This document shows, in pieces, positions 1-64,000 of a stretch of DNA of 64,000 bases. The position numbers were made by a program, and so were the translations under genes. Source of the DNA: a virus (lineage: Duplodnaviria; Caudoviricetes); IMG/VR virus record IMGVR_UViG_3300024297_000001. The stretch is one strand, 5' to 3'. Each line of letters begins with the position of its first letter. Within the stretch, counting starts at the first letter, position 1. The notes under the pieces are model-generated. The model worked only from the letters and a program-made list of their open reading frames with translations. It made no database searches and was not told the origin of the DNA.

Positions 1-1
1 A

Positions 2-3000
2 TTAAGAGGTAATTTTAGTTTCCCTGAAGAACTTACAGACCATGTATTGATCAGAGCACCTAAAACACAGTACTCCGGAACAGAAGTAGGCGACAAGTTA
101 CAGTTATTATGGAATGACATTAACACAAGATATCCAAGTGGTATAGCACCTTTCAATAATGACCCGTTAATGACTAAGGCATACTTCGACGGTGAACATG
201 CTATTGTACAAAAAATTGATGATATACTTTTAATTGATAATACAAAAGCAATTCCAAGTGTAGGAGAAACAATTAGTAGTGCAACAGCAGTGGCAGAAGT
301 TACTTATGTACATACTACAGGTGATAACAGAAGTTTAATTTATGTTAAAGATGCTAATGGATTGTTTGAAACAACAGGTACATTATTTGTTGGTGACATT
401 GAGATTGGTGTATTTGAAAGAGCAGTACAACAAGATGAGAATTACTTAGGTGGTTGGTGGCAAATTGCTGGACCAAATGCAAGTTTCACTTCAACAGTTA
501 CTATTGAAACTAAACCATATCTTGTTATTCAAGACATTATTAAAACAGGCGTATCACGTAGTATAAAATATTATGAAAATGCACTAAGAATCCAGGATAA
601 TTTAACAGACCAGAATCCTACAATAACAAGTTACATTGAAACTTTATCATTCTTAGGTGATAGTGGTAACGTACTTTCAGACAAATGGGTATTTAGAGCA
701 CCAGCAACTTTAACAAGTAATCTTGTAGTAGGAAATACATTTAATTTTTACTTTAGTGAATATGCAACTGCTGATAATTTAATTCAAGATCCAGGTGTAA
801 TAAGTCCTGAACTAACACACGACTATCTAAACAGAACAGAACATACTATTAATGATATTTGGAACGGTTGGATTGAAGTAAATCTTACAGCATTTGATGA
901 TAGAGGTTCACCAACACCAAGTGATCCAGACTACAATCCTAATTATGGTCAACCTTTTATTCCTGTTGTTGGAGATACAGTACAAGATAACGACACACTT
1001 GCAACGGCAGAAGTTGCAGGAGTAGAAAAACTGTTTAATACTTTAAGACTATGGGTTAAAAATGTTAATGGTACTTGGAAGTTTGGTTCACAGAACAGCG
1101 ACATTTCAAGTTTAAGTATTAACGGTGGTTCACAAGGCGCAGGCGTTGTAAGACTTGTTGGTACAATTAACACAAGACATTTAGAATCAGATACAGCAGG
1201 CCCGATTATTGTTGTAGATAGAGGAACAAACTTAACAGTAGGTTCAACAAGAACATTACAAGGATTTGAATACTGGATTTATGACAGTGTAGAACAGTCA
1301 GGTATCGCAAGAGATGCAAATCCACCAAGTAATACTAATAATGATTGGCAAAGAGTTTACAATATTACTGCAAACAATGCCGGTGTTGCAAGTGCATTTA
1401 CAAGACAAGGTGCATACGCAATTTTCGAAAGAAATACAAGTAACTTCTACAACTTGCATAACATTTATATTATGCCTGATGCACAAAGCAGTAGACACTT
1501 AGGTGCAAAAGTTGAAATGGTTACACACAATGACGGAACTTATACTGCATACTTGTTAAGCAAAGGTAACGGAACGTTTAATCAACCAGGCAGAATCAAT
1601 GTTATAAAATATGACAGAATTAACGGTTGGATTTTAGGACAAGATGTAGATTACAAAGGCGACTTTAGTGAAACTGTAACATACAGACAAGGCGAATATG
1701 TAAAATACCTTGGATTAATTTATCAAGCACAAACAAATATTATTGCAAGTGCATGGAACGAATCAAATTGGACAGTAGTTACAGAAGGTCTTGATCTAAA
1801 TGGTTACTTGCCAAACGATACAGGATTTATTATTGGTGATGATAGTGCAATTCAAAACAACAACTTATATGAGTTTGGTACAGAATACGGAATTAGCAGT
1901 GATGGAGAAGTATTAGCAACTATTGTTAAGTATGGTGATGCTATAGATAGTTCCATTAATACACCGAAGTTAGCAATTTACAGAAAAGTATTAGGACACT
2001 TCCTGTTTAGTCAAGTAATTGATGCTTATGCGGCAGACATTGGCTTTGGAAGTTCTGTAACAGTTTCCAATGATGGTAGATTTGTTGCAGTAGGTGCTCC
2101 TAAATATAGCAATCAATATGTAAATCAAGGTACAGTATTCATTTACGAAAGCATTAACGGCACATTCGAAATGGTACAACACCTAACTGGACCTAAAGGA
2201 ATTGCAAATGAGAAGTTTGGTACTGTTGTTAAGTACGGAACTGATAGACTTGCAGTACATTCAGCAGGTGGTGACCTTACAAGTATTACAGAATTTGATG
2301 GAGGCATAACAGCATTTGATAATGGAACTACATTATTCAATACATCATTAATTGATACTGGTGAAGTTTTTGTTTACGAACTGTTAGGTAACAGATATGT
2401 GTATGCAGACAAGTTAGAATTTGCAGATAGCAAAGCATTATACTTTGGTAAGACAATGTTTATTAATGGTAACCACATTTATGTTGGTATACCTTCTTAC
2501 AAGAGAGATGATAACAACAGTAGAGGAACTTTATTAGATTATAGATCAACTCCTAATACTAAATTATGGGAAAAAATTAGATCTGCAAGACCATTAGTTG
2601 ACCTAAGTAGATTCAAAGGTATTAGTTTATACAATAAAAATACAAATCAAGTTACAGAATATATTGACTACATTGATCCTGCACAAGGAAAAATTGCAGG
2701 AACGGCTGAAACTGAACTATCATTCAAAACAACTTATGATCCGTGTACATATAATATAGCAACTGATACAACAGTTGTAAAAGATGAAACAATGTTTAAC
2801 ACAACTGACAATGTTGGTAAGTTATGGTGGGATATTGACGCTGTAAGATTTTTAAATCCATACAGCAATACAGGAAACATCTTTACTACAAGTAACACAA
2901 TGAACGAAGTGTTCCCAGGAACAGAAGTTGAAGTTTATGAATGGGTTGAAAGCACATTACTTCCAAGTGAGTGGGACGAAGAAGCAGATACAGAAACTGC

Positions 3001-6000
3001 TTTGGCACAAGGTATTAGTGGTAAATCTAAATACGGTGACAATGCATACAGTACAAGACGTGTATATGATGAAGAAGCACAGAAGTTTACAACTTTCTAC
3101 TACTACTGGGTAAGAAATAAGAAAACTACTCCAGATGCACCAGGCAGAACTTTAAGTGCCGCAGACGTACAAGAATTAATTAGAGATCCATCAGGTGCAG
3201 GACTAAAATTTGCAACTATGCTTGATAAGAATGAGTGGACTTTACATAACTTACAAAGTTCTATCACAGGAGATGATACAGTTCTTAAGTTTGCGTATTG
3301 GAATATTAATGAAACTGATAAAAATGTACATAATCAATACAAAATTATTACAGACGGGTTAGCAACAAGTCTTCCTAAAACAGATTTAGAATTAAAATGG
3401 TTTGACAGTTTAATTGGCTTTGATAACCAAGGTAGACCTGTTCCAGATAGACAATTAACTGAAAGAGATAGGTATGGTATTTTAAATGATCCAAGACAAT
3501 CTATCTTTGTAAACAGAATTGAAGCATTAAAACAACTTGTTGAAAGAACAAACAGTGTTCTTAAGGAAAATATCTTAATTGATGACTTTGATCTAAGTGA
3601 TTTCCAAAGCAATGATGCTATTCCAACTTTAGCATCAAGAAGATTTGACACAGAGATTGATAGTGATAGCGAATTAAGTTTTGTACCAGTAGGTAGATTA
3701 AAACAAGCAACTATTAATTTAACTATTCAAGACGGTAAAATCCTAAGAGCAGATGTTATTGAACAGGGTTACGGTTATAAAACAGTACCAACAACACAAA
3801 TCACAACAAACACAGGTGAAGGTGCTGTTATTGAACTTACAATGAACAATGTAGGACAGATACAAACAGCAACAGTTGTTAAGAGTGGTAGTAACTATGC
3901 ACAAACAGATACAATCAGAGTTAGACCGTTTACAGTTCTTACAACAATAGATGCAAGTTACGCCAACAAGTGGTCATTATACGAATATGTAGGTGGCGAA
4001 CAAACTTGGAATAGAATTAAGAGTCAAAGATATGACGTAAAACCTTATTGGTCATATGTTGATTGGTATGCAACAGGTTACAATGAACTAACAAAAGCAG
4101 ACTTTGTAATTAATGAAACGTATGAGTTAGAATCATTAGAGGATTCATTCAACAGTATTGTTAAAATTAACAATGTAGGATCAGGCGGTTGGTTATTATT
4201 ACAAAAAATTGACGATCAAGCAGATGTAGACTATACAATAAATTACAGAACTATTGGTAGACAAAATGCAACAATACAATTATCAAAATCATTGTATGAT
4301 TACAGTGAAGACTTAATTGGTTATGACTCATATGGTTATGATGACAGTGCATTTGATATACAACCAATTGATGAAATGCGTATTATCTTAACAGCATTAA
4401 GAGATAAAATATTTGTTGACGAACTTGCTATTGAATATAACAAATTATTCTTTGCACAAATGCGTTATATTTTATCAGAACAAAAATTTGTAGACTGGAT
4501 GTTTAAAACTTCATTCATCAAAGCAAAACATAATCTTGGTAAACTAAGAAAAGACATTACATTTAATAATGACTTCTTAGAAAGTTATGAGGAGTATGTA
4601 AAAGAAGTCAAACCATACAAATCTAAAATTAGAGAATACCTAAGTACATACGAAGGTGATGAGAAATCAGAAAACATGGTTACTGACTTTGACTTACCAC
4701 CATTCTACAGCGACACAGCAGGAAGAATTGTACCACAAACAGTTAGAGTTGTTAATGATGAAATAGTAACATCATCTAACATTACAAGTTATCCAAGCAA
4801 ACATTGGGTAGACAATGCAAGTTTCCAAATTAAACAGGTTGATGTTTTTGATGCAGGTAGTGGTTATGAAAATGCACCAGGAGTAGAATTTGTAGGCGGT
4901 GGCGGAACAGGAGCCAAGGCAACAGCGTATGTTGGCGGTGGAAAAATTACAGAGATTAAAATAGACAATCCAGGAACAGGTTATGTGTCTGCACCAACAG
5001 TAGTGCTTAACGGCGCAGTAGCAGATGGCGGCAAGACTGGTAGAGCAAGTGCAATCATAGGTAATACAAATTTAAGAACTACACACATGAATGTTAAGTT
5101 TGATAGAGTAACGGGAACGTTCTTTATTACAACACTTGCTGAAACAGAAACGTTTGTAGGTACAGGCGGCAAATATAACTTTAAGTTAAAATGGCCAATG
5201 GATATTAAGAGCGACCAAGTAACAATTACAGTTGCTGGATCAGAAGTATTACAAAGCGGATACACAGTTTCAAACATTGACGACAGTGTAGGTAGAACAC
5301 ATGGACGTAAAATAGGACAAGTTACATTTACAAATCCTCCTGCAAATAACAGTGCAATATCAGTTTCGTATAGAAAAGATATTTCAATGTTAACTGCACA
5401 GGATAGAATTAACTTATTCTACAATCCAACTACAGGAATGTTAGCAAATGACCTTGGACAATTATTAGACGGTATTGACTACGGTGGAGTTCAAGTTAAG
5501 AGTTTTGACTTTGGCGGTGGTTCAGGTTGGAGTGCAGAAGGTTGGTTTACAGGTGCATATGATTCATATGATAATACATACGAAGATGAAGTAATACGTT
5601 TAGACGGAAGTACAATTAGTGTAACACTTTCTAAGCCATTAGAAAATGGTGTTGAATATAATGTTTACTTGAATGGCACAAGAATTGATGATCCAAACTT
5701 CCCAGGTAGTCCAACTAATCCAAATGCAAGATGTACTACACTTACTGGTGACGGTACAACAACAACTATATTCCTTGATAATGATGGATTAGATATTAAT
5801 GGTGCTAATAGTCCAAGCAATGGCGATGTCTTAATATTTAGAAAAAATACAAGTGACGGTTCTTTTGTTCCTGATCCAAGAGCATATGACACATTAGTTA
5901 CAGGCGGCGACTTGGCATACTCAAGTGCAACAGGTATTAATCCAGAAGATATTAATATTGACGGTGACGGATTTGTAACACAATTAACAAGTAAAGGTCC

Positions 6001-7972
6001 GGAAGAACAAGTTCCAGGACAGGTACTTGATACTCTTGATATGAAAATTTATGATAGAGTAGGAAGTGGTGCAAGTATTATAGAAAGCACATCATACATT
6101 GGTGATGGTGGAAAAACAGTATTCAAGTACAACGGTCAACCGCAAAGCAAAGATGCATTAATTGTTAAGATTAATAATATCATTCAATTACAATCTGCAT
6201 ACACAGTTGATTACAAAAACAAAACTATTACAATGACTGCACCGGCATTGAACGCAAGAGTAAACATTATTACAATGAGTGGTAACGGTGATAAGATTCT
6301 TGACTTAGATACATTTACAGGTGACGGATCAACAATACAGTTTGTTACAAATGTTGACTGGAGAGAAGACATTAATAGTATTGTAACTGTTAACGGAGAG
6401 AAACCTTCTTACGTATTAGAAACTACAGACAGTTCATACGATACTGCCAACAAAGCAGTAATTACATTTGGTGCGGCACCGGCGGCTGGGGCAGTAATTA
6501 ACTTCGGAATATATGCAAGTGAGGCTCAAACATTTAGTGAAATTAAAACAGACAACTTGGTTGCAGATGGAAGTAGTGCATCATACGAATTAAGTGTAAC
6601 ACCATTCAGTAGTTTACCTGCAAGTCATAATATAATTGTTAGGGTTGGTGACAACATTCTAAACGCAGGTTACAATGAATCATTTATAATTGACAATAGA
6701 GTAGAATATCAATTACGTAACTGGCAACAACCAGGAGGTACATTAGGTGCTGATGATATTATTGTATTACTAAATGGTAATCAATTAACATATACTTCGG
6801 ACTTTATTTTCCGTCCAGCAAACTCAAGTATTGAAATATTTGAGAACGTTGCAATCCCAGGTGCTAAACTTGATATATTTGTAACAACAGATGGTGAATA
6901 TACTGTTAGCGGTAACGTTATAACATTAGATACTGTTCCAGCAATAGATACTAAGATTAAAGTTACACACTTTAGTAAACATGACGTACAACAGATTGAT
7001 CGTAAGAACTTTGATATTGTTACAAGAACTACTATTGACTTTGAAAGTGCGGCAGACATTGAGTACAATCACTTACTTGCAGGATTAATTAGACTTGAAA
7101 GACAAACAGTTGATGCTGAATATGTATGGATTGTTGTAAACGGCAAGTTACAAACACCAAGTGTTGATTACAAAGTTACAGATGATCAGTTATTTGTAAG
7201 AATGGCTAACCCATTAAATGCAAATGATGTTGTTGAGATTATACAGTTTGCTGAAACAGGACCAACAGTTAGCAAGTTTGGTTGGAGAGTATTCAAAGAT
7301 ATGCTCAATAGAACAGTATATAAACGTCTTGGAGATAACAATAAATATAGACTAATACAAGATCTTAAGCCGTTTGATAAAGAAATTAAAGTAGATAACC
7401 CAGATAGTATGTTTATTCCAGATAAAACTACCAATACTCCAGGTGTTATTTTCCTTAATGGTGAACGTATTGAGTATATGGTTAAGGACGGAAACAGTTT
7501 AACACAGTTACGTAGAGGTACTTTTGGTACTGGTGTTAAAGATTTACACGAAACAGGTGCTGAGATCTTCGATCAAGGCTTCCAACAAACTGTTCCATAC
7601 CAGGATCAGACACTGGTAAACACATATATTGGTGATGGAAGTACAACAGATTACTTGTTAGATTGGACACCAAACAAGGGTGTTGATGAGTTTGAAGTAT
7701 TTGCAGGCGGAAAACGTCTGAGAAAACGTAGTATTGCTATGTTTGACCCAACAGTTGGTCAAGATAGTCCAGAAGGTGATATTACAGCACAAGCAGAATT
7801 TAGTGTTTCTGGTAACACATTAACATTAAATACAGCACCAGCGGACGGTGTTAGGGTAACAGTAATCAGAAAAGTTGGAAAAACTTGGAATGATAAAGGA
7901 AAAACATTAGGAAAGACAAAAAATGCAATAGCACAGTTCTTAAGAGCTGAAGAGGTTGACTTACCTAAATAA
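2..7972 (+). CDS. Giant virion structural protein (baseplate/tail-associated), 5'-truncated by the window edge
   Basis: Frame is open from base 2 (LRGNFSFPEELTDHVLIRAP...), so the TTG at 47 is not the true start. Contains FG-GAP-like propeller repeats (GFGSSVTVSNDGRFVAVGAPKY...GTVFIYE), a GGGG-x-GA-x-A motif with 'I.I.NPG.GY..AP.V' repeats, and several 'GDG(S/G)T..F' beta modules. Lies upstream of the tail fibre genes. Confidence 0.75.
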   Translation, partial: LRGNFSFPEELTDHVLIRAPKTQYSGTEVGDKLQLLWNDINTRYPSGIAPFNNDPLMTKAYFDGEHAIVQKIDDILLIDNTKAIPSVGETISSATAVAEVTYVHTTGDNRSLIYVKDANGLFETTGTLFVGDIEIGVFERAVQQDENYLGGWWQIAGPNASFTSTVTIETKPYLVIQDIIKTGVSRSIKYYENALRIQDNLTDQNPTITSYIETLSFLGDSGNVLSDKWVFRAPATLTSNLVVGNTFNFYFSEYATADNLIQDPGVISPELTHDYLNRTEHTINDIWNGWIEVNLTAFDDRGSPTPSDPDYNPNYGQPFIPVVGDTVQDNDTLATAEVAGVEKLFNTLRLWVKNVNGTWKFGSQNSDISSLSINGGSQGAGVVRLVGTINTRHLESDTAGPIIVVDRGTNLTVGSTRTLQGFEYWIYDSVEQSGIARDANPPSNTNNDWQRVYNITANNAGVASAFTRQGAYAIFERNTSNFYNLHNIYIMPDAQSSRHLGAKVEMVTHNDGTYTAYLLSKGNGTFNQPGRINVIKYDRINGWILGQDVDYKGDFSETVTYRQGEYVKYLGLIYQAQTNIIASAWNESNWTVVTEGLDLNGYLPNDTGFIIGDDSAIQNNNLYEFGTEYGISSDGEVLATIVKYGDAIDSSINTPKLAIYRKVLGHFLFSQVIDAYAADIGFGSSVTVSNDGRFVAVGAPKYSNQYVNQGTVFIYESINGTFEMVQHLTGPKGIANEKFGTVVKYGTDRLAVHSAGGDLTSITEFDGGITAFDNGTTLFNTSLIDTGEVFVYELLGNRYVYADKLEFADSKALYFGKTMFINGNHIYVGIPSYKRDDNNSRGTLLDYRSTPNTKLWEKIRSARPLVDLSRFKGISLYNKNTNQVTEYIDYIDPAQGKIAGTAETELSFKTTYDPCTYNIATDTTVVKDETMFNTTDNVGKLWWDIDAVRFLNPYSNTGNIFTTSNTMNEVFPGTEVEVYEWVESTLLPSEWDEEADTETALAQGISGKSKYGDNAYSTRRVYDEEAQKFTTFYYYWVRNKKTTPDAPGRTLSAADVQELIRDPSGAGLKFATMLDKNEWTLHNLQSSITGDDTVLKFAYWNINETDKNVHNQYKIITDGLATSLPKTDLELKWFDSLIGFDNQGRPVPDRQLTERDRYGILNDPRQSIFVNRIEALKQLVERTNSVLKENILIDDFDLSDFQSNDAIPTLASRRFDTEIDSDSELSFVPVGRLKQATINLTIQDGKILRADVIEQGYGYKTVPTTQITTNTGEGAVIELTMNNVGQIQTATVVKSGSNYAQTDTIRVRPFTVLTTIDASYANKWSLYEYVGGEQTWNRIKSQRYDVKPYWSYVDWYATGYNELTKADFVINETYELESLEDSFNSIVKINNVGSGGWLLLQKIDDQADVDYTINYRTIGRQNATIQLSKSLYDYSEDLIGYDSYGYDDSAFDIQPIDEMRIILTALRDKIFVDELAIEYNKLFFAQMRYILSEQKFVDWMFKTSFIKAKHNLGKLRKDITFNNDFLESYEEYVKEVKPYKSKIREYLSTYEGDEKSENMVTDFDLPPFYSDTAGRIVPQTVRVVNDEIVTSSNITSYPSKHWVDNASFQIKQVDVFDAGSGYENAPGVEFVGGGGTGAKATAYVGGGKITEIKIDNPGTGYVSAPTVVLNGAVADGGKTGRASAIIGNTNLRTTHMNVKFDRVTGTFFITTLAETETFVGTGGKYNFKLKWPMDIKSDQVTITVAGSEVLQSGYTVSNIDDSVGRTHGRKIGQVTFTNPPANNSAISVSYRKDISMLTAQDRINLFYNPTTGMLANDLGQLLDGIDYGGVQVKSFDFGGGSGWSAEGWFTGAYDSYDNTYEDEVIRLDGSTISVTLSKPLENGVEYNVYLNGTRIDDPNFPGSPTNPNARCTTLTGDGTTTTIFLDNDGLDINGANSPSNGDVLIFRKNTSDGSFVPDPRAYDTLVTGGDLAYSSATGINPEDINIDGDGFVTQLTSKGPEEQVPGQVLDTLDMKIYDRVGSGASIIESTSYIGDGGKTVFKYNGQPQSKDALIVKINNIIQLQSAYTVDYKNKTITMTAPALNARVNIITMSGNGDKILDLDTFTGDGSTIQFVTNVDWREDINSIVTVNGEKPSYVLETTDSSYDTANKAVITFGAAPAAGAVINFGIYASEAQTFSEIKTDNLVADGSSASYELSVTPFSSLPASHNIIVRVGDNILNAGYNESFIIDNRVEYQLRNWQQPGGTLGADDIIVLLNGNQLTYTSDFIFRPANSSIEIFENVAIPGAKLDIFVTTDGEYTVSGNVITLDTVPAIDTKIKVTHFSKHDVQQIDRKNFDIVTRTTIDFESAADIEYNHLLAGLIRLERQTVDAEYVWIVVNGKLQTPSVDYKVTDDQLFVRMANPLNANDVVEIIQFAETGPTVSKFGWRVFKDMLNRTVYKRLGDNNKYRLIQDLKPFDKEIKVDNPDSMFIPDKTTNTPGVIFLNGERIEYMVKDGNSLTQLRRGTFGTGVKDLHETGAEIFDQGFQQTVPYQDQTLVNTYIGDGSTTDYLLDWTPNKGVDEFEVFAGGKRLRKRSIAMFDPTVGQDSPEGDITAQAEFSVSGNTLTLNTAPADGVRVTVIRKVGKTWNDKGKTLGKTKNAIAQFLRAEEVDLPK

Positions 7973-7975
7973 ATA
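7966..7975 (+). promoter_or_regulatory. T4-late-type box (TAAATAAATA) overlapping the stop codon
   Basis: TAAATA twice at 7966-7975, followed by an SD-like AGGAAA and ATG at 7994. Confidence 0.55.
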
Positions 7976-7993
7976 CAAATGTAGGAAACATAA

Positions 7994-8608
7994 ATGACAG
8001 ATAACATATTAGACAAAAACGGAGTGTTAGTGCAAGGTCACATTAAGATCTTTAACCCCGAAACGGACGAAATTTTCATTGATAAACGCAATGCAATTCA
8101 CTATGAGAATATGAGTATTGCTTTGGCAGAATCCCTTGCAAACGCAGGACAGGGATTTGTGTACGAAATGGCGTTTGGAAATGGTGGTACAAGTGTTGAT
8201 CCTACAGGCATTATTACATACCTAACTCCAAATAGCACAGGTACAAACGCAAGTTTATACAACCAAACATATAAGAAGATTGTTGATGATCAAAGCGTAA
8301 ACAACGTTGATCCAAACAGAAACAAAATTGAAACAAGGCACGTTACTGGTACTAACTACACAGACATTATTGTACAGTGTTTGTTAGACTACGGTGAGCC
8401 AAGTGGACAAGAAGCAAATGACACAGCAACAGATACTGAAAACCAGTATGTGTTTGACGAATTAGGATTATTAAGTTACAGTCCAACAGGACAAGGTAGA
8501 TTATTAACTCACGTTGTATTCCACCCTGTACAAAAATCATTGAATAGATTAATTCAAATTGATTATACTGTTAGAGTACAAAGTTTAACTGGTTACAACG
8601 AGGGATAA
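7994..8608 (+). CDS. Baseplate/tail-fibre attachment-type structural protein
   Basis: Position between the giant structural gene and the fibres; motifs AFGNGG, FDELGL, LLTHVVF..VQKS.NRLIQIDYTVRVQ resemble phage baseplate/fibre-anchor proteins. Confidence 0.55.
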   Translation: MTDNILDKNGVLVQGHIKIFNPETDEIFIDKRNAIHYENMSIALAESLANAGQGFVYEMAFGNGGTSVDPTGIITYLTPNSTGTNASLYNQTYKKIVDDQSVNNVDPNRNKIETRHVTGTNYTDIIVQCLLDYGEPSGQEANDTATDTENQYVFDELGLLSYSPTGQGRLLTHVVFHPVQKSLNRLIQIDYTVRVQSLTGYNEG

Positions 8609-8611
8609 TAG

Positions 8612-10675
8612 ATGGCATATACTATTAACTATACCGACATTACTAATAAGGGTAGTATTGCTATCGAGGATAACACTACTGATACATCTACTTCATTACA
8701 GATTCCAGGTAGGTTTACAACAGATTACGGTGCGTTAATTGGTCAAAACTTTTTACAACTATTAGAAAACTTTAGTAATAGTTCAGCACCAGCAAGACCA
8801 GTTGAAGGTCAACTATGGTATGATACTTCCATAGGTATTAACATTCTTAAAATTTATGATGGTACTAACTGGATTGAAGCCGGCGGATTAAAACGTGGCG
8901 ACTCAGCACCAGACGTAGCAAATTCAGTTGCAGGTGACTTATGGACAGATACAGATAACCAACAGTTATATTTGTTTACAGGTTCAGGTTGGATCTTAGT
9001 AGGTCCAGAATTTAGTGATGGATTAGCGGCAGGTGTAAGACCAGCAACTATCACAGGTACTGACAATATTAATTACACAGCATTGAAAGTTGAGATTGGC
9101 GGTAAGGTTGTTGCAATTTATGCCACAAGTGCATTTACTCCAAAGGCAACCATTGCAGGCTTTTCAACAGTAAATCCAGGATTTAATTTAAGTTCAGCAG
9201 ATATTACAGGTGCAGGCGTAGGAAAATATTACGGTGTATCAGAGAAAGCAGAAAACTTAATTGTAGGTTCAACTACAGTAGCGGCATCAAACTTTTTAAG
9301 AGGTGATGTTGCAAGTATTTCAAATGCAAGTTTACAAATTAAAAATAACACAGGTGTTAGCATTGGTAGTGATGCTGTTGTTCAAATAGGTATTGAAGGA
9401 CAGAATGCTATTATTTCAAATAACACATCAGGTGCAAACATTGATTTAAGAGTTAACAATGCAGGAAACTTACAACCTGTATTAAGAATTGACTCAACAC
9501 AAAAAGTTGGTATTAACAACTTATCGCCAGCAGAAGCATTAGACGTAACAGGTAATGCTATTGTATCAAACAATCTTGTTATTAATGGTATTGCAGAAGC
9601 AGTTAACACTGGAACAGGTGCAATTACTACAACAGGTGGTATTGGTATTGCAAAGAGTGCGAGAATAGGAAACAGTTTAGAAGTAGGTGGTACAACTACA
9701 TTAGGTGATACAGTATTACCAGACACTTCAAACACAGTTAACATTGGTAGTTCAACATTAAAGTTTGCAGAAATTAATGCAAACACTGTAAAAGCAAACT
9801 TGGTAGGTAACGTAACTGGTACAGTTACAGGACGTTCAGGAAGTTCAGATAAACTTGCTTCAAGAACAACATTCCAAATTTCAGGTGATGTTACAGCACC
9901 GCCAGTTATTTTTGACGGACAATATAGTGCGCCAGGCGAAACTACACTTGTTAAAGAATTTGATATTAGTATCAACAGTACATTTATTACAAACAAAGAA
10001 TCAGTACCAACATCAAGATTTGATGACGAATTCCTTGTTAACAGAGTTAACGATGAAAACGGTAGTGGAACAGGTATTAAGAAACTTTCAAGAAGTAACT
10101 TGTTTAGTGCTTTACCAGTTAACCCAGTTGGACTTATTACACCATATGCAGGTAATGCCGCAACAGTGGCATTATTAAATGGTTGGTTGTTATGTGATGG
10201 TAGTGAAGTGTTTATTGTTGATTGGCCAGAACTTTATGATGTTATTGGTACATCATTCAAGGCTAATCCTGCATTAGGTAAATTTGCGTTACCAGACTTA
10301 CGTGGTAGATTCCCACTTGGTATGGATAACATGGGTACAACAGCAGGACCGGCAAACAGAGTTACAGATGAAAACGCTGATACGATTGGTGGAACAGCAG
10401 GTGTTGAGAAGAAACAAATTCAAGTTGACGAACTACCAGAACACGAACACGATATGCGTGGACCAAGTGGAACACAATATTACGCAACAAGAGATGTACA
10501 AGGTGCACCAGTAGATGCAGATGCTACAGTGGCAGACGCACCGCAAGGTACAGATGCAGGACAAAAGTTTCCATTCTCAGGTGGAGTGGTAAGCAACACA
10601 GCAGTTGGGCAAGACTTTAATGTAATGAACCCGTACTTGGCAATTAACTATCTAATTTATGCGGGGGCAAAATAA
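8612..10675 (+). CDS. Tail fibre protein with C-terminal tail-collar domain
   Basis: Shared N-terminal module (NF..LLENF...P..P..GQLWYD); collar motif PVGLITPYAG...GWLLCDG...F.LPDLRGRFPLG. Confidence 0.8.
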   Translation: MAYTINYTDITNKGSIAIEDNTTDTSTSLQIPGRFTTDYGALIGQNFLQLLENFSNSSAPARPVEGQLWYDTSIGINILKIYDGTNWIEAGGLKRGDSAPDVANSVAGDLWTDTDNQQLYLFTGSGWILVGPEFSDGLAAGVRPATITGTDNINYTALKVEIGGKVVAIYATSAFTPKATIAGFSTVNPGFNLSSADITGAGVGKYYGVSEKAENLIVGSTTVAASNFLRGDVASISNASLQIKNNTGVSIGSDAVVQIGIEGQNAIISNNTSGANIDLRVNNAGNLQPVLRIDSTQKVGINNLSPAEALDVTGNAIVSNNLVINGIAEAVNTGTGAITTTGGIGIAKSARIGNSLEVGGTTTLGDTVLPDTSNTVNIGSSTLKFAEINANTVKANLVGNVTGTVTGRSGSSDKLASRTTFQISGDVTAPPVIFDGQYSAPGETTLVKEFDISINSTFITNKESVPTSRFDDEFLVNRVNDENGSGTGIKKLSRSNLFSALPVNPVGLITPYAGNAATVALLNGWLLCDGSEVFIVDWPELYDVIGTSFKANPALGKFALPDLRGRFPLGMDNMGTTAGPANRVTDENADTIGGTAGVEKKQIQVDELPEHEHDMRGPSGTQYYATRDVQGAPVDADATVADAPQGTDAGQKFPFSGGVVSNTAVGQDFNVMNPYLAINYLIYAGAK

Positions 10676-12759
10676 TGGCATATCAGATTAATAAAACAAA
10701 CGGCGACTTACTTGTAAATCTTGTAGACGGACAAGTAAACACACAAACAACTGATATTTCATTAATTGGTAGAAACTATTCAGGATTCGGTGAAAGCATT
10801 AACGAAAACTTCGTTAAGATGCTTGAGAACTTTACTAACACACAAGCACCAGCAACTCCGCTAACAGGACAGTTATGGTATGACAGTGGCGAAGCAAGAT
10901 TAAAATTATATGATGGCGCACAATTTAAAAGTGCAGGCGGTCCAATTGTAAGTCCTACACAACCACAAATGGTTACAGGTGATCTTTGGATTGACAATCA
11001 AAACAATAAATTATATTTTTACGATGGAACAGATTTAGTACTTGTTGGTCCTGACTTTTCATCATCAGAAGGAACTTCAGGTTTTACAACTGAAACAGTT
11101 TTAGATACAACGCAGTCAAACAGAACACTTGTTAACTTAAACGTTGGTGGACAAAAAGAAGCAATACTTTCAAATATTAGATTTACACCTAATTCAGCAA
11201 ATCCTATTACAGGAATTGTTGGAGCAGTTGAAAAAGGTATTAATGTAATTGATGATGACTTTAAGTTTCACGGAACAGCAACTTCGGCAGATACAATTAT
11301 TAACGCACAAGGCGTTAAGAAAAACGCATCACAGTTTATGCCTACAGATGCTAACGCAACTTCAAATGGTACTATCAGCACAATTAACAACGGTGGTATT
11401 ACAGTAGGACCAGAAGATAATATTAACATTGGTATTGTTGCAAATCAAACAATAATTGCAAACCAAGTTAGAGATAGAAACTTAGATATCCAAGTAAGAA
11501 AAGCAAGTGGTGCAACTTCAGCAATTAAAGTTGACACAGCAAATAGTTACTTAGGTATTTTCAAAGCATCACCTACAGCAACACTTGACGTTGGCGGTAG
11601 CGTAAAAATTGATGGCGACTTAACAGTTAGTGGTAACACTTTTAGTACAGACGTTGATAACTTAAGAATTAAAGATAAAAATATTGAACTTGCTATTACA
11701 AGTGATAGTACAGTATTACCAGATGCAGATGTTAATGACGCAGGTATTATTGTTAAAGCAAATCCAGACGATAAAGAATTTATTTGGAAACTGGCAACAA
11801 ACGCATTTACATCAAACGTATTCTTTGATTCAACAGCAGGTTATAAGATTAACGGCAACACAGTTATATCAGGTACAACATTAGGAACAATTACAAGTGC
11901 TCCACAAATGCAAACACTTGGTACACTTACAGCATTAGGTGTTGACAACGTTGAAGTTGATGGACAGAAAGTTTCATCAAACGTAGGTAACTTGCAACTT
12001 GAAGCCGCAACAGGCGTAATTGAAATACTTAACACTAATAAGATTTCAGGATTAGGCGAACCAGTTGCAGGATCAGATGCGGCAACTAAAAATTATGTAG
12101 ATACTGCTATTGACGGCGAAGGCGTTGCAATGGCACTTGATATCACAGGCATGGGTTACAATCCAGGTGCAGGAGGCGGAGCGCCTTTTGGTGCTAAACT
12201 TGTTACACTGCTTGAGGAGATTGTTCCATCAAGTACAAAAGTAAACGGAACACAAGCAAAAATTCATGCAACTGACCAAACATCAGCAAGTGCTACATTG
12301 ACAGCAAGTGCGTTGAATACAGGGTTAGATGAAACTACAGTAGCAGTTGATAAAACAGTTACAGTAGCAACAAGAACAGTTGCGTCTATTACTAAAGGTA
12401 CATTAACTATCTTAACATTAGATGCAGTTCATGGATATGATGCAGGCCGTAATGTAACAATTTCGGGTGCATTAGGAGTTACAGCAATTAATGGTACATA
12501 CGCTATTAATAGGATTGTAAGTTCAACAGAAATAGAGATAAACTTAGATACAAGCAGTGAAGTTGGTACATATACAGCGGATAGTGCGAGTGTATCGAGG
12601 GTAACAGAAACAGGGCAGGAAAACGAGACCGTACTAAAAGATGTACAGTTTAGTGACGTAACAGGATCGGTTTCACTAACAGTTAACAGATACGTATTAA
12701 CATGTACTGTAACTGCTGGTGCCTGGGTTTATACCAGCGGAGTAAGTTCGACGGTATAA
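10675..12759 (+). CDS. Tail fibre protein (paralog 2)
   Basis: Same N-terminal module (ENFVKMLENF...GQLWYD...GDLWID); Gly/Thr/Ser-rich beta repeats; DAATKNYVD fibre motif. Confidence 0.75.
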   Translation: MAYQINKTNGDLLVNLVDGQVNTQTTDISLIGRNYSGFGESINENFVKMLENFTNTQAPATPLTGQLWYDSGEARLKLYDGAQFKSAGGPIVSPTQPQMVTGDLWIDNQNNKLYFYDGTDLVLVGPDFSSSEGTSGFTTETVLDTTQSNRTLVNLNVGGQKEAILSNIRFTPNSANPITGIVGAVEKGINVIDDDFKFHGTATSADTIINAQGVKKNASQFMPTDANATSNGTISTINNGGITVGPEDNINIGIVANQTIIANQVRDRNLDIQVRKASGATSAIKVDTANSYLGIFKASPTATLDVGGSVKIDGDLTVSGNTFSTDVDNLRIKDKNIELAITSDSTVLPDADVNDAGIIVKANPDDKEFIWKLATNAFTSNVFFDSTAGYKINGNTVISGTTLGTITSAPQMQTLGTLTALGVDNVEVDGQKVSSNVGNLQLEAATGVIEILNTNKISGLGEPVAGSDAATKNYVDTAIDGEGVAMALDITGMGYNPGAGGGAPFGAKLVTLLEEIVPSSTKVNGTQAKIHATDQTSASATLTASALNTGLDETTVAVDKTVTVATRTVASITKGTLTILTLDAVHGYDAGRNVTISGALGVTAINGTYAINRIVSSTEIEINLDTSSEVGTYTADSASVSRVTETGQENETVLKDVQFSDVTGSVSLTVNRYVLTCTVTAGAWVYTSGVSSTV

Positions 12760-12761
12760 CG

Positions 12762-12768
12762 ATAAATA
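12762..12768 (+). promoter_or_regulatory. T4-late-type box ATAAATA
   Basis: Intergenic, upstream of SD AAGGGG and ATG 12793. Confidence 0.6.
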
Positions 12769-12792
12769 CTAACAATGAAGGGGTAATATACT

Positions 12793-14271
12793 ATGGCATA
12801 CATTATTAACAAAACCGACGGTAGCCAGATTGCAGTAGTTGAAGACGGTACAGTCAATCAAACTACTGATCTTAAACTTGTTGGTAAAAATTACGCTGGT
12901 TATGGCGAGATTCAGAACGAAAACTTCGTTCATTTGCTTGAGAATTTCTCAAGTGCGAATGCTCCGTCCAGAGCAATCAGCGGACAACTTTGGTTTGACT
13001 CAGGAACGAGCAAATTAAAGTTCTATGACGGAACAAAATTTAGAACAACTGGTGGAGCAGAAGTAAGTGCAAGTCAACCATCAGGACTAACTGAAGGTGA
13101 CTTTTGGTGGGATAACGCAAACAATCAGTTGTATGCGAACACTGGTGCAGGCTTTGTACTAATTGGTCCACAATCACAAGGCGCTACAGTTACATCATTT
13201 GTAACTGATTCAGTAACAGACATTGCAAATGTACAAAGAACAGTAATCAAAGGTACTATCAATGATGAAGTAGTAGTGGTATTAAGTGCCGCTGACTTTA
13301 CAATCGACGGAACTGTCCCTAACAATGCCATAACAGGGTTCGACGTTATTCATCAGGGTATGACTTTAAAGAATACTACTAATGCACAACAAGGTGTTAC
13401 TTCAACAGGACATAGATTCTGGGGTACAGCAACAAACGCAGATAAATTAGGCGGACGTTCAGCAAGTGAATATGTTGTATCAATTCCAGGACAAGAAAGT
13501 TCATTTAACGAAGTTGTAAGATTTGCAGATGCAGGATTTACAGTTGGTGATTCAAATGACTTATCAGTTAAAATTGAAAACGGTAACCAAGCAGTTATTA
13601 GTAACGATGTTGGTACTGTAATTAGATTTAAAGTTGATAATGCATCAGCACAATCAACAGAGCCAGTACAGTTTAAAGCAGAGGGTATTTTCCCAGGTGC
13701 TAATACAACTTTTGACATTGGTTCAAGTGCATTAAAATTTAGCAACATGTGGGCAACTACATTTAACGGTACGGCAACTTCTGCTAACGCAATGGTTGTT
13801 GGATCTAATAACAGAACAGCAAGTACTTCAGCAACTAACGACACAGTAGCAGTTAGAGATTCAAGCGGTGACTTGTTTGCTAACAACTTCCAAGGTGTTG
13901 CAAGTTCGGCAAAATACGCTGACTTGGCAGAGAAATATACTACAGACGATCAGTATCCAGTAGGAACTATTATGACAATTGGTACAGATGAAGGTAGTGA
14001 AGCAACTTGGTGCCCAATGACAGAGATGCCAATTGGTGTTATTAGTACTAAACCAGCATACTTAATGAATGCAGACGCAGAAGGACAAGCGATTGCACTT
14101 AAAGGTAGAGTACCAGTAAGAGTTATAGGACCTGTTAACAAAGGTGACAAACTATACGTAGGTGCTAACGGTACTGCACAAAAAGCAGACGAAGGCGACT
14201 TGGTTGGTATTGCTTTAGAATCAAATGATAGACACGAAGAAAAATTAGTTGAAGCGTTCTTGAAAGTATAA
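12793..14271 (+). CDS. Tail fibre protein (paralog 3) with C-terminal chaperone/peptidase-like domain
   Basis: Same N-terminal module; C-terminus YADLAEKY...IGVIST.PAYLMN...IALKGRVPV.V.G.V.KGD is typical of autocleaving intramolecular-chaperone-like fibre ends. Confidence 0.75.
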   Translation: MAYIINKTDGSQIAVVEDGTVNQTTDLKLVGKNYAGYGEIQNENFVHLLENFSSANAPSRAISGQLWFDSGTSKLKFYDGTKFRTTGGAEVSASQPSGLTEGDFWWDNANNQLYANTGAGFVLIGPQSQGATVTSFVTDSVTDIANVQRTVIKGTINDEVVVVLSAADFTIDGTVPNNAITGFDVIHQGMTLKNTTNAQQGVTSTGHRFWGTATNADKLGGRSASEYVVSIPGQESSFNEVVRFADAGFTVGDSNDLSVKIENGNQAVISNDVGTVIRFKVDNASAQSTEPVQFKAEGIFPGANTTFDIGSSALKFSNMWATTFNGTATSANAMVVGSNNRTASTSATNDTVAVRDSSGDLFANNFQGVASSAKYADLAEKYTTDDQYPVGTIMTIGTDEGSEATWCPMTEMPIGVISTKPAYLMNADAEGQAIALKGRVPVRVIGPVNKGDKLYVGANGTAQKADEGDLVGIALESNDRHEEKLVEAFLKV

Positions 14272-14284
14272 GAGGAAGTAACAA

Positions 14285-15205
14285 ATGGCAATAATTACAG
14301 CGGCAAGATATAACTCGTTACAAGCAACAGTTGAAAACATAATGGGTAATGGTGCGGGTCAGTTCGGTTATGGACAGACTTTAGCGTCATCACAGGTTGC
14401 GGCGGACACTGTAATTGATTCAGGACACATGTCCACACTTTACACAGATTTAATTAATGCAAGAGTACACCAAGTAGGTAGTGTTCCTAATTCAGTTGCA
14501 ACGGTAAGTGCAGGTGATGTTATTGAGGAAGATGCTACAGACACAGGTACTGCAAGAGGTATTTTACAATACGAAGATTTAGCAAGTACTGTTGAAACTG
14601 ACAAAGCATTAATTTATACTGCTGATACTTCACAAAGTACAATCACTGCAAACAAAACAAACAGTTCATCAACTAATGCATGGGCAGGAGTACGTGACCA
14701 TATTGTTACAGTAACGTTTGCAACAGCAGATGCACGTAGACACTTTTTTAATGCAGGTGGTGAAATTAGATTTACTGCTGACTTAGATCCAGCGGCTTCA
14801 AATGGTAAGAACAACGATTGGAACTCATTGTTAGCAAACATGGGAACAGTTACATTTAAATCAAATAACTGTCCATCATTAGGTTCAAGTCCAGGAACAA
14901 GTTTCAATATTGGTAACTTTGACATGACTGCTACAGACCAACTTGTATTCCAAAAAGATGGTACAGGTGTATATGCAGAAAACGATTACAATATTAAAGC
15001 AAAAGAACTTAATTCAACTACAATACAGTTTACTATTCAATTTAGAGATGATGACGTAGGTGATGACACAAACAACGATGGTGCATTCAACCCACAAGAT
15101 GAATCAGTAACAGGTACATTACAAAGTGTGGTTGGAGAAAGACTACCTACAGGGTCAAGAGTTTCTTTAACTTCCCCAACATTTAATACCACAAATACTC
15201 TTTAA
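14285..15205 (+). CDS. Virion structural protein (tail-associated)
   Basis: SD GAGGAAG; Thr/Ser/Asp-rich; last gene of the structural run. Confidence 0.55.
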   Translation: MAIITAARYNSLQATVENIMGNGAGQFGYGQTLASSQVAADTVIDSGHMSTLYTDLINARVHQVGSVPNSVATVSAGDVIEEDATDTGTARGILQYEDLASTVETDKALIYTADTSQSTITANKTNSSSTNAWAGVRDHIVTVTFATADARRHFFNAGGEIRFTADLDPAASNGKNNDWNSLLANMGTVTFKSNNCPSLGSSPGTSFNIGNFDMTATDQLVFQKDGTGVYAENDYNIKAKELNSTTIQFTIQFRDDDVGDDTNNDGAFNPQDESVTGTLQSVVGERLPTGSRVSLTSPTFNTTNTL

Positions 15206-15220
15206 TACCTTAGTACGTAG

Positions 15221-15226
15221 TAAATA
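15221..15226 (+). promoter_or_regulatory. Late-type TAAATA box 5 nt before ATG (predicted leaderless)
   Basis: TAAATA-ttact-ATG(15232); no SD upstream. Confidence 0.6.
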
Positions 15227-15231
15227 TTACT

Positions 15232-15576
15232 ATGGACGAGAAACTATCAAAAGCCTTAGAATTTGGAAACTATTCTGCAACTCTTAATAACCAAAGAAGA
15301 ATGTTGAAAGAAAAGTTTGCTACAGAGTCAATGTATTTCTTTGCAGGTGGACAATTTACAATTACTAAAGAGTTGATTAACTATGTTTACACATTAAAAT
15401 CAACAGAGCAAGATTCATTTGTATTAATTGATGATACAGATACTCCGATCTTAATTGAAGACATATCAGACTTTTACAATAATATTACAGACAAATACTA
15501 TGTTGCACTAAACAACTATCACAAAGATTACAGCAAACTTGAAAAAAGTAGATCTGTAGACGGATTGGTGGAATGA
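15232..15576 (+). CDS. Hypothetical protein (first gene of the enzyme island)
   Basis: 114 aa ORF, ATGA overlap with the next gene. Confidence 0.7.
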   Translation: MDEKLSKALEFGNYSATLNNQRRMLKEKFATESMYFFAGGQFTITKELINYVYTLKSTEQDSFVLIDDTDTPILIEDISDFYNNITDKYYVALNNYHKDYSKLEKSRSVDGLVE

Positions 15577-16394
15577 GCAGTGGAGTACTATTATTTGCAT
15601 TTAATAATGAGCAAGTGGATTATGTATCACAGGCTCAGTACCTTGCAAAAAGAATACGCAAATATTTAGACTTACCAACTACACTTGTAACAGATGATGT
15701 AGAACGTGTTGTAAAATTTTACAACGGAAAAGAAGTGTTTGACGAAATTCTTTCTTCGTCTATAGAACAAAAAAATCACAAAACATATCACGACGGAAGT
15801 TTATCTAAAAAAGTATTAGAGTTTAAGAACTTTAATAGAAGTGATAGTTACGATATAAGTCCTTATGATAGAACTCTTGTGTTAGATACGGACTACATTA
15901 TAAGTAACGACTTACTTGCACAAGCAATGAAGTTACCACATGAACTAATGATGTATAAAGACAGTATGGATATTAGTGGTTGGCGTGATACAAGTGAGTT
16001 TAAATTAATTAGTGAAACATCAATAGACTTTTGGTGGGCAACTTGTATTATATTTGACAAGTCAGAACGTAATAATGCTTTCTTTGATCTTGTAAAACAT
16101 ATAAAGAAAAATTACGAACACTATCGTAATCTATATCAAGTTACAACAACAGTATTTAGAAATGATATTGCATTTAGTATTGCAAATAACATCATGGGTT
16201 ATACAAAAGAACTGCCGGGCAAAATGGTTTATAGCACAGGCAAAGATATATTACAAGAAATTAAAGACGATGAATTAACTTTACTTGTTGAAAAACAAGA
16301 TCGTGTAGGAGAATATACACTAATAAAGTCAAAAGGTATAAATTTGCATGTAATGAATAAGTTTAGTTTAGGAAGGGAGATTACAAATGCCTAA
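15573..16394 (+). CDS. GT-A fold glycosyltransferase (GT8-like)
   Basis: DxD motif in SPYDRTLVLDTDYII; N-terminal GVLLFAFNN strand. Confidence 0.7.
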   Translation: MSSGVLLFAFNNEQVDYVSQAQYLAKRIRKYLDLPTTLVTDDVERVVKFYNGKEVFDEILSSSIEQKNHKTYHDGSLSKKVLEFKNFNRSDSYDISPYDRTLVLDTDYIISNDLLAQAMKLPHELMMYKDSMDISGWRDTSEFKLISETSIDFWWATCIIFDKSERNNAFFDLVKHIKKNYEHYRNLYQVTTTVFRNDIAFSIANNIMGYTKELPGKMVYSTGKDILQEIKDDELTLLVEKQDRVGEYTLIKSKGINLHVMNKFSLGREITNA

Positions 16395-17202
16395 TTTTAC
16401 CTTCCTTGCACAAAACAGCGAATACAATTACATACGTCAAGCAGAACTATTAGCATTAAGCATTAGGAAAACTAATCCAGATAGTAAAATTTGTTTAATT
16501 ACCAACGATGATGTAGAACAAAAAGAATTGTTTGATGACATTGTACCTATACCATGGGAAGATAAAGCAGAAGAACACAAGTGGAAAGTACAAAACCGTT
16601 GGAAGATTTACCATGCTTGTCCATATGATGAAACTTTTGTATTAGACACAGACATGATTGTATGTCATGACCTAACACACTGGTGGAACCTAATGCAAAA
16701 TTACGAAGTTTTTTACACAACAAACGTTACAGATTATAAACAAAGTAAACTTAATGTAACATATTATAGAAAAATGTTTGAAGCAAACAACTTACCAGAC
16801 ATTTATGTTGCACTACACTATTTTAAGAAGTCTGACTTTGCAAAAAAGTTTTATGAAGCGTTAGAATACACAATGAAAAATTGGGAAGAGTGTTATACAA
16901 AGTATGCACCAAAGAAAATGCAAAAGATTGCCAGTGTAGATGTGTGTACAAGTATTGCAATTAAGATGTTAGGTGTAGAAAACAAAGTTACAAACAAGAC
17001 TTTAGCATTTCCTACGTTCGTTCATATGAAGCCTTATGCACAAACTTGGAATACACAAACAAAGAAGTGGCAAGATCGTGTAGGTTGTTTTGTTAATGAC
17101 GATGCACAGTTAAGAGTAGGCGGGCATTTACAAGACACAGTGTTTCATTATACTGAAAAAGATTTTACGGATAGATTTTATGACAGATATGCACAAAGAT
17201 GA
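16387..17202 (+). CDS. GT-A fold glycosyltransferase (paralog of the previous gene)
   Basis: CPYDETFVLDTDMIV DxD motif; FVHMK C-terminal His motif. Confidence 0.7.
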   Translation: MPNFTFLAQNSEYNYIRQAELLALSIRKTNPDSKICLITNDDVEQKELFDDIVPIPWEDKAEEHKWKVQNRWKIYHACPYDETFVLDTDMIVCHDLTHWWNLMQNYEVFYTTNVTDYKQSKLNVTYYRKMFEANNLPDIYVALHYFKKSDFAKKFYEALEYTMKNWEECYTKYAPKKMQKIASVDVCTSIAIKMLGVENKVTNKTLAFPTFVHMKPYAQTWNTQTKKWQDRVGCFVNDDAQLRVGGHLQDTVFHYTEKDFTDRFYDRYAQR

Positions 17203-17743
17203 AGTACAAACATATATAGAGTTTGATCCTAAGACAGGAAACATTCAAACTATTACCTCCTATCCTCAGAACCAACACATAGAAGTTAATCCTGATGATG
17301 TAAAAGGATTATTAGATGGCTCAGAAAACTTCTTACACTACAAAGTACAGTTCAACCCAACTTCAACCATGTATGAACTTGTCAATGTGTATGATGAAGA
17401 ACGTTTCGAATACAATGTACACAACAGCATATACAAAGTACCTACAGATATTGAAGCAGACATTAATATTATAAAAAATTACAAAACAAAAACATGGCAA
17501 CTACAGTTTGGCAAACTATTTTCCAAAACATTAGAAAAGAATAGTGTAACATTACAAACTGTTAAAAATTTTAGCGTAGTTGCTAAGAACGATCCTTATA
17601 AACTACATAGAACATTACGATTTAATTTAGCAGATACAAATTTAGACTTGCAATTTGATCAAGATGATGCTATAATAACACAATACGACTTATATACTAA
17701 CAAGTTGTTCAACAGTTACAGCACAGGAGTCATTAATGATTAA
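17180..17743 (+). CDS. Hypothetical protein
   Basis: 187 aa ORF coupled to its neighbours; no motif recognised. Confidence 0.6.
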   Translation: MTDMHKDEVQTYIEFDPKTGNIQTITSYPQNQHIEVNPDDVKGLLDGSENFLHYKVQFNPTSTMYELVNVYDEERFEYNVHNSIYKVPTDIEADINIIKNYKTKTWQLQFGKLFSKTLEKNSVTLQTVKNFSVVAKNDPYKLHRTLRFNLADTNLDLQFDQDDAIITQYDLYTNKLFNSYSTGVIND

Positions 17744-18623
17744 GATTGCAGAACAAGATATTATTTTTTTAAGTTACGATGAGCCTAATGCTGAAGAAAA
17801 CTGGGCAGACTTAAAAAGAAAAGTGCCGTGGGCAAAACGTGTACATGGTGTAGAAGGTAGTGATGCCGCACACAAGGCATGTGCAGACTTATCAGAAACT
17901 AAACACTTCGTTACAGTTGACGGAGACACTATTGTTGATCCTAAATTTATAGAAGTAGTATTAGACTTAGACAAGTTAGGTGTAGATGACGACTATCAGT
18001 TTAGTTGGTGTGGTAAGATTGACGTCAACGGACTAATGTATGGTAACGGTAGTTTAAAAATGTGGACTAAAGAGTTTGTTAAGAATATGAAAACTCATGA
18101 AAACACAGATGGTTCTGATGATACACAAATAGAATTCTGTTACTTTGACAACTATTATCAACTCAACGAAAATTATAGTAAAAGTATTATTACTGCTACT
18201 CCACACCAAGCATGGCGAGCAGGATTTAGAGAAGGTGTTAAGATGTCATTGGATAGAGGAACACCTATTAATGACTTGAAAGAGTTATGGTGGCAGAATT
18301 ATCATAGATTGTTAGTCTGGATGATGGTAGGTGCAGATGTTGAAAACGGTTTATATAGTATTCTTGGTGCAAGACAAGGTTGTTATAAAACAATGTGTAC
18401 CGAATGGGATCATACGCAAACAAGAGATTTTTTATACTTAAATAAACTGTGGGAAGAAAGCGATTTTCACAGTGGTAATGTTGTGGATCGTATTACAGAT
18501 ATAGGAACTTTAATTAGAAATGAATTAGATGTTCCTCTTGCAGTACATCCATATGATAATGAACAAAGTGAATTTTTTAAAACTGTTTACAAAAATAGTG
18601 ATAGGGTGATTAGACGAAAATGA
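17736..18623 (+). CDS. Glycosyltransferase-like protein (GT-A, DGD motif)
   Basis: DIIFLSYDEPNAEENW...HFVTVDGD; paralog of 25332-26021. Confidence 0.6.
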   Translation: MIKIAEQDIIFLSYDEPNAEENWADLKRKVPWAKRVHGVEGSDAAHKACADLSETKHFVTVDGDTIVDPKFIEVVLDLDKLGVDDDYQFSWCGKIDVNGLMYGNGSLKMWTKEFVKNMKTHENTDGSDDTQIEFCYFDNYYQLNENYSKSIITATPHQAWRAGFREGVKMSLDRGTPINDLKELWWQNYHRLLVWMMVGADVENGLYSILGARQGCYKTMCTEWDHTQTRDFLYLNKLWEESDFHSGNVVDRITDIGTLIRNELDVPLAVHPYDNEQSEFFKTVYKNSDRVIRRK

Positions 18624-18865
18624 AAATTAGGTACTATCGAAATATCAAGGGGTGGCGTTGGTTAGGATTTTTTCTTGCCATGGCATCTGCTTATATTTTA
18701 AGTAGTGGTAATCCTGACTACCAAGTTATGGGTTGGAGTGTTGCATGTTTTAGTTGTGGCATTTGGATTTACATGGGTTGGAAAGACGGAGATACACCAC
18801 GTGCATTGATGGAACTGTTTTATTTGGTACTTGCTATACGTGGAATTATTAACTGGATTCAATGA
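18620..18865 (+). CDS. Small membrane protein (about 3 hydrophobic segments)
   Basis: 81 aa, hydrophobic and Trp-rich; ATGA overlaps on both sides. Confidence 0.6.
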   Translation: MKIRYYRNIKGWRWLGFFLAMASAYILSSGNPDYQVMGWSVACFSCGIWIYMGWKDGDTPRALMELFYLVLAIRGIINWIQ

Positions 18866-20229
18866 GCGAAGTAGAAAGAATAAAGCAGATAATGCCAGAG
18901 GTCGACAAGATCTCTCCTACCTTCTGCTTGGCTAAATGGCACCACGTAACAATATATTTGCAAACAGGCGAAACACACAGTTGTTATCACCCAGCACCAC
19001 ATAAGATTCCACTTGAAGGATTAATTGACAATCCAAGTCAACTACACAATACACCGCAAAAGAAACAAGAACGTAAACAAATGCTTGAAGGCGAAAAGCC
19101 AAGCGGTTGTCAATACTGTTGGAATATTGAATGTATGGGTAAAGACTATATTAGTGATAGGCATATTAAAACAGCAAGTATATACACACCTAAACGTATT
19201 GAAGAAATAAAAAGTAATCCATGGGATTATAATATTAATCCAGAATACATTGAAATAAATTTTAGTAATGAATGTAATTTTAAATGCGGTTACTGCCATC
19301 CTAAGTTTAGCAGTAGATACTATAACGAAATTAAAAAAGAAGGTCCATATACAGATGTATCTGCACACCGTAATGACATTGATTGGTTTGAATTATATGA
19401 AGAAGAAACTAATCCTTATGTAGAAGCATGGTGGAAGTGGTGGCCAGAAGTTAGTAAGACACTAAACATCTTACGTGTTACAGGCGGCGAACCTTTAATG
19501 CACAAAAGTACTTGGCGTTTGTTTGACGAACTTGAAGCAAATCCTAAACCACATATTCAAATTGAAGTAAACAGTAACATGGGTGTTAAGGAATCTCTTG
19601 TACACAAACTTGTAGAACGTGTAAAAGAACTTAAAGCAAAGAACTGTATAAGAAGTTTCAAATTATACACAAGCATAGATACTTGGGGACCTAAAGCAGA
19701 ATACACAAGACGTGGATTAGATATTGAACTATGGGAAAAGAATTTAGATTACTATCTAACAGAACTTGGTTATCCTGTAACGTTTATGATTACATTTAAC
19801 TTGTTTGCTGTAACGAGTTTTGATTTATTGCTTAATAAAATACTTGAATGGCGTAAGAAGTACACAAGATCTAATGCAGGTGTACAATGGCAAAACATTA
19901 GATTTGATACTCCTTATCTAAAAGAGCCAATACAGTTTGACATGAACATATTACCTAAGGATCAGTTTGTTCCGTACATGACAAGGCACCTACAGTTCAT
20001 CGGAGACAACGTTGATGACAATGACCGCCATAAGTTTAGTTTGTTGGAGTATGAGCGTTTTAGACGTGTTGTAGACTATATGCGTACAACTACTTACGAT
20101 GATAAGAAGTTAGCAATAGGACACAAAACTTTTTATAATTGGTTTACGCAATATGATAAACGTAGTGGTAGTAGTATTGTTAAAACGTTTCCGGAACTTA
20201 AAGAATTTTATGATTCTTGTAGATCTTAG
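18862..20229 (+). CDS. Radical SAM protein with N-terminal SPASM/twitch-like Cys cluster
   Basis: CNFKCGYC (CxxxCxxC), TGGEP; N-terminal FCLAKWHH...HSCYH...GCQYCW. Confidence 0.9.
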   Translation: MSEVERIKQIMPEVDKISPTFCLAKWHHVTIYLQTGETHSCYHPAPHKIPLEGLIDNPSQLHNTPQKKQERKQMLEGEKPSGCQYCWNIECMGKDYISDRHIKTASIYTPKRIEEIKSNPWDYNINPEYIEINFSNECNFKCGYCHPKFSSRYYNEIKKEGPYTDVSAHRNDIDWFELYEEETNPYVEAWWKWWPEVSKTLNILRVTGGEPLMHKSTWRLFDELEANPKPHIQIEVNSNMGVKESLVHKLVERVKELKAKNCIRSFKLYTSIDTWGPKAEYTRRGLDIELWEKNLDYYLTELGYPVTFMITFNLFAVTSFDLLLNKILEWRKKYTRSNAGVQWQNIRFDTPYLKEPIQFDMNILPKDQFVPYMTRHLQFIGDNVDDNDRHKFSLLEYERFRRVVDYMRTTTYDDKKLAIGHKTFYNWFTQYDKRSGSSIVKTFPELKEFYDSCRS

Positions 20230-21217
20230 AAGCAAGAATTTGATTGTGTGTTAACACAGCATTCATTTCATTTAACATTTCTTTACAGTCATCAATACTT
20301 AATAACTTAATGCTATCTAACAAGTAACGTATTTTGTTCATACGTTTTGTATGATCTTCTTCAGTATCGTAACTTTCGTCCCAAGTAAATGTTTTAAATC
20401 CTAACTCACGAATGTATTCTAATGTATAAGGTGGTGCAACGCAAACAAAAGGACGTTTATGTATCATTGCGTTAACAGTTTTCTCACTAAAGTTTCCTGT
20501 AGGCTGATAGAAACGTGTTTCGTTTGCTACAACGCAAAAACTTTTTTCATAGTAAGCAGATAAACTTGCTGGACCGTTTAGTTGTCCTATAGGCCATTTT
20601 TTATGTGCAGGGTCTATACTTTGTAATTCTGTATCAATGCTTAATGCTGGATCACTAAATGCCCAACTATAGTAACCTGGTGTATCTTGTAAGTGTTCTA
20701 TTATTAAACGTCTGTGTAAACTATAACGCCAATTAGGACAAATAAAGTGTTTATCAATATTGTTGTTAACATTAACAATACCGCCGTTGAATTGATTGCG
20801 TAAAAATATATCAAAGCATTTAAGTTCAAACGGATAGTAGTCTATATGTTTGTTTACATTGTAATCACAAGTGTATACAGTAATTTCTGCATTTAATTTT
20901 TTACTAAATTCTAAAATACTATCTAATTCATCAGCACGTAATTTTTCTCCGCCTTGAAATTCGCTAAAGAAATCTCTGTTATGCTTTTTACCATCTTCGT
21001 ATAATGTTAATGGTTCGTACAAATATATGTTAAGTTTTTTAAGTTTCTTTAACATTTTAGGAGTAAGAGGAAACTTATCAAAGTCTATATTATTTGTACC
21101 TGTGTATATAATAAAAGGATCTTTAGGAAACCAATGTTCAAATAGTTCAGTAAACATTGAACCTAACTTTGTAGATTTTACAGGAAGGTTACCCCAGAAT
21201 ATATCTTGTTTGAACAT
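20198..21217 (-). CDS. Glycosyltransferase-like protein (GT-B type C-terminal half)
   Basis: SFCVVANET...FSEKTVNAMIHKRPFV...LGFKTF..WDESYD resembles GT10/exostosin-like phage proteins. Confidence 0.5.
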   Translation of the reverse strand: MFKQDIFWGNLPVKSTKLGSMFTELFEHWFPKDPFIIYTGTNNIDFDKFPLTPKMLKKLKKLNIYLYEPLTLYEDGKKHNRDFFSEFQGGEKLRADELDSILEFSKKLNAEITVYTCDYNVNKHIDYYPFELKCFDIFLRNQFNGGIVNVNNNIDKHFICPNWRYSLHRRLIIEHLQDTPGYYSWAFSDPALSIDTELQSIDPAHKKWPIGQLNGPASLSAYYEKSFCVVANETRFYQPTGNFSEKTVNAMIHKRPFVCVAPPYTLEYIRELGFKTFTWDESYDTEEDHTKRMNKIRYLLDSIKLLSIDDCKEMLNEMNAVLTHNQILASKIYKNHKIL

Positions 21218-21711
21218 TACCAGTAAGTGCCGGTGATTTGTAAAGTGTATCTTGGATCAACTCCAATGTTGCTGGCCGCATGTGGAGTATCAGGTTGCCA
21301 TAAAACATATTCACCTGCTTTCCAATTTACAAATGCTTTGCTATCTACTTCAAAGTAGTGTCCTGGTTTCCAGTCTTCTAAGAAAACAATAGCACGTCTT
21401 ACTTCGTTACGTTCTTTGTTAAACACTTTACAATATGTATTATAATGATCAACGTGTGTAGGCATGATATCTAACGTATCCATTTTGTAAAATACAAAAC
21501 CAGGATTATGTAAATTAAGTAATTGTGCTACTTGAATTGCATAGTCAGGCATTGTATTACGACTGTCATACATTTTGCCTGTTGTATTTTCATGCGTATA
21601 GCCTTGCTTACGCCAAGCGTCAGACTCAGCACCTGTAATAGGTTGTCTAACGTAATTGAAGTATTTGTATCCTTCGTCCCATAATACAGGACATTTACCT
21701 TTAGTCCACAT
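21217..21711 (-). CDS. 2OG-Fe(II) oxygenase (Asp/Asn hydroxylase-like cupin)
   Basis: PTHVD (HxD) ... PHAASN (distal His) ... RYTLQITG. Confidence 0.7.
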   Translation of the reverse strand: MWTKGKCPVLWDEGYKYFNYVRQPITGAESDAWRKQGYTHENTTGKMYDSRNTMPDYAIQVAQLLNLHNPGFVFYKMDTLDIMPTHVDHYNTYCKVFNKERNEVRRAIVFLEDWKPGHYFEVDSKAFVNWKAGEYVLWQPDTPHAASNIGVDPRYTLQITGTYW

Positions 21712-22669
21712 CTCTTTTTGTATCCAATGTTACGCAGTGAAATCCACCGCCAAGTGTACGTTGATGTCGCATTGGTAACATAGCACACTCTATTCCTTGG
21801 TGCTCAAGAAGGTGTCTTAGATCCTCTTGGTGTTCTTCTAATGCAACTAACTTTGTATTTACACTAAACAAGTTCATGTTAATCCACGTACTTGCATTAC
21901 ACCATTTAGGATAGTGGCCAATGTCTACAGGTTCAGGACACCATATAATATCCCAATTTCTAAATGGCTCAGGTAAATCTTCTCTTACTTTTATTCTACT
22001 TGGATTAACAAGTAATAACCCTTCACGTAAAAATGCAACAGTACTGTCAATATGCATGTAACTATAAACATTTTGTAATAGGTTTACTTTAGCAGTAGCA
22101 CCTAAGGCACCTTGTAATAAATTTGCACCTAACTTGTTTGCACTATTACTAACCAAGTATAACAGTTGGTCGTTTGCACGAATTATATTCGCGGCATCAA
22201 AAGCAGGACTGTATTCATTAAGTGCTAAAATATCTTTATTGCCAATACATTCTTTATTGTATAATTGACTTTCGTTGAAGCAACGTATTTCTTTTGGGTT
22301 ATCTAAATGATCTTCAAATGCTCTCCACTCGCCTTTTCTTGCACGTATAGGCATTGGTGTAGCAAGTGTTAGGTTACCATGTATAAACACACTGTCTCGA
22401 GGACAGTAATTATAGTAATGACAATCTGTTTTCTCTGGACGTACAACTTCTACACTTTCTGCTTGTAAAAATTTTACAAATGTTTCTAAGTCTTCATTTG
22501 CTTCTTCAATAACTTTACTTGGGTAAGGACCTTTGATAATTTCTGTTTCGTCTTTTTTATCTGCAAAATTAACACAACGTAAACTAATATCTATATCATA
22601 AGGTATCTTGGCTTTGTCTGCAATGCCAACAATTACTTTTCTAAGTTGTCCCCATTCGTTTGTGTTCAT
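21701..22669 (-). CDS. Amidinotransferase (glycine / inosamine-phosphate amidinotransferase family)
   Basis: NEWGQLRKVIVG, YCPRD, FDAAN, HID and C-terminal GGFHCVTLD (catalytic Asp/His/Cys). Confidence 0.9.
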   Translation of the reverse strand: MNTNEWGQLRKVIVGIADKAKIPYDIDISLRCVNFADKKDETEIIKGPYPSKVIEEANEDLETFVKFLQAESVEVVRPEKTDCHYYNYCPRDSVFIHGNLTLATPMPIRARKGEWRAFEDHLDNPKEIRCFNESQLYNKECIGNKDILALNEYSPAFDAANIIRANDQLLYLVSNSANKLGANLLQGALGATAKVNLLQNVYSYMHIDSTVAFLREGLLLVNPSRIKVREDLPEPFRNWDIIWCPEPVDIGHYPKWCNASTWINMNLFSVNTKLVALEEHQEDLRHLLEHQGIECAMLPMRHQRTLGGGFHCVTLDTKRDVD

Positions 22670-23250
22670 TTAAAAACCTTCATGTCTGGAAGATATGGAT
22701 AATCATTACTGCTCCATTCCTTTGTTGGTTCAGTAACGTTTTCTAATTTTTCAATACCAAGTTGTGCAGTTTCTGGAGTCATATAATAATGATATCCTAT
22801 GTATTGAATGTCTTGTTCGCCCCATGGCTTATCATCTGTTCTACCATCATGTGCCATTGCTTTTAATACTGCATAGTCTGTTTCATTAGGACATAATATT
22901 GCACCGCCTCTACCTAAACTTAACATTTTCTTATGTTGAAAACTCAAACACTTATAGGTGTTAGGCATGTAACTATTACGTTTGAAACTAACAGCACCGT
23001 CTATAATTCTTGTACCACCTAATACATATTCTTCATTCCAAGAAGCATCAACAAACTCCCAATCAATGTTTAACTTCATTAATGTAAATGGAATACTAAT
23101 ATACGTTCTTGTAGGTATCTTTACGTGGTTAGGCTTTAGATATCGTAAACAAAGTTCAATAGAATGGGTACAACTATCCGTTGCAACGGCAAATGGTGCA
23201 TTATAATACTCTGCAATGCGTTTTTCGAACTCTTTCACGGTTTCAAACAT
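22666..23250 (-). CDS. DegT/DnrJ/EryC1/StrS PLP aminotransferase, short form (194 aa)
   Basis: FEKRIAEYYNAPFAVATDSCT, IIDGAVSF, LSFQHKKML..GRGGAI, GYHYYMT; start reassigned to ATG 23250. Confidence 0.8.
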   Translation of the reverse strand: MFETVKEFEKRIAEYYNAPFAVATDSCTHSIELCLRYLKPNHVKIPTRTYISIPFTLMKLNIDWEFVDASWNEEYVLGGTRIIDGAVSFKRNSYMPNTYKCLSFQHKKMLSLGRGGAILCPNETDYAVLKAMAHDGRTDDKPWGEQDIQYIGYHYYMTPETAQLGIEKLENVTEPTKEWSSNDYPYLPDMKVFK

Positions 23251-23255
23251 ACACA

Positions 23256-23263
23256 TATTTATA
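23256..23263 (-). promoter_or_regulatory. Perfect T4 late consensus TATAAATA, 5 nt before ATG
   Basis: Minus strand reads TATAAATA-tgtgt-ATG(23250). Confidence 0.7.
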
Positions 23264-23274
23264 TGCGTAGTTAA

Positions 23275-23280
23275 TAAGTA
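23275..23280 (+). promoter_or_regulatory. Variant late box TAAGTA (divergent partner)
   Basis: aTAAGTA in the divergent intergenic region, ahead of the 23348 operon. Confidence 0.4.
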
Positions 23281-23347
23281 ATAGTGTGAGTGAAATTATT
23301 AAATTATCCGTATGGTCTGAAAAATATCAAAATATTGGAGAGAACGC

Positions 23348-24532
23348 ATGAATATAGGATTTTTAGGAGTCGGTAAACTCGGTATACCATGTGCAGAAGA
23401 AATAGTCAAAAAAGGTCATACAGTTTTTGGTTATGATACTGCTAAAATTACCAGCGAATTAATTATACAAAAGCCTACAATCAAAGATGCAGTAACTGGT
23501 GCAGACATTGTGTTTGTTGCAGTACCAACACCGCATCACGAAGATTATGACGGTAAACGTCCTACAAGTCATTTACCACCAAAAGATTTTAATTACGATA
23601 TTGTAAATGATGTTCTTGAAGAAGCAGACATGCATATGACAAAGGATCAATTGCTTGTTCTTATCAGTACAGTATTACCAGGTACAACACGTAGAGAATT
23701 TGTACCACGTGTTACACATACACGTTTTGTATATAACCCATATCTAATTGCAATGGGTACTGTGGGTTGGGATATGATTAATCCTGAGATGGTAATGATA
23801 GGAACTGACGATGGTAGCGAAACAGGTGATGCAAAACAATTAAAAGAATTTTATCAAAGCATTATGGAAAATGACCCACGCTATGTTATAGGAACATATG
23901 ACGAGTGCGAATGTATCAAAGTGTTTTACAATACATTTATTTCTACTAAATTAAGTTTTGTTAACATGATTCAAGATGTTGCACAACGTCAAGGTAACAT
24001 TAATGTTGACGTAGTAACAAAAGCCTTAGCAGAAAGTACACAACGTATAATGAGTCCTGCATATATGACAGCAGGCATGGGTGATGGTGGTAGTTGTCAC
24101 CCAAGAGATAATATTGCTTTACGTTACATGGCAAAAGAATTAAATTTAGAATATGATATTTTTGATAACATTATGAAAGCAAGAGAAATACAAGCAAAAA
24201 ATCTTGCAAAGTTTGTTGTTGAAACAAAAAAGAAATATGGCGGAAGTATTTTCTTAAATGGTATATCATACAAACCAGGCGTACCTTACATTGACGGAAG
24301 TTATGCACTACTTGTTGATCACTATGTTAAGGAACTTGGACACAGTATGATTTACATTGATCCACTTGCAAGTGAAATGCCAAGTAGTCAAGTAAGCCTT
24401 GGAGGTATTATTTTACTTGCACACCCAACCCCGTACTTAGAATACTCAACAGACTCAGTGTTTATTGATCCGTGGAGAAAAATGAAACCTAATTCTAAGT
24501 ATCTTGTCATACAATACGGAAACACAAGATAA
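23348..24532 (+). CDS. UDP-glucose/GDP-mannose dehydrogenase family
   Basis: GFLGVGKLG Rossmann motif, VAVPTP, STVLPGTT, K.FYNTFIS.K, GGSCHPRD. Confidence 0.9.
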   Translation: MNIGFLGVGKLGIPCAEEIVKKGHTVFGYDTAKITSELIIQKPTIKDAVTGADIVFVAVPTPHHEDYDGKRPTSHLPPKDFNYDIVNDVLEEADMHMTKDQLLVLISTVLPGTTRREFVPRVTHTRFVYNPYLIAMGTVGWDMINPEMVMIGTDDGSETGDAKQLKEFYQSIMENDPRYVIGTYDECECIKVFYNTFISTKLSFVNMIQDVAQRQGNINVDVVTKALAESTQRIMSPAYMTAGMGDGGSCHPRDNIALRYMAKELNLEYDIFDNIMKAREIQAKNLAKFVVETKKKYGGSIFLNGISYKPGVPYIDGSYALLVDHYVKELGHSMIYIDPLASEMPSSQVSLGGIILLAHPTPYLEYSTDSVFIDPWRKMKPNSKYLVIQYGNTR

Positions 24533-25344
24533 TGTTTTACACTAAGGATCATCCGTTATTATATTTTCCTGAAATAGCAGGTAAAAGTTTACAATGGTAT
24601 TGTGGTGACGATTTAGAAAACTACAATCAGTACAACAAAGAAGGTTGGGAGTATCATAATACTGCTGATAAGTTAGAATACAACTTTAACAGTCTTGGAT
24701 ATCGTACAAAAGAATTAACGGGTCTTAATAACGATTATATTTTAGTGTTCGGGTGCAGTTATACTGAAGGCGTAGGTTTATACGAAGAACAAATATGGTG
24801 TAATAAAATTAGCAAGATGTATGATATAGACGTAATAAACTTAGCCAAAGCAGGTACAGGACCTGATATTGTTGCGTTAAATACACAATTATTCATAAAG
24901 AACAAATTTGTACTTCCTAAATGCGTCTTAATTCAATGGCCACAATCGTCACGAAAAAGTTTTGCATACACTGAAAAGAAATTGTTTACTAATCAAATAA
25001 GATTAGAAGATAGGAATATTATGTTCCTTCCAGACGGAACTGAAGAAGAATACGAAATGATGGACTCAGTTTGGTACCACAAACGTTGGGTTCATGAACA
25101 AGGACAAATGAATTATGAGAATTTGTATCATCTAAATAGTGTAAACAATATATGGAACGCACTTGGTGTGCCTGTACATAATTGGACATTCCAAGCAGAC
25201 TTTAAAACAAAGTATGACAAAGATATGGTACAAACAGTAAAAACAAAGATGACTGGTCGTGCAAGAGATGAGGCCCATGACGGAGAAAGCATACACGACC
25301 AAGTTGTCGCACAAATAAAGGATAAAGTAAAATGTATGATATAG
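24532..25344 (+). CDS. SGNH/GDSL-like protein
   Basis: FGCSYTEG (GxS block), INLAKAG, late D.AHDG. Confidence 0.5.
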   Translation: MFYTKDHPLLYFPEIAGKSLQWYCGDDLENYNQYNKEGWEYHNTADKLEYNFNSLGYRTKELTGLNNDYILVFGCSYTEGVGLYEEQIWCNKISKMYDIDVINLAKAGTGPDIVALNTQLFIKNKFVLPKCVLIQWPQSSRKSFAYTEKKLFTNQIRLEDRNIMFLPDGTEEEYEMMDSVWYHKRWVHEQGQMNYENLYHLNSVNNIWNALGVPVHNWTFQADFKTKYDKDMVQTVKTKMTGRARDEAHDGESIHDQVVAQIKDKVKCMI

Positions 25345-26021
25345 TCTTCATAAGTTACGGCGAACCAAACGCTGATGAAAACTGGAAACATATTAAGCAA
25401 ATGTTTCCTATGGCGAAACGTGTAAAAGATGTTAAAGGTTTACATCAAGCACACATTGCCGCGGCTAAAAAATGTTTTACAAAAATGTTCTGGGTTATTG
25501 ATGCTGATGCAGAGTTAATGCCAGACTTTGATTTTAATTTTGAGGTTTCCGAGTGGGATTTAGAAACAGTGCATGTATGGCGAAGTATAAATCCGATCAA
25601 CGACTTGGAATACGGGTATGGAGGTGTAAAGTTATTACCGCGATCACTCACACTGAACATGGACACTTCCATGCCCGACATGACTACAAGTATCAGTGAT
25701 AAGTTCAAAGCAATGCCAGAGATAAGTTGCGTAACAGGATTTAACACTGATCCTTTGAGTACTTGGCGTGGAGCATTTAGAGAATGTGCAAAATTAGCAA
25801 GTAAAACTATTCCAGGACAAGTAGATGAAGAAACAGAGAAGCGTTTGGAAACATGGCTTACTGTTGGTGCTGAAAGACAGTACGGAAAGATTGCAATGCA
25901 CGGAGCGGCATGTGGTAAGCAATTTGGAGAACACTATAGAGGCAATGTAGAAGCACTTGCAATGTTAAATGATTTTGATTATTTAGAAGAGGAGTTTAAT
26001 GAACACAAAGATTCCTTTTAA
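25332..26021 (+). CDS. Glycosyltransferase-like protein (GT-A, DAD motif)
   Basis: YDIVFISYGEPNADENW...WVIDADA; paralog of 17736-18623. Confidence 0.6.
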   Translation: MYDIVFISYGEPNADENWKHIKQMFPMAKRVKDVKGLHQAHIAAAKKCFTKMFWVIDADAELMPDFDFNFEVSEWDLETVHVWRSINPINDLEYGYGGVKLLPRSLTLNMDTSMPDMTTSISDKFKAMPEISCVTGFNTDPLSTWRGAFRECAKLASKTIPGQVDEETEKRLETWLTVGAERQYGKIAMHGAACGKQFGEHYRGNVEALAMLNDFDYLEEEFNEHKDSF

Positions 26022-26958
26022 GGATATTGTCAGCCTTGGACAAAAGACAATGCTGGATACTAATCTATTCAGCGTTAGTTGGATCCTCGGCAGGTTTTGT
26101 AATTACAAGTGTAGTTACTGTTGGCCTTATGCTAACACTGACAAGCCAGACTATCAGGAATTAGAAATCTATAAAACATCTATTGATGAAATTAAGAAAC
26201 AAGCAAAAGCAAATGGCTTTGACAAGTTTCATTTTAGTTTTAGTGGAGGAGAGCCTACAGCATACAAAGGCTTTTTAGATTTAGTTAATCACTATGAAGA
26301 TTATGAAAGTGAATACCTAAGCATACACATGACAAGTAATTGTAGTCCAGCAAAGAAATGGTGGAAGAAGTTTTTAGATGTTACAGATGTTATGGACAGA
26401 AGAAGTATTACAGCAAGTTTTCATGCAGAATTTGCAAATGAAAAAGAATTCGGAGATAAACTTTTATATCTCCAAGACGAAGGTGTACTTGTAACTATTA
26501 ATCAAGTTATGGTACCCGAACTATGGGAGGAATATTATGCCAGAAGTAAAAGATTTATTGAACGGGGTTTACACGTTACTCTTAAGCCTCAGTCTGATCC
26601 TACCGCTTCTTTTGTGGTTGATGGTTATACCGAGGAACAAAAAGAAATATTGCGTACCGAAAGCGAACAATCGGTCCATCAAGTATCGCTCAAAGATGTT
26701 AATGGAGTAGAATACAGTATTGACCAAGCAGAAAGATTAAATGCTTTTGGTTTTAATAAATTTAAAGGTTGGGAATGTAATAGCGGATATCAAAGTTGTA
26801 TAATTAGAAACAATGAAGTTAAACGTAGTTACAGTTGCCATGATACACCATTAGGAACATTAACTGAAGGGTTCAGTTTGTTTGATAAGCCAATGCCTTG
26901 TATTACACCAAGTTGTGTAAGCAGTGCAGATAGTAAAATACCAAAGAGAAAAATATGA
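25999..26958 (+). CDS. Radical SAM protein with C-terminal Cys cluster
   Basis: CNYKCSYC, SGGEP; C-terminal WECNSG...SC...PC.TPSC. Confidence 0.9.
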   Translation: MNTKIPFKDIVSLGQKTMLDTNLFSVSWILGRFCNYKCSYCWPYANTDKPDYQELEIYKTSIDEIKKQAKANGFDKFHFSFSGGEPTAYKGFLDLVNHYEDYESEYLSIHMTSNCSPAKKWWKKFLDVTDVMDRRSITASFHAEFANEKEFGDKLLYLQDEGVLVTINQVMVPELWEEYYARSKRFIERGLHVTLKPQSDPTASFVVDGYTEEQKEILRTESEQSVHQVSLKDVNGVEYSIDQAERLNAFGFNKFKGWECNSGYQSCIIRNNEVKRSYSCHDTPLGTLTEGFSLFDKPMPCITPSCVSSADSKIPKRKI

Positions 26959-27707
26959 AAATAGGAATAGCAGGATACGGATATGTCGGTAAAGCCATTG
27001 CCGAATCTATGAAAGACAAATACGAAGTGCTAATTAACGATCCAGCACTTGGTCATAAAGCAAGTTTTAAAGAAGTACAGGCACTTATAGTGTGTGTAAG
27101 CACACCAAGAAGTTCAGCAGGTTATTGTGTAATGGATAATGTGTATCAGGTAATAGAAAAAGCATCTAATGAGATTCCTATACTAATTAAAAGCACAATT
27201 AGTCTTGAAGGTTGGCGTATGCTTAAAGATACGTTTCCTGAAAAGGAAATAACATTCAGTCCAGAGTTTTTAACTGCCGCAAATGCAAACTCAGACTTTG
27301 CAAACACGCAACAAATTTTACTTGGTGGAGATAATACACAGTTTTGGTCAGGATTTTTTGTAGACTTACTTGGTACTGTTGATGTAAAGATTGCAGATCC
27401 AGAAGATCTTGTAATAGCCAAGTATGTACGTAACAGTTATCTTGCATTAAAGGTTACATATTTTAATCAGTTGTATGATTTCTGTGAAAAAGCAGGTGTA
27501 GACTTTGAACAAGTAAGGAAATATGTTGCAGATGACTCTCGTATAGGATACAGTCATACTAATGTAACAAAAGAACGTGGATTTGGTGGGCATTGTTTTC
27601 CTAAAGACGTAGATGCGTTCTTACATCAAGCAAAAGGATATAATACTGAACTTTCACTGCTTGAAGAAGCAGTTAAATATAATAGTAAGATTAGAAATGA
27701 AAATTGA
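26955..27707 (+). CDS. NDP-sugar dehydrogenase, short form lacking the C-terminal domain
   Basis: GIAGYGYVG, CVSTP, IKST, SPEFL, KYVRNSYLALK, GGHCFPKD; only 250 aa. Confidence 0.8.
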   Translation: MKIGIAGYGYVGKAIAESMKDKYEVLINDPALGHKASFKEVQALIVCVSTPRSSAGYCVMDNVYQVIEKASNEIPILIKSTISLEGWRMLKDTFPEKEITFSPEFLTAANANSDFANTQQILLGGDNTQFWSGFFVDLLGTVDVKIADPEDLVIAKYVRNSYLALKVTYFNQLYDFCEKAGVDFEQVRKYVADDSRIGYSHTNVTKERGFGGHCFPKDVDAFLHQAKGYNTELSLLEEAVKYNSKIRNEN

Positions 27708-28305
27708 TATTCAAGATATTAAGTTCTGGATGGACGCAATTCGCAATAGCGAAGATAAAGATCGTACATTAGAAACTTTCTGGGGTGGTCAAATACAATC
27801 CAAGTTATGGTTGATTGAAACTGTCGCTGAAAAAAACAAAATGATCCGAAATGCTGAAATTGTTATACATGGAGGTTGGAATGGATTGTTAGCAAGTATG
27901 CTATTCAACAGTGAAATAGGTATTAAGAAAGTTGTAAGTGTTGATGTTGATCCTGTATGCAAAGAAATTGCAACTACAGTAAACAAGAGATACGAAATGG
28001 AAGGTAAGTTTGAAGCAGTAACCTGCGATATGGTAGATTACGAATACACAGCAGAACCATACATTGTAATTAATACAAGTTGCGAACATATTACACAAGA
28101 CAAATACAAAAAGTGGTTAGCAAAAGTTCCTGATTCAGCACAAGTTGTTGTACAAAGTAATGACTACTATGAATTAGAAGAACATATTAACTGTTGTAAG
28201 AACTTAGAACAGTTTGCAAGACGAAGTTTGTTAGATGTAGATATTAAAGACGAAATAGAATTACCCAAATATAAACGTTTTATGGTTATAGGAAAGAAAA
28301 AATGA
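27697..28305 (+). CDS. Class I SAM-dependent methyltransferase-like protein
   Basis: IVIHGGWNG motif I, SVDVDP motif II, VINTSCEH; start reassigned to ATG 27697. Confidence 0.6.
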   Translation: MKIDIQDIKFWMDAIRNSEDKDRTLETFWGGQIQSKLWLIETVAEKNKMIRNAEIVIHGGWNGLLASMLFNSEIGIKKVVSVDVDPVCKEIATTVNKRYEMEGKFEAVTCDMVDYEYTAEPYIVINTSCEHITQDKYKKWLAKVPDSAQVVVQSNDYYELEEHINCCKNLEQFARRSLLDVDIKDEIELPKYKRFMVIGKKK

Positions 28306-28919
28306 TTCACAGACTTACACAATACGGTCAACTTATAGAATTAGACATCACAACAGATGCTGAGGCAATGATTGCTTGGGCAAATGAATTTGATTGGGTA
28401 AAATATAATCCACGTAAGGATATTAATCGTTGGGGTTTAAGTATTACAAGTTTAGATGGCGGTATTACAGGTGTACCAGACTTAGATAGTTTGTATGAAT
28501 ATAACAAAGAAAACAAAACAGGATATAACGAAAAAGATTTTAATGTGCCTACACCAGTTCTAAACAAACAAATAGAAGAAGTGTTAGAACCTTGGAAGGA
28601 CAATTACTATAGAACACACTTTTTAAAGTTTGGTCCAGGCGGATTCTTTCCTCCACATAGAGATTGGAACTACAGTTCAGGTAGAGCAGACAGTTTTAGA
28701 TTGATAATGCCTTTGCGTAATGTTAATCCACCTTATTTTAATTTTGTATTAGAAGATAAAATGCTACATTGGGAAGTAGGTAGACTATACTTTGTAGATA
28801 CTTTAAAAATGCACTACCTATTCAATAGTGGCTTTAATGATAGTTACTGGTTAATTGTAAATGTTGATCTAAATCCAGACACTGTTAATGCTACACTTGG
28901 GAGATTAAATCAAAAGTAA
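28302..28919 (+). CDS. 2OG-Fe(II) oxygenase (Asp/Asn hydroxylase-like)
   Basis: FPPHRD (HxD), DTLKMHYLFN. Confidence 0.65.
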   Translation: MIHRLTQYGQLIELDITTDAEAMIAWANEFDWVKYNPRKDINRWGLSITSLDGGITGVPDLDSLYEYNKENKTGYNEKDFNVPTPVLNKQIEEVLEPWKDNYYRTHFLKFGPGGFFPPHRDWNYSSGRADSFRLIMPLRNVNPPYFNFVLEDKMLHWEVGRLYFVDTLKMHYLFNSGFNDSYWLIVNVDLNPDTVNATLGRLNQK

Positions 28920-29917
28920 TGTATAACTACGAAGATATTACATCAATACATTTAGAAGTAACTTCTAAGTGCCAAGCAAGATGTCCTATGTGTCCAAGAC
29001 GATTACATGGCGGACCGTTACTTGAAGGCTTAGACTTGGAAGAAATATCTATTGACACTTTTAAGGAATGGTTTCCTGTAAGTTTTGTACAACAATTAAA
29101 GTTTCTTAATATGTGTGGTAACTTGGGCGATCCTATTGTTGCAAAAGACACATTAGAAATTTTTAGATATCTACGTGAAAACAATTCAGAAATGACATTG
29201 CAAATGCACACTAACGGAAGTGGTAGAACTAAAGAGTGGTGGCGCGGACTTGCAGAACTAAAAGTAAAAGTTGTGTTTGGCATTGACGGACTTGGAGATA
29301 CTCATGCACTATACAGAATAAACACTAACTGGGAAAAGATTATTAACAATGCATCACAGTTTATACACGTAGGCGGAGATGCACGTTGGGACATGCTTGT
29401 ATTCAAACATAACGAACACCAAGTTGATACTTGTGAAAAGATGAGCAAGGAGTTAGGATTCAAAGGATTTAGTATTAAACATACAACAAGATTCAAAGAC
29501 GGTAGGTTTGATGTGCTTGATGACAACTACAAAATCACACATACCTTATTGCCGTCAAGTAAGAGTCTTGAAATGATTGCTCCGGCAAAAGAAGCACAAC
29601 AAGAAAAGTTGCCTTTAATTACTTGCAAAGCAAAACAAGATAATCAAATGTACATAAGTGCAAATGGTAATGTTAGTCCTTGCTGTTGGTTAGACTTAGA
29701 ATGGTTACCACAGCACAGTGGTAGTAGAATAGATTACATGGTAAAGATTGGTAAGTTTCCTAACTTGCATAAACAATCATTTAAAGAAATATTTGACAGC
29801 AACTTCTTTAGTAGTATTAGTGGTTGTTGGACTTCAACAGGACTTGCAGAATGTTCTAAACAGTGTGGAAAGTTTGACAAACTAAATGCACAGTTTGAAA
29901 GGAAGGAACATGTCTAA
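28919..29917 (+). CDS. Radical SAM protein with C-terminal twitch domain
   Basis: CQARCPMC, CGNLGDP; ITC...YISANGNVSPCC...CSKQC. Confidence 0.9.
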   Translation: MYNYEDITSIHLEVTSKCQARCPMCPRRLHGGPLLEGLDLEEISIDTFKEWFPVSFVQQLKFLNMCGNLGDPIVAKDTLEIFRYLRENNSEMTLQMHTNGSGRTKEWWRGLAELKVKVVFGIDGLGDTHALYRINTNWEKIINNASQFIHVGGDARWDMLVFKHNEHQVDTCEKMSKELGFKGFSIKHTTRFKDGRFDVLDDNYKITHTLLPSSKSLEMIAPAKEAQQEKLPLITCKAKQDNQMYISANGNVSPCCWLDLEWLPQHSGSRIDYMVKIGKFPNLHKQSFKEIFDSNFFSSISGCWTSTGLAECSKQCGKFDKLNAQFERKEHV

Positions 29918-31214
29918 AACATTTTGTCCTTTACCTTGGATACATTTAGCAACAAGACCTAACGGCGATGTTAGAGTTTGTTGTACTGCTAATGCATCAG
30001 GTGCAGGAGTTGAAGATGACAAGACAGCAGGACTTGTTAAGAAAGACGGAGTAAGCATGAACTTGCGTGAACACACTATTGAAGAAGTATGGAATAGTGA
30101 ACACATGCGTCGAACAAGATTGCAAATGTTAAATGATGAGATACCAGCAAGTTGTCGTAAATGTTTTGCAGAAGAAAGCAAAGGTATTGTTAGCAAACGT
30201 CAATGGGAAACAGAAGTATGGAAACAACGTTTAGACATAGATAGTATTGTAGCAAAAACAGGAGAACAAGGTGACTTACCTGTAAATGTTCCTTACTTTG
30301 ATTTACGTTTAGGTAATGTATGTCAACTTAAATGTGTTATGTGTAGTCCACATGATTCAAGTAGTTGGATTAAGGAATGGAAACTAAATCATCCTAAGTA
30401 TACAAACAAAGATTTAATTAACGATCAAAGTTGGAATGAAGACTTTGATTACACTTGGTATAAGAAAGGATCGTTTCTTGATTCTATGAAAGACCAAGCA
30501 CAGCACATCAAAGAATTATATTTTGCAGGTGGCGAGCCTCTAATGATTCCTGAACACTATAACATATTACAATTTATGGTTGATGAAGGACATGCTGAAA
30601 ATTGTTGTATTAGATATAACAGTAATGGACTTGTATTGAAACCTGAACTGTTTGTGTTATGGCAACACTTTAAAGAAGTAACATTTAACTTTAGTATTGA
30701 TGCATATGGTGAAAAGAATGATTACATACGTCACCCAAGCAAATGGGCAGACATTGAAAAGAATATAAAAATACTTGATTCAAGTAATGCAAATATTAAT
30801 ATTAACATAGCGTCAGCAGTACAGATGTTTAATGTAGCACATCTTGATGAACTTGCTGAATGGAAACTTGATCAAAAGTTTAGTAAAGTAAATGCACAAA
30901 CACAAGGCGGTATGATTAGTACACACCTTGTATACTTTCCGTCTTACTTAAATGTACGAGTGTTACCAGAAGAGTATAAACAGTTTGCTAAAAAACGCAT
31001 TGAAGCATTTATAGAAAGACAAAAATTTAACACACAATGGATTCAACACCCAATGGGCCAAGTACGTTGGGAAGGTTTAATAAAATATATGATGGAAGAA
31101 GACTGGTCAGCAAAGTTACCTCAAACACTTGATTACATAAGAGTACTTGATGAACAACGTGGATTAGACTACACTAAAATATTTCCTGAACTTGGAGAGG
31201 CTTTATGCAAGTAG
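29910..31214 (+). CDS. Radical SAM protein with N-terminal SPASM/twitch-like cluster
   Basis: FCPLPWIH...GDVRVCC...SCRKC; CQLKCVMC; AGGEP; start reassigned to 29910 (SD GGAAGG). Confidence 0.9.
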   Translation: MSKTFCPLPWIHLATRPNGDVRVCCTANASGAGVEDDKTAGLVKKDGVSMNLREHTIEEVWNSEHMRRTRLQMLNDEIPASCRKCFAEESKGIVSKRQWETEVWKQRLDIDSIVAKTGEQGDLPVNVPYFDLRLGNVCQLKCVMCSPHDSSSWIKEWKLNHPKYTNKDLINDQSWNEDFDYTWYKKGSFLDSMKDQAQHIKELYFAGGEPLMIPEHYNILQFMVDEGHAENCCIRYNSNGLVLKPELFVLWQHFKEVTFNFSIDAYGEKNDYIRHPSKWADIEKNIKILDSSNANININIASAVQMFNVAHLDELAEWKLDQKFSKVNAQTQGGMISTHLVYFPSYLNVRVLPEEYKQFAKKRIEAFIERQKFNTQWIQHPMGQVRWEGLIKYMMEEDWSAKLPQTLDYIRVLDEQRGLDYTKIFPELGEALCK

Positions 31215-31795
31215 GATTAACAGGACACAAAGCAGGAATTGGAAAAGCATTTTACGAATTATACAAACATGATTATGTTTGGGTACTGCTTGACAGAAAT
31301 GAAGAATGGGCATGTGATGTAAGAGATACTGGAAAAGCATTTGATCATTTACGTGATGTTGATATCTTTATTAACAATGTTTACTGTGAAAATACACAAA
31401 GTACACTGTTTGATATGTGGAGTGTGTTTAATCAAGACAAAGACAAGTTATGTGTAAACATAGGATCAGTTGTTGCAAATACTACAAATGATATTTTCTT
31501 TGAAGAAGATTATTACAAAAACAAATTAGAACTACACACAAAAACACATCAATGGAATAGTTTAAGACCTGAGTGTAAAGCAAGTCTTGTTGTTCCTGCA
31601 TTTTGTGATACAGACTTTGCAGGCAAAGATGTTTATAAAAGCAAAGAAGTATTAGAAGAACTAAGAACAAAGTTTCATTATTTTAAAAAACAACACAAAT
31701 TATTAAAACCAGAATCAGTTGCAAAAGTAATTAAGTTTATAATTGATGAATGGGAAAGTGGAAACCATATCAATACATTAGAGATGAGAAATTGA
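31205..31795 (+). CDS. Short-chain dehydrogenase-like (minimal SDR)
   Basis: TGHKAGIG, DIFINN, NIGS, YYKNK (YxxxK). Confidence 0.65.
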   Translation: MQVGLTGHKAGIGKAFYELYKHDYVWVLLDRNEEWACDVRDTGKAFDHLRDVDIFINNVYCENTQSTLFDMWSVFNQDKDKLCVNIGSVVANTTNDIFFEEDYYKNKLELHTKTHQWNSLRPECKASLVVPAFCDTDFAGKDVYKSKEVLEELRTKFHYFKKQHKLLKPESVAKVIKFIIDEWESGNHINTLEMRN

Positions 31796-32694
31796 AATTA
31801 GAATATGTAGACATAACGAAAAAAGATTGGTTCCTTGTTAGTTGGACTCTCAGCAACAAGTGTAACTATCGTTGTGAATACTGTCCAGACATTTTACATA
31901 ACGGAAGTACAGGACAACCTAAATGGGAAACTGTAAAAAACTTTGTTGAAAAATTAAAAGTACCTAAGACAATGTGTTACAGAATAAGTGGTGGAGAACC
32001 TACATACTGGAAACACTTTATTGATCTTGCAAAACTTGTAAAAAAACAAGGACACTATTTTAGTTTTGTCACAAACGGAAGTCAACGTGTAAAGTATTAC
32101 AAAGAAATTAGTAATTACACAGACGGATTTATTATTTCGTATCATCCACAATACGCAGACGTAGAACATTTTATTGAAGTAGCAAACAGTGTTGACTGTC
32201 CCGTTGCTGTACACCTAATGATGGTACCAGAAAAATTTAATGAGTTAGAAAGCATTGCTAAACAGTTATATGAAGGTAGTGATAATCTTACAGTTGAGCC
32301 TAAGGTGATCGTAGACAAAACAAGTCAAGAACACGTAACAAATGAAGTTACAGTTTACACACCAGAGCAAAAAGATTTGATCAATAACTGGAAGTACAAA
32401 CGAGAGTTTGACTTTAGTAATTTACACCGCGGAGAGTTACTACTAAATAATTCAGTAGTTACTGCTAACGAAATCCTACTGCAAGAAAAAAATATGTTTA
32501 GTGGTTGGAAATGTTGGGCAGGTATTGATGGAGTAAATGTAGATATGTGGGGTAACCTATATAGAGCAGATTGTCAATTCGGCGGTGCGTTAGGTAACCT
32601 TGAACGTTATAAATTACCCACTGAGCCAATAGTATGTGGTAAAAGTGTGTGTAGTTGTTTAAGTGATATATTCATTAGGAAGGAAGTTGGATGA
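31792..32694 (+). CDS. Radical SAM protein with C-terminal Cys cluster (paralog of 25999)
   Basis: CNYRCEYC, SGGEP, FSGWKCWAG...ADC...VCGKSVCSC; likely TTG start in a TTGA overlap. Confidence 0.88.
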   Translation: MKLEYVDITKKDWFLVSWTLSNKCNYRCEYCPDILHNGSTGQPKWETVKNFVEKLKVPKTMCYRISGGEPTYWKHFIDLAKLVKKQGHYFSFVTNGSQRVKYYKEISNYTDGFIISYHPQYADVEHFIEVANSVDCPVAVHLMMVPEKFNELESIAKQLYEGSDNLTVEPKVIVDKTSQEHVTNEVTVYTPEQKDLINNWKYKREFDFSNLHRGELLLNNSVVTANEILLQEKNMFSGWKCWAGIDGVNVDMWGNLYRADCQFGGALGNLERYKLPTEPIVCGKSVCSCLSDIFIRKEVG

Positions 32695-32942
32695 CAAACG
32701 TAACACGCAAAGATGCATATAGAGTTTTTTGGTTAGTAAAAGGTCACTTTAATGCAACAGAAGATTGTATCTTTGATTGTTATGATAGTTATTTTAAAAG
32801 AGTTTGGTACATGGAAGAAACATATTTACATGAAGAAGGTTTTGAAGAAGCATACGCAAAGGTAACAAACACATATACTCAACGTGCTTGGGACAGAACA
32901 GTTGGTTATGGAACAGTGCCAGAGGAATACAAATGCGAATAG
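32691..32942 (+). CDS. Hypothetical protein
   Basis: 83 aa ORF, ATGA-coupled. Confidence 0.55.
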   Translation: MTNVTRKDAYRVFWLVKGHFNATEDCIFDCYDSYFKRVWYMEETYLHEEGFEEAYAKVTNTYTQRAWDRTVGYGTVPEEYKCE

Positions 32943-33481
32943 TTGTAACAGGTAATCCTAAGTATGAAGGATTATGCTCAGGTATATGGGAAGCCTACAG
33001 TCGTAATCAAGTAGAATTTATTGGTAGATGGAATGACTGGGATCTTACAGATGCTGACGCAGTAGCAGAATACGTAAAAGATCATAATGTATTTGTAAAC
33101 AGTCAATACGGTCCTAATGGCGAACAAGTAGAATTGTTACGTAAGGTATATGAAAAGTTTAATGGTGAACACATTATTAATATTTCAAGTACAACAAGTT
33201 ATTGGGGTGACGGTTATAATCCAGGCGACTATCTTAAAAACAAAACTGAACTTGATGAATTAAGTAAGAAGTATTCACAGTACGGAACATTTGGTAGTAG
33301 CAAAATTCGTGTAAGCAATATTGCGTTTGGTCAACTTGCATCACAAACACAATTAGATAAAAGCACTAATAATAAAATTAGTTTACTTGAAGCAGGTAAA
33401 CTTGTTAAATGGGTAATTGATAGTCCACGTAGTTACAACTTACACTATATGGCACTTGATCCTATACAAAGAGATCTTTAA
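32933..33481 (+). CDS. Short-chain dehydrogenase-like (minimal SDR)
   Basis: IVVTGN, VFVNS, INISST, YLKNK (YxxxK); SD GAGGA before ATG 32933. Confidence 0.6.
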   Translation: MRIVVTGNPKYEGLCSGIWEAYSRNQVEFIGRWNDWDLTDADAVAEYVKDHNVFVNSQYGPNGEQVELLRKVYEKFNGEHIINISSTTSYWGDGYNPGDYLKNKTELDELSKKYSQYGTFGSSKIRVSNIAFGQLASQTQLDKSTNNKISLLEAGKLVKWVIDSPRSYNLHYMALDPIQRDL

Positions 33482-34580
33482 GTTCCGGACAAAAATTTAA
33501 AACACTTGTATCTCTAATCTTATCTAAATCCTTAGTATAGTTTACAAACATATCTAATAGTTTACTATTGTTTTGTTCGTATGTTATGTTAGGCAACTTA
33601 TGTTTAATGTTGTGTAATATTTCATTAGGCAATACACGTGGATTCAAATAGGCAGGTTGTGCTACAACATTATTAAAGTATATACTCCAATTATCTTTTT
33701 TGTTAGCATCAAACCAATCTTGTATTTTATCCAAGTGTGAAATGTTATATGCCATTACAGTTACAGCAATAATAATTCTATCAAAGTCATATTGTTTTAA
33801 ATTATCATTTAGTTGTTCAAACGTAAAGTTCTTTCCACCTCTAATGTATTCATACAATCCATCAGTACCTTCAACACTTACAGTCCATTTAGTTTCGCCA
33901 TAATGTCTTGCAAGTTCTTGTACTTCCTCATCAACGATCGTACCATTCGTAGTCCAGTCAAGTGTAACATTTTTTGCAACTCCTAAGTCTATAAACTTCT
34001 GCAATATCTTTTTGTTTGCAGGTTCCATATAAGGCTCTCCGCCTTTAATACTAAGATAACGTAACCCCATAAACGGAGTAGGATCTTCAAATAGTCTTTG
34101 TATTATTTGTTCACTTTTATTAACATATCCAAACTCTGGATTGTCAATTCTTCTATGATATGGGTTACCATTTTTTGCAAGTTTCAATTCGTCCTTGACC
34201 CAAGCACTTGAATTGATTCCATCGCACATACGGCATTTCAAATTACAAATATTACTCATATTGAACTCCAAAAATTTGATATCGTGGAAGTTTTTTGAGT
34301 AATCATTATTGGATCCTTCAAGCATAGGATTCAAAATATCACGGAAGAATAATCTTCGGCTATGACCTACTGTAGCCTCTTTTAAAGCACATTGTTGGCA
34401 CTCGGGCGGTAACACTCCATTACGGATACTATCCTTTGTGTATGACGCTGTAAATGCGTTTAAGACGGTGTTTAAGGGCTCTTGTAGCACGTTTCCGTAG
34501 CGGTTTGTGTACACACCATCGGGTACAATATCGCCGTTAAAACGTACCAAAATACTATGCCAAGGTGCGTAACATTTCAT
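33462..34580 (-). CDS. Radical SAM protein with degenerate N-terminal SPASM-like region
   Basis: CNLKCRMC, KGGEP; N-terminal CYAPWH...GDIVPDG (CC replaced)...ECQQC; SD GGAGAG before ATG 34580. Confidence 0.9.
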   Translation of the reverse strand: MKCYAPWHSILVRFNGDIVPDGVYTNRYGNVLQEPLNTVLNAFTASYTKDSIRNGVLPPECQQCALKEATVGHSRRLFFRDILNPMLEGSNNDYSKNFHDIKFLEFNMSNICNLKCRMCDGINSSAWVKDELKLAKNGNPYHRRIDNPEFGYVNKSEQIIQRLFEDPTPFMGLRYLSIKGGEPYMEPANKKILQKFIDLGVAKNVTLDWTTNGTIVDEEVQELARHYGETKWTVSVEGTDGLYEYIRGGKNFTFEQLNDNLKQYDFDRIIIAVTVMAYNISHLDKIQDWFDANKKDNWSIYFNNVVAQPAYLNPRVLPNEILHNIKHKLPNITYEQNNSKLLDMFVNYTKDLDKIRDTSVLNFCPELKDLFV

Positions 34581-35019
34581 CGAATTTCTCTCCAAAAGCA
34601 GACCTTAAATCGCTTTCCAATTTATCAAAAACCACATTGGGTTGATACACACCTACATTGTCCCAATCAATTAATTCATAGGAATCACCCTGTACAATAA
34701 TGTTACTGAGTACCCAATCTCCGTGTGCAAATGGTTGTGTTTCATTTATGTTCTGTAAACAAAAGTCGTATATGCTTTTTACAAATTCAGATGTGTGCGG
34801 TAGTGTGTTTGCTACAGTGCCTTCGATAATTTTAGTATCAATAAACATTCTGCCACCTTCAACACCATGATTAATAATGTAACCAGGACGCACTTCTTCC
34901 ATTATATCAATATGGTCGTCAAGCCATTCTTGATTTGTAAAGTCCCATTGCTTACGATAAAAGTTTGCACCTTTGTAAACACGTCTTAGTTTTTCTTTAT
35001 TTTCCTTTATTAATTCCAT
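34555..35019 (-). CDS. APH/choline-kinase-like phosphotransferase (minimal)
   Basis: FAHGDWVLSNI (HGDxxxxN) and LIDWD. Confidence 0.75.
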   Translation of the reverse strand: MELIKENKEKLRRVYKGANFYRKQWDFTNQEWLDDHIDIMEEVRPGYIINHGVEGGRMFIDTKIIEGTVANTLPHTSEFVKSIYDFCLQNINETQPFAHGDWVLSNIIVQGDSYELIDWDNVGVYQPNVVFDKLESDLRSAFGEKFDEMLRTLA

Positions 35020-36049
35020 ATGCTTCTGCAACTTCAGGAATGTAATCCTGTATGTGGCATCCTCTTAATTTATCAAATGTTTTTATCCAATGTAAAAATG
35101 CATTTTGTTGTACTTGATCTGGTTCTTGGTTTACCCAATACTTAAATTTTTCTGGCGAAAACTTTTTAATTGTATCAGGTGCATTCTTTGAATCAAAGTA
35201 TGTAGGATGAAAAAGTAAATTATCAAACACATCAAAGTCATTTGTTTTTGCCCATGCAACAATATCATTGTAATTATGTAAGTTCATTATTTGTATAGTT
35301 GGACCTACACTTTTATATTTTACAAATTCTGCCCAACGTAACATATTTGTTTCTACAGTTTTCCAATCACTTCCCCAACGTATGTAATCATTTACTTTAC
35401 CTATACCGTCAATACTAAAACACATATTAACAGTATCGAAACGTTTTAGTTCTTCATATACATTAGGATTAATAATTGTAGCATTAGTATTAAATCTTAT
35501 TTCAACACTGTTATCTAACTTCTTAAGAAACTTATGTAAGCCTCTTACCATCATAGGTTCGCCACCTGTTAAGTACACTTCTCTAAGTTCAGGTAAACTT
35601 GCAAGGTAATCTCCACGTTCTTCTGTGTACCAATCGTAATTAGGAAACTGTTCATTACCCCAAGGCGATTCCATACCTTTTGCAATTAGTTCTTTATGAT
35701 CCTGATTAACACCGCTTGATGTTGCAGGGTAACACATAGTACACTTTAAATTACAGTTACTACCAAAACGTAAATCAAGATGACTTACACCAGGCCCGTA
35801 TGGTCTTGGTTTTGTACGTTGACTACCTTCACCGGACGCTTCTTGTATTTCGCATTTTTTACAAGCCTCTGGGAATTCATTATTATCAAACTTTTGAACT
35901 GCGTCTTTAAACACTTTACTTTCACGCCATTCTTCTATAGTGTGTGTTTGAATGTTTTCTTTGTTTGTAGGTTCGTTACTAATACAACACAGACGAAACT
36001 CGCCAGAAGTTCTAATGCAAACTTGATGATCTAAATATTTACACTTCAC
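34997..36049 (-). CDS. Radical SAM protein with N-terminal SPASM/twitch-like cluster
   Basis: CKYLDH...GEFRLCC...ACKKC; CNLKCTMC; TGGEP. Confidence 0.9.
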   Translation of the reverse strand: MKCKYLDHQVCIRTSGEFRLCCISNEPTNKENIQTHTIEEWRESKVFKDAVQKFDNNEFPEACKKCEIQEASGEGSQRTKPRPYGPGVSHLDLRFGSNCNLKCTMCYPATSSGVNQDHKELIAKGMESPWGNEQFPNYDWYTEERGDYLASLPELREVYLTGGEPMMVRGLHKFLKKLDNSVEIRFNTNATIINPNVYEELKRFDTVNMCFSIDGIGKVNDYIRWGSDWKTVETNMLRWAEFVKYKSVGPTIQIMNLHNYNDIVAWAKTNDFDVFDNLLFHPTYFDSKNAPDTIKKFSPEKFKYWVNQEPDQVQQNAFLHWIKTFDKLRGCHIQDYIPEVAEAYGINKGK

Positions 36050-37025
36050 CGCAAGTTACCTCACATATTTTAAATCTATTGTCACTTGGATGATTTAGTA
36101 TATCGCTTTCAAGTATTTCTTCTAATGGCATATTATTAACATTAGGCCATTCTACACTGTTACATTCTTTTGCATAAGGACTATCAGGATTTTTAGCATA
36201 ACGATCACTTAACAAATAGCAACAAGGAAACACTTCGCCTGTATGACTTATTTGTATTTTTTGTTTTTTCTTCCACTTACAAGTTATACAACCTTTATCA
36301 AATCCTTTTTCAATCAAACCTTTTACACGTTTTACATTATCTAACTTACTTGTATCATATGCAATGGTACGTGCTTGTTCTTTTTTAGTTGCTTTAAAAG
36401 TTTCTACTGCTTCATTAATAACACTATCAATAGCAGTAAAAGTATAACCACCATTAATGTCAAAAACTTTGAAACCCATGTCTTTGCTTAATTCTTCTGC
36501 TTGTTCTATTTGATGTTTGTTATGTTCAAACACAAGCATACGCCAACGTGCAATACCACCTGAGTCTATAAATGCTTTTGCATTTTCCATAACACTTTTC
36601 CATACCACATGTCGTCTATATAAATGATTAGTATCTTCCAATCCGTCTATGCTAAAGGTAATAATTGCTTGAGGGAAGCCACTTAAAATTTGTGCTAACA
36701 TTCTATATAAATTAGGTTTACCTATACCACCATTAGTGTGTATCATAATTTTACATTTTAATTTTTTTCTTGCATACTCTAATGCAAAAGGTAAATTAGG
36801 ATTCATAATAGGATCGCCATAAGATCCATTAAAAATTATTTCATCAATTCCTTTAGCATTGTCAACAATGTTCTTCCAAGTGTCCATATCCATATGACCA
36901 AGAGGCATGTTAGGATTGACTTTTACTCCGTCAATATTCCGTGAGCAGTTACCGCACATAGCATTACAATGGCTCGTGAAGTCTACTACAAGTGTCTTTA
37001 AGTCCTTTTTTCGTACGAATGGCAT
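36039..37025 (-). CDS. Radical SAM protein with C-terminal twitch domain (paralog of 28919)
   Basis: CNAMCGNC, GSYGDP; ITC...ISHTGEVFPCC...CEVTC; start reassigned to ATG 37025. Confidence 0.88.
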   Translation of the reverse strand: MPFVRKKDLKTLVVDFTSHCNAMCGNCSRNIDGVKVNPNMPLGHMDMDTWKNIVDNAKGIDEIIFNGSYGDPIMNPNLPFALEYARKKLKCKIMIHTNGGIGKPNLYRMLAQILSGFPQAIITFSIDGLEDTNHLYRRHVVWKSVMENAKAFIDSGGIARWRMLVFEHNKHQIEQAEELSKDMGFKVFDINGGYTFTAIDSVINEAVETFKATKKEQARTIAYDTSKLDNVKRVKGLIEKGFDKGCITCKWKKKQKIQISHTGEVFPCCYLLSDRYAKNPDSPYAKECNSVEWPNVNNMPLEEILESDILNHPSDNRFKICEVTCGEV

Positions 37026-37030
37026 CATAG

Positions 37031-37078
37031 TATTTACCGCCAAAAAAGTAGCACTTAATGAACCCTGGCAGGTAAATA
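37031..37078. promoter_or_regulatory. Back-to-back late boxes, each 5 nt before an ATG
   Basis: Minus: ggcggTAAATA-ctatg-ATG(37025). Plus: ggcaggTAAATA-tgagt-ATG(37084). Confidence 0.7.
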
Positions 37079-37083
37079 TGAGT

Positions 37084-37800
37084 ATGCAGGAATTAGAAAA
37101 ATACCATAGCGAACATGGCATCCTGAAGCAAGAATTATACCCAGATACATTTGATCCGAAGTGGTTAGTAATGGAAAGCGGTTGGGGTTATTTTCATCTT
37201 AGTGCTTTAGATAACCAACCATGGAAAGAAATGCACAAAGAAGCAGAAGCACTTGCTGATAAGTTTCATAGTCATAGAGAAGATAGTTATGGCAAAGGTT
37301 GGAAGAGTCTAACACTACATGGACTAAATGAAGATACACAAAGTTTAAATCAATATGGCGATAGAGATAAAGTTCTTGAAGAATTAGATTGGACTTGGGT
37401 AGCAGACGAATGTCCTGTTACTAAAAAGTTTTTAACAACAGTATGGCCTGCAGAGTTTTTAAATCGTGTAAGGTTTATGTTACTTGAACCAGGCGGTTAC
37501 ATACTACCACATCAAGATCGTAAAGACGAAGAAAAGCGTTTGAGTGTTTGTAACATCAGTCTAAACAATCCAGAAGAATGTCAATTTGTTTACAAAGACA
37601 AAGGCATTGTTCCTTTCAAAGACGAAGGTAGTGCGTTCTTAATGGATATTAGTAACGTACACAGTGTTTGGAATCGTAGCGACAAACCAAGAATACATAT
37701 GATTATACATTACGAACTTGGTAGACGTACAAGAGATATGTTTTATACATTAAGGGAAAGTTTCTACACTAATAGGAGAACACTTGATGGATTGGAATAG
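37084..37800 (+). CDS. 2OG-Fe(II) oxygenase (aspartyl/asparaginyl beta-hydroxylase-like)
   Basis: ILPHQD, VHSVWNRSDKPRIHMII; start reassigned to 37084. Confidence 0.75.
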   Translation: MQELEKYHSEHGILKQELYPDTFDPKWLVMESGWGYFHLSALDNQPWKEMHKEAEALADKFHSHREDSYGKGWKSLTLHGLNEDTQSLNQYGDRDKVLEELDWTWVADECPVTKKFLTTVWPAEFLNRVRFMLLEPGGYILPHQDRKDEEKRLSVCNISLNNPEECQFVYKDKGIVPFKDEGSAFLMDISNVHSVWNRSDKPRIHMIIHYELGRRTRDMFYTLRESFYTNRRTLDGLE

Positions 37801-39241
37801 TCTTACAGTTGATCGTTATTACGAAGATCTAAATTCTAATAACGAAGTTGGTGTAGGTATATTAGACATCACACGAGATATCGATAACGAATTTGTTGCC
37901 AAACGTACATTCGATATGACTTACTTCTACATTAACAGAATGATTAAAATGAACTTATGTTCATATGTAGGACGACATAAGACTGTAAAAGAAATATTAG
38001 AAAATGCAATTATAGAAGGTAAGAAATATTGCATGGTGGCATGCCAAGGATTACTATTATATAGAGGTCCAAGTTTAGTGCAGAAAAGTGTTGCATACGC
38101 AGAAAACAATCCGCAGTTTTTTGTTATAGGACATATTATGGACAAGCAAGGCCAACATCATTATCTAACCAAAGGTGCTTATCCTGGATTACATAGACAA
38201 TACTTGTTTGTAAATTTAAACAAATGGGTTGAATTAGGACAACCAGAGTTTGATGAACTTGGTGTGTTTACTGACCGACCAAGAAACTACCGCAATGTAG
38301 AATACAGTGAAGAAAAGGTTCACAGTGAATATACACCTAAGTGGGTAAAAGGTGCAGAAGGTTATATGCAGAGTACTATTACTGCTGATGGAAGTAACTG
38401 GATACATCTTGCCGCAGAAAATGATATTACTATTGACAATCTTGATAACGATATGCGAGAATGTAAAGTATTTTTATATCCTTACAACAAGCCAGACATA
38501 CTTGAAAAGGTATGGTTAGATAAAACTAATGACAAACTTGTTGATCAATTAAACTACAGTCAACGTGCATGGATACGTAAATTAGGATATCAAGAAGAAA
38601 TAGAAAAGAACAGAGTGTATGCTTTTAACACAGAAAGATTAAGTGGAGAAGGTGTACGTACAAGTACTTTTATAGATCATTTCTTTAGTGCGGCCGCAGG
38701 ATTTAAACCACTTGCAATATTAAATGCAAACGGCTTTCATGAAGGTACTACAGTACATTACTTTGATTGGTGCGAAGCAAGTTTAAACTATAAGAAGCAT
38801 TTATTAGAAACTTGGGACGGTTATGATTTGGATAAATGGCTCTTAGAAAACGATTTACAGTATAATTTCAGTAGCACTTACCGTGCCAACTATAAACAAT
38901 TCTGGGAACAAGAACTAAAAGAGTTCGGTGGAAACCTTGCTTTTCAAAGATTATGGTCAAGGTATAGAGATTTAAAACATGAGTTTCATGTAATTGATAT
39001 TGTACAAGACAGTGATAAACTGTTTGATATAATAGATAATGTACACGGAACAAAAGTATTATGGACTACAAACATATGGTCAAGCGAAATGCTACAATGG
39101 AATATAGAACCAGAAGAACTTGAAAAGCATTACACAAAATTTAAAAGCAGAGTAAAAAATCTCGTAGTATACGGACACGATTACTGCGGTATTGATTTAA
39201 ACGATAGTGTCAAAGGAAACTATACACATGTCAAATTTTAG
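37784..39241 (+). CDS. Hypothetical 485-aa protein
   Basis: Long intact ORF in the operon; no family recognised with confidence. Confidence 0.7.
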   Translation: MMDWNSLTVDRYYEDLNSNNEVGVGILDITRDIDNEFVAKRTFDMTYFYINRMIKMNLCSYVGRHKTVKEILENAIIEGKKYCMVACQGLLLYRGPSLVQKSVAYAENNPQFFVIGHIMDKQGQHHYLTKGAYPGLHRQYLFVNLNKWVELGQPEFDELGVFTDRPRNYRNVEYSEEKVHSEYTPKWVKGAEGYMQSTITADGSNWIHLAAENDITIDNLDNDMRECKVFLYPYNKPDILEKVWLDKTNDKLVDQLNYSQRAWIRKLGYQEEIEKNRVYAFNTERLSGEGVRTSTFIDHFFSAAAGFKPLAILNANGFHEGTTVHYFDWCEASLNYKKHLLETWDGYDLDKWLLENDLQYNFSSTYRANYKQFWEQELKEFGGNLAFQRLWSRYRDLKHEFHVIDIVQDSDKLFDIIDNVHGTKVLWTTNIWSSEMLQWNIEPEELEKHYTKFKSRVKNLVVYGHDYCGIDLNDSVKGNYTHVKF

Positions 39242-39803
39242 AATAGAACGGGTTGGCAGATATTGTAGAATAGCAGATTGGCAAGTAAATGTTGACCTAA
39301 CAGATTATTATAAAAGAGCAAAAGAAAAAGGCTTTGTTAATAATGCAAGTCGTGAAATGCTTATTGATTGTTTTAATAATGAAAGCCAAATGCACTTGTT
39401 CTTACTTTACGAAGATGATACAATTATTGGAACACAGGTGTTACATACGTTTCCAGAGATGGGACCTAATTGTTGGAGAGTAGGAAGAACAAGTTTACTT
39501 GTACCACCATTAGGCAAAGGCAAAAGTATTATTACAAAGTTTCAAAATCATACAGATCAATTTTTACATCCTGCCGTTATTAAATTTGTATCAGAACGCA
39601 AAGGTGAATTGTATTCAACTACAAATATGAATCCAGAAGCCAAACAAAATCAATCACACTTAATATATTTTCCTTTAATAGAAAAGATGGGTGTAGTTGA
39701 TAAAGTTGGAGATATGGATTACAGATATACCAAACAGTCAGTTTGGAAATTTAACTTTAATCGTTTTTGGGAATTGTATAACTTATTTCCTAAATGGAAT
39801 TAA
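39228..39803 (+). CDS. GNAT-like acetyltransferase
   Basis: LFLLYEDDTIIG...WRVGRTSLL...GKG; SD AAGGAAA before ATG 39228. Confidence 0.5.
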   Translation: MSNFRIERVGRYCRIADWQVNVDLTDYYKRAKEKGFVNNASREMLIDCFNNESQMHLFLLYEDDTIIGTQVLHTFPEMGPNCWRVGRTSLLVPPLGKGKSIITKFQNHTDQFLHPAVIKFVSERKGELYSTTNMNPEAKQNQSHLIYFPLIEKMGVVDKVGDMDYRYTKQSVWKFNFNRFWELYNLFPKWN

Positions 39804-41110
39804 GCAATCATTGCCACCCACGCCGCGCCTGTATAGAACACTGGGTAAGGTGTTGATCCACTGTAACTTGCTGGATCCCAATTAGTTTTGTTAGCAACTG
39901 CAATCATTCCAATAACTGGAGTAGCCGGAGCCGCCGTTTGTGGTTCCAATGTCATTACACCTTCAACGTCAAGTGTTGATCTTGCACTTGTTCTGTTAAC
40001 TGCAAGTTGACCTTTAGCGTCAAACAACATTGTTTTAGCAACAGGTGTTGTACCTGTGCCTGCGTTAGTTACAAATTCAATTTGACCTTTTGCAGTATCG
40101 TTTGCAATAGCCTCAGTTGGATCTGATCTAAATAAAATTAATGAAGAAAGAACTTTCTTTCCAGTACCGTTACCATCAAAGTCTGGATCAAATGCCAATG
40201 CACTTAATTCACCAATGTAATTACCTGATGTAATTTTAACTTCACTACCACTGCCGTCAAAGCCACCGTAGTAACCGTTAATTGAAAAACCTGAAATGTT
40301 TGCTGATGTGTTACCGTTTAATCCGTTAACTCTAATTGCTGTCGCTTCATCTCTGTTGTATGCTTCAAGTACTGTTGAAGTTGATTCAGTTTTGTTACTA
40401 ACTTCTACGTTACCTGTAGATGATGTAAGTGAGTCAGCAGTAATATCCATTACGCCATTGTAAAGTCTTACTGTACTTGATATACCATCAACAAGTAGTG
40501 TTGAGTCATCGCCAAATACTGAACCTTTTAGATCAGCATTTAAGTTTACGATAGATGCGTTAGCAAGATCTAAGTCACCTGGCTTCCACTGTGAATTTGT
40601 ATCATCCCATACCAAGTATTGTCCTGGTGTTGGTTCGTCTGCACCTGATGTACTAACATCACCTAAGCCGTCAATACTCTTACTTGCAAGTTGTGTATCA
40701 AAGTTAAAACTTGCGAAATCTTCGTCTGCTACTTCCCAGTTAGTTGTAGATGCATTGTATTTTAAAATTTTGTTATTAACAACACCTGTTACATCAACAT
40801 CTGTTAATGCACCAATAGTAGTTGTAAGGTTAAGTGTAGACGCTTCAAAACGTGCATTTGATGTATTCCAAGCAAGTACTTGTCCTGTTGCTGGTGCTAA
40901 TGAAGGATCAACGTCTGTTAGTTTAGCAATTGAAATTGGAGGATTAACTGCAATACCGCCGCTTGTTGCTCCGTCACCTATGTATAATGTGCCGTTTTCA
41001 CCGTTAATGTTTACTTTATCAGTTACCCAAATAGGTTCTGCAAGGGCAGGATTAGCGCCAGTCATTGCGCCACGTTCTGCTGTTGTACCTCGTCTAATCT
41101 TAAGTGCCAT
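39800..41110 (-). CDS. Fibre/decoration-type structural protein
   Basis: N-terminal ALKIRRGT...LYIGDG (Mtd_N-like); three repeats L.DV(D/S)...G(Q/K).L.(W/Y)(N/D); SD GGAG. Confidence 0.7.
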   Translation of the reverse strand: MALKIRRGTTAERGAMTGANPALAEPIWVTDKVNINGENGTLYIGDGATSGGIAVNPPISIAKLTDVDPSLAPATGQVLAWNTSNARFEASTLNLTTTIGALTDVDVTGVVNNKILKYNASTTNWEVADEDFASFNFDTQLASKSIDGLGDVSTSGADEPTPGQYLVWDDTNSQWKPGDLDLANASIVNLNADLKGSVFGDDSTLLVDGISSTVRLYNGVMDITADSLTSSTGNVEVSNKTESTSTVLEAYNRDEATAIRVNGLNGNTSANISGFSINGYYGGFDGSGSEVKITSGNYIGELSALAFDPDFDGNGTGKKVLSSLILFRSDPTEAIANDTAKGQIEFVTNAGTGTTPVAKTMLFDAKGQLAVNRTSARSTLDVEGVMTLEPQTAAPATPVIGMIAVANKTNWDPASYSGSTPYPVFYTGAAWVAMIA

Positions 41111-41124
41111 ACTTACCTACTCCA

Positions 41125-41182
41125 AATTTGTTTTGCTATATGTATTTATCCAATACCAATTGTTTTACTATAATGTATTTAT
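41125..41182 (-). promoter_or_regulatory. Tandem-duplicated late promoter unit
   Basis: ATAAATACATTATAGTAAAACAATT (41182-41158) and ATAAATACATATAGCAAAACAAATT (41149-41125). Confidence 0.65.
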
Positions 41183-41499
41183 TTCTTGAAACGTGCTTTT
41201 TTAAATAGGTTTTTGGTGCCTTTTTGTACGTCTTCTTTGATCTTCTTACTGTCCACTGCAAAGTCTACATTCTGTATTGTAGTGCCGTATTCATTGAATA
41301 GTTCGCGGATATCTTTCTCAAAACGCTTCTGAGACAGCGAAGGCGTACATTCTATGATCCACTTTTTCCTATTGGAAAACGTTACCTCTATATGCTGAAG
41401 GTATTCGAGTGGTATAGTTTTTACTTCTATGCCCTCGAATACTTCAGGCCAATGTCTAATAACGTCCGCAGGAAGTTTTAGTAGTTTCTTCCTCGGCAT
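41179..41499 (-). CDS. Hypothetical protein
   Basis: Likely start MPRKK at 41499, just after the stop of the upstream gene. Confidence 0.6.
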   Translation of the reverse strand: MPRKKLLKLPADVIRHWPEVFEGIEVKTIPLEYLQHIEVTFSNRKKWIIECTPSLSQKRFEKDIRELFNEYGTTIQNVDFAVDSKKIKEDVQKGTKNLFKKARFKK

Positions 41500-41506
41500 A
41501 GCGGTG

Positions 41507-42109
41507 CTACGCTTTTTTCTTTTTGGTCGGAACCAACGCCTCAGCATCACGCCTCAATTGAGCCGCTTCTTTGCTTAAACGATCTGCTTGAGATCTGTAA
41601 GATTTTGCTAAATCTTCATCACTCATTACACCATCACTTGATGCTGGTGTAGTAGGTTCATTGCTTGGTGCATACGCATCAGCACTTGCAGGTGTTTCAC
41701 TAACAGTTGCAACGTCCTGTGTATCGTCCTTAAGAGCCAAGTCAGCAATGCTAACACCTTTTTGCTCTGCAATAACCTTGTTTAATTCAGCAAGATTAAT
41801 AGTGTCAGTGTTTGTAGGCATCATGTCTACATCTGTTGTTGGTACTCTTTGCAATTTACCAGTAGAATGGAATCTTGCTAACATAACACTACCGTCTGAA
41901 AGACGTGTACGTGCCATTGCTTCAGCAAGTTCGCCAGCATCTTGTCCTGCTGGTGATTCTACTAATTGCATTAAGATATCGTGATCTGAATCTGTTAAGT
42001 TTTCAGTCGATACGATCAATGCATGTTCTGGATCATTAGGAAGGGTTCTGTATGCAACAGCCACCTTTCTTTTATTTGACTTTAATTTGCCAATATGTTT
42101 AATCGCCAT
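41507..42109 (-). CDS. Hypothetical protein with C-terminal coiled coil
   Basis: 200 aa; TAATG coupling. Confidence 0.7.
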   Translation of the reverse strand: MAIKHIGKLKSNKRKVAVAYRTLPNDPEHALIVSTENLTDSDHDILMQLVESPAGQDAGELAEAMARTRLSDGSVMLARFHSTGKLQRVPTTDVDMMPTNTDTINLAELNKVIAEQKGVSIADLALKDDTQDVATVSETPASADAYAPSNEPTTPASSDGVMSDEDLAKSYRSQADRLSKEAAQLRRDAEALVPTKKKKA

Positions 42110-42453
42110 TATTTCTTCTCCGTTGTTGGTGCAGTTGGTTCAGCACTCATTGCCGCCGCCGCGTCTGCTCCACTAATAGGTTGTGCCGTTGCTGGAACTC
42201 CCTCTGGTGTTGCTGGTGCGTTTTGGTCTTGCTGAGCCTTCTGTACCTGCTGAAGGAACATATCTAACTTGTTGTAAGTAGTTCCAACTGCTTGTAATTC
42301 ATTTGCTTTGAAGGCGCCACGTTGTGTAGCGATATCAATCACAGTTCTTAATGTATTTAGATCTTGAACTGTAAGATCTACCTGCCCACCTGCCGCTGGA
42401 GCATTTGCCGATGCTTCAGTAGGTGCCGCAGTCTTTTGGTTTGTATCAGACAT
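42109..42453 (-). CDS. Hypothetical protein (Ala/Pro/Thr-rich termini)
   Basis: SD AGGAGA; upstream TAAGTA boxes at 42486-42500. Confidence 0.7.
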   Translation of the reverse strand: MSDTNQKTAAPTEASANAPAAGGQVDLTVQDLNTLRTVIDIATQRGAFKANELQAVGTTYNKLDMFLQQVQKAQQDQNAPATPEGVPATAQPISGADAAAAMSAEPTAPTTEKK

Positions 42454-42496
42454 TGTCTTCTCCTTTGTTAACTTATTAATGTATATACTTAATTAC

Positions 42497-42772
42497 TTAT
42501 TTGTATTTTAAATGAGGACACGCCAAAGCGAAATATGAAAGTTCTTTTGGATCCTCAAATCCAATTCTGAGTTTACTTGCTACTTCATTAGAGTCTGTTA
42601 AGGTAACGTTTTTACCTACGTAAAAGCGACTCTTACAATTGGTAAGTATCCAATTACTGATTGCTTTTTCAATATTATAATTTGGTGAAATTTCCATGTA
42701 CTCTAAATGCGAGCCTGGATAATCTAACTTCCTTATGCCGAAAAAATTAAGCGGATTTGGTTTCATCTTCAT
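42497..42772 (-). CDS. Hypothetical protein
   Basis: Likely start MKMKPN, overlapping the end of the vWA gene. Confidence 0.55.
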   Translation of the reverse strand: MKMKPNPLNFFGIRKLDYPGSHLEYMEISPNYNIEKAISNWILTNCKSRFYVGKNVTLTDSNEVASKLRIGFEDPKELSYFALACPHLKYK

Positions 42773-44048
42773 AGTGGGTTGTAACTCCAAAAGGTGCTTG
42801 TAAATTTTTATCATGGTTACTATGGATTACAAATACAGTATCACAGTAATCTTCGTCACCCCATGTGTCCCAAGTATAACCATCAGTAAACATAATGAAC
42901 TTCTTAGGATTAATATCATTCGCTTTCATGTATTCCCAATTTGCCATAAAGTCAGTACCGCCACCGCCAGCAACTTCATACTCTAATAGGTTGTCATTAC
43001 TTGCGTCAAAATCTTGTTCATTGTAAACTTCTGTATCGAAACACCATAGTTTAATTTTATAATCTTGGTATTGTTCCATAATACCTTTGATCTCTGATAA
43101 AAATATCTGTGCTTGTTTATTACTAATACTACCTGACATATCAATAGCAATACACAAGTCAATAGTTTCATCATAGTTTAGTCCTGGAAGGATAGCACTT
43201 GTATGCCAAGCCTTACGTGAAGGACGAGTAAATGTATAATCATTTCTAATTGTACTTTGAATCTGTTGCTGAAGTAATTCTCTCCAGTTCATCTTAGGTT
43301 CAGTAAGTTCCTTAATCATACGTTCGATTTCTTTAGGCATATTACCTGCACCAGCCGCCTGTGCTGATTGTAACATACTGTCTTTGATCTCGTCACGTAT
43401 CTTTTTAAGTTCTTCTTTACTGTATGAAGGTTTGTCTCCTTTATCTTTACCACCTTTAGAAGGTGCTTTACCTTTTGGCTGATTCTCTTTATCCCAGTCA
43501 ATGTGTTCGTCAAGTAATTGACCAAGTTGTTCTAATTCTTCTTCATCATACTTTTGATAGATATCATCATATACAGCCTCTGACGTCCAACCATCATATT
43601 TAAAGTCTTGGAAAATTGGAATGTCTCTCGGCTTTTCACCAATGTTATCTCTAACAAGTGTATTGTTTACAATATAGTCTGCGGCAATGTTATGTATCTG
43701 TGGATCTCTATCTTCTCTACGTGTCATATGGTCAAATACACAATGCATAATTTCATGTGCAATAACAAATTCAACTTCTTTATTAGACATCTTAGCAAAG
43801 AATGGAACACTATAAAATAAGTGTCTGCCATCTGTTGCGGCAGTAGGACACCAATCACTTGCTTCTTTAATGATAAGTCTTGTAGCCATGTTACCAAAGA
43901 ACGGATGTCTTAGCAACAAACCAACACGAGCAACGATGATACGATCTTTTACTTCTGCACGAAGTTCGTCAGTTATCTCAGGCTGTTCATCAGCCTTCTT
44001 CTTAATCTCTTCCCATCTATCTAAAACTTCTTGATCTTGTGTTGCCAT
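42747..44048 (-). CDS. HExxH metallopeptidase-like + vWA domain protein (DUF2201-type)
   Basis: TAATDG, AHEIMH, NIAADY; MIDAS-like AIDMSGS, FDT, GGGGTDF, MFTDG. Confidence 0.85.
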   Translation of the reverse strand: MATQDQEVLDRWEEIKKKADEQPEITDELRAEVKDRIIVARVGLLLRHPFFGNMATRLIIKEASDWCPTAATDGRHLFYSVPFFAKMSNKEVEFVIAHEIMHCVFDHMTRREDRDPQIHNIAADYIVNNTLVRDNIGEKPRDIPIFQDFKYDGWTSEAVYDDIYQKYDEEELEQLGQLLDEHIDWDKENQPKGKAPSKGGKDKGDKPSYSKEELKKIRDEIKDSMLQSAQAAGAGNMPKEIERMIKELTEPKMNWRELLQQQIQSTIRNDYTFTRPSRKAWHTSAILPGLNYDETIDLCIAIDMSGSISNKQAQIFLSEIKGIMEQYQDYKIKLWCFDTEVYNEQDFDASNDNLLEYEVAGGGGTDFMANWEYMKANDINPKKFIMFTDGYTWDTWGDEDYCDTVFVIHSNHDKNLQAPFGVTTHYEDETKSA

Positions 44049-44076
44049 GTGCCTATTCCTTATTGTTTATAATATT

Positions 44077-44105
44077 ATTATAGTATATTTAATTGGATTT
44101 GTCAA
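44077..44105 (-). promoter_or_regulatory. sigma70-type early promoter
   Basis: TTGACA-17 nt-TATAAT, perfect consensus. Confidence 0.85.
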
Positions 44106-44107
44106 TC

Positions 44108-44144
44108 AAAAAAATGGGGTAGTATACCAAAATATACTACCCCA
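44108..44144 (-). terminator. Intrinsic terminator after the AAA ATPase
   Basis: 12-bp stem TGGGGTAGTATA/TATACTACCCCA, 6-nt loop, followed on the minus strand by ATTTTTTT. Confidence 0.85.
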
Positions 44145-44150
44145 AAGTTG

Positions 44151-45239
44151 TTACGAAGCCTGTGCGGCAGTTACGTACTTTCCAAACTTTTCATGGAACT
44201 CATCAAAACAGTCAACTTCATCTGGATCGATTGGAAGTTGGTATTGTGTAAGTGCCAATTTGATACCCATTACAACTAATTCAGTATCAAAGTTCTTCAT
44301 AGCAAACAATAAGAAGTTATTAACCATAGAGTCAAATTTCTTATCGCCTTTGTCGCTGGCTTCTTTTAGTTCATAGCAGAGCGAAACTGTTAAGGAATAC
44401 ATGGCACTGATTTCTTTAGTTTCTAACTCTGTTACCTTACCTTTCAAAATCTCCGATGGATTCGGAAGTTTTGAAGCCATCTTACGATGGGCCATGAACT
44501 TCACTGCAAGGCCTTCGCCTACAGAACCACTAACCAAATCGGTAGTGGTATTCTCGTCATCATCGTCTTCAAGTAACTCAGACACAAATGACCAAGAACG
44601 AGGTGTAGCAAATGAACGACTTGGTGACTTAGGATCAAAGTCATATAAGTCCTTCTTGCTAAAGGTCAAGTAACCCACAACGTCTGTGTGGATTTTATTC
44701 TCAGTTGCCCACTGAAACCAATCATCAAAGTCCACCTTAAGTTCTAAGTGAACAAATCTGTTTGCCAATGGTGCAGGCATTCTGTATGTAACACCCTTAT
44801 CAGCATCTCTGTTACCAGCCGCTACGATAAGAACGTTATCAGGTAGTACATAAGTACCAACCCTACGATTCAAAATTAACTGATAAGCCGCCGCTTGTAC
44901 AGCCGGAGCCGCCGAGTTCATCTCGTCCAAGAATAAAACAATGGTCTTATATTTCTTAGCCATTGCCGCATCTGGAAGTTCCATTGGCGGTGCCCATTTC
45001 ATTGTATTATCATTTGCGGCATAATACGGCATACCTTTAATGTCCGTAGGATCCCACAATGACAAACGAATGTCGATTAGTTTTGAATCTTCAAAAGTAT
45101 TAGTGATTTGACTTACAATGTCCGACTTACCAATACCTGGAGGTCCCCAAATAAAGATTGGACGTTGTTTCTTCATAGCCCTAAGGATACTTTTCTTAGC
45201 ATCATTTGGACCAATTGTTCTTGTTGCAATGTTTTCCAT
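44151..45239 (-). CDS. MoxR-like AAA+ ATPase
   Basis: Walker A GPPGIGKS, Walker B LFLDE, AAGN, PAPLANRF, TPRSW. Confidence 0.9.
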   Translation of the reverse strand: MENIATRTIGPNDAKKSILRAMKKQRPIFIWGPPGIGKSDIVSQITNTFEDSKLIDIRLSLWDPTDIKGMPYYAANDNTMKWAPPMELPDAAMAKKYKTIVLFLDEMNSAAPAVQAAAYQLILNRRVGTYVLPDNVLIVAAGNRDADKGVTYRMPAPLANRFVHLELKVDFDDWFQWATENKIHTDVVGYLTFSKKDLYDFDPKSPSRSFATPRSWSFVSELLEDDDDENTTTDLVSGSVGEGLAVKFMAHRKMASKLPNPSEILKGKVTELETKEISAMYSLTVSLCYELKEASDKGDKKFDSMVNNFLLFAMKNFDTELVVMGIKLALTQYQLPIDPDEVDCFDEFHEKFGKYVTAAQAS

Positions 45240-45295
45240 TTTGTACTCCTTATACGTTTACTTCAGTGCCATACTTAATTTCTAAGTATGTATAT

Positions 45296-45324
45296 ATAAT
45301 ACAGTCATTAGGAGCAAAGGTCAA
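45296..45324 (-). promoter_or_regulatory. sigma70-type early promoter with AT-rich UP region
   Basis: TTGACC-17 nt-TATTAT; 8-bp inverted repeat CATACTTA/TAAGTATG at 45270-45290 at the predicted start site. Confidence 0.7.
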
Positions 45325-45361
45325 CCATTATTTGCACTTTTTTTAAATTATTTTTGGATAA

Positions 45362-45379
45362 GGCTTACCAAAATAAGCC
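45362..45379 (-). terminator. Hairpin (possible weak terminator) after the 45387 gene
   Basis: GGCTTA-ttttgg-TAAGCC, the same loop as the 44116 terminator; U-tract weak. Confidence 0.4.
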
Positions 45380-45386
45380 AGTAAAA

Positions 45387-45782
45387 TCAAGAGGTTAGTT
45401 CTTCGTCGGCTCTTTTCAATGCTTTTGTAAGGCCATATTTCTTAACATCTCCACTAAAAAGATGTAATTCGAGTGCTTTCTTTTCGTCAAATACAGTGAT
45501 TCCTCTGTTAGTTAGATAGTATGGACACGTAATAAAACGGTCTAACCAAATTACTGTATTAGTTGTAAGTTGAAAGTCTTCTGGGAAAGGAACATCATAT
45601 GATACTAAATCTAATTTTTCTGTGAGAAATAGCATACCAGCATCAGTTAATCTTAAGCCACCTTCGTCTTTGGCTCTTGTGTTTTGCCACCATGCAGGCA
45701 AATACTGCTTCATGGTTGCTTCGTTAATGCTAATGTCTGCTTGTTTTAAGAAGACCTTTGTATAGGTTTCTTTCCAATTCAT
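45387..45782 (-). CDS. Hypothetical protein
   Basis: 131 aa, coupled to the nuclease gene. Confidence 0.7.
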   Translation of the reverse strand: MNWKETYTKVFLKQADISINEATMKQYLPAWWQNTRAKDEGGLRLTDAGMLFLTEKLDLVSYDVPFPEDFQLTTNTVIWLDRFITCPYYLTNRGITVFDEKKALELHLFSGDVKKYGLTKALKRADEELTS

Positions 45783-46235
45783 TTACTTCTTCTTTGGCTT
45801 GGGTGGTGTAACTATACCTTCACGGATTAATTTTTCTCTGTTTGCCATGTGTTTCATTTGAACTTCTTCTTTCGATCCGCCGAAGTATGCTACAGCATAT
45901 CCCTCTTCAATAAGTATGTCAGTGCATCTTTTGTCGTCTTTGGTGATAAAGTCTCCAAGGATTCTTCCGAACTTTCCTTTTTTATCTTCACCGCTTCTGT
46001 CGATTTCTGTTTTAAGGATTTGTATGGATCCGATTGGTAACAGGTCTTTAAGTTTGGCTTTCGATGCGAGTCCAAATGCTTTCTCCACTTTATCACGTGT
46101 TCTTGATTCAGGAGTGTCTATACCCATCATTCGAACACGTTCTTTGTGCATCCACATGCCAAAGCCAAGATCGATATCTACGTCAACGGTATCACCGTCT
46201 ACTACTCTTAAAATTTTACATTTATATTCATACAT
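45783..46235 (-). CDS. Thermonuclease (SNase-like)
   Basis: RVVDGDTV, RVRMMGIDTPE, KFGRILG. Confidence 0.85.
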   Translation of the reverse strand: MYEYKCKILRVVDGDTVDVDIDLGFGMWMHKERVRMMGIDTPESRTRDKVEKAFGLASKAKLKDLLPIGSIQILKTEIDRSGEDKKGKFGRILGDFITKDDKRCTDILIEEGYAVAYFGGSKEEVQMKHMANREKLIREGIVTPPKPKKK

Positions 46236-46529
46236 TTATTTGCCCTCTGTAATTACTGTTCCATCTTTAAGTTCTACAACAGTAAACTCGCTACAGTTAA
46301 ACAAGTCGTTTAACTTCTTAGCAAGGTTGTGTGCATGTCCTGGATTACTAAAAGAAACTTTCTTGTACTTAGGTCCTGGAAAACTTGATAATGAATTTTG
46401 TGTTTTTAGATTGAAAGGTTTTCCCTGATAGAAAACTGCCCAAATCGCATCGGCCGCGAGTATCTGATCTGACTTGTAAGTCTTCTTATCAATGTACTCC
46501 AACAGTATTGTTGGTTTAGGTCTACTCAT
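46236..46529 (-). CDS. Hypothetical protein
   Basis: SD AGAGGA; late box ATAAATA at 46568-46562. Confidence 0.7.
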   Translation of the reverse strand: MSRPKPTILLEYIDKKTYKSDQILAADAIWAVFYQGKPFNLKTQNSLSSFPGPKYKKVSFSNPGHAHNLAKKLNDLFNCSEFTVVELKDGTVITEGK

Positions 46530-46569
46530 ATACGTTGTTCCTCTTTTATAAACTACGTATATATTTATC

Positions 46570-47184
46570 CTAATTCTCAGTAATTGTTATGTTGAATGCT
46601 GTCGTTATTCTCGGTACATCAGATTTTTGTACAGGAATACTATGATTTAAATAGGGTGGAAAGAATATCATATCGCCTTCTAAGGCGTCTGCATTAACGA
46701 CTTCTTTTGGCCACATTGTAGGTAAGTTATTTGTAATAGGCGTAGGAGCACTACTACGTATGCCATCGCTTGATGGATTATAAAATATTGTAGGAGTATG
46801 ATGTTCAGGATCGTACTTTACATAATGTACTGCACTAATTTGTATTGTTCTTGGACTTGATAAGTGATTGTGTGTTTCTCCCCAACCGCCTTTTCCTGTT
46901 ACGTTATACCAAGCATCAATACCAACCTTCCAGTTGTGCGAATCTTTATATCCGTATTCGTTTAGAAACTCTTGTATCGTTGATTGATACTTTGGAAGAA
47001 TGTCTTCCCAGTCTACTGGCCGAGCGCCTGAAAAATAATCACTGTATACATTGCAGAAATCGCAATTAGGACCTTTAACATTATATTCACTTTCTATGTT
47101 TGAGACGAAGAAACTTTTTAGTTCTTCTTGTTGCTTAACTTTTACCTTGTATATATCTGTTGAAAACAAAGTTTGTTTTATCAT
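46570..47184 (-). CDS. 2OG-Fe(II) oxygenase-like protein
   Basis: ETHNH, ISAVHYV, GDMIFFPPYLNHSI, RITTAFN. Confidence 0.7.
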   Translation of the reverse strand: MIKQTLFSTDIYKVKVKQQEELKSFFVSNIESEYNVKGPNCDFCNVYSDYFSGARPVDWEDILPKYQSTIQEFLNEYGYKDSHNWKVGIDAWYNVTGKGGWGETHNHLSSPRTIQISAVHYVKYDPEHHTPTIFYNPSSDGIRSSAPTPITNNLPTMWPKEVVNADALEGDMIFFPPYLNHSIPVQKSDVPRITTAFNITITEN

Positions 47185-47429
47185 TACTCTTTGAATCCAC
47201 CACCGTCCATCTCTACGTTAATAACTTCTGATTCTTTTTCTATTGCTTTGGTAGAAATAAATTCTTCTATGTTACCAAGTAGACGGGCATTGATTTGCCC
47301 TAATGTAAATGCAAGTAATTTAGCATCGTCGAGTGTTAGTCTTACATCATGTGCATTGCTTGACTCGGCGGCCTTTACTTGCGAAAAGAACTTTTCTAAA
47401 GGAACTGTATTAATTGGCTCTTTTTGCAT
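47184..47429 (-). CDS. Hypothetical protein
   Basis: Likely start MQKEPIN; TAATG coupling downstream. Confidence 0.55.
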   Translation of the reverse strand: MQKEPINTVPLEKFFSQVKAAESSNAHDVRLTLDDAKLLAFTLGQINARLLGNIEEFISTKAIEKESEVINVEMDGGGFKE

Positions 47430-47901
47430 CTGCATTTGCCTTTGATAGTTCCGAACGCATTTCGAGTTCTGTTTTGAAAGGTCCTTTTGAAACATAATTT
47501 TCACAAGTTACCATCTTAGGACAAAAACTTCTTACCCAGCCTTTGTCAAATTTAATAATGTAGTAACCTGCACAATATAAACTTTTAGATTTTTTACTCT
47601 TTGTAAACAAAGGTAACTTCTTTTTTACATCATACATACTATTGTGTGGTACACATGAAGTTGGAAATCCATGTACTTCTTTATCTGCAACCTTATCTTT
47701 GTTTGCATCAGAAATAGTTGTTTCCCATTCGATAGCAATCTCTTTACTTAACTGCTTTTCGCTTTCATAAAATTTTGTATGTGTATTGCAACAGTACATA
47801 TAAGTTTTATCTTCTTGTTTAGAAAGAGTACCGATACGTTCACCGTCCTCTTCAACAATCCAAAACTTGCCTGCTACAATAGATTTTCCTTTAATAGTCA
47901 T
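47410..47901 (-). CDS. Hypothetical protein
   Basis: SD AGGAGG; 163 aa. Confidence 0.7.
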   Translation of the reverse strand: MTIKGKSIVAGKFWIVEEDGERIGTLSKQEDKTYMYCCNTHTKFYESEKQLSKEIAIEWETTISDANKDKVADKEVHGFPTSCVPHNSMYDVKKKLPLFTKSKKSKSLYCAGYYIIKFDKGWVRSFCPKMVTCENYVSKGPFKTELEMRSELSKANADAKRAN

Positions 47902-48433
47902 TTATTCCTCCTAATACTTCAGTTGTTATGACAGTTACATCTAAACTTTTGTTTGACGCCACGGCCGCATATAATCTTGTTCTGCCATCGATAACAAATC
48001 GACCGCTGTCTAATTCTATAATCAAAGGTGGGCGACATGACCCGGCTTCTACTGCTTCAATAATAGGCTCTAAAGGAAACTCTCTTTCTCTACTATCACG
48101 TTTATCACGTGCAGTTAGTTCCTTAATGTACACTTCTCTATACCCTTCTTTACCACTTATATCCTGTAATGCTTTAAGCATATAAGGGTCTTGAGGCATA
48201 TTGTCTAAGTTATTTAACTTCGTTATTTCGCTAACTGACATATTTTGGACAGGTAAATCGTCTAAAATAGTACCTAATTTCTTGGCTACGTTCTCCCTTA
48301 ATACAACCATTCTACGTGTTTCTACACCGCCATTTAAGAACGGAAATTTAGTAGTAACGGCTTTTTGTACATCAGGATCTAATGAGCAAAGTAGTTCATA
48401 TGCGTCAGCATAATTTTCGTCCATTAGTTGCAT
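47891..48433 (-). CDS. ParB/Sulfiredoxin-like domain protein
   Basis: PPLII...VIDGRTRLYAA...V.V motif. Confidence 0.55.
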   Translation of the reverse strand: MQLMDENYADAYELLCSLDPDVQKAVTTKFPFLNGGVETRRMVVLRENVAKKLGTILDDLPVQNMSVSEITKLNNLDNMPQDPYMLKALQDISGKEGYREVYIKELTARDKRDSREREFPLEPIIEAVEAGSCRPPLIIELDSGRFVIDGRTRLYAAVASNKSLDVTVITTEVLGGINDY

Positions 48434-49413
48434 ACGTATCTCGCATTTAATGGCTCGCTATAACTCTGTACTTGTTCACCTACTTTTACCAAGTCGTGTT
48501 TAGCACAGAACTTCATAAGTTTAATACCTACTTGTGTAATTGCCTTAGGCTCTACTGTAGCATCTTTGATTACACTATCAATAATACTTCTAATGTTATC
48601 TGGCTGTGCAGTCAAATCACAAAGTGTTACGTTACGAGTATAGTCATCTAATACTCTATGTTCGTCACCATTATGATCTACCCAACGTTGTAACATCAAG
48701 TTATTCCAGTTGTAGCCTTTGCTATCCTTGTCAGCAAACGCCTCTGTTAAGCCTACCTTGTTCTTTGTACCTTTTACTCTTACACCAGGATATGCACTGA
48801 ACACGTTATCACTTGTGTCACCTCGCATACACTTTTCAAACAATAACCATTGTGGATTAGGTGCAGGACGTTCTGCCTTAGTTTTCTTATCTATAACACG
48901 ATTACCTTTCTTATCAAAGTAACCTTCATGTGTAATAGTCATGTCTTGAATACCATTGTATTGTTTACAGTTAGGAGCAATAAGTTGTGCAAAGTCGCCA
49001 TCAGTTGAAACAATAACATGATTATCATTAGGGTGTGCTTGTACCCAACCTGCAATCAAGTCATCTGCTTCAAGTTCAGGATGTTGTAATACAGAACAAT
49101 TAGTTTTATTACCTACGAAATCTTTGAACTCATCAAACATTTCCCAGAACACTTCATCTTCTTCTTGTTGTTGTGGAGTAGCCGCCGCTCGTGCATCACT
49201 TCTATTTCGCTTGTACGGCTCATAAAAGTCCTTACGCCAACTACGACCTTCTAAACAAAATACAACATGCGACCCATCAAAGTCCTGCCAAGCCTTTCTT
49301 ACACCAGCAAGTGTAATATGAAAAGCCATACCAACCTTATCTGTAAGGTTACCACGAATTACGTGTCTTGCACGAAAAAATGTGTTAGCAGTATCAACGA
49401 GTATGTATGTCAT
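48424..49413 (-). CDS. rnh: T4 RNase H-like 5'-3' exonuclease / flap nuclease
   Basis: ILVD, YKRNR, LEADD, IVSTDGDFAQL, GDTSDNV. Confidence 0.85.
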   Translation of the reverse strand: MTYILVDTANTFFRARHVIRGNLTDKVGMAFHITLAGVRKAWQDFDGSHVVFCLEGRSWRKDFYEPYKRNRSDARAAATPQQQEEDEVFWEMFDEFKDFVGNKTNCSVLQHPELEADDLIAGWVQAHPNDNHVIVSTDGDFAQLIAPNCKQYNGIQDMTITHEGYFDKKGNRVIDKKTKAERPAPNPQWLLFEKCMRGDTSDNVFSAYPGVRVKGTKNKVGLTEAFADKDSKGYNWNNLMLQRWVDHNGDEHRVLDDYTRNVTLCDLTAQPDNIRSIIDSVIKDATVEPKAITQVGIKLMKFCAKHDLVKVGEQVQSYSEPLNARYVCN

Positions 49414-49445
49414 TTAGTTGTCCTCTTGTAATAAAATATAGTGTT

Positions 49446-49474
49446 ATTATACTACTTTTTAGTACTGTTGTCAA
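49446..49474 (-). promoter_or_regulatory. sigma70-type early promoter inside the 3' end of the upstream gene
   Basis: TTGACA-17 nt-TATAAT. Confidence 0.85.
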
Positions 49475-50180
49475 CCTGTTTATTTGCTTCTGCTTGTGCT
49501 TTATACTTTTCTTGTATTTTGGTTAGCACTTCTTTGTTCATAAACGGAATGGCATTCATTTCTTCGTGATTGAATGAACCCGTTAATCTTAAATCAAATG
49601 CTACACTAACTCTTGGATCTTTTGAATCATGCTCACCTGTATAGTGTTGTGTGCTACTCGGGAACATTACACAGCCACCTTTTTTATTTGGTAAGCCAAG
49701 TTTTGATTCAGGATCATAACAACTTCTGTAAAATGTTGCAGTTGAATAATCTTCCAAATGCATATTACCACTCAAATAAGAATCTGGTTGAGCACCGTGT
49801 GAGTGCGGTTCCATTGCTTCATTTTGTTTAAGAATGTTTGCCCAACATACAATCTGCAAGTCTTTAAGTTCAAGTTGTGCAGTTTGCACGTACTCAATAT
49901 ATGAATATCTTAAAAACGTTAGCAGTTCATTAAATGCAGGATCGTCTTGTGATAGTAAGTTATACTTTCCAAAACGTGTTGTAATATGATCTTTGCTTAG
50001 ACCTGTACCACCTGTTGAGGTATATTCGTAATCTAAGATAGTCTTCTCGTTATCAATTATCCATTTTTTAATGGCATCTACATGCTCATGGTCAGTCCAG
50101 TTTGTTAACCAAAGAGGAATATTCCAACTTGGTGCAAACTCTGTTAATGGATGAAAACTTTTAATTCTTACAATACTCAT
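49452..50180 (-). CDS. 2OG-Fe(II) oxygenase-like protein
   Basis: WAN..., EPHSH, LSGNMHL, GGCVMFPSSTQH, RVSVAFD. Confidence 0.7.
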   Translation of the reverse strand: MSIVRIKSFHPLTEFAPSWNIPLWLTNWTDHEHVDAIKKWIIDNEKTILDYEYTSTGGTGLSKDHITTRFGKYNLLSQDDPAFNELLTFLRYSYIEYVQTAQLELKDLQIVCWANILKQNEAMEPHSHGAQPDSYLSGNMHLEDYSTATFYRSCYDPESKLGLPNKKGGCVMFPSSTQHYTGEHDSKDPRVSVAFDLRLTGSFNHEEMNAIPFMNKEVLTKIQEKYKAQAEANKQVDNSTKK

Positions 50181-50302
50181 TACTTAATCTTCTTTCCGAT
50201 ATGACACATTTCTTTTAGTATCATTCTTAAATTTCTTGCAATCTTATATAGAAAAAATACTCCTGCAATCATTATTGCGGTATCTAAATATTCAATTATC
50301 AT
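50180..50302 (-). CDS. Small membrane protein missed by the ORF track (40 aa)
   Basis: MIIEYLDTAIMIAGVFFLYKIARNLRMILKEMCHIGKKIK; SD GAGGT; ATGA overlap upstream and TAATG overlap downstream. Confidence 0.65.
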   Translation of the reverse strand: MIIEYLDTAIMIAGVFFLYKIARNLRMILKEMCHIGKKIK

Positions 50303-50670
50303 TTTACCTCCGATTTATCTTTGCTTATTTTTGTTGTGTTAATATAACCTGCACCTCTTGTAGTGTCCATGCCTTCTTCTGCAAGTACATTTCTTGCGAG
50401 GTCTTTAAACCACAGGTCAACAATTTCTTCATTTGACTCACCTTTGTAACCAGCATCAAGCAGTTGCTCAATAAACTCGTTGTTCCAGTCAAGTTCAAAG
50501 AAACCATTTTTAATATTATCTTTGTTTACTTGTGTATCAAGTACGCCAACCCAAGGTTTCTTAGCCTTAGTTGCCGCTTCTTTTTCTTTTAACATAAGAT
50601 CTCTATGCGAGAGCTCAGTTCCTTTTGTAGCCTTTTTCATGCCTAACATGTCTTTCATTTTATCTAACAT
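50299..50670 (-). CDS. Hypothetical protein
   Basis: Contains GFFELDWNNEFIEQL...GY.G; start reassigned to 50670. Confidence 0.7.
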   Translation of the reverse strand: MLDKMKDMLGMKKATKGTELSHRDLMLKEKEAATKAKKPWVGVLDTQVNKDNIKNGFFELDWNNEFIEQLLDAGYKGESNEEIVDLWFKDLARNVLAEEGMDTTRGAGYINTTKISKDKSEVK

Positions 50671-50672
50671 AT

Positions 50673-51113
50673 TCACCATCCTGCCTTTCTAATAGCATCT
50701 TCGTCAAGTTGCTTGTTTTTGTTTTTCTTCTTACGTTTCACTTCGTCACGTGCCTCGTTCATTTCTTTATATGGATATAAACCGTCTGAATGTAAATGTA
50801 CATCATTATCGACTTTTACTTTTTTCTTTGTTAACTTCTTAACAAGTAATGGAAGATACACACTTACGCCTACAACCGTCCAAAAGGTTGCCAGCACTGT
50901 GAAATATAACTTCCAGTTAGCAATGTCTACCGCCATACCTAACGTAACACCACCTATCCATACATAATCTAATAAGGCATGGAAACGTTTCCAATTACTT
51001 CCATACTTGGCTATTAGTGCTTCTCTCTTATGTGCAAACCAAGGGTGTACGTGTCGCATGATCACGAACCCTTCGTTCAATACCATAACAGTAAATCCTA
51101 ACCAAAATATCAT
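50673..51113 (-). CDS. Hypothetical membrane protein
   Basis: Three hydrophobic segments and a basic C-terminus. Confidence 0.6.
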   Translation of the reverse strand: MIFWLGFTVMVLNEGFVIMRHVHPWFAHKREALIAKYGSNWKRFHALLDYVWIGGVTLGMAVDIANWKLYFTVLATFWTVVGVSVYLPLLVKKLTKKKVKVDNDVHLHSDGLYPYKEMNEARDEVKRKKKNKNKQLDEDAIRKAGW

Positions 51114-51114
51114 A

Positions 51115-52014
51115 TTATGTTCCTATGGCGTTACCAAACAAGTAAACGTGTACTCGTGCCGCCACATTATATCCTCTCTGAAAAGCCATCTTTGCAACAT
51201 CACCTGCCGTTGCAGTTTGCTCTTCTTCTCTGGCTCCTACAGGCATAACCCATACAGGCCATTCAACGCCTTCTGCTCTAAATTTTTCTATAACAGAATC
51301 CATTTCATCCCATTGTCTTTGTTCAGAACCAACAACAAACTTTAATTGTCCTGCTTTAGATAGTTCTGCATATTCGCCAACTACTTCTGGAATAATTGCT
51401 TTTTTACTTTCTTCACCTGCTACTGTCCATAATTTAGGACTACAACTAAAGAATACTTCTTCATTAATTCTTTTTACCCATTCTTTAAATGGATCTCTTA
51501 ACTTCTGTGTGCCGTTAGTTTCAAACGTCATGCTATCAGGCAAGTTACCTTGTCTTTCAAGTTCTTCATATATTCCAACACTTGCCGCCTGTCCTGTAAC
51601 CATTAAAGGTTCACCGCCAGTAAAACATAAGTGTTGTCTTTGTTTACTCATAGGATGAAGAAACAATCCTTCTGGATTGCTATCTGTTTTTAATATATCA
51701 ACAATCTTATTTGCTAATACAGTAGGAGTTTCTTGTCCCATTAAGTGTTTATACTTCTTTGCCCAAGTATAAGAACTATCGCAACCTTTTTCCCATACAG
51801 GTAAGTCTTCAACTCTTTTTACTTGGCTTACGTCATAATCCAGGAACGGCAGGTCATATGTATCCGGGTTAGTTGGATCTACTTGACCAAAGCCGCTACA
51901 CTGTAAGTTACACAAGAAGAATCTAATCCATGCTGTCGGAACACCAGTATAGTGTCCTTCACCTTGAATGGAGTGAAATATCTCACTGTAATAATACTTC
52001 TTCTCAGTTGTCAT
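51115..52014 (-). CDS. queE: 7-carboxy-7-deazaguanine synthase (QueE-like radical SAM)
   Basis: EIFHSIQGEG..TGVP..WIRF, TGGEP, ETNGT, SCSPK, RVHVYLFG; Cys motif split as CX3CX38C. Confidence 0.85.
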   Translation of the reverse strand: MTTEKKYYYSEIFHSIQGEGHYTGVPTAWIRFFLCNLQCSGFGQVDPTNPDTYDLPFLDYDVSQVKRVEDLPVWEKGCDSSYTWAKKYKHLMGQETPTVLANKIVDILKTDSNPEGLFLHPMSKQRQHLCFTGGEPLMVTGQAASVGIYEELERQGNLPDSMTFETNGTQKLRDPFKEWVKRINEEVFFSCSPKLWTVAGEESKKAIIPEVVGEYAELSKAGQLKFVVGSEQRQWDEMDSVIEKFRAEGVEWPVWVMPVGAREEEQTATAGDVAKMAFQRGYNVAARVHVYLFGNAIGT

Positions 52015-52026
52015 TATAAGAGCCTC

Positions 52027-52710
52027 CTAACAAGCAAACTGTTGTTGCAGTTTTACGTTGTCTATAAACTCTTTTTTAGTTGCTGGATCGTCTTTAAATG
52101 CTCCACGTAATACAGTAGTTTGCGTTAAAGAACTATGTGCTTTAATACCTCTGTTCTCACAACAACCATGTGTTGCTTGTACATAAACACCAACGTGTTC
52201 ACTACCTGTTTCTTTTTGTATTGCATTTGCAATCATAACATTAAGTTCTTCTTGCAATGTTCCACGTGTTGCACACCATTGTGCGATCCTTGTGTACTTA
52301 CTAAGACCTAAAAGTTTCGGACCTGCAATGATACCAATGTATGCTACTCCTTTAACAGTCTGGTGATGATGTGAACATAAACTTGTAAGTTCACTCCTTA
52401 CTACCAACATACCTTCATAACCACCTTCAATGTAGTTTGGAAATGCACTTGGGTTAGGCATCTTATCATAACGTCCGGCCATAATCTCATTAATGTACAT
52501 CTTAGCCATACGTCTTGCAGTATCCATACTGTTAGGATCTGTTTCTGTATCAATTAACAGTTTTTGCAATACATTTTCAAAAGCAGGAATTGCCTCTTCG
52601 ATAAGTGCTTGTTTGTCACCTTCTTCGAGTACTTCGCTAATATTATCATTAGCCCAGTAACGAATACCTTGCTCTTTTAGTTTTGCTTTTATTTCTTCTA
52701 CTTTACTCAT
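52027..52710 (-). CDS. folE: GTP cyclohydrolase I
   Basis: SLCSHHH, GLSKYTRI, QEEL, HGCCENRG; SD GGAG. Confidence 0.95.
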   Translation of the reverse strand: MSKVEEIKAKLKEQGIRYWANDNISEVLEEGDKQALIEEAIPAFENVLQKLLIDTETDPNSMDTARRMAKMYINEIMAGRYDKMPNPSAFPNYIEGGYEGMLVVRSELTSLCSHHHQTVKGVAYIGIIAGPKLLGLSKYTRIAQWCATRGTLQEELNVMIANAIQKETGSEHVGVYVQATHGCCENRGIKAHSSLTQTTVLRGAFKDDPATKKEFIDNVKLQQQFAC

Positions 52711-52759
52711 TTACTTCTCCGATGTTAAGGCAGTGGATTGCCTGTCTTAGTTGTATTAT

Positions 52760-52788
52760 ATTATACGATATATTTAGATCAATGTCAA
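52760..52788 (-). promoter_or_regulatory. sigma70-type promoter of folE-queE, with TAAATA in the spacer
   Basis: TTGACA-17 nt-TATAAT; 5' UTR hairpin AGGCA/TGCCT at 52728-52743. Confidence 0.85.
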
Positions 52789-52805
52789 ACACTTTATATA
52801 TGGAT

Positions 52806-53009
52806 TTAACCAAAGTATTTGTTGAGCATTTCTAAACGATCGTGCGCCTGAGCCATTTTATCCAATTCCTTTTGGATGGTCTCAATAATATCTGAGTGTT
52901 CACCAATTCCAACTACCTGTTGCATGTACACTTCGATATTAGCCTTGTGCAAGTCAATCTCTGCTTCTGCATGTTTTCTTGCCGCATCTATCATTACTTG
53001 TTTCAACAT
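52806..53009 (-). CDS. Hypothetical protein (helical, 67 aa)
   Basis: SD GGAAG; VGIGEH motif. Confidence 0.65.
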   Translation of the reverse strand: MLKQVMIDAARKHAEAEIDLHKANIEVYMQQVVGIGEHSDIIETIQKELDKMAQAHDRLEMLNKYFG

Positions 53010-53815
53010 AAACTTCCTTTCATGTTAGGGATATATTCGTTTGCAATAAGAGTATGTGCTTCTAAATTGAAATGCTCATCATCTACTACAAAGTCTTGTA
53101 ATTCACCCTTGGTTAATAAAAACTGTGTTGCAGTTTTTTCTGATACGTCCGCTTGTACGTTCCCAATGATATTTAGATCTTTAGGTAGCCAAGTCTGGTC
53201 GTTTATGGCAAAGATTTTTAACACCGCGTTGTTTTCTTTGCACATTTGATTCCAAAGATATACTTCTTTGAAAAACTGTCTTTGATTAACAACAGTCATT
53301 ACTTCGTACCATGCTTTTACTCTTTGGTAACCTTCCTGTTGTAAGTTTGGTTCAACTAAATCAAACGGATCAAACTTCATACTTAATGTTGGTTGTATTG
53401 CATAATCACCAGACATAGTTATACGTCCGCCATCAAAACTTTTAAGTTCGTCATTCCACATATTAATATTATAACAATCAATACGTCCTTTTGTTTCTTC
53501 TTGCATCATATGAGCATCAAGTGGAATAATGTTTTCGTAATAACAAGGATTACTAAATCCTAATCTATAACGATTCCAATATGTTTGTTGTATAACAACT
53601 TCGTCAATGTCGTCATACTTTTTAAACAAGAAAGCAAGACGCTCACTATAATCATACCAACCTCTACCAGGACAAGCAAATATCACACCGTCCTTGTTTT
53701 GATTGTTAATATAAACTTCCGCCCAGTTGTTATCATTCCAACGGTCACGTATACCATCGGGAGCAGGGAATTGATATCCTGCACTATGACTACAACCTAT
53801 AACGGCAGTTCTCAT
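53003..53815 (-). CDS. SGNH/GDSL-like protein
   Basis: VIGCSHSAG, C-terminal DDEHFN (DxxH); TAATG start at 53815. Confidence 0.5.
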   Translation of the reverse strand: MRTAVIGCSHSAGYQFPAPDGIRDRWNDNNWAEVYINNQNKDGVIFACPGRGWYDYSERLAFLFKKYDDIDEVVIQQTYWNRYRLGFSNPCYYENIIPLDAHMMQEETKGRIDCYNINMWNDELKSFDGGRITMSGDYAIQPTLSMKFDPFDLVEPNLQQEGYQRVKAWYEVMTVVNQRQFFKEVYLWNQMCKENNAVLKIFAINDQTWLPKDLNIIGNVQADVSEKTATQFLLTKGELQDFVVDDEHFNLEAHTLIANEYIPNMKGSLC

Positions 53816-54207
53816 TATACGCAATCTCCTTCAAGAAATAAATCTGGTTGTTTAGGATTTGAAATTGTATACTTTTGCATATTAGGAATAACTCCACGTA
53901 CACCGCCTTTAGGATCAGACATGTCGCCTTTGCGTCTTGGAATTAAATGTACGTGTGGATACATAACAGTTTGTCCTGCTTCTTCTCCAACGTTCTGTCC
54001 TACATTAAAAGCATCACAGTAGCCACGTTCAACCCAATCGTAACCCCATTTATATGCCGCTTCCCAACACTTAACAATATCTTGCCAAGACTGCTCTTTC
54101 GGTACAAAAAGAAGATGTCCTTCTGTTACTGGATACTTGTCTTTAAAAACTGTAAAACCTTTAGCATCAAGTAAAACATCTTTCCATGGTGTTTCGTTAA
54201 ATTGCAT
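53815..54207 (-). CDS. HIT family nucleotide hydrolase
   Basis: DKYPVTEGHLLFVPK, GQTVMYPHVHLIPR. Confidence 0.9.
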   Translation of the reverse strand: MQFNETPWKDVLLDAKGFTVFKDKYPVTEGHLLFVPKEQSWQDIVKCWEAAYKWGYDWVERGYCDAFNVGQNVGEEAGQTVMYPHVHLIPRRKGDMSDPKGGVRGVIPNMQKYTISNPKQPDLFLEGDCV

Positions 54208-54780
54208 TTAATATACTCCTACGTTTTCCCAAGGATAAACCAACCAGACGTCTTCCTCGGCTTTGTTAACTTCATGACAACTATAACTCACCTGGCTAAA
54301 GTTGCTGGCTAAATTTTCTGTAAGTGTAGCAAATTTTACACTGTTTCCCCATACCGCATTCCAGGCAACATCTTCTTGTGGCAAACAACCACTTTGCCAA
54401 TCATTCTTAATCCAATTAAATGTAGCACCAGTATCGTTGATGTCATCTACAATAAGTATCTTCTTTCTTAAACTTGGATCCCATCTTGAACCTGCAACCT
54501 TAGTTGTTGTACCTGTGGTATCTTCATTGTAACCAAATGCATCACTGGCCATCCAGGCGGCACTATCATTATAGCCACCTTTCTCTCCATCACGTAAACT
54601 TACCTTAAGTGCTTCGCAACGTATTCCTGTCATGTTACTAATAATAGTTGCAGGAACATTACCACCTCGTGTAATGCCTACAATATAGTCAGGACGCCAA
54701 TCGTCCTTGTACATCTGATTTATAATACTTTGACACATATTTTCTACGTCAGTCCAAGTATAATAATGCTTCTTAACCAT
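54208..54780 (-). CDS. Purine phosphoribosyltransferase (Gpt-like)
   Basis: IVGITRGG, ILIVDDINDTGATF, WLVYPWE; SD GGAG before ATG 54780. Confidence 0.85.
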   Translation of the reverse strand: MVKKHYYTWTDVENMCQSIINQMYKDDWRPDYIVGITRGGNVPATIISNMTGIRCEALKVSLRDGEKGGYNDSAAWMASDAFGYNEDTTGTTTKVAGSRWDPSLRKKILIVDDINDTGATFNWIKNDWQSGCLPQEDVAWNAVWGNSVKFATLTENLASNFSQVSYSCHEVNKAEEDVWLVYPWENVGVY

Positions 54781-55405
54781 AGTTTCTCCTAATTTGTAAT
54801 ACGTCTTGATTACCTTGTTGAACAATTATTCCAGTACCGTTGCCTTTACCTGCCTCAACAAATTTAAGTGCAGGAACAAATCTTGCAGTGTTTCTAAATC
54901 CTGTAGCACTATGATTAATGCTACTCTTAAAGAAACAGAACCTGCCTGGTATTGGTGCGATACTTAACACCAATGGATCTGTGTTTCCTTGTATATCTTG
55001 AAGTTTATATCCATCAAGATCATCTTTAGTAATATAGAACTTTGTTTCTCCTTTATCATCAGGCTTCCATGATGTATTGCAGTAATAAAGCAATGTCCAA
55101 TCACAATCATCTTTGTGATAGTATGCATCTTCGCCTGTTGCAAAAAAGTTTAAGTTACTTCTACGGTATTCTAATCCTTCAAGGTCTTTTAGTTTTTCAT
55201 TAACTACGTTCCATAAAGTTTGCCATGAATGAGTAGGCTCAAAGTCAAAGCATTGTAATCCTGTAGGTGGTTGATCTGGATTGTCTCTCGTACCCCACTT
55301 AAACGGAACATCTTGAATATTCTTTTCAAGAGCACCTATAGTATTAGGTGTAAACACGTTATCGTATGTTATTATAAGTCCGCCAAAGTAAGATGTTCTA
55401 TCCAA
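54773..55405 (-). CDS. 2OG-Fe(II) oxygenase (prolyl-hydroxylase-like)
   Basis: YYHKD, TLLYY, GETKFY, INH...RF. Confidence 0.75.
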   Translation of the reverse strand: MDRTSYFGGLIITYDNVFTPNTIGALEKNIQDVPFKWGTRDNPDQPPTGLQCFDFEPTHSWQTLWNVVNEKLKDLEGLEYRRSNLNFFATGEDAYYHKDDCDWTLLYYCNTSWKPDDKGETKFYITKDDLDGYKLQDIQGNTDPLVLSIAPIPGRFCFFKSSINHSATGFRNTARFVPALKFVEAGKGNGTGIIVQQGNQDVLQIRRNYG

Positions 55406-55916
55406 TGTTATTCTCCCGTTCGTTCAAGTATTCTTCATTATGAACCCATCTGTAACCTGCATTGGCCCATTCATTACCTGAGTTACCATATACGAAACGT
55501 ACAAATCCCCATTCCTTTTCTTTACGTCCCATATAAAAAATACTCCAACAAGGTATTTCATTTCCATCTTCGTCTTTAGCAAGTTCTAACCAATGTAAGT
55601 CATCTGCTTTTCTAAAACGGAAACTACCAGGTCCACGCCATACTTTTGTTGAACCAACGACAGCACCTTCCTGTGAATGTATTGGAATGTGTTCCCAATA
55701 TCCACCTTTAATAATAAATGCTCCCCAATTCCAAGGATGATCATGCAATGTAGGTTCATCACTTACAAGAACCTTATGCAATGTAATATTGAAAGGAAAC
55801 TTCTTTCTATCTTTTAGAAACAAGTAGTAACGAACAAGATATGGTATCTTGCCTGTTCTATCTGTAATAACTCGGCGTCTTCCGAGCATGTCCATTATTT
55901 TAGAAAGGAAGTTCAT
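55398..55916 (-). CDS. Cupin-like protein
   Basis: LHDHPWNW...GGYWE...HWLEL. Confidence 0.55.
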   Translation of the reverse strand: MNFLSKIMDMLGRRRVITDRTGKIPYLVRYYLFLKDRKKFPFNITLHKVLVSDEPTLHDHPWNWGAFIIKGGYWEHIPIHSQEGAVVGSTKVWRGPGSFRFRKADDLHWLELAKDEDGNEIPCWSIFYMGRKEKEWGFVRFVYGNSGNEWANAGYRWVHNEEYLNERENNIG

Positions 55917-56202
55917 CTTTATAATCGTCTTTCACTAAATTGTATACTTCTAAAAATTTTTCATATTGTATTTTTAAAGCAGGATATTGTTTAATCATTT
56001 CTTGTACTTTGTATTCGCTTGGCCATGTTTCTTCTTTGTATGATGTGCCTGCAAAGTCAGTGTTAATTGTTAATGGAGTAGTACCGTCTTGACCATCTAA
56101 GTCTGAAATGTCAAATGTGTATGTTGGTGTTTCACTCACTATGCCGCCAACTGTTTCACCACTGTATGTAAGTGTATAATCAGTGCTATCATCGTCCATC
56201 AT
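55900..56202 (-). CDS. Hypothetical acidic protein
   Basis: SD GGAG; acidic composition. Confidence 0.6.
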   Translation of the reverse strand: MMDDDSTDYTLTYSGETVGGIVSETPTYTFDISDLDGQDGTTPLTINTDFAGTSYKEETWPSEYKVQEMIKQYPALKIQYEKFLEVYNLVKDDYKDELPF

Positions 56203-57244
56203 TATCTCCAATAGTTTTATATAATGCTTTTCCTGAAAAGAACTCGCCTTTCAGTTTATTAACTTGTTGTTGTACTTTTAGCAAGTACTTGTCATAGTTC
56301 TCAACATAATCTGTAATAAGATTCATTACTTTTTGTTTATGTTTTTTGTAACTATCTAAGTCTTGTGTCCATTCACTTGGATATAAAAACTCTGGCAATG
56401 CCATTTCACTGTAACTTAATCTATCTGGCATCATTGGCAATGCATCTACAAGAGCACCTTCATACCAACTAATACCTAATGTTTCTTGTAAGTTAGCACT
56501 AAACACAACCTTTGCTTCACCTAATAAATTATGATATTCATTTTTAGTAAGTTCACGTTCTTGACAAATAACAAATTCGTATTGTGTCATGCTTTCTTTT
56601 AAATCTCTAAATATATCAACTTGCTTCTCTGGAGCAATTCTATGCGGAAACAAAATCATGTTTTTCTTTGTCATGCCTTTGTACTGTGCAAAACTATTTG
56701 CCAAGTACTCCATAGGCCAACCTACTATGTTTGACTTTGTTAATAATGTTGGAAAACTTTGTATATACAGTTGTTTATGAAACTCTGTTGCAAAAAAATT
56801 ATTATCATAGCATTCATACATACTACGTTCTGCACTTCTACACCAATCAGCATCACCAATTAATCTTCCTAAGAAGTCTTGTGGATCATAACTGCCGGCG
56901 TGCCACATACCACCTACCTTAATCTTAACACCAAGTAATTCAGCCATATACTTTAATTGTATTACAGTTGGATTCCAAGCATCTGTGTATAGGAAGTAGT
57001 CGCCATCTTTAATTTCACCATTAGCAAATAGTCTGCTAATTTCTAACATTTGCTGAGACTTATAATTGTTAGTCCCTGCAAAGTTAAGGAATGCCCCAGG
57101 CGTTGTAGCCTGAGGCACTTCTCCGCCACTAATAACAACTACCTCAGAATTAGTTGCACGTTTCATTTGCTTTGGAAGATGTTCCTTCCACTGCTTTGTG
57201 TAACGTGTATCAACTGCTTCAATGTCTACGATGTAAATTGTCAT
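56189..57244 (-). CDS. GT-B fold glycosyltransferase within the deazaguanine island
   Basis: WHAGSYD, FPHRIAPEKQ, ETLGISWYEG (ExFGxxxxE-like), PDRLSYSE. Confidence 0.8.
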   Translation of the reverse strand: MTIYIVDIEAVDTRYTKQWKEHLPKQMKRATNSEVVVISGGEVPQATTPGAFLNFAGTNNYKSQQMLEISRLFANGEIKDGDYFLYTDAWNPTVIQLKYMAELLGVKIKVGGMWHAGSYDPQDFLGRLIGDADWCRSAERSMYECYDNNFFATEFHKQLYIQSFPTLLTKSNIVGWPMEYLANSFAQYKGMTKKNMILFPHRIAPEKQVDIFRDLKESMTQYEFVICQERELTKNEYHNLLGEAKVVFSANLQETLGISWYEGALVDALPMMPDRLSYSEMALPEFLYPSEWTQDLDSYKKHKQKVMNLITDYVENYDKYLLKVQQQVNKLKGEFFSGKALYKTIGDNDGR

Positions 57245-57254
57245 TAGTGTCTCC

Positions 57255-57857
57255 TTATTTTAGTGCATACTTCTTTTGAAGTTGTTTCAACAATAGTCCG
57301 TATGCTGGTAGGAATACAATTAAGCCTACTGCAATTTTGAGTACAGTTTGTGATCCTGCAATCTCAACCCAGTTAGCCGCCATGTATTCATCTGCCGAGT
57401 TATTAAATGCGACAGCAAAGAACGTATACGTGTCAATGATGTTCGCCGCGATAGTAGATACCGCAGGTGCTAACCACCAATTCTTTGTAAACGCTTCTCT
57501 AATGTATTGGAATACATATACATCAAGCATTGTACCAATAGCATAAGCCGTTGCCGAAGCAAAACCAATACGCATTGCTACTGATTGTGGTGCTCCTTCT
57601 GCAAGTACAACTGCAATGGATCCAATGATTGCCAATGGATACGCCGCCGCGATTGTTGATCTTGCAATATTTTTTCCAAGTAGTCTAACAGTCAAGTCCG
57701 TTGCTATTACAACTAATGGGAAAGTAAATGCCGCCCACGTTAGTTTCACACCTGCAATTTCTACAGGGATTGCCACCAACGCATTTGAAACAGTGATCAC
57801 GATAACGTGAAGTGCCACTAATTTCATCAGCATACTTTTATCTACGTCTTTGAACAT
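57255..57857 (-). CDS. yhhQ: preQ0/preQ1 transporter (YhhQ/VUT family)
   Basis: SN..V...V...G..LT...FTFP..VIATD; ASATAY..G..LDV.VF; STIAANIIDT..FF.VAF; multi-TM. Confidence 0.85.
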   Translation of the reverse strand: MFKDVDKSMLMKLVALHVIVITVSNALVAIPVEIAGVKLTWAAFTFPLVVIATDLTVRLLGKNIARSTIAAAYPLAIIGSIAVVLAEGAPQSVAMRIGFASATAYAIGTMLDVYVFQYIREAFTKNWWLAPAVSTIAANIIDTYTFFAVAFNNSADEYMAANWVEIAGSQTVLKIAVGLIVFLPAYGLLLKQLQKKYALK

Positions 57858-58091
57858 TTAAGTCCTCCTATACATCTTCTTTTTATTTGGCTTGTACTTA
57901 GGCTTCTTGCCTTGAGTGAACAAAACGTATGTTCTCCAAGCCTCGCTTTTGTTGTTATAAAGATCACGTTCGTCAAAGCGATAAGAACGTCCGTAACCCG
58001 TTACCCAAGAAGTCTTTGAACAAAAGTCCTTGAATTTCTCGAGATCAGTGAACACCTGCTCATAGGCTTCACGATTAAATTTGAGTGACAT
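57858..58091 (-). CDS. Hypothetical protein
   Basis: 77 aa, SD AGGA. Confidence 0.6.
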   Translation of the reverse strand: MSLKFNREAYEQVFTDLEKFKDFCSKTSWVTGYGRSYRFDERDLYNNKSEAWRTYVLFTQGKKPKYKPNKKKMYRRT

Positions 58092-58103
58092 CGCATTTTT
58101 CCT

Positions 58104-58544
58104 CTATCTTGCATACTCAATATGGGCACCGTTTTCTCCATCTTCACTTACGTCAATATGGACTTCACGGCCTGGGTGTTTAGCATTGATCTCTTTGTAA
58201 AGATCATCTGCCATCATTTCACAACTCTTATAATCTAACTCTAATGTTTTCTCCTCATAAAGTTTTTCTAACCATCTTTTAAATTGTATAAACTCGATAT
58301 CTCTATCATTGTGTGTAACTGTGATTGCTACCTTAAAATGAAAGATGTGTCTGTGTGGATATCCTAAGAAACTAACATCATACTCATCACCTGTTGCAAG
58401 TGCTGGATCATCTAATGCCGCCGGATACTTGTGAATACCTTCCTTACGGAAAGTTACCCAAATCATTCGTTTTGCTGTATTCATAATTCTTGCCTTGTTG
58501 TCTTTATCTGATTGTTCTTTAATTAACTGATCTGTCATACTCAT
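58104..58544 (-). CDS. QueD-like T-fold protein with LxxxHRHxF motif (DpdL-like candidate)
   Basis: FLGYPHRHIFHFKV, DIEFIQFK, SCEM, VSEDGENGA; lacks the canonical QueD CxxxHGH. Confidence 0.7.
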   Translation of the reverse strand: MSMTDQLIKEQSDKDNKARIMNTAKRMIWVTFRKEGIHKYPAALDDPALATGDEYDVSFLGYPHRHIFHFKVAITVTHNDRDIEFIQFKRWLEKLYEEKTLELDYKSCEMMADDLYKEINAKHPGREVHIDVSEDGENGAHIEYAR

Positions 58545-59773
58545 ATTATAAAGCCTTTCGCCTCATTTGTCAATGGTTTTTCTTGATTTATTTTGGTTAC
58601 CAAGTCATCGAATACGTTCAAAATATAATCTGTTTCGACTTTCTTAGTTTCATAAAAACTACAAAATTTAATTGTAGTTGTCGAGTATTGCCAAATACCG
58701 CAGTTATTTAGGAATGCTCGAATTTCGTTTAGTGTCTTTACGTCTCTACCTTTGTCCATTTTACAATTTAAGAAACTGTTTTTATATGATACATCAAAAG
58801 TTTCTACCTGTTCAAGTATCTCTGCAAGTTGCACCAAAAATTTTGTAACTTGATTTGTTACGTTAAACATCAATTTATTTTTATCACAGTATTCAAGTGC
58901 GGCCACTACCGCAGTTGCTCCTACAGGATCTTGGCTACGTGAGTTACCAACTGCTATAGGCAATGCCCAACCTGTGTCTGTTGGCTTTGAAATCTTATCA
59001 TACATCTCTTTTGAAAGGCAAGTGATTGCAAAAGAACTAAATCCACCTGCAAGTGCTTTACCAAAACAAGCAATGTCAGGTTGTAGATTACGTTCCATGC
59101 TATGTGCGAAACTACCAAATCTATACATACCTGTAAATATTTCGTCAGCAATAATTTTATAATCGTATTTGAATTTACCTTGTTTAATTTTCTTAATAAG
59201 TTCATCGGACATTTCACTAACACCGTTAAACCAACTTACAGTATCACACAATACGGCACAAATGTTTCCTTGGTGTTTTTCTAATACAGTTGTAAAGTCA
59301 TCATCATAAAAGTCTACATACTCTACATCAGGAAGGTGTGTACTCCAACCTCTGTAATCACTCATTGCCCAACCACTTAAACTTCCGCTATGGAAACTTC
59401 CTTTACGTACAAGTACTTTGTTTTTCTTTTTATTGTTGTAGTATTGGAAACAAAACTTTAGTGCATTGTCTGTTGCATCACTTCCGCTATGTGCTGGAAT
59501 GAATGCAAAATAATCTGGAAGTTTCTTTTGTAATATATCTTCTAACTTTGTCCATATCTCAGGTTTAGCATTCCAATCGTTGCTTGGCCAAACTCTATGT
59601 GCATGAGAAATATGATATTGTATGTATTCGTTGTTAAAGCCTAATACGTTGCAACCTTTACCTGCACTAATGTCATAGTAGTTCTTTCCTTCCGAATCAA
59701 TAAACCTTCCGTTAAAACTCGTAACAGTAGGCATTGTGTCAGTTGGATCGCAAAAACTATGCAGTAGTTTCAT
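58541..59773 (-). CDS. Class III PLP aminotransferase
   Basis: YYDISAG...LG, SFHSGS, IADEIFTGMYRFG, PDIACFGKALAGG. Confidence 0.9.
   Translation of the reverse strand: MKLLHSFCDPTDTMPTVTSFNGRFIDSEGKNYYDISAGKGCNVLGFNNEYIQYHISHAHRVWPSNDWNAKPEIWTKLEDILQKKLPDYFAFIPAHSGSDATDNALKFCFQYYNNKKKNKVLVRKGSFHSGSLSGWAMSDYRGWSTHLPDVEYVDFYDDDFTTVLEKHQGNICAVLCDTVSWFNGVSEMSDELIKKIKQGKFKYDYKIIADEIFTGMYRFGSFAHSMERNLQPDIACFGKALAGGFSSFAITCLSKEMYDKISKPTDTGWALPIAVGNSRSQDPVGATAVVAALEYCDKNKLMFNVTNQVTKFLVQLAEILEQVETFDVSYKNSFLNCKMDKGRDVKTLNEIRAFLNNCGIWQYSTTTIKFCSFYETKKVETDYILNVFDDLVTKINQEKPLTNEAKGFII
58545..58573 (-). promoter_or_regulatory. sigma70-type promoter in the 3' end of the aminotransferase; predicted +1 is the A of ATG 58538
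   Basis: TTGACA-17 nt-TATAAT-atgagt-ATG. Confidence 0.85.
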
Positions 59774-60280
59774 TTAGTCCTCCGAGGGGCTATCGTCGCC
59801 GTACTTTGACCAATCTGTAAATTTATCCCATTGTAGTAACGGGTGAACTTGATGTACCCATACACCTGGATTAGAATGATCAAAATCAGCATCGTCAATC
59901 TTAATACAAGCATTGTAGTTAAGTTGTTTTACGTATGGTAGTTTAACACTAATCATACTAATAAAATTATGTCTTTCATTGTAACCTGTTTCAAGTACCC
60001 AGTCATGATACTTTGCATCATAGTCAAGTGTTACAAGATATTTCTTGTCAAGCAATCCAAACACAAGATCGTCCCAACTTTCTTTAGGAACAAAACTATG
60101 ATTAGCACCTAAGTAAATATGATCTACTACGTGTTTCTTTGCTTGTGCTAATACATCTTCTAATGGTTGACAACCTGTAACAAACAATGTGTCCATACCT
60201 TCAGCAGGAGTTTTTTCAACTTCATAACCTGTAAAGTAGATTACATCATCTTTTACGCCATCTGCATATTGTCTTTCCAT
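59774..60280 (-). CDS. Hypothetical protein directly downstream of dpdA
   Basis: Start reassigned to MERQ (SD GAGGA); motifs EVEKTP..G..TLFV and HIYLGANHSF. Confidence 0.7.
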   Translation of the reverse strand: MERQYADGVKDDVIYFTGYEVEKTPAEGMDTLFVTGCQPLEDVLAQAKKHVVDHIYLGANHSFVPKESWDDLVFGLLDKKYLVTLDYDAKYHDWVLETGYNERHNFISMISVKLPYVKQLNYNACIKIDDADFDHSNPGVWVHQVHPLLQWDKFTDWSKYGDDSPSED

Positions 60281-60281
60281 A

Positions 60282-61742
60282 TTATTCCTCTGTAAATAAA
60301 TTGCCAAACTGTGTTTGTGCGTTTACTGTTTTCTTTCCTGTTGCGCCACGTGTTCCAATAATTGACATCCAGAACTTACTATAATGTTCAATTACTGCGT
60401 TCGCTTCATCTCTGCTGTCTGTTGCAAATATTGCCTCCACAACATCTCTAAAAAATAACCTGTCGAACCGTTCCTCCACAAGCATGTTCGGAATGACTCC
60501 ATTGTCGTATTGTCTATTTGCTTCTTGTACTGCATTAATATGACTCCATACATTATGACCCATCTGGATCGCATATGAAAAACTATCCCAAGATGTTTTT
60601 CCTTCTTTGCCTATTTTGTTCAAGTCACCTTGTGCATACTTACAAATGTCTTGTGCAGTTAGTCCTGTTGTAATAGGCGAATCTTTAAAACTTGTATGCT
60701 TACCTTCTCTAACAAATGCTTGACTGAATGGCGTTGTATCAGTTGCTAATCCTTTATCATCAATGCTTGGCACCATTCTGTAAACCCATTTCTTACGATC
60801 TAATGTTTCAAGTTCGCAATAAATTTGTCCATTAGCAGTTGCTAAGAACGGACTTGCACAATCAAACGTAATCATAAAGTTTGGATTATGATACTTACGT
60901 ACTGCTCTTTGTATATCTGTAAGTAGTGTTGCCCACTCTAATTTACTTGTACCTAAGAAGTGCATTACATCATGTACGCCTTTCTCAAGTAGTCCATCAA
61001 ATCTAAGTGCAACAAGTCTTTTAAGAACAAGATGAATATCACACATATTCTGTCCACCCATACTCCAACCATTAAAGTGTGTGCCAGGATACTTAACTGG
61101 ATCACAATAGTCTTTCATTTGCTGATACCAATCTTCTGCGTCAGCATGATTTTCACCTTGTAATACATTTAAGAATTTACAAGCACCACTTCTATGTTTC
61201 ATAAAGTAGTCATTGTTAATACGTGTAGCATTAACGGCATCTTGATAATTGTCAATTCCAGTTGCTTTAGCACCTTCGGGAGACCGTGCTACCCAAGCCG
61301 GAATATCAAGTATCATTCCATAGTCCATATATGCGTCCATCCATCTAAGAACTTGTTCACGTTTCTTTTGTGCTTTAGGACAATTAGGATTCTTCCAATC
61401 GCCTTCCCATACACCTTTACCTATCTGGAAACCACCACTGTCACCTAACAACCAAGAAGTGTTACGATCTCTATCTCGTACCATATCTTCTTTGGGTGCG
61501 TCCTTGTTAATATCAAGTTCGGCGTGACCTGCGGAATACAAACTCCATTGATACTCAAACAACGACTTACTCGGATTAAGCCAGTTCATGCTCTCAACAC
61601 CATTTGTAAAGTGTTTAGGTATACGATTATATTCTACGTACTCCTCACGTCTTTGCTTACCTACAAAGGTTGCAAAGAAGCCACTCAGTGCTGGCAAGAA
61701 AGTTGCGTAATCTTTTTGTGCAGTTGTTAAGTTAGTATTCAA
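60282..61742 (-). CDS. dpdA: DNA-guanine transglycosylase (DpdA, probably DpdA2-type)
   Basis: TGT motif GDSGGFQ, ILDIP, NVLQG, WSMGG, MHFLG, TFDCASP; TTG start; clustered with folE/queE/yhhQ. Confidence 0.8.
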   Translation of the reverse strand: MNTNLTTAQKDYATFLPALSGFFATFVGKQRREEYVEYNRIPKHFTNGVESMNWLNPSKSLFEYQWSLYSAGHAELDINKDAPKEDMVRDRDRNTSWLLGDSGGFQIGKGVWEGDWKNPNCPKAQKKREQVLRWMDAYMDYGMILDIPAWVARSPEGAKATGIDNYQDAVNATRINNDYFMKHRSGACKFLNVLQGENHADAEDWYQQMKDYCDPVKYPGTHFNGWSMGGQNMCDIHLVLKRLVALRFDGLLEKGVHDVMHFLGTSKLEWATLLTDIQRAVRKYHNPNFMITFDCASPFLATANGQIYCELETLDRKKWVYRMVPSIDDKGLATDTTPFSQAFVREGKHTSFKDSPITTGLTAQDICKYAQGDLNKIGKEGKTSWDSFSYAIQMGHNVWSHINAVQEANRQYDNGVIPNMLVEERFDRLFFRDVVEAIFATDSRDEANAVIEHYSKFWMSIIGTRGATGKKTVNAQTQFGNLFTEE

Positions 61743-61940
61743 TTAAATGTCCGTCCTTACAATATGTTTTCTAAGGGCTCTAACAAGTTCTTCGATCTTG
61801 TCTACTACAGATATCATATCTTTGTCTGTAATATACTTTTGTTTCTCTCTCAACTTGTCATACTCCTTAAGTGGTATGGTTACTGTGCTACCTTCATTTT
61901 CAAACGATCTATCGTCATCTCTTTCATCAACACTTGTCAT
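61743..61940 (-). CDS. Hypothetical protein
   Basis: 65 aa, SD AAGGA. Confidence 0.65.
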   Translation of the reverse strand: MTSVDERDDDRSFENEGSTVTIPLKEYDKLREKQKYITDKDMISVVDKIEELVRALRKHIVRTDI

Positions 61941-61947
61941 AAAGTCC

Positions 61948-62676
61948 TTATTTTGTTTGAGCTGGAAGAATATAATTATATTCTGCTAATCCAGAATCAA
62001 CGGTTAATTGCATTGCACCTTGATCTGAAATACTCATTGTTACTTTGCCGTCCAAGTTCAAGATTGCTTGTACTTGTGCTACAGGCCATGCCCATGCATG
62101 TTTCAAACTACCTGTTACATCTGTTTGGAATACAAACGAACCTGCGTGTTGTGAAGCATCACCGAAACTAAACACAAGGTTAGTACCTTCTGTTCTTACT
62201 GTAAATACAGTTTCTTCTGCGTGTGCCATGCTCTGAAACTTCATTCTTTGAATTGAAGCCATGCTTGGTTCTACAACAACGTCCCACGATGCACCTTTAA
62301 ACTTTACAGTTTTAAGTTTCTCATCAATGATTTGTTTATTCATAAACCTATAATCATTTTCAAAGTCACCTGCTTCGTTCTCAAAGTGAATATGAGTTGG
62401 AACAGTTTCACCATTGCGTTCTGCTTGTTCAACACTAACTTTTGCGTTAGTTTGATACTCAGGACACTTAAGGTGTAATGCTAATTTGTCTAAGTTAGGC
62501 ATACCAAATGTACCAGCAAATTCTGCCACTGGGTTTTTAGTCTGCGAACTTAAAATTACAGATCTATCTTCTGCCATCGATTCAATAGTAGTATCTGCTT
62601 CGCTCGTTACTTTTACAATGTTAAGAAATCCTAACGAATGTGTATGAGCAACGATATCTTGTAAAATGTCTTTCAT
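61948..62676 (-). CDS. Sliding clamp (T4 gp45-like)
   Basis: 242 aa two-repeat alpha/beta pattern, G.FG..NL..L motif, C-terminal Y.ILPA; own early promoter; assignment from recall of T4-like clamps. Confidence 0.6.
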   Translation of the reverse strand: MKDILQDIVAHTHSLGFLNIVKVTSEADTTIESMAEDRSVILSSQTKNPVAEFAGTFGMPNLDKLALHLKCPEYQTNAKVSVEQAERNGETVPTHIHFENEAGDFENDYRFMNKQIIDEKLKTVKFKGASWDVVVEPSMASIQRMKFQSMAHAEETVFTVRTEGTNLVFSFGDASQHAGSFVFQTDVTGSLKHAWAWPVAQVQAILNLDGKVTMSISDQGAMQLTVDSGLAEYNYILPAQTK

Positions 62677-62700
62677 GTTTTTTAGTCTCCTATTTTAACT

Positions 62701-62729
62701 ATTATACTTACAAAATTATGATTTGTCAA
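62701..62729 (-). promoter_or_regulatory. sigma70-type early promoter overlapping the end of the epimerase
   Basis: TTGACA-17 nt-TATAAT. Confidence 0.85.
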
Positions 62730-63453
62730 GTGCTTTTTCCTGGCTGACGAATTCTAATGCATCAATTTTTGATTTCCAACCAATTGATGATAAATGACTA
62801 ATGTCTGCGACATTGTCTTTACGTTCATGCTCGTCACCGTTTCTTTCTTCATAATTTTCTAAGCCTACTGCTTTGCAGTAATCCGATAAAGGTCTTGACG
62901 TACCCGTTCCTACATCAATTACTCCTGTTAAATCACTTTCTAACAATTGAGTAACTGCTCTACACACATCAGATATATGTATAAAATCTCTTTTATGATC
63001 TACATTAATAAATGTAACTTCATTGTTTAATAATTTTGGTACAAACATATAGTCTCTACCTGCTCCACCAATTACAGTTGTAAATCTCATACCTAAACTA
63101 TCTTCAGGTGCAATACGTTCTACAACATATTTTGACATTGCATATGGATTTCTTTGTGGCTCTTTTGCAGTGCTTGAACTTGCATATAAGATCCTTGCAT
63201 TTGGAAATGCTTTAAACAATCTATTTGATGCAACAACATTATTATCAAAATATTCTTGCGGAACTTCAAGGCTTTTTCTTACACCACTCATTGCCGCTAA
63301 ATGAACTACTGCATCTACTTGATAATTTAACTCACAGTCAAGTAAGTCATTGCCAGACTTAATGTCAATTGGTATTACGGTATGCATACCTGCCCAATAC
63401 TTCTTAAGTACTGAACCTATCATTCCGTCACTACCTGTTAGTAATATTCTCAT
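62716..63453 (-). CDS. NAD-dependent epimerase/dehydratase
   Basis: TGSDGMIG, VVHLAA, YASSS, YAMSK, RDFIHISD. Confidence 0.9.
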   Translation of the reverse strand: MRILLTGSDGMIGSVLKKYWAGMHTVIPIDIKSGNDLLDCELNYQVDAVVHLAAMSGVRKSLEVPQEYFDNNVVASNRLFKAFPNARILYASSSTAKEPQRNPYAMSKYVVERIAPEDSLGMRFTTVIGGAGRDYMFVPKLLNNEVTFINVDHKRDFIHISDVCRAVTQLLESDLTGVIDVGTGTSRPLSDYCKAVGLENYEERNGDEHERKDNVADISHLSSIGWKSKIDALEFVSQEKALDKS

Positions 63454-63851
63454 TATGTTATTTCCTCCTCGATGTATCTTTTTAATTCATGGTCTTGTAC
63501 ATCGTTTGGTATATTATTTTTATAAAAGATCTGATAACTATCCGAACCATACTTGCCTACGCCATATAGTTTAGTAGCATCTTCTCCGTCCCAATTTAAA
63601 AAGTCTTTTGACATTTGTCTAATTGTGTTTTCACGTCTATTATAAAAGCCTAAACTCTTAATAACTTCTATTACAGTTTTCCTATCGCTTTTTAAATACT
63701 TTTGTGGAGTAGGCCATTTGTCAAAGAACTCTGGTAATACTCTTTTAACCTGTACCCTACCTGTTTGATTCAAACAAATAACACCTACAAAGTGTTGCCA
63801 TAAGTTAGCAACCTGTTGTTGTACCATTAAATCAGGATCCATTATTTTCAT
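63453..63851 (-). CDS. Minimal HhH-GPD DNA glycosylase (MBD4-like)
   Basis: VICLNQT, FFDKWPTP, LGFYNRR, LYGVGKYGSDSY, DHEL..Y. Confidence 0.8.
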   Translation of the reverse strand: MKIMDPDLMVQQQVANLWQHFVGVICLNQTGRVQVKRVLPEFFDKWPTPQKYLKSDRKTVIEVIKSLGFYNRRENTIRQMSKDFLNWDGEDATKLYGVGKYGSDSYQIFYKNNIPNDVQDHELKRYIEEEIT

Positions 63852-64000
63852 TTATTCTTCCTCATAAAAAAATACATCATAACCTTTGCCACGTGTGTCG
63901 CCACCGCCGTTATCAAGTTCATGTTCTCCATATGTTACACGTTCTAATATTTCTTCGTCATTGGGCATTGTGCTTGAATAAAACTTAAACTTATTAATAT
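63852..64000 (-). CDS. Partial ORF (3' end only)
   Basis: ...INKFKFYSSTMPNDEEILERVTYGEHELDNGGGDTRGKGYDVFFYEEE*; open to the window edge. Confidence 0.55.
   Translation of the reverse strand, partial: INKFKFYSSTMPNDEEILERVTYGEHELDNGGGDTRGKGYDVFFYEEE

Follow-up and report, generated by a model that had tools for sequence, protein, structure and literature searches.

The Campylobacter phages CP220 and CPt10, which are large T4-related myoviruses, carry an "interchangeable module" of radical SAM and amidinotransferase genes to which no function was assigned (Timms et al. 2010, PMC2853527). In CP220, baseplate genes (gp5-like, PAAR) are followed directly by a run of five or six radical SAM genes, together with genes for an amidinotransferase and for two proteins of the nucleotide-diphospho-sugar transferase fold. 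The T4-like marine cyanophage S-SCSM2R contains a run of miniDegT, radical SAM, amidinotransferase and glycosyltransferase (GT) genes (ORF301-310, PQ898602), called "antibiotic synthesis genes" by its authors without data (PMC12801897). No function was shown for either set in these papers (PMC2853527, PMC12801897).

PBCV-1 A064R and its partners, the Mimivirus fibril clusters and the capsid and tail glycosylation of mycobacteriophages rely on soluble viral GT-A enzymes that act in the cytoplasm on structural proteins, and the known examples of phage virion glycosylation involve one to a few GTs. Mimivirus also performs aminosugar (DegT-type) tailoring, and to our knowledge the chlorovirus, Mimivirus and mycobacteriophage systems contain neither radical SAM enzymes nor an amidinotransferase. 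Twitch radical SAM enzymes are prominent in aminoglycoside tailoring, where BtrN, HygY, NeoN and AprD4 combine a radical SAM core with one auxiliary-cluster (twitch) domain.

Here we describe an enzyme island in an abundant uncultured marine jumbo phage, found in a stretch of 64,000 nucleotides (the window). Its variable parts are exchanged between close relatives, as is the CP220/CPt10 module. CP220 proteins are 20-28% identical to those of the window, and the N-twitch radical SAM gene 29910-31214 (query 29886-31214) has no tblastn match in CP220. Unlike the island, the CP220 cluster (about 10 kb versus 24.5 kb) has a PAP2 phosphatase and is annotated without dehydrogenase, DegT, AspH or kinase. 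S-SCSM2R, which is not a Rak2-type jumbo phage, has true orthologues of three amidino-module genes (identities of 53% for the mini DegT, 62% for the amidinotransferase and 38% for the cupin), interleaved with one radical SAM gene, against eight in the island, and five annotated GTs. However, its genes are not beside fibres, and none of the window's radical SAM genes has a match there. PBCV-1, Mimivirus and mycobacteriophage virions are demonstrably glycosylated, whereas the island is a candidate system. It resembles aminoglycoside pathways in its twitch enzymes and in the co-occurrence of a DegT aminotransferase, an APH-fold kinase and a StrB1-like amidinotransferase, but its twitch domains are N-terminal instead of C-terminal and it has no cyclitol synthase. 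The preliminary description had compared the island with giant eukaryotic viruses; this needs correction, as it omits the closer CP220/CPt10 and S-SCSM2R precedents and chromosomal clusters of Bdellovibrionota.

Layout of the island

The island is real: 31 ORFs, where about 30 contiguous genes had been claimed, are packed into 15232-39803 (24.5 kb), neighbours overlapping or standing a few bases apart. They form five transcription units, flanked on both sides by tail-fibre-type genes:

7994..15205, + strand: upstream structural genes (baseplate-type protein, three fibre paralogues, 306-aa Ser/Thr-rich protein)
15221-15234: GTAAATA-N5-ATG, Unit A start
15232..20229, + strand: Unit A, seven genes contiguous with the fibre genes, namely a 114-aa protein (no family assigned), two GT8-like GT-A proteins (15573-16394, 16387-17202), a 187-aa protein (no family assigned), a GT2-like GT-A protein (17736-18623), an 81-aa membrane protein (18620-18865) and an N-twitch radical SAM enzyme of family NF033640 (18862-20229)
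20198..23250, - strand: Unit B, the accessory "amidino module" of four genes, in order of transcription mini DegT (22666-23250), StrB1-type amidinotransferase (21701-22669), cupin (21217-21711) and GT10-like candidate (20198-21217)
23248-23262: ATAAATA-N5-ATG, Unit B start
23257..23347, no strand: divergent control region of units B and C
23348..33481, + strand: Unit C, 13 genes (from Pfam, NCBIfam and one GT-A fold model), namely NDP-sugar dehydrogenase (23348-24532), 270-aa protein (no family assigned), GT-A (25332-26021), radical SAM (25999-26958), truncated dehydrogenase (26955-27707), methyltransferase-like (27697-28305), AspH-like (28302-28919), radical SAM-SPASM (28919-29917), N-twitch radical SAM (29910-31214), SDR-like (31205-31795), radical SAM (31750-32694), 83-aa protein (no family assigned) and SDR-like (32933-33481)
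33462..37025, - strand: Unit D, four genes (from Pfam and NF033640), in order of transcription radical SAM-SPASM (36039-37025), N-twitch radical SAM (34997-36049), APH-like mini kinase (34555-35019) and N-twitch radical SAM (33462-34580)
37023-37037: GTAAATA-N5-ATG, Unit D start
37072-37086: GTAAATA-N5-ATG, Unit E start
37084..39803, + strand: Unit E, three genes, namely AspH-like oxygenase (37084-37800), two-domain protein (37784-39241) and 198-aa ORF with a weak FeeM/GNAT hint (39207-39803)
39800..41110, - strand: convergent fibre-like gene at the right edge, with two ATAAATA boxes upstream

Both edges lie where they had been placed. On the left, 26 bp without a terminator separate Unit A from the 306-aa gene, itself downstream of the three fibre paralogues, which have a common N-terminal domain; on the right, the island shares 4 bp with the stop of the convergent fibre-like gene. 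The upstream genes have PHROG tail and tail-fibre matches, and tblastn matches in Rak2/CBB/Atu_ph07-type jumbo phages. All island proteins but one are soluble, the sole TM-like segment among the small proteins being that of the 81-aa protein, and the enzymes have zero TM segments.

Enzyme families and folds

The eight radical SAM/SPASM-twitch proteins claimed earlier are intact enzymes that all exceed the Pfam PF04055 gathering score and carry CX3CX2C (starts at 18862, 25999, 28919, 29910 and 31750 on the + strand, and at 33462, 34997 and 36039 on the - strand). For the radical SAM-SPASM protein 36039-37025, this holds for the corrected start (328 aa), since the 289-aa start of metagenome contig calls would delete the motif. 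Half of the eight belong to NCBIfam NF033640 (N-terminal twitch; cut-off 170 bits), with 309.5 bits for the Unit A enzyme, 223.2 and 217.8 for the Unit D pair and 419.3 for the fourth. Among solved radical SAM structures, none gave a significant sequence match (best E 0.37, SkfB).

About five GT-like proteins had been claimed; five GT-A-like proteins are indeed present, two of them confirmed by fold. The protein 25332-26021 is a GT-A by fold (model m11d931eafc65, pLDDT 94; Foldseek E 7e-5), and its DxD motif is invariant. It cross-matches 17736-18623, whose automatic cluster name is GT2-like, at about 30% identity; for each of the two, Pfam hints weakly at GT2. In 37784-39241, the N-terminal domain is a GT-A (model m95e8bf80c041; VIA Z 8-10; AFDB E 1.8e-17) and the C-terminal domain is Rossmann/methyltransferase-like; this model matches Mimivirus R699 and the collagen hydroxylase-GT pair LH3/ColGalT1. 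The two modelled GT-A domains each recover PBCV-1 A64R as one of their fold matches. The proteins 16387-17202 and 15573-16394 are GT8/Nucleotid_trans-like by language-model features alone (0.96-0.99), the latter cross-matching an orthologue of the former at 26-27% identity. For 20198-21217 (339 aa) there is a weak GT10 lead and nothing more.

Two proteins, P0288 and P0327, fuse a GT-A domain of the 25332 type to an N-twitch radical SAM domain, and in the window GT-A genes lie directly or closely upstream of radical SAM genes (17736/18862, 25332/25999). From these fusions and adjacencies, GT and radical SAM enzymes may act together. Domains of this GT-A type also form a tandem array in a single protein of 1735 aa (16 matched stretches), which adjoins an amidino module; such arrays point to a macromolecule carrying a long glycan of defined make-up.

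Several other assignments of the preliminary description stand. The amidinotransferase 21701-22669 (- strand) is of StrB1 type (PDB phmmer against 1bwd, E 2.2e-57), followed by HsvA and SxtG. The DegT aminotransferase, a mini form of 194 aa, reaches 60 bits in Pfam and keeps the SFxxxK PLP motif, with LegC/PseC as best NCBIfam leads. Both claimed NDP-sugar dehydrogenases (UDPG/GDP-mannose dehydrogenase family) pass the Pfam domain thresholds, though below the TIGR03026 cut-off, and the UDP-binding domain is absent from the 250-aa protein. The three claimed 2OG-Fe(II) oxygenases correspond to two Asp_Arg_Hydrox proteins (E 1e-14 in Pfam for 37084-37800) and the 164-aa cupin, all three with HxD...H; the S-SCSM2R counterpart of the cupin is annotated as a 2OG-Fe(II) oxygenase. 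By contrast, the kinase, methyltransferase, GNAT and SDR calls were not confirmed, with E values of 0.006 (APH-like kinase), 0.02, 0.008 (GNAT/FeeM-like) and 1e-3, respectively, and the SGNH call for the 270-aa protein had zero matches in profile searches.

Promoter boxes and conservation

The loose TAAATA and TAAGTA boxes first invoked for late expression are common by themselves (45 and 50 copies), but stricter forms are strongly position-specific. ATAAATA occurs seven times in 64 kb, six times within the 66 nt that precede a gene start on the same strand (chance about 3e-8); the genes behind it include three structural genes (the baseplate gene and two fibre genes), and with a leader and SD it precedes 7994 and 12793. 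All four matches of TAAATA-N5-ATG in 64 kb provide the first codon of an island unit, without Shine-Dalgarno. The control region 23257..23347 holds the window's only perfect TATAAATA (- strand) and, on the + strand, a conserved block containing AATAAGTA, which is kept in loci L007, L009, L012, L018 and L019 even with an extra gene inserted downstream. Late-type boxes are retained in relatives. As had been stated, the island has no sigma-70 consensus: perfect 12/12 sites occur solely in the right arm (44105, 49474, 52788). Late-type, non-sigma-70 control of the island is thus supported at the sequence level, more strongly than by the boxes first invoked.

The synteny comparison proposed earlier was run and shows a fixed position between fibre genes: relatives with as little as about 65% identity still have it behind their baseplate and fibre genes, and among those of 65-95% identity it follows the baseplate gene at a distance of 22-28 kb. 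The Unit C core is retained in phage relatives and in Bdellovibrionota, and the oxygenase-GT pair (37084/37784) is kept in phage relatives and in a Bdellovibrionota locus (L102). The amidino module is missing from two relatives that keep the core (L003, L006); another locus (L054) has all four of its genes in unchanged order, and three co-occur in S-SCSM2R.

The Bdellovibrionota clusters share GT-A (37-47% identity), methyltransferase-like, N-twitch NTwi434 (40-46%), radical SAM-SPASM (33-41%) and rSAM319 (47-53%) proteins with the island, and some also share AspH, the 37784-39241 homologue and the amidinotransferase. They contain from 7 to at least 12 radical SAM genes apiece (NF033640 N_Twi_rSAM family). 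Unlike the island, they are cellular and chromosomal (contigs up to 2.9 Mb), without virion context, and their content extends to four canonical GT2 genes recognised by Pfam, along with an amine oxidase and a fatty-acid desaturase. Since the same core occurs in these virion-less bacteria, the ancestral acceptor would not have been a phage fibre. A literature search found no publications on Bdellovibrionota multi-radical SAM/GT clusters.

Candidate pathway and its rivals

From the preliminary description, the gene inventory, sugar/aminosugar tailoring, late-type non-sigma-70 control and the fixed position are retained. Our preferred reading, to which we give a probability of about 40%, is that a late cytoplasmic pathway assembles an unusual oligosaccharide, edits it chemically and links it to a soluble acceptor, most probably a fibre or another virion protein of the phage itself. 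Starting from host nucleotide sugars, the NDP-sugar dehydrogenases would work with the SDR-like proteins and the mini DegT to supply uronic, keto and amino sugars, which five or six soluble GT-A transferases would add stepwise. The eight twitch/SPASM radical SAM enzymes could attack sugar C-H bonds beyond the reach of ordinary enzymes; epimerisation, oxidation, deoxygenation and C-C/C-methyl chemistry are likely reactions, by comparison with BtrN, HygY, NeoN, AviX12 and AprD4 on aminoglycoside sugars. Hydroxylation of the glycan or of an acceptor residue may fall to the AspH-type oxygenases, one of which is paired with the GT-A 37784-39241 like a collagen lysyl hydroxylase with its galactosyltransferase, and the accessory module (DegT, amidinotransferase, cupin, GT) may add a guanidino sugar in this clade. 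Against this reading, several family calls have weak scores, and peptides are the usual substrates of SPASM-type enzymes.

We consider host-envelope, small-molecule and DNA targets less likely. Remodelling of LPS, lipid A, capsule or another surface glycan, for superinfection exclusion or to avoid progeny re-adsorption to debris, is unlikely; such a role has reportedly been suggested for the LPS genes that cyanophage P-SSM2 carries in clusters. Together, Ugd, SDR, DegT and GT2 mirror Arn (Ara4N) logic, and the 25332-26021 model has ArnC as one of its top fold matches. The APH-like fold is also that of LPS core kinases, and one Bdellovibrionota cluster adjoins genes for a SIS (GmhA-like) protein and a fatty-acid desaturase. 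The PAP2 lipid phosphatase of CP220 and the best named relatives of AspH239, the lipid hydroxylases OlsC and LpxO, likewise point toward lipid or envelope targets and away from a virion acceptor, but the OlsC and LpxO matches lie far under cut-offs (23.6 versus 450 bits and 15.9 versus 500). Moreover, late-type promoters would leave a short time until lysis, the enzymes are without membrane segments, and Pfam and TM scans of the island proteins revealed no polyprenyl-phosphate transferase, flippase, polymerase or ligase. Rather less likely is a diffusible aminoglycoside-, aminocyclitol- or nucleoside-like molecule acting as a signal or inhibiting competing phages or cells. The streptidine-like combination of DegT-type aminotransferase, APH-like kinase and StrB1-type amidinotransferase, the twitch enzymes and the name given to the S-SCSM2R orthologues (PMC12801897) favour it; however, Pfam searches of the island gave no match to a scaffold synthase (for 2-deoxy-scyllo-inosose or inositol phosphate), an exporter or a self-resistance gene, the amidino module is accessory, and the GT-A arrays suggest a macromolecule-bound product.

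RiPP-like modification, with SPASM/twitch cross-links, epimerisations and hydroxylations in a fibre, capsid or peptide and a minor role for sugars, appears improbable. It would suit the place between fibre genes and the AspH family, whose members hydroxylate protein Asp/Asn, but the NCBIfam similarities to the peptide maturases PapB, AlbA, SkfB, YhhB and PqqE are all far under cut-offs, the radical SAM genes are fused or linked to GT-A domains and sugar-nucleotide enzymes, and no precursor peptide was found in the island, the 83-aa and 114-aa ORFs not being conserved in relatives and no conserved small ORF being suitable. Very improbable is DNA hypermodification, in which a base would carry a tailored sugar or amine, possibly atop putative 7-deazaguanine genes at 51-62 kb. 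Thymidine hypermodification pathways include radical SAM and amino-transfer steps, and late timing alone does not exclude such a role because mom of phage Mu is a late DNA-modification gene. Inside the island, relatives also have a QueC-like PP-loop gene, as well as a class-III aminotransferase that is only 22% identical to the window's aminotransferase and is not its orthologue. In addition, the island stands apart from the sigma-70-driven replication/modification arm, its late-type boxes are common with structural genes, and the homologous Bdellovibrionota clusters are chromosomal and beside GT2 genes.

With a virion glycan as the preferred product, the upstream structural proteins (7994..15205) are the candidate acceptors. 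The fibres lack collagen-like repeats and have extra NxS/T sequons, perhaps a mere reflection of Ser/Thr-rich composition. Bacterial operons of beta-hydroxylase-family dioxygenases co-occur with T4 tail-collar-type proteins (PMC2938197). For this phage, the probable product of the island enzymes is a sugar decoration that is made late in infection and heavily edited.

Enzyme inventory of the island

The segment between positions 15232 and 39803 is filled by 31 ORFs, and the enzyme island recognized there in the preliminary description is real and conserved. Eight of its proteins are radical SAM enzymes (8/31 by Pfam gathering score), and an amidinotransferase, a DegT-type aminotransferase, NDP-sugar dehydrogenase-like proteins and three oxygenases were likewise recovered; of the accessory calls, those of kinase, methyltransferase, SDR and GNAT are supported weakly, and that of an SGNH protein found no support. 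All eight radical SAM proteins score 32.8-48 bits against PF04055 (cut-off 29.5) and carry a readable CX3CX2C motif, in 36039-37025 only with a corrected start. Gene callers on public contigs begin this minus-strand gene at 36908 (289 aa) and thereby lose the Fe-S motif; its start was corrected to 37025 (328 aa) by late-box spacing and the Pfam match.

Three architectures can be distinguished: four proteins with an N-terminal twitch domain, two with a C-terminal SPASM domain, and two shorter ones with a Cys-rich tail, whose best relatives, all weak, are viperin and NrdG-type enzymes. The N_Twi_rSAM family (NF033640) is defined by a full-length score above 170 bits together with a Cys-rich twitch-like domain N-terminal to the radical SAM core. 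The products of genes 18862 (309.5 bits), 29886 (419.3; also given as 29910), 33462 (217.8) and 34997 (223.2) belong to it, and the remaining four, at 24-58 bits, are not members. Pfam SPASM precedes Radical_SAM in three of the four members, the order in 18862 being shown by the full-length NF033640 match alone, and C6, G19, C82 and C85 are invariant in the alignment of these paralogues. Searches of the PDB with phmmer returned nothing useful for the N-twitch and radical SAM-SPASM proteins (best E for N_Twi_rSAM, 0.37). No paper describing the chemistry of this family was found, and literature searches on N-terminal twitch radical SAM proteins in phages, or on jumbo phages with radical SAM proteins and glycosyltransferases (GTs), yielded nothing relevant.

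About five GT-like proteins had been proposed, and this number is right: two are assigned by fold model and the others by relatedness or language-model features. The model of 25332-26021, folded with 40 homologues (pLDDT 94), has Foldseek matches to GT-A enzymes only (E from 7e-5), including WrtF, ArnC, RmlT, ppGalNAc-T and PBCV-1 A64R, and D57-x-D59 is invariant or nearly so in the 40 sequences. For 37784-39241 (pLDDT 81), the N-domain matches GT-A enzymes only (VIA Z 8-10) and GT2-like entries of AFDB (E 1.8e-17), with no canonical DxD seen in this domain; the C-domain is Rossmann/MTase-like and recurs elsewhere in an entry named AspH-type hydroxylase. Both 25332-26021 and the N-domain of 37784-39241 are thus predicted to adopt the GT-A fold. 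The product of 17736-18623 is related to that of 25332-26021 (~30% identity), and 16387-17202 and 15573-16394 are GT8/Nucleotid_trans-like on language-model features only, the latter cross-matching an orthologue of 16387 at 26-27% identity. For 20198-21217 there is only a weak GT10 lead. Pfam GT2 matches of the GT-A candidates are sub-threshold (E 0.08-0.23), phmmer against the PDB gave nothing useful for 20198 and 37784, and PHROGs returned two families of unknown function and one marginal match.

The 25332-type domain is found in 1356 cluster representatives, with tandem copies in many proteins and 16 matched stretches in one 1735-aa protein. This multi-GT protein is encoded on a related phage contig, next to orthologues of five island genes (dehydrogenase, mini DegT, amidinotransferase, cupin and GT10-like). 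In two proteins (P0288 and P0327), the 25332-type domain is fused to an N-twitch radical SAM enzyme. Judged from their sequences, GT and radical SAM enzymes are functionally coupled.

The amidinotransferase, 21701-22669(-), is by homology a StrB1-type enzyme (StrB1/AGAT/SxtG/HsvA family): it aligns over residues 4-319 with StrB1 (1bwd_A, phmmer E 2.2e-57), also matches 5wpi (2.7e-34) and 1jdw (2e-28), and carries GGGFHC near its C-terminus, so that the full-length homology and catalytic Cys HC motif that define the family are both present. The adjacent mini DegT protein scores 60.1 bits against PF01041 (cut-off 19.8), although at 194 aa it matches only parts of a model whose full-length members have ~360 aa; it keeps the SFxxxK...GxGG motif with the PLP-lysine, and its short form is conserved in cyanophage S-SCSM2R and in a related locus, L054. 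NCBIfam LegC/PseC matches of this protein lie far below their cut-offs. The two dehydrogenase-like proteins reach 155.6 and 133.6 bits against TIGR03026, both below the 189.8 cut-off. They pass Pfam for the N-terminal and central domains; for the C-terminal UDP-binding domain, the 394-aa protein has a sub-threshold match and the 250-aa protein none. They may work like this family, but equivalog membership is not supported. The shorter one, 26955-27707(+), retains the catalytic Cys without the UDP-binding domain, a form kept in relatives at 68-76% identity, and may act on a substrate other than a free nucleotide sugar. Three oxygenases have the HxD...H motif, two of them being Asp_Arg_Hydrox proteins. 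The island's only membrane protein (81 aa, 18620-18865(+)), encoded between a GT-A and an N-twitch radical SAM gene, has a weak N-terminal match to the nicotinamide riboside transporter PnuC (E 0.0014); no counterpart was seen among the relatives compared.

Late-type transcription signals

In T4-type late units, a TATAAATA-like -10 element used by a gp55-type sigma factor lies about 6 nt upstream of the transcription start site. Late expression of the island had been proposed from TAAATA/TAAGTA boxes; in their loose form these are too frequent to be useful (45 and 50, respectively), whereas longer or positioned forms are informative and uphold the proposed timing. Six of the seven ATAAATA copies in the window are found within 66 nt upstream of a start on the same strand (chance ~3e-8). 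Three structural genes are preceded by such a box (7994, 12793 and 41110, the last with two), and all of them have both a leader and a Shine-Dalgarno sequence. The arrangement TAAATA-N5-ATG, with A or G in front of it, occurs four times in the 64 kb, each time at the first codon of an island unit, and no Shine-Dalgarno sequence is present at any of the four.

Unit starts with TAAATA-N5-ATG
15232 (+), start of unit A
23250 (-), start of unit B, the amidino module
37025 (-), start of unit D
37084 (+), start of unit E

Because this spacing puts a T4-type +1 on the A of the ATG, leaderless late mRNAs are predicted for these units. Unit C, 23348-33481(+), carries instead a conserved AATAAGTA block. 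Perfect TATAAATA is found once in the window, at 23256-23263, against ~9 copies expected by chance from shuffles, a depletion that fits selection against stray late promoters. In relatives, the late boxes are retained although the surrounding intergenic DNA has diverged. Late-type control of the island is well supported by these motifs, and the reported lack of a sigma-70 consensus within it was borne out, as perfect 12/12 promoters occur in the right arm only.

Perfect sigma-70 promoters (TTGACA-17-TATAAT), right arm
44077-44105 (-)
49446-49474 (-)
52760-52788 (-)

These three promoters probably mark early transcription units. The one at 44105 is just downstream of a strong terminator (44115-44144, 13-bp stem). 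Contigs from two metatranscriptome studies (X2 and X3) include stretches that match island genes at 99% identity or more (depth 2-6), and in X3 a fibre gene at depth 15. DNA carry-over is possible in such libraries, and they were set aside as uninformative on transcription, strand, start sites and timing.

Source phage, conservation and relatives

The window has a low GC content (0.32-0.40) and long same-strand gene runs. The left arm contains genes for a protein of over 2650 aa, three fibre paralogues, and a 204-aa protein with 44-56% identity to structural/baseplate proteins of Rak2/CBB/Atu_ph07-type jumbo phages. The three fibre genes are consecutive (8612-14271(+)) and share a near-identical N-terminal region of ~90 aa (start MAY.IN.T) followed by differing C-terminal halves, which suggests alternative receptor-binding fibres that share an attachment domain. 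The whole island has no megablast match among 50,697 phage records, but TARA and other marine contigs 173-229 kb long carry its identical sequence; CheckV estimates for relatives extrapolate to a genome of ~350 kb. Together with the jumbo-phage-like proteins, these data point to an abundant, uncultured marine jumbo myovirus as the source. This phage is common in ocean metagenomes: identical copies of one island protein occur in 309 blocks of the contig collection, and one N-twitch radical SAM protein has 3407 relatives at E <= 1e-5. The island's 31 genes represent ~7% of the ~350 kb and hold a conserved position beside the fibres; in four relatives (65-95% identity), the island keeps a distance of 22-28 kb from the baseplate gene.

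A tblastn matrix of island genes over 21 loci defines a conserved core composed of GT-A 25332, radical SAM 25999, the MTase-like gene, radical SAM-SPASM 28919, N-twitch 29910, radical SAM 31750, N-twitch 33462, the kinase-like gene, N-twitch 34997, radical SAM-SPASM 36039, AspH 37084, and 37784. The amidino module, the 24532 gene, the SDR-like genes and the truncated dehydrogenase are variable, and relatives have in their place a class-III aminotransferase, a QueC-like gene, a flavodoxin-like reductase or a B12-radical SAM protein. Three related loci (L012, L018 and L019) harbor an extra gene of ~290 aa between the mini DegT and dehydrogenase genes, just downstream of the conserved promoter block, itself intergenic in the window; the control region is thus a site of cassette exchange. 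A 146-aa ORF in the right arm of the window, 50673-51113(-), is 82% identical to a 96-aa ORF within the radical SAM island of a relative (L003, 9003-9251), and could be a small gene that is mobile or has been shuffled.

Smaller versions are found in cultured phages. Cyanophage S-SCSM2R carries orthologues of the amidino module (mini DegT and amidinotransferase, 53-62% identity) amid one radical SAM gene and five GT genes, which its authors named 'antibiotic synthesis genes' (PMC12801897). Campylobacter phage CP220 has, immediately behind its baseplate genes, 5-6 radical SAM genes together with an amidinotransferase gene and two genes of GT-A fold; this run corresponds to the 'interchangeable module' described by Timms et al. 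2010 (PMC2853527). The closest cellular homologues in 185,579 species genomes (40-46% identity over the full length, on contigs up to 2.9 Mb) belong almost only to Bdellovibrionota, a predominance that is a lower bound on range and not a full census, since the scan was limited by its pattern; this pattern came from a closer alignment, the alignment of the four paralogues having no sufficiently conserved stretch. In Bdellovibrionota the island core is again clustered, and these clusters also hold AspH genes, a 37784-39241 homologue, amidinotransferases and four GT2 genes certified by Pfam; their radical SAM genes number up to 12 or more. The densest array found, on the chromosome of a Bdellovibrionia MAG (L136; GCA_030424665.1, JAUHWN010000007.1), has at least 12 radical SAM and two Asp_Arg_Hydrox genes within 21 kb. 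Radical SAM copies number 8-12 per locus in phages and Bdellovibrionota, two kinds of bacterial predators; no literature on the Bdellovibrionota clusters was found.

Probable acceptor of the proposed pathway, and its significance

No experimentally shown function was found in any source. Virion glycosylation, the target put forward in the preliminary description, is plausible, and virion proteins are the most likely acceptor among the readings considered (probability about 0.4), given the predicted late timing and the fixed place among fibre genes. The enzymes are all soluble, and flippase, polymerase, ligase, cyclitol synthase, exporter and conserved precursor peptide are absent, which leaves a cytoplasmic glycan pathway. 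GT-A enzymes would build the glycan in the cytoplasm, where it would then be edited through radical SAM and oxygenase chemistry and through the transfer of methyl, phospho and amidino groups. In unit E, the AspH-GT pair would follow the logic of collagen hydroxylase/galactosyltransferase systems; the 37784-39241 model has LH3, ColGalT1 and Mimivirus R699 among its fold matches, and bacterial beta-hydroxylase operons accompany tail-collar-type proteins (PMC2938197). A collagen-like acceptor was rejected, G-X-Y runs being absent from the fibres. Fibre NxS/T sequons reach 1.7-2.9 against 0.84 per 100 aa, an excess that may only mirror composition.

Other uses of the same enzymes are less probable. 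Remodelling of the host envelope is unlikely, since Pfam found none of the membrane enzymes of LPS O-antigen or capsule clusters (polyprenyl-phosphate initiating transferase, Wzx/Wzy, ABC exporter or ligase) and the lone TM-like segment is that of the 81-aa protein. The StrB1-type amidinotransferase would also suit a free diffusible metabolite, a reading more doubtful still: no transporter or exporter occurs among the island proteins, and the Pfam search of the 31 ORFs for a scaffold synthase detected neither a 2-DOI nor an inositol-phosphate synthase, and no resistance gene either, the ten unexplained ORFs, rescanned at permissive E-values (up to 10), giving sub-threshold hints only.

Direct radical chemistry on proteins is improbable, as no small ORF is conserved with the radical SAM genes across relatives or bacterial clusters to act as a RiPP-like precursor peptide. 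Least of all is DNA modification to be expected. A deazaguanine link was tried and rejected: the class-III aminotransferase of relatives' islands is only 22% identical to the product of window 58541-59773, and the two are not orthologues.

For glycosylation of virion proteins, a more specific scheme can be offered, if only tentatively. Each N-twitch radical SAM enzyme, partnered with (and sometimes fused to) a GT-A enzyme, would epimerise, oxidise or deoxygenate a growing protein-linked glycan finished with a guanidino sugar, in the phage and, independently, in predatory Bdellovibrionota; made from leaderless late mRNAs, the enzymes would give the adhesion fibres a coat of non-canonical sugars recognized by no host glycosidase or lectin. 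If true, radical SAM action on macromolecule-attached sugars would represent both a new glycoprotein enzymology and a new layer of host range.

To our knowledge, sugar decoration of phage particles by the phage itself is limited to a few cases, with one to a few transferases. Virus-encoded glycan biosynthesis of the present kind had already been noted in CP220 and S-SCSM2R, but left unexplained. What the present analysis adds is the leaderless architecture of the late promoters, the fusions of GT and radical SAM domains, fold assignments for two proteins, a corrected gene start and the orthology with S-SCSM2R. The predicted leaderless late units can be tested on their own, and the cultured carriers of smaller versions, S-SCSM2R (on Synechococcus WH7803), CP220 (on Campylobacter) and Bdellovibrio isolates, make the question experimentally approachable. 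Solving the island would give a function to the large orphan enzyme family N_Twi_rSAM, would probably reveal new radical carbohydrate chemistry, and would uncover a factor that probably helps determine how marine jumbo phages adsorb, which hosts they infect or how stable their particles are.

Follow-up and report, generated by a model that had tools for sequence, protein, structure and literature searches.

A conserved four-gene cassette with a StrB1-like amidinotransferase in the sugar island of a marine giant phage, and its possible role in making a guanidino sugar

The window analysed here (the whole 64,000-nucleotide stretch of the IMG/VR record IMGVR_UViG_3300024297_000001) belongs to a marine giant phage, the carrier of a conserved four-gene set located at 20198-23263 on the minus strand. 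The cassette consists of four overlapping genes: gene A (ORF 23256-22666, 196 aa), gene B (22669-21701, 322 aa), gene C (21711-21217, 164 aa) and gene D (21217-20198, 339 aa), with overlaps of 4 nt (A/B), 11 nt (B/C) and 1 nt (C/D). The four ORFs fall exactly within 20198-23263, confirming the minus-strand operon proposed in a first-pass annotation of this DNA. The cassette is inverted within a plus-strand sugar/radical-SAM island directly downstream of tail-fibre genes: all its neighbours from 12793 to 32694 are on the plus strand, and both the GC and the AT skew change sign at 20-24 kb. It is conserved among viruses, and the folds or families of all four proteins were established in the present analysis.

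The operon had also been credited with a perfect box of its own. An exact TATAAATA late-promoter-type box is indeed present (23256..23263, minus strand), 5 nt upstream of a conserved ATG at 23250 which is M3 of the gene A ORF; abutting the start codon, it is predicted to be able to work only as a leaderless promoter for this Met-3 start, with the transcript beginning at or beside the A of the ATG, as the 5-nt spacing suggests. There is one exact copy of TATAAATA in the 64 kb versus about nine expected by chance, so the count alone indicates no enrichment. The box is considered real because the NATAAATA core and its 5-nt spacing to the ATG are kept in the viral loci L002-L017 despite diverged flanks, and because, of the six other ATAAATA copies in the window, five closely precede the start of a gene (including the genes at 7994, 12793 and 41110). 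Since the box is of late type and such boxes precede structural genes in the window, expression of the cassette looks late. The gap that separates the cassette from the divergent dehydrogenase operon contains a conserved intergenic element, TTTCACTCACAC...TTATTAACTACGCA (23264..23295, minus strand), which recurs with substitutions when the upstream regions of L002-L017 are aligned, L013 excepted, and which may serve both sides as a regulatory or promoter region.

Gene B (21701..22669, minus strand, 322 aa) gave no match in the Pfam scan; phmmer against the PDB, a profile search and a tree identified it as a StrB1-like L-arginine amidinotransferase; the first-pass annotation had already called it an amidinotransferase. 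StrB1 is the L-arginine:scyllo-inosamine-4-phosphate amidinotransferase of Streptomyces griseus. Its structure (1bwd) is the best solved full-length match to B (2e-57, residues 4-319), followed by HsvA (3e-34), the glycine amidinotransferase AGAT (1e-28) and SxtG (2e-25); the profile search gave 248 bits for StrB1, 150 for HsvA, 148 for AGAT and 126 for SxtG. The two enzymes have identical catalytic Cys, His and Asp residues, two guanidinium-binding Asp and a carboxylate-binding Arg; in B, the residues D92, D158, H206, D208, R225 and C312 are invariant, and the catalytic and arginine-binding positions are kept across homologues from phages and bacteria with identities as low as 43%. The helix-H9 insertion (lid helix) of AGAT is missing from B, as it is from StrB1, and Met205 of B aligns with AGAT Met302. 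Fritsche et al. in 1998 reportedly described the structural meaning of the absent lid helix, StrB1 taking a bulky sugar-like acceptor. AGAT, CyrA, AmtA, HsvA and SxtG share with B the superfamily, the ping-pong chemistry via a Cys-amidino intermediate and a significant similarity (93-122 bits with the single sequence, 126-150 bits with the profile), but they are clearly farther from B than StrB1, their acceptors are amino acids, polyamines or a toxin precursor, and none of these enzymes is linked to sugar genes.

B groups with StrB1 and neither with arginine deiminase/DDAH nor closely with AGAT, and in the tree a well-supported clade (97/93) joins the phage enzymes to cellular proteins, every one of which is encoded beside nucleotide-sugar genes. 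Outside this clade are a relative at about 40% identity that adjoins a nonribosomal peptide synthetase (NRPS) and actinomycete fusion relatives; among the relatives there are fusions to aaRS-like, APH or TauD domains. The NRPS neighbour and the fusions indicate that acceptor choice is plastic in this family. B differs from StrB1 in being 26 residues shorter, phage-encoded and placed in a nucleotide-sugar/glycosyltransferase island with no detectable cyclitol genes, and its acceptor is probably an amino sugar rather than inosamine phosphate.

Gene A (22666..23250, minus strand, 194 aa when counted from the conserved Met, in an ORF open from 23256) encodes a miniature DegT-family PLP protein. 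It matches Pfam PF01041 with 60 bits (cut-off 19.8) in two pieces, corresponding to positions 24-93 and 187-260 of the DegT profile, and is devoid of about 45% of a normal DegT protein, including the entire C-terminal domain. Ten homologues, Bdellovibrio included, all retain D27, D86, SF-x-x-K-K110, GRGG and GYHYYMTPE, and the PLP lysine and motifs are kept down to 43% identity. Proteins of this type form more than 120 clusters of 194-216 aa in metagenomes; the A and B families are both very abundant and under clear purifying selection. The DegT assignment thus stands, with PF01041 and the PLP lysine in its favour, but the aminotransferase label was overstated for a half-size form: with about 45% of the DegT protein missing, A may not be an aminotransferase, and such an activity is put forward here as a proposal.

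The two remaining proteins were assigned from structural models, which agree with the oxygenase and glycosyltransferase functions proposed earlier. Gene C (21217..21711, minus strand, 164 aa) gave no match in the Pfam scan; its model (pLDDT 90.5) has the double-stranded beta-helix (DSBH) fold of small 2OG/Fe(II)-oxygenase-like proteins, with Foldseek matches to P4H, FtmOx1, PolD and AsqJ (E about 1e-4). H86-x-D88...H144 is invariant and R154 nearly so; the nearest Atlas clusters are viral, one of them with Asp_Arg_Hydrox in 19% of its members. Gene D (20198..21217, minus strand, 339 aa) gave no match in sequence searches, but its model (pLDDT 75, pTM 0.74) has a GT-B glycosyltransferase fold, and its motifs resemble those of fucosyltransferases (GT10). 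The top Foldseek matches are all GT-B enzymes, the VIA Z scores range from 10.3 to 8.8 (Gtf3 10.3, FUT11 9.9, T4 alpha-glucosyltransferase 9.8, FUT9 9.7), the motif NET-R...SEK...DESYD is invariant, and GT10 clusters, the nearest named ones in the Atlas, reach only 0.80-0.81.

The surrounding conserved modification island (14285..32694, plus strand), annotated with Pfam, NCBIfam and motifs recognised by eye, is immediately preceded by tail-fibre-like genes (8612-14271, PHROG matches). Divergent from the cassette is a nucleotide-sugar 6-dehydrogenase of the UGDH family (23348..24532, plus strand; PF00984, PF03721, PF03720; TIGR03026 1.6e-45; UDP-glucose and GDP-mannose dehydrogenases of the PDB at 1e-18), a likely supplier of the sugar precursor. 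On the other side, an N-terminal-twitch radical SAM gene (18862..20229, plus strand), also a neighbour of D in viral loci, is convergent with D, the 3' ends overlapping by 32 nt. Pfam assigned five island genes to the radical SAM enzymes, one to the AspH-like oxygenases and one to a second nucleotide-sugar dehydrogenase, which is short, and two GT8-like, two GT2-like, one SGNH-like, one methyltransferase-like and one SDR-like gene were recognised by eye. The first-pass annotation had placed twitch radical SAM, APH and GNAT families here: two radical SAM genes score 309 (the gene at 18862..20229) and 419 bits against NF033640 (cut-off 170), whereas the APH-like ORF at 34555-35031 (E 0.006, 16.8 bits, Pfam cut-off 23.2) and the GNAT candidate (FeeM, E 0.008) are both below threshold. 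Pfam scans of 34 window ORFs (7994-41110) detected no inositol-phosphate synthase, sugar-phosphate cyclase or inositol dehydrogenase.

The cassette and its island were found in 19 IMG/VR contigs, the whole island block being syntenic in at least 12. A, B and a C-type gene occur together in every sufficiently long viral locus, and D in most; the gene order deviates in L001 and L020, and the UGDH orthologue adjoins A in viral loci. The set is rearranged in the cultured cyanomyovirus Synechococcus phage S-SCSM2R (ORF305-ORF310), which encodes a B protein 62% identical, a miniDegT 53% identical (annotated as AHBA synthase), a C-like 164-aa 2OG oxygenase and adjoining radical SAM and glycosyltransferase genes, but there all genes are co-directional, in another order, and a GT2 gene is present instead of D with its GT-B fold.

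Cellular counterparts are found in two Bdellovibrio genomes (L022, L024), with the order radical SAM, UGDH, SDR epimerase/dehydratase, miniDegT; UGDH, SDR and A form one operon. In L024 this run leads straight into a D homologue and B, with GT2 glycosyltransferases and a YdjC gene nearby; in L022, some 5.5 kb separate A from B, which is upstream of it, and the D homologue is encoded on the other strand. A betaproteobacterial MAG (L023) has its B homologue in a Wzz/Wzy polysaccharide locus, in convergent orientation to the genes of a full-length DegT (297 bits) and a 559-aa SDR dehydratase, and in a Bdellovibrionales MAG an SDR gene is just upstream of B. These clusters share with the phage B (43-51% identity, in the same clade), miniDegT (44%), UGDH (47-49%) and relatives of D and of three radical SAM genes from the island; they differ in having a recognisable SDR epimerase/dehydratase (and, in L023, the full-length DegT and export/polymerisation genes), and no C homologue was found there. 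Beside its UGDH, the phage island shows no clear equivalent of the Bdellovibrio SDR, the 270-aa gene in that position being unrelated. No experimental study of such clusters was found in the literature.

The reading that we favour, to which we give about an even chance of being right, is that the cassette is a late-expressed module that tailors a sugar, within a larger island with which the phage builds a glycan, and that its product is a guanidino amino-sugar in a glycan; the absence of cyclitol genes from the scan leads to this choice, and a glycan pathway also suits the gene content of the island, with its two nucleotide-sugar dehydrogenases and some five glycosyltransferase-like genes. The UGDH-type dehydrogenase would oxidise a nucleotide sugar to a uronic acid, which an island SDR or radical SAM enzyme would turn into a keto sugar; A would convert the keto group to an amine; B would load the amidino group of L-arginine onto C312, releasing ornithine, and hand it to the amine, giving a guanidino (N-amidino) sugar; C would hydroxylate this sugar or a neighbouring position; and D would attach the finished cationic sugar to its acceptor. 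Every substrate, the order of steps, the miniDegT activity and the target are inferred. ArnA/ArnB and PglF/PglE convert UDP-GlcA or UDP-GlcNAc to a 4-keto sugar, which is then transaminated by a DegT enzyme. The logic proposed here is the same (dehydrogenase or dehydratase, then DegT to a 4-amino sugar nucleotide that is N-modified and transferred) and matches the UGDH-SDR-DegT order in Bdellovibrio, but in the phage an amidinotransferase would do the N-modification that falls to a formyl- or acetyltransferase in those pathways, the DegT is half-size and several radical SAM enzymes are added. As the island is encoded directly behind the fibre genes, the acceptor would most plausibly be a glycan on virion fibre proteins, the host envelope being an alternative. 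Of the first-pass interpretation, which is partly supported as a whole, the idea that the phage makes a guanidino or amidino sugar moved by the co-transcribed glycosyltransferase gains support from the grouping of B with StrB1, from the sugar loci of the B clade and from the divergent dehydrogenase.

Other readings have to be weighed. B could amidinate a small non-sugar amine (glycine, lysine or ornithine, a polyamine or a peptide side chain), yielding a guanidino acid or amidino-polyamine that the infected cell would use or that would be packaged into virions, and its linkage to sugar genes would then reflect only a shared late modification island. Glycine is the acceptor of AGAT and CyrA, and the characterised members AmtA and HsvA likewise act on acceptors of this class. 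Lysine is the acceptor of AmtA (PMC4887976), and HsvA (PDB 5wpi; see also PMC6187163) works in a polyamine pathway. The NRPS neighbour, the fusions to aaRS-like and TauD domains and Met205 point in the same direction; nevertheless, we regard this reading as unlikely, given that B scores about 100 bits better with StrB1 than with AGAT or HsvA, has no AGAT lid helix, has its translation coupled to that of a DegT relative and a glycosyltransferase in phage loci and has cellular clade members that are all in sugar operons, and that the island methyltransferase bears no similarity to guanidinoacetate methyltransferase. Distinctly unlikely is a DNA modification in which D, like the T4 alpha- and beta-glucosyltransferases, places a sugar with or without a guanidino group on a modified base. 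Both T4 enzymes rank near the top of the structural matches to D (Z 9.8 and 9.4), and thymidine hypermodification pathways include radical SAM and PLP enzymes, but Z scores are equally high for protein/glycan GT-B enzymes and fucosyltransferases, the cellular relatives are in Wzz/Wzy and GT2 rather than DNA-modification contexts, the multiple glycosyltransferase-like genes fit an oligosaccharide, the island sits behind tail-fibre genes, and no base hydroxymethylase or DNA kinase was found among the ORFs scanned.

We find it very improbable that B or A is catalytically idle or non-enzymatic and the island glycan an ordinary amino- or uronic-sugar chain free of guanidino groups: A is severely shortened, but the conserved active-site residues of both proteins and the purifying selection on their abundant families argue against it. 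A streptidine-like aminocyclitol pathway leading to a free aminoglycoside-type antibiotic has the least probability of all and is hardly to be expected. The streptidine enzyme StsC belongs to the DegT family, BtrN and similar twitch radical SAM enzymes act on aminocyclitols, and StrB1 is the closest solved relative of B. The weak APH-like ORF and the S-SCSM2R paper, which labels the homologues 'antibiotic synthesis genes' by annotation (PMC12801897), lean the same way. The streptidine analogy of the first-pass annotation is nevertheless not supported: no cyclitol synthase or dehydrogenase was detected in the 34 ORFs, the APH and GNAT matches are sub-threshold, nucleotide-sugar dehydrogenases and many glycosyltransferases dominate the island, the cellular clade mates of B are in polysaccharide loci, and late expression and adjoining fibre genes fit an antibiotic poorly. 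Its judgement that a free aminoglycoside is less likely agrees with the sugar context and the missing cyclitol genes.

To our knowledge, a guanidino sugar is not known in any glycan, and a literature search found no paper on guanidino-sugar chemistry of the kind proposed. If the guanidino amino-sugar reading is true, this phage would use a chemistry found in no paper, adding a positively charged guanidino group to a sugar chain.

The four open reading frames on the minus strand at 20198-23263 (196, 322, 164 and 339 aa) form a compact cassette, with overlaps of 4, 11 and 1 nt between neighbouring ORF ends: gene A, a miniature DegT protein; gene B, an amidinotransferase; gene C, an oxygenase-like protein; and gene D, a glycosyltransferase-like protein. 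All the other genes between 12793 and 32694 are on the plus strand, and both the GC and AT skews change sign over 20-24 kb, indicating that the cassette is truly inverted, as the first-pass annotation had described it. At its 3' end it shares 32 nt with the 3' end of a radical SAM gene, and its 5' end is separated by 91 nt from a facing nucleotide-sugar dehydrogenase gene (UGDH; 23348-24532, plus strand).

Gene B (21701-22669, minus strand) gave no Pfam match. Compared with solved structures, the single sequence matched StrB1 over its full length (E 2e-57), followed by HsvA (3e-34), AGAT (1e-28) and SxtG (2e-25); a profile of 15 B homologues searched against the PDB scored 248, 150, 148 and 126 bits, respectively, B being nearer to StrB1 than to the other characterised amidinotransferases (248 bits versus at most 150). 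StrB1 is the inosamine-phosphate amidinotransferase of streptomycin synthesis, and the catalytic triad of the family is C407/H303/D254 in AGAT and C332/H227/D179 in StrB1. Residues D92, D158, H206, D208, R225 and C312 of B align with D108, D179, H227, D229, R246 and C332 of StrB1. All six are invariant (15 homologues for the triad C312, H206 and D158); from the AGAT and StrB1 structures, we take D92 and D208 to be the guanidinium-binding aspartates and R225 the carboxylate-binding arginine. The insertion forming the lid helix H9 of AGAT, whose role has been described (PMC4887976), is gapped in StrB1 and in the phage B profile. No arginine deiminase or DDAH chain in the PDB matched B, either with the single sequence (E ≤ 10) or with the profile (E ≤ 0.001); the automatic JGI name of many homologues (arginine deiminase or DDAH) was therefore rejected, and B does not fall into the grouping that the first-pass annotation had set against its own proposal. 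By sequence, B is a predicted L-arginine amidinotransferase of the AGAT/StrB1 family. A creatine pathway (amidinotransferase plus GAMT) was also rejected: the methyltransferase-like ORF at 27613-28305 is unlike any solved GAMT.

Gene A (22666-23250/23256, minus strand) matched the Pfam family DegT_DnrJ_EryC1 (PF01041) with 60 bits (cut-off 19.8). The match is split in two (residues 5-71 to profile positions 24-93; residues ~101-176 to positions 187-260 of 360), indicating that an internal beta-alpha unit is missing from A, as is the entire C-terminal domain. The Schiff-base lysine, K110, lies in SFQxKK and corresponds in the alignment to the lysine of 7b0m and 4zwv. The earlier name of DegT aminotransferase is thus right as to the family, but not as to the full two-domain architecture of fold-type-I DegT proteins (194-196 aa in A, versus ~360-400 aa). 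K110, D27, D86, GRGG and GYHYYMTPE are invariant from phages through Bdellovibrio, at 43% identity, and more than 120 metagenomic clusters of short A proteins (194-216 aa) were found; judged from this conservation, A is a miniature DegT and not a wreck, and it may perhaps be no transaminase.

Gene C (21217-21711, minus strand) had no Pfam, NCBIfam or PHROG match. In its alignment H86-x-D88...H144 is invariant, and R154, 10 residues after the distal His, is nearly so. The predicted structure is a double-stranded beta-helix (pLDDT 90.5), matched by Foldseek to P4H (prolyl hydroxylase), FtmOx1, PolD and AsqJ; small cupins also match this fold. In the model, C appears to combine the fold, the iron triad and the basic residue of the 2-oxoglutarate/Fe(II) oxygenases. 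The C profile retrieved only AtsK from the PDB (E 0.18), and Asp_Arg_Hydrox (Asp/Asn-hydroxylase family) was present in 19% of the members of one neighbouring Atlas cluster.

Gene D (20198-21217, minus strand) had no sequence match in Pfam or the PDB; the sequence-profile search against the PDB returned nothing useful, and the fold search alone was informative. The model, of moderate quality (pLDDT 75), has a GT-B fold with two Rossmann-like domains, and its top Foldseek matches were all GT-B enzymes. In an independent search among 48,161 chains, VIA Z scores of the best matches ranged from 10.3 to 8.8, led by 3rhz (Gtf3, 10.3), FUT11 (9.9), T4 alpha-glucosyltransferase (9.8) and FUT9 (9.7), with alignments spanning 210-260 residues. 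The GT10 signature is F-x-x-x-FENS...Y-x-TEK; D contains an invariant NETR...SEK...DESYD, which by eye resembles the fucosyltransferase motif, and its nearest named Atlas clusters are GT10, with weak scores (0.80-0.81).

The first-pass annotation had credited the cassette with a perfect promoter box of its own. The box TATAAATA has a single copy in the window (minus strand, 23263-23256), versus about 9 copies expected by chance, and consequently its copy number proves nothing by itself; what holds is its presence and its conserved spacing, but not an enrichment by count. The NATAAATA core is conserved in the viral relatives (L002-L017), amid differing flanks, and is always separated by 5 nt from the downstream ATG of 'MFE...' (23250-23263 in the window, and the homologous sites), the Met of which is Met-3 of the window ORF A and opens several of the homologues. 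In the window, ATAAATA has six further copies, and five of these sit 18-30 nt before gene starts, including fibre-like genes, indicating that the box behaves as the late promoter of the phage. Transcription from T4-type late promoters starts ~6 nt after the box; given the 5-nt spacing, the cassette mRNA would be leaderless and late, compared to the ordinary 18-30 nt leaders at the other boxes. This promoter placement is of interest in its own right. A 32-nt intergenic element (TTTCACTCACAC...AACTACGCA; 23264-23295), located beside the box in the gap that separates the cassette from the divergent dehydrogenase operon, is conserved in all the viral loci L002-L017 except L013, and may be a shared regulatory site.

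The cassette lies in an island extending from 14285 to ~37800, whose contents were assigned by Pfam, NCBIfam and motifs read by eye: two nucleotide-sugar dehydrogenases, one without the UDP-binding domain; eight radical SAM genes, including two that clearly belong to NF033640 (N-terminal twitch); three Asp/Asn-hydroxylase-like or similar oxygenases; and, by eye, two GT8-like, two GT2-like, one SGNH-like, one methyltransferase-like and one SDR-like genes. Tail-fibre- or virion-protein-like genes occupy 8612-14271, and a giant ORF (2-7972; >2,650 aa) upstream of them crosses the window start. The twitch radical SAM proteins recognised in the first pass were confirmed (N-terminal SPASM/twitch cluster domain at 18862-20229, 29886-31214 and 33462-36049; NF033640, 309 and 419 bits), and homologues of these genes accompany UGDH and the amidinotransferase in Bdellovibrio. 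The first-pass APH and GNAT assignments were lost, both hits scoring below cut-off; the sole kinase-like match in the Pfam scans of the 34 window ORFs reached 16.8 bits (cut-off 23.2). The second dehydrogenase paralogue (26955-27707; 250 aa) has the NAD-binding and central domains without the C-terminal UDP-binding domain; it is kept in most relatives and missing in some (e.g. L003, L014, L015). Two paralogous gene pairs without Pfam matches (15573-17202, 17736-18623 and 25332-26021) carry, by eye, GT-A type DxD motifs (GT8-like VLDTD; GT2-like VDGD/IDAD). The Ser/Thr/Asn-rich protein of 306 aa encoded at 14285-15205, after the tail-fibre-like genes and before the first GT-like ones, has no family match and is conserved in relatives; it is a candidate fibre component or substrate for glycosylation.

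None of the 50,697 phage records searched by megablast matched the cassette, and a distant blastn search of 56-64 kb gave short matches only. The B family comprised 7,870 matches, the best 120 of which were all at least 64% identical and ~320 aa long; in ocean metagenomes, both A and B are represented by >120 clusters each (identity roughly ≥60%). B was present in 19 IMG/VR contigs, and in those long enough to show it the inverted cassette recurred together with its flanking island, at identities as low as 61-66%. Campylobacter phages encode a B relative at 25% identity only. The cultured Synechococcus phage S-SCSM2R encodes homologues of B (62%) and A (53%), a C-like gene, and radical SAM and GT genes; unlike in the window, its cluster is co-directional and reordered. 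These homologues were called antibiotic synthesis genes, without experiment on them, and the proteome of the purified virion includes an unrelated second 'glycine amidinotransferase' (ORF266) and a prolyl hydroxylase-like protein (PMC12801897). The names attached to A and B (DDAH, glycine amidinotransferase, AHBA synthase, 'antibiotic synthesis') are misleading.

The conserved peptide patterns had only 4 matches among 185,579 species genomes (43-48% identity), and relatives at E ≤ 1e-30 were found in 4 of 401 genomes in each of two sampled phyla. Two Bdellovibrio genomes share a gene run encoding a radical SAM protein, UGDH (47-49%), an SDR epimerase/dehydratase and the miniature DegT (44%). 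At one of these loci (L024) the run passes straight into a D homologue (27%) and then B, accompanied by GT2 genes, a YdjC gene and more island-type radical SAM genes; at the other (L022), B precedes A by ~5.5 kb, and the opposite strand encodes the D homologue (28%). Two proposed equivalences were rejected: the Bdellovibrio 161-aa ORF after the miniature DegT is not a C homologue (hhalign probability 0.5%), and the phage 270-aa gene after UGDH, by eye SGNH-like, has no similarity to the Bdellovibrio SDR. In a betaproteobacterial MAG, B lies in a Wzz/Wzy polysaccharide locus, where it adjoins a DegT of full length (297 bits) and an SDR dehydratase of 559 aa, and in a Bdellovibrionales MAG an SDR is immediately upstream of B. 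No DegT was found on the contig of the B relative in three other genomes (G596, where B is NRPS-linked, and G368 and G005, whose contigs are too short for a verdict). Actinomycete amidinotransferases (P0123-P0143) carry a fused domain of the class-II aaRS-like (EF-P lysine-ligase-like), APH kinase or TauD dioxygenase type; these fusions were rejected as an acceptor clue, being found only in distant actinomycetes and never in the phage clade.

In a maximum-likelihood tree of context-labelled homologues (the characterised enzymes being compared by ranked PDB scores), the phage B enzymes are monophyletic (100/100) and lie inside a clade (97/93) made solely of sugar-context bacterial proteins, with the NRPS-linked and fused forms outside. 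The first-pass annotation had proposed that the cassette makes a guanidino- or amidino-sugar, or an aminocyclitol, moved by the co-transcribed glycosyltransferase to give a cationic glycan. We give roughly an even chance to the cassette being a nucleotide-sugar tailoring line with a guanidino-sugar product and putative substrates: a nucleotide sugar would be oxidised to a keto sugar, which A would aminate; B would move the amidino group of arginine onto the amine, giving the guanidino sugar; C would hydroxylate it, and D would transfer the finished sugar. Expression would be late, with the products of the fibre genes immediately upstream as the most plausible target.

The most serious rival is a non-sugar amine as the acceptor of B, which we regard as unlikely. 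Acceptor choice in the family of B is plastic at ~40% identity: at L036 (G596:C15, 5204-10510), a relative ~40% identical to B immediately precedes, in the same orientation, the gene for an NRPS of 1407 aa, in what would be a different and probably amino-acid-directed role for this clade of enzymes; these NRPS-linked forms are those placed outside the sugar-context clade. Modification of DNA is less probable still, T4 alpha-glucosyltransferase being one of several GT-B enzymes close to the D model. That B is an idle enzyme seems quite improbable, its triad being intact in all the homologues aligned, and a free streptidine-like antibiotic is the least probable of all. The streptidine analogy stands for the enzyme family (StrB1 at 248 bits, no H9 lid), but fails for the pathway: no cyclitol-forming or -processing gene (inositol-phosphate synthase, sugar-phosphate cyclase, inositol dehydrogenase, kinase, phosphatase) scored above cut-off in the Pfam scans of the 34 window ORFs, and sugar genes dominate both the island and the cellular clade mates.

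A wider version of the guanidino-sugar reading is more tentative, and we consider it possible rather than probable: that marine giant myoviruses, together with a few bacteria, predators among them, use arginine and a nucleotide sugar to produce a guanidino (N-amidino) amino sugar, by means of a half-size DegT and, in the phages, from a leaderless late transcript, and that the phages add it late to fibre or virion proteins of their own, as the first natural guanidinylated glycan. The genes themselves are already known from Campylobacter phage annotations and the S-SCSM2R paper (PMC12801897). The guanidinylation of an amino sugar destined for a glycan would extend known amino-sugar tailoring by a new variant; the literature search returned neither this function nor any relevant paper on natural guanidino sugars. 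The reading is directly testable, since cultured carriers exist (S-SCSM2R on Synechococcus WH7803, and Bdellovibrio), and the half-size DegT is of separate enzymological interest. Because A and B are abundant in ocean metagenomes yet misannotated, the right assignment would re-label a common marine phage function. If true, the arginine-derived guanidino group would join acetyl, formyl, acetamidino and similar decorations of amino sugars, producing permanently cationic glycans, and on the virion such a glycan could affect adsorption or recognition, or change charge interactions with host envelopes.

Follow-up and report, generated by a model that had tools for sequence, protein, structure and literature searches.

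A predicted DpdL-type 7-deazaguanine DNA-modification island with a linked glycosyltransferase in an uncultured marine giant phage

We describe a gene island that appears to encode 7-deazaguanine DNA modification of the DpdL type together with its own glycosyltransferase (GT), and we give about an even chance to the reading that its product is a sugar-bearing 7-deazaguanine in DNA. The island lies at positions 51115-61742 of a 64,000-nt stretch (the window) from an uncultured marine giant phage (IMGVR_UViG_3300024297_000001), and its genes are packed tightly, on the minus strand throughout. If the reading is right, phages of these lineages may carry a sugar-bearing purine in their DNA; we found such a base described in no paper. 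The clustering is kept in 80 related metagenomic loci and hence is not due to chance.

A preliminary description had proposed a 7-deazaguanine DNA-modification island without queC. Our analysis supports that proposal and also the linkage of the GT to the island. What did not stand was a QueD-like call, the role given to an aminotransferase, and the orphan status of one gene. The genes it listed (queE, folE, yhhQ, a T-fold gene, dpdA, a GT and others) proved real when checked with Pfam, PHROGs, NCBIfam and other means, "SGNH" excepted. No HMM library called the window's own copies of the GT, the T-fold protein or DpdA, which were identified by other means.

CDG-pathway genes and DpdL point to 7-deazaguanine

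The CDG synthase of the island, a QueE-like radical SAM protein of 299 aa (51115-52014), matches phrog_2076 (E 1.7e-53) and is 38% identical to gp162 of phage PA5oct. Its matches to the NCBIfam QueE models fall far under the cut-offs, and its cluster cysteines appear split (C34 x3 C38 ... C78). FolE, GTP cyclohydrolase I (52027-52710; PF01227, E 2.9e-37), was found in 29 of the 31 marine relatives counted here, which are the loci that span the island from DpdA to QueE. The claim that queC, queF and queD are absent from the window was upheld: none of their Pfam families occurred among 45 window ORFs scanned, 10 more ORFs scanned against PHROGs only gave no QueC/QueD/QueF-type family, and a relative's QueD used as a tblastn query had no match within the window. 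Among the complete cultured genomes with the module (n=5), all five have QueD and none has a QueC over the cut-off.

The T-fold protein (P0002; 58104-58544), earlier taken as QueD-like, is DpdL, a QueD paralogue without the catalytic Cys and the predicted CDG decarboxylase that yields 7-deazaguanine. Its LGYPHRHIF is an instance of LxxxHRHxF, the motif found in DpdL, the predicted CDG decarboxylase of Cellulophaga phage phiST, the DNA of which contains plain dDG (PMC10516641). By tblastn it matches phiST DpdL itself (E 8e-8) and is 70% identical to the Phosso protein and 58% identical to that of PA5oct. Given that identification, 7-deazaguanine itself is the most likely product, as it is in phiST. 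Plain 7-deazaguanine would leave no usual (hydroxyl) acceptor for a sugar, a point that the preliminary scheme skips.

The phiST DpdL/DpdA3 dDG system (Cui, Hutinet et al., NAR 2023; PMC10516641) resembles the island in that FolE, QueD and QueE make CDG, QueC is absent, and DpdL bears LxxxHRHxF. A single small gene (CGPG_00066 in phiST) separates DpdL from the nearby TGT-superfamily DpdA, and the locus sits beside replication genes. However, phiST is without a homologue of the window GT; its DpdA3 has 259 aa, with similarity to the window's 486-aa DpdA not detectable (hhalign 4%); CGPG_00066 does not resemble the small DpdA-adjacent protein of the window; and MazG is present instead of a phosphoribosyltransferase (PRTase), HIT protein, cupin and epimerase.

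DpdA and its small neighbor

The DpdA-like guanine transglycosylase (P0001; 486 aa, 60282-61742) is divergent and was recognized from motifs, hhalign and profile comparison. It carries the motifs DSGGFQ (D101) and FDCASP (D294), aligns with the DpdA set of ACP17, BUDD and BCSR5 (hhalign 95.7%, E 8.4e-9), and is 36% identical to PA5oct gp168. When the family profile was compared with the PDB, 45 of the 47 matches were tRNA-guanine transglycosylases (best E 4.9e-4). Predicted pI values are mildly acidic for DpdA (6.2) and the GT (5.7) and carry no hint of DNA binding.

Adjoining DpdA is a small alpha/beta protein, Orph177 (168 aa from its ATG, 59774-60280), previously labeled an orphan. It is in fact conserved: all 31 relatives encode it, ACP17 has a homologue (gp122) adjoining its own DpdA, and the metagenomic locus L097 has another in a 186-aa gene (E 6e-23). 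Its AF2 model reached a pLDDT of 86, and fold searches with this model gave nothing above noise. We regard this protein as a fourth core component of the module.

A GT4-like glycosyltransferase travels with DpdL and DpdA

The GT (P0003; 56189-57244) was classed as a GT4-like GT-B enzyme by its AF2 fold, its EX7E motif and the match of its family to PF00534. The AF2 model has a GT-B fold (pLDDT 96.7), and its top Foldseek matches in the PDB and Swiss-Prot are retaining GT4/GT5 enzymes (BshA, MshA, glycogen synthase). The family profile matches AmGGT (8xsg; E 7.8e-6) across the EX7E region; PF00534 is matched by 76 of 116 family members, and the window's own GT matches no Pfam family at E 0.01.

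The preliminary description had asked whether GTs of this family keep company with dpdA; they do in every lineage sampled. In 11/11 lineages with context, no more than a few kb separate the GT from DpdL, from a DpdA-like gene or from both (PA5oct, ACP17, Phosso, BUDD/X1 and BCSR5, with cultured members, and the metagenomic L091-094, L095, L096, L097/098 and L099), and this linkage holds down to 25-33% GT identity. The module runs gp168 (DpdA), gp167 (GT), gp166 (DpdL) and gp162 (QueE) in PA5oct, and gp122 (Orph177), gp123 (DpdA), gp124 (GT), gp125 (DpdL) and gp126 (QueE) in ACP17. DpdA, Orph177, DpdL, the GT and the PRTase form the module core, each present in 31/31 island-spanning relatives. 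Seeding from DpdL alone, and counting those IMG/VR loci where it is flanked by 5 kb or more on each side, we found both GT and DpdA in 45/45, with a median GT-DpdL gap of 281 bp. These data support a functional tie between the glycosyltransferase and the deazaguanine island.

Perhaps these phages instead make plain dDG only, as phiST does, and the GT, kept with the module by regulation or by history, acts on something else, such as a small-molecule intermediate, a protein or a target in the host? 7-Deazaguanine offers no obvious acceptor atom, and dDG is proven in DpdL phages without the GT (PMC10516641); we found no GT homologue in phiST, RHph_I1_18, Ahp1, Bakedbeans, D479 or BUCT-ZZ01 (E 1e-3). 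The module is also always among early replication genes, so co-expression could hold the genes together, and shared expression timing could be a partial cause of the linkage. Yet the GT gene stands between those of DpdA and DpdL, or directly abuts them, even at the lowest GT identities, it is never missing from the DpdL-seeded loci, and ACP17 dpdL plus dpdA, expressed in E. coli without the GT and Orph177 genes, yielded no dDG, leading the authors to suggest that further enzymes are needed (PMC10516641). Sugar deacetylases and second GTs in the same operons also argue against plain dDG: BCSR5 has a PIG-L-type deacetylase (GlcNAc-type; E 4.7e-5), L096 a CE4 polysaccharide deacetylase, and L092 a second GT4 (tblastn). 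L099 has a second GT4-like gene, called from motifs alone, which adjoins an ADH_N-domain gene (Pfam) and a gene that by eye looks like a Rossmann-type oxidoreductase. Overall we regard plain dDG alone as somewhat unlikely. In some lineages the sugar would probably be a HexNAc.

QTMAN/GTDC1, a GT4-family enzyme, mannosylates queuosine in eukaryotic tRNA. It resembles the window GT in family and acts on a 7-deazaguanine derivative within nucleic acid, as the window GT may do; it differs in its acceptor, the queuosine cyclopentenediol in tRNA. By analogy, the DpdA-like protein and the GT might act on host or phage tRNA, giving a sugar-bearing queuosine-like base there and not in DNA; the YhhQ protein of the window belongs to a queuosine-precursor transporter family and fits this idea. 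We consider it very improbable. None of the 116 GT family members matches PF12038, the 30 best Swiss-Prot fold matches of the window GT do not include QTMAN, no tRNA genes were found in the window, and YhhQ is rare in relatives. Moreover, dDG sits in the DNA of DpdL phages (PMC10516641), and PA5oct, with a DpdA of this type, the GT and DpdL, has DNA that withstands several G-site restriction enzymes and is attacked by modification-dependent END nucleases (PMC12191111).

PA5oct, a Pseudomonas jumbo phage (Wroclawvirus), is the closest cultured relative of the window module (identities of 36% for DpdA, 44% for the GT, 58% for DpdL and 38% for QueE). Its island also holds a PRTase (gp163) and a short epimerase-family protein (gp164), and an exonuclease and a clamp-like protein are neighbors at both loci. 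It differs in that an Orph177 homologue, cupin, HIT protein, aminotransferase and YhhQ were not detected at its locus. Of its modification genes, PMC12191111 mentions just QueE and a PTPS; those for DpdA, the GT and DpdL carry hypothetical-protein annotations.

A proposed route to a glycosylated deazaguanine

In the route we favor, FolE, QueE and a QueD from another part of the genome would make 7-carboxy-7-deazaguanine by established pathway chemistry, which DpdL, following the literature prediction, would convert to 7-deazaguanine. The divergent DpdA would then exchange guanine in phage DNA for this base, as its conserved TGT catalytic aspartates and its homologues in phages resisting G-site restriction suggest. 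Finally, the GT4-like enzyme would transfer a sugar from its nucleotide-sugar donor, with either the base already in DNA or the free base prior to its incorporation as acceptor, a step for which conserved gene linkage is the evidence. Sugar-bearing 7-deazaguanine in DNA is thus the best reading of the genes, and an evenly balanced one.

Nucleotide-sugar GTs decorate non-canonical DNA bases in T-even phages (glucosyl-hydroxymethylcytosine; AGT/BGT) and in base J (JBP and JGT), and phage lineages vary the sugar decoration of such bases. The likeness is in logic alone, a modified DNA base followed by a sugar from a GT. There the sugar is on a hydroxymethyl pyrimidine, whereas the window's base would be a purine analogue for which no hydroxyl is known; unlike the T-even enzymes, the window GT is GT4-like, and T4 AGT and BGT are not among its top 50 PDB fold matches.

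Because 7-deazaguanine lacks a hydroxyl, it is not obvious what a retaining GT4 would use as acceptor. Candidate attachment sites are the exocyclic N2, O6, or a C-glycoside at the electron-rich C7/C8. Another candidate is a hydroxyl installed by this lineage's cupin or 2OG enzymes; cupin and 2OG genes are absent from the ACP17 operon, and tblastn detected no homologues of the window's in the fetched PA5oct locus.

The Type I purine-like PRTase (54208-54825; PF00156) has 6-oxopurine PRTases (GpT-2, HGPRT) as its closest solved sequences. Most simply, it may return released guanine through GMP to GTP, the substrate of FolE; alternatively, it may make a deazaguanine nucleotide.

Accessory and neighboring genes

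A class-III (omega) aminotransferase (58541-59773; PF00202, 118.8 bits) is inserted between Orph177 and DpdL; its closest solved sequences are ArgD, BioA and putrescine aminotransferase (~1e-16). It was central to the speculative route first proposed, in which a 7-formyl or 7-aminomethyl deazaguanine would arise through this enzyme, be reduced or hydroxylated and then be glycosylated. Omega-aminotransferases do work on aldehyde/amine pairs, and the gene occupies the same junction in 9 relatives at identities of 42 to 85%, which suggests long residence and not a recent hitch-hike. An essential role is nonetheless improbable: the junction is without it in 58 of 67 related loci, only 2 of the 45 DpdL-seeded loci have it, no homologue was found beside deazaguanine genes in cultured phages, and there is no carboxylate reductase, QueC or QueF to give the aldehyde or nitrile. 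At most, the aminotransferase is a tailoring step of a sub-lineage. The YhhQ/Vut_1 transporter (57255-57857; PF02592, 86.8 bits, E 2.5e-24) is likewise an accessory insert, present in 5 of 63 related loci having both DpdL and GT and in 0/31 island-spanning loci. Both are lineage-specific add-ons, which may vary the decoration or import precursors.

A HIT-family nucleotide hydrolase/transferase (53815-54207; PF01230, E 1.6e-9) is near-core, with 28/31 relatives encoding it. The cupin-like protein (55398-55916) is frequent, not universal (26/31); it was called by PHROGs only (phrog_4786, "cysteine dioxygenase", E 2.2e-30) and has no match to Pfam or to PDB sequences. The 273-aa protein at 53003-53824 is accessory (10/31) and had been named SGNH, for which Pfam, PHROGs and NCBIfam gave no match.

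The NAD-dependent epimerase/dehydratase reported about 1 kb beyond dpdA is there: a short protein (245 aa, 62716-63453, minus strand; PF01370, E 4.5e-20) whose gene lies 974 bases past the DpdA gene. It is a frequent neighbor, with an epimerase-like gene in 44 of 69 marine loci that have enough upstream DNA and in PA5oct, as noted above.

The 2OG-Fe(II) oxygenase (54773-55405) is accessory (7/31); it matches phrog_274 (E 2.9e-18) and, weakly, PF13640 (23.3 bits, under the cut-off of 27). Two further 2OG oxygenases lie near it.

Gene content of the island

The window encodes a deazaguanine system of the DpdL type into which a glycosyltransferase (GT) is built, along with two more conserved genes; it further carries inserted genes for an unusual aminotransferase and for YhhQ. 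Family searches mostly bore out the gene list of the preliminary description. On the minus strand they recovered a QueE-like radical SAM protein (51115-52014), FolE (52027-52710), a HIT protein (53815-54207), a purine-type PRTase (54208-54825), a weakly matched 2OG-Fe(II) oxygenase (54773-55405), a YhhQ/Vut_1 protein of the queuosine-precursor transporter family (57255-57857; PF02592 at 86.8 bits against a gathering cut-off of 27.2), a class-III aminotransferase (58541-59773; PF00202 at 118.8 bits against 30.5) and an NAD epimerase/dehydratase (62716-63453), together with a minus-strand cupin (55398-55916) that was matched by PHROGs only and an HhH-GPD protein (63453-63851). The SGNH call for the 273-aa gene did not hold up, with zero matches in these searches. 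The aminotransferase scored far under every NCBIfam equivalog cut-off, too low for a substrate to be assigned; it is a generic, highly divergent omega-aminotransferase. The family libraries gave no name to three of the island's genes, those for GT, DpdL and DpdA.

The island 2OG-Fe(II) oxygenase need not be part of the pathway. Three such genes lie within 9 kb, the others at 46570-47184 and 49452-50180. In the QueE-like protein, the first two cluster cysteines form CNLQC (C34, C38) and the next cysteine comes only at C78, within GCDSSYTW. Measured against the E. coli motif, this implies an insert of about 39 residues within the radical SAM cluster motif.

The window is AT-rich (GC about 35%) and phage-like throughout, and its minus strand carries nearly all genes from about 39.8 kb to the end. 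A giant ORF of at least 2,656 aa, presumably structural, occupies 2-7972, extends past the window's 5' edge and has more large plus-strand genes downstream. No tRNA genes were found across the whole window. No GenBank phage matched the island in a megablast search, and the nearest record to the window is a 27-kb fragment without DpdA. Among cultured phages, Pseudomonas jumbo phage PA5oct and Sinorhizobium phage Phosso come closest: their DpdAs are 29-36% identical to that of the window, and the neighbouring exonuclease, clamp-like protein and ATPase genes are shared as well. Metagenome protein sets hold more than 7,900 relatives of the DpdA, many of them marine and including Tara ocean data. 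Hundreds of related contigs occur in IMG/VR; the longest, at 182 kb, are rated about 50% complete, which implies genomes of about 350 kb.

DpdL and DpdA

The T-fold gene (58104-58544) had been described as QueD-like. The protein is indeed QueD-related, but it is a DpdL: its LGYPHRHIF carries the DpdL signature LxxxHRHxF, which replaces the CxxxHGH of QueD with loss of the catalytic Cys, and tblastn matched it to the DpdL of phage phiST (CGPG_00067; E 8e-8, 34% identity over 82% of the query). The two proteins align across the conserved His/Glu positions, and in a DpdL alignment that includes phiST, H64, H66 and F68 never vary and R65 scarcely does. Cui, Hutinet and colleagues define DpdL by this signature as a QueD paralogue without the catalytic cysteine and propose it as the 7-carboxy-7-deazaguanine (CDG) decarboxylase that leads to 2'-deoxy-7-deazaguanine (dDG) in Cellulophaga phage phiST; heterologous attempts to obtain dDG via DpdL failed (PMC10516641). 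In the window, DpdL stands with FolE, QueE and DpdA, without QueC and without QueD. A marine relative has QueD about 40 kb from its island. Canonical QueD is encoded in each of five complete cultured genomes that carry the module, and in none of them does a QueC exceed the cut-off. The window DpdL is predicted to decarboxylate CDG to 7-deazaguanine.

Assigning the divergent guanine transglycosylase gene (60282-61742) required a broad family profile. Searches of PDB with the single sequence or a five-sequence profile found nothing. Only when the alignment comprised the window protein and the homologues from PA5oct, Phosso, ACP17, BUDD, BCSR5 and metagenomic loci L092, L094 and L096 did TGT emerge: 45 of 47 matches were TGTs (best E 4.9e-4), over TGT residues of about 99-372. 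The Pfam TGT HMM misses every DpdA in this alignment except for a weak match to that of BCSR5. A smaller DpdA family profile aligned with the ACP17/BUDD/BCSR5 set (hhalign, 95.7%, E 8.4e-9), and there was no detectable similarity between the window DpdA and the short DpdA3 of phiST. Both catalytic aspartates, D101 in LLGDSGGFQ and D294 in TFDCASP, are invariant across the broad alignment, and both motifs align to the TGT catalytic-aspartate motifs. From these residues, and indirectly from the resistance of PA5oct DNA to G-site enzymes (PMC12191111), we predict that the window protein swaps guanine in DNA for 7-deazaguanine. The TGT zinc motif CxCxxC is absent from the window DpdA and present in the BCSR5 homologue; by our reading, the zinc site is a feature of tRNA TGTs and not a requirement of phage DpdAs.

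Perhaps the substrate is tRNA instead? The resistance of PA5oct DNA speaks against this, and we give a tRNA target very little credence.

Identity of the glycosyltransferase

The GT gene (56189-57244) by itself matched no family at E 0.01, but 76 of the 116 members of its family match PF00534 (Glycos_transf_1; best E 4.5e-9). A profile-free exhaustive search returned 1,240 clusters of relatives (50% identity). An AlphaFold2 model built from an alignment with 115 relatives (pLDDT 96.7, pTM 0.93) has the two-Rossmann GT-B fold, with Foldseek probability 1.0 and TM 0.6-0.7 to BshA, MshA, glycogen synthase and PimA-type enzymes; the best fold matches in PDB and Swiss-Prot are retaining GT4/GT5 GT-B enzymes, including PimA-type mannosyltransferases. 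The EX7E motif (E254 and E262 in QETLGISWYE) is nearly invariant in 116 sequences, and in the family profile its region aligns to the glucosyltransferase AmGGT (8xsg; E 7.8e-6). Taken together, these results identify it as a real nucleotide-sugar glycosyltransferase.

QTMAN_N (PF12038) matched none of the 116 family members at E 0.01, and the queuosine mannosyltransferase QTMAN/GTDC1 was absent from the top 30 Swiss-Prot folds; the GT may have a distant relationship to QTMAN within GT4. The pI values of GT and DpdA were uninformative.

Linkage of the glycosyltransferase to DpdL and DpdA

Homologues of GT, DpdL and DpdA cluster in unrelated cultured phages. PA5oct encodes DpdA (gp168), GT (gp167), DpdL (gp166), a short NAD epimerase (gp164), PRTase (gp163) and QueE (gp162); ACP17 has QueD, FolE, an orphan homologue (gp122), DpdA (gp123), GT (gp124), DpdL (gp125) and QueE (gp126). 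Phosso carries a glycosylase, DpdL, GT, FolE and QueE, BUDD/X1 carries GT, DpdA, DpdL and QueE, and in BCSR5 the order is PP-loop protein, PIG-L-like deacetylase, small protein, GT, DpdA and QueE. DpdA, GT and DpdL of PA5oct, ACP17 and BCSR5, as well as the Phosso DpdL, are recorded as 'hypothetical protein', the Phosso GT as 'glycosyltransferase' and the BUDD DpdA as 'queuine tRNA-ribosyltransferase'.

Distant metagenomic GTs, 28-36% identical to that of the window, share the same gene company. Loci L091-094 have DpdL, GT, DpdA and a second GT, and L095 is a further such lineage. L096 has DpdL, GT, DpdA, a CE4 polysaccharide deacetylase, a methyltransferase and QueD. L097/098 have FolE, DpdL, the orphan, a radical SAM gene, GT and a DpdA-like gene identified by motifs only; on the short L098 contig, GT is flanked only by this DpdA-like gene and a clamp-like gene. 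L099 has QueD, QueE, FolE, a Rossmann-type oxidoreductase (by eye), an apparent second GT4 (by motifs), an ADH-like gene (Pfam ADH_N), GT and DpdL, with no DpdA-like gene found on its 8.9-kb contig. Co-occurrence of the GT family with dpdA had been put forward as a check, and in each of the 11 lineages whose context was usable, DpdL, a DpdA-like gene or both occur no more than a few kb from GT. Of further seeds, P0201 yielded one weak locus and P0238 occurred only on 1.2-kb contigs.

We also searched IMG/VR with the DpdL alignment, which avoids seeding by GT or DpdA. This returned 80 loci, 45 of them with at least 5 kb on both sides; all the DpdLs in this set share 66% or more identity with that of the window. 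GT and DpdA were each present at 45/45, FolE at 43, the orphan at 38, YhhQ at 4 and the aminotransferase at 2; the median GT-DpdL gap was 281 bp.

Not every DpdL phage has the GT. It is missing from phiST and its kin, and no homologue was found at E 1e-3 in RHph_I1_18, Ahp1, Bakedbeans, D479 or BUCT-ZZ01. Since DpdL thus occurs without it, the GT seems to have been added to the DpdL pathway. Might the window nevertheless encode a plain dDG system, its GT serving another purpose? Such a system would agree with the dDG reported in DpdL phages and proven in phiST and its kin (PMC10516641); it would leave the GT found at each of the 45 DpdL-seeded loci to some other role. We consider it unlikely, although a serious candidate.

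The gene directly after GT in L097 (4329-5402) and L098 (1295-2314) has DSGAHS in place of DSGGFQ, followed by HGFA and SVDS. It matched no Pfam family, and a clamp-like gene comes after it; by its motifs we take it to be another DpdA-like variant, as yet unclassified. Other operons hold sugar-tailoring genes: the PIG-L-like deacetylase and PP-loop (PAPS-reductase-like) protein of BCSR5 (L007, 16267-17634), the CE4 deacetylase of L096 (10303-11073) with its methyltransferase, the second GT4 of L092 (2772-3758, by tblastn) and the GT4-like gene of L099 (3655-5834, by motifs only) beside the ADH_N-domain gene and the oxidoreductase. This suggests several different decorations.

Core and accessory genes

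We compared 80 related IMG/VR loci, 31 of which span DpdA to QueE. The usual order is DpdA, orphan, DpdL, (77 aa), GT, (103 aa), cupin, (2OG), PRTase, HIT, (273 aa), 67 aa, FolE, QueE and exonuclease. Among the 31 spanning loci, the orphan, DpdL, GT and PRTase were each present in all, FolE in 29, HIT in 28, the cupin in 26, the 2OG oxygenase in 7, the aminotransferase in 2 and YhhQ in none. The purine-type PRTase is thus a core gene. So is the small gene at 59774-60280, for which the label 'orphan' in the preliminary description was misleading.

That description had also stressed the aminotransferase and YhhQ. The former occupies the orphan-DpdL junction in 9 of 67 loci, these two genes otherwise lying about 100 bp apart, and YhhQ is found in 5 of 63; both are therefore sub-lineage inserts. 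No relatives of the aminotransferase were found beside deazaguanine genes in cultured phages. A route centred on this enzyme, as sketched earlier, draws on its place within the window's island and has this sparse distribution against it; we think it improbable, and at best a tailoring step of the sub-lineage.

The AF2 model of the orphan (pLDDT 86) is an alpha/beta domain. Foldseek turned up nothing informative in PDB or AFDB clusters, and a protein-atlas features search nothing usable. VIA-align scores reached Z 6.6 at most, under the tool's noise level of 7-8; QueE partial-barrel rows recurred at Z 6.1-6.2, a sub-noise lead only. Comparisons by hhalign with PA5oct gp164, BUDD x143, BCSR5 QRE00064 and phiST CGPG_00066 were non-significant. 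By eye only, the orphan and QRE00064 share an EVE..TLF..HxY pattern; x143, which a pattern scan missed, shares only the N-terminal IGxEVEG stretch. CGPG_00066 (159 aa; L100, 7323-7802) takes the orphan's position between DpdL and DpdA, but without detectable similarity.

The HhH-GPD glycosylase-like gene (63453-63851) is short, at 132 aa. In relatives (L016, L018, L042, L044 and others) it occupies varying sites in the island, often between PRTase and HIT, and the Phosso DpdL gene is immediately preceded by a 'glycosylase' (L004, 19379-19912). The gene may be a partner of the modified base or a counter-measure tied to it.

Proposed pathway

FolE, QueD and QueE make CDG, and TGT-family enzymes swap guanine for 7-deazaguanines. 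We propose that DpdL would yield 7-deazaguanine, that DpdA would insert it and that the GT4-like enzyme would add a sugar, whether to the base already in DNA or, ahead of insertion, to the free base. The DpdAs that accompany a GT are 400-550 residues long where the phiST enzyme has 259, a size that would leave room for a bulkier substrate. In some operons, second GTs and GlcNAc-type deacetylases of two unrelated kinds suggest HexNAc chemistry and a decoration that varies by lineage. The PRTase would most simply salvage the guanine freed by base exchange and return GTP to FolE; alternatively, it could serve a deazaguanine nucleotide route.

The weak point of the GT reading is the sugar acceptor, since plain 7-deazaguanine has no hydroxyl. 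Attachment at N2, at O6 or as a C-glycoside at C7/C8 is conceivable. Cupin and 2OG oxygenase could install a hydroxyl, but the ACP17 operon lacks both, and homologues of the window copies went undetected in the fetched PA5oct locus. Our preferred reading, about as likely as not, is that guanine in DNA is replaced by a sugar-bearing 7-deazaguanine. A more far-reaching reading falls somewhat short of even odds: the base would bear a hexose or HexNAc, and in the window's sub-lineage the inserted aminotransferase, with YhhQ, would make a further amino-modified variant. A purine hypermodification would then be diversifying at the population level, comparable to the varied sugars that T-even phages place on hydroxymethylcytosine.

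A literature search gave eight 7-deazaguanine bases described in viral DNA, none sugar-bearing. Full-text searching turned up neither an account of a deazaguanine carrying a sugar in DNA nor any discussion of this GT, and for no organism did we find a report of a glycosylated purine in DNA. A glycosylated deazapurine, if confirmed, would add a new class to the known DNA bases, with consequences for restriction evasion, for defences that depend on modification (END nucleases, deazaguanine glycosylases) and for sequencing and enzymatic work on such DNA. The module is widespread in metagenomes, and five cultured phages have the same core. The proposed reading would further explain why dpdL and dpdA of ACP17 gave no dDG in E. 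coli, because the operon holds two more conserved genes.

A second sugar-type island

UDP-sugar dehydrogenase was considered as an obligatory donor-supply gene and rejected, being present in 0/5 complete cultured GT-module genomes and 2/5 partial marine relatives. Amid structural genes, as part of a block at about 15.2-39.8 kb, the window has a sugar/aminocyclitol-type tailoring island (20198-33500). It comprises an amidinotransferase (21701-22669; StrB1 inosamine-phosphate amidinotransferase, E 2.2e-57), a DegT-family fragment (22666-23256), UDP-sugar/GDP-mannose dehydrogenase-family genes (23348-24532 and 26955-27707), radical SAM genes (25999-26958 and 31750-32694) and an Asp/Asn hydroxylase-like gene (28302-28919). 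This island could be the source of an unusual sugar donor.
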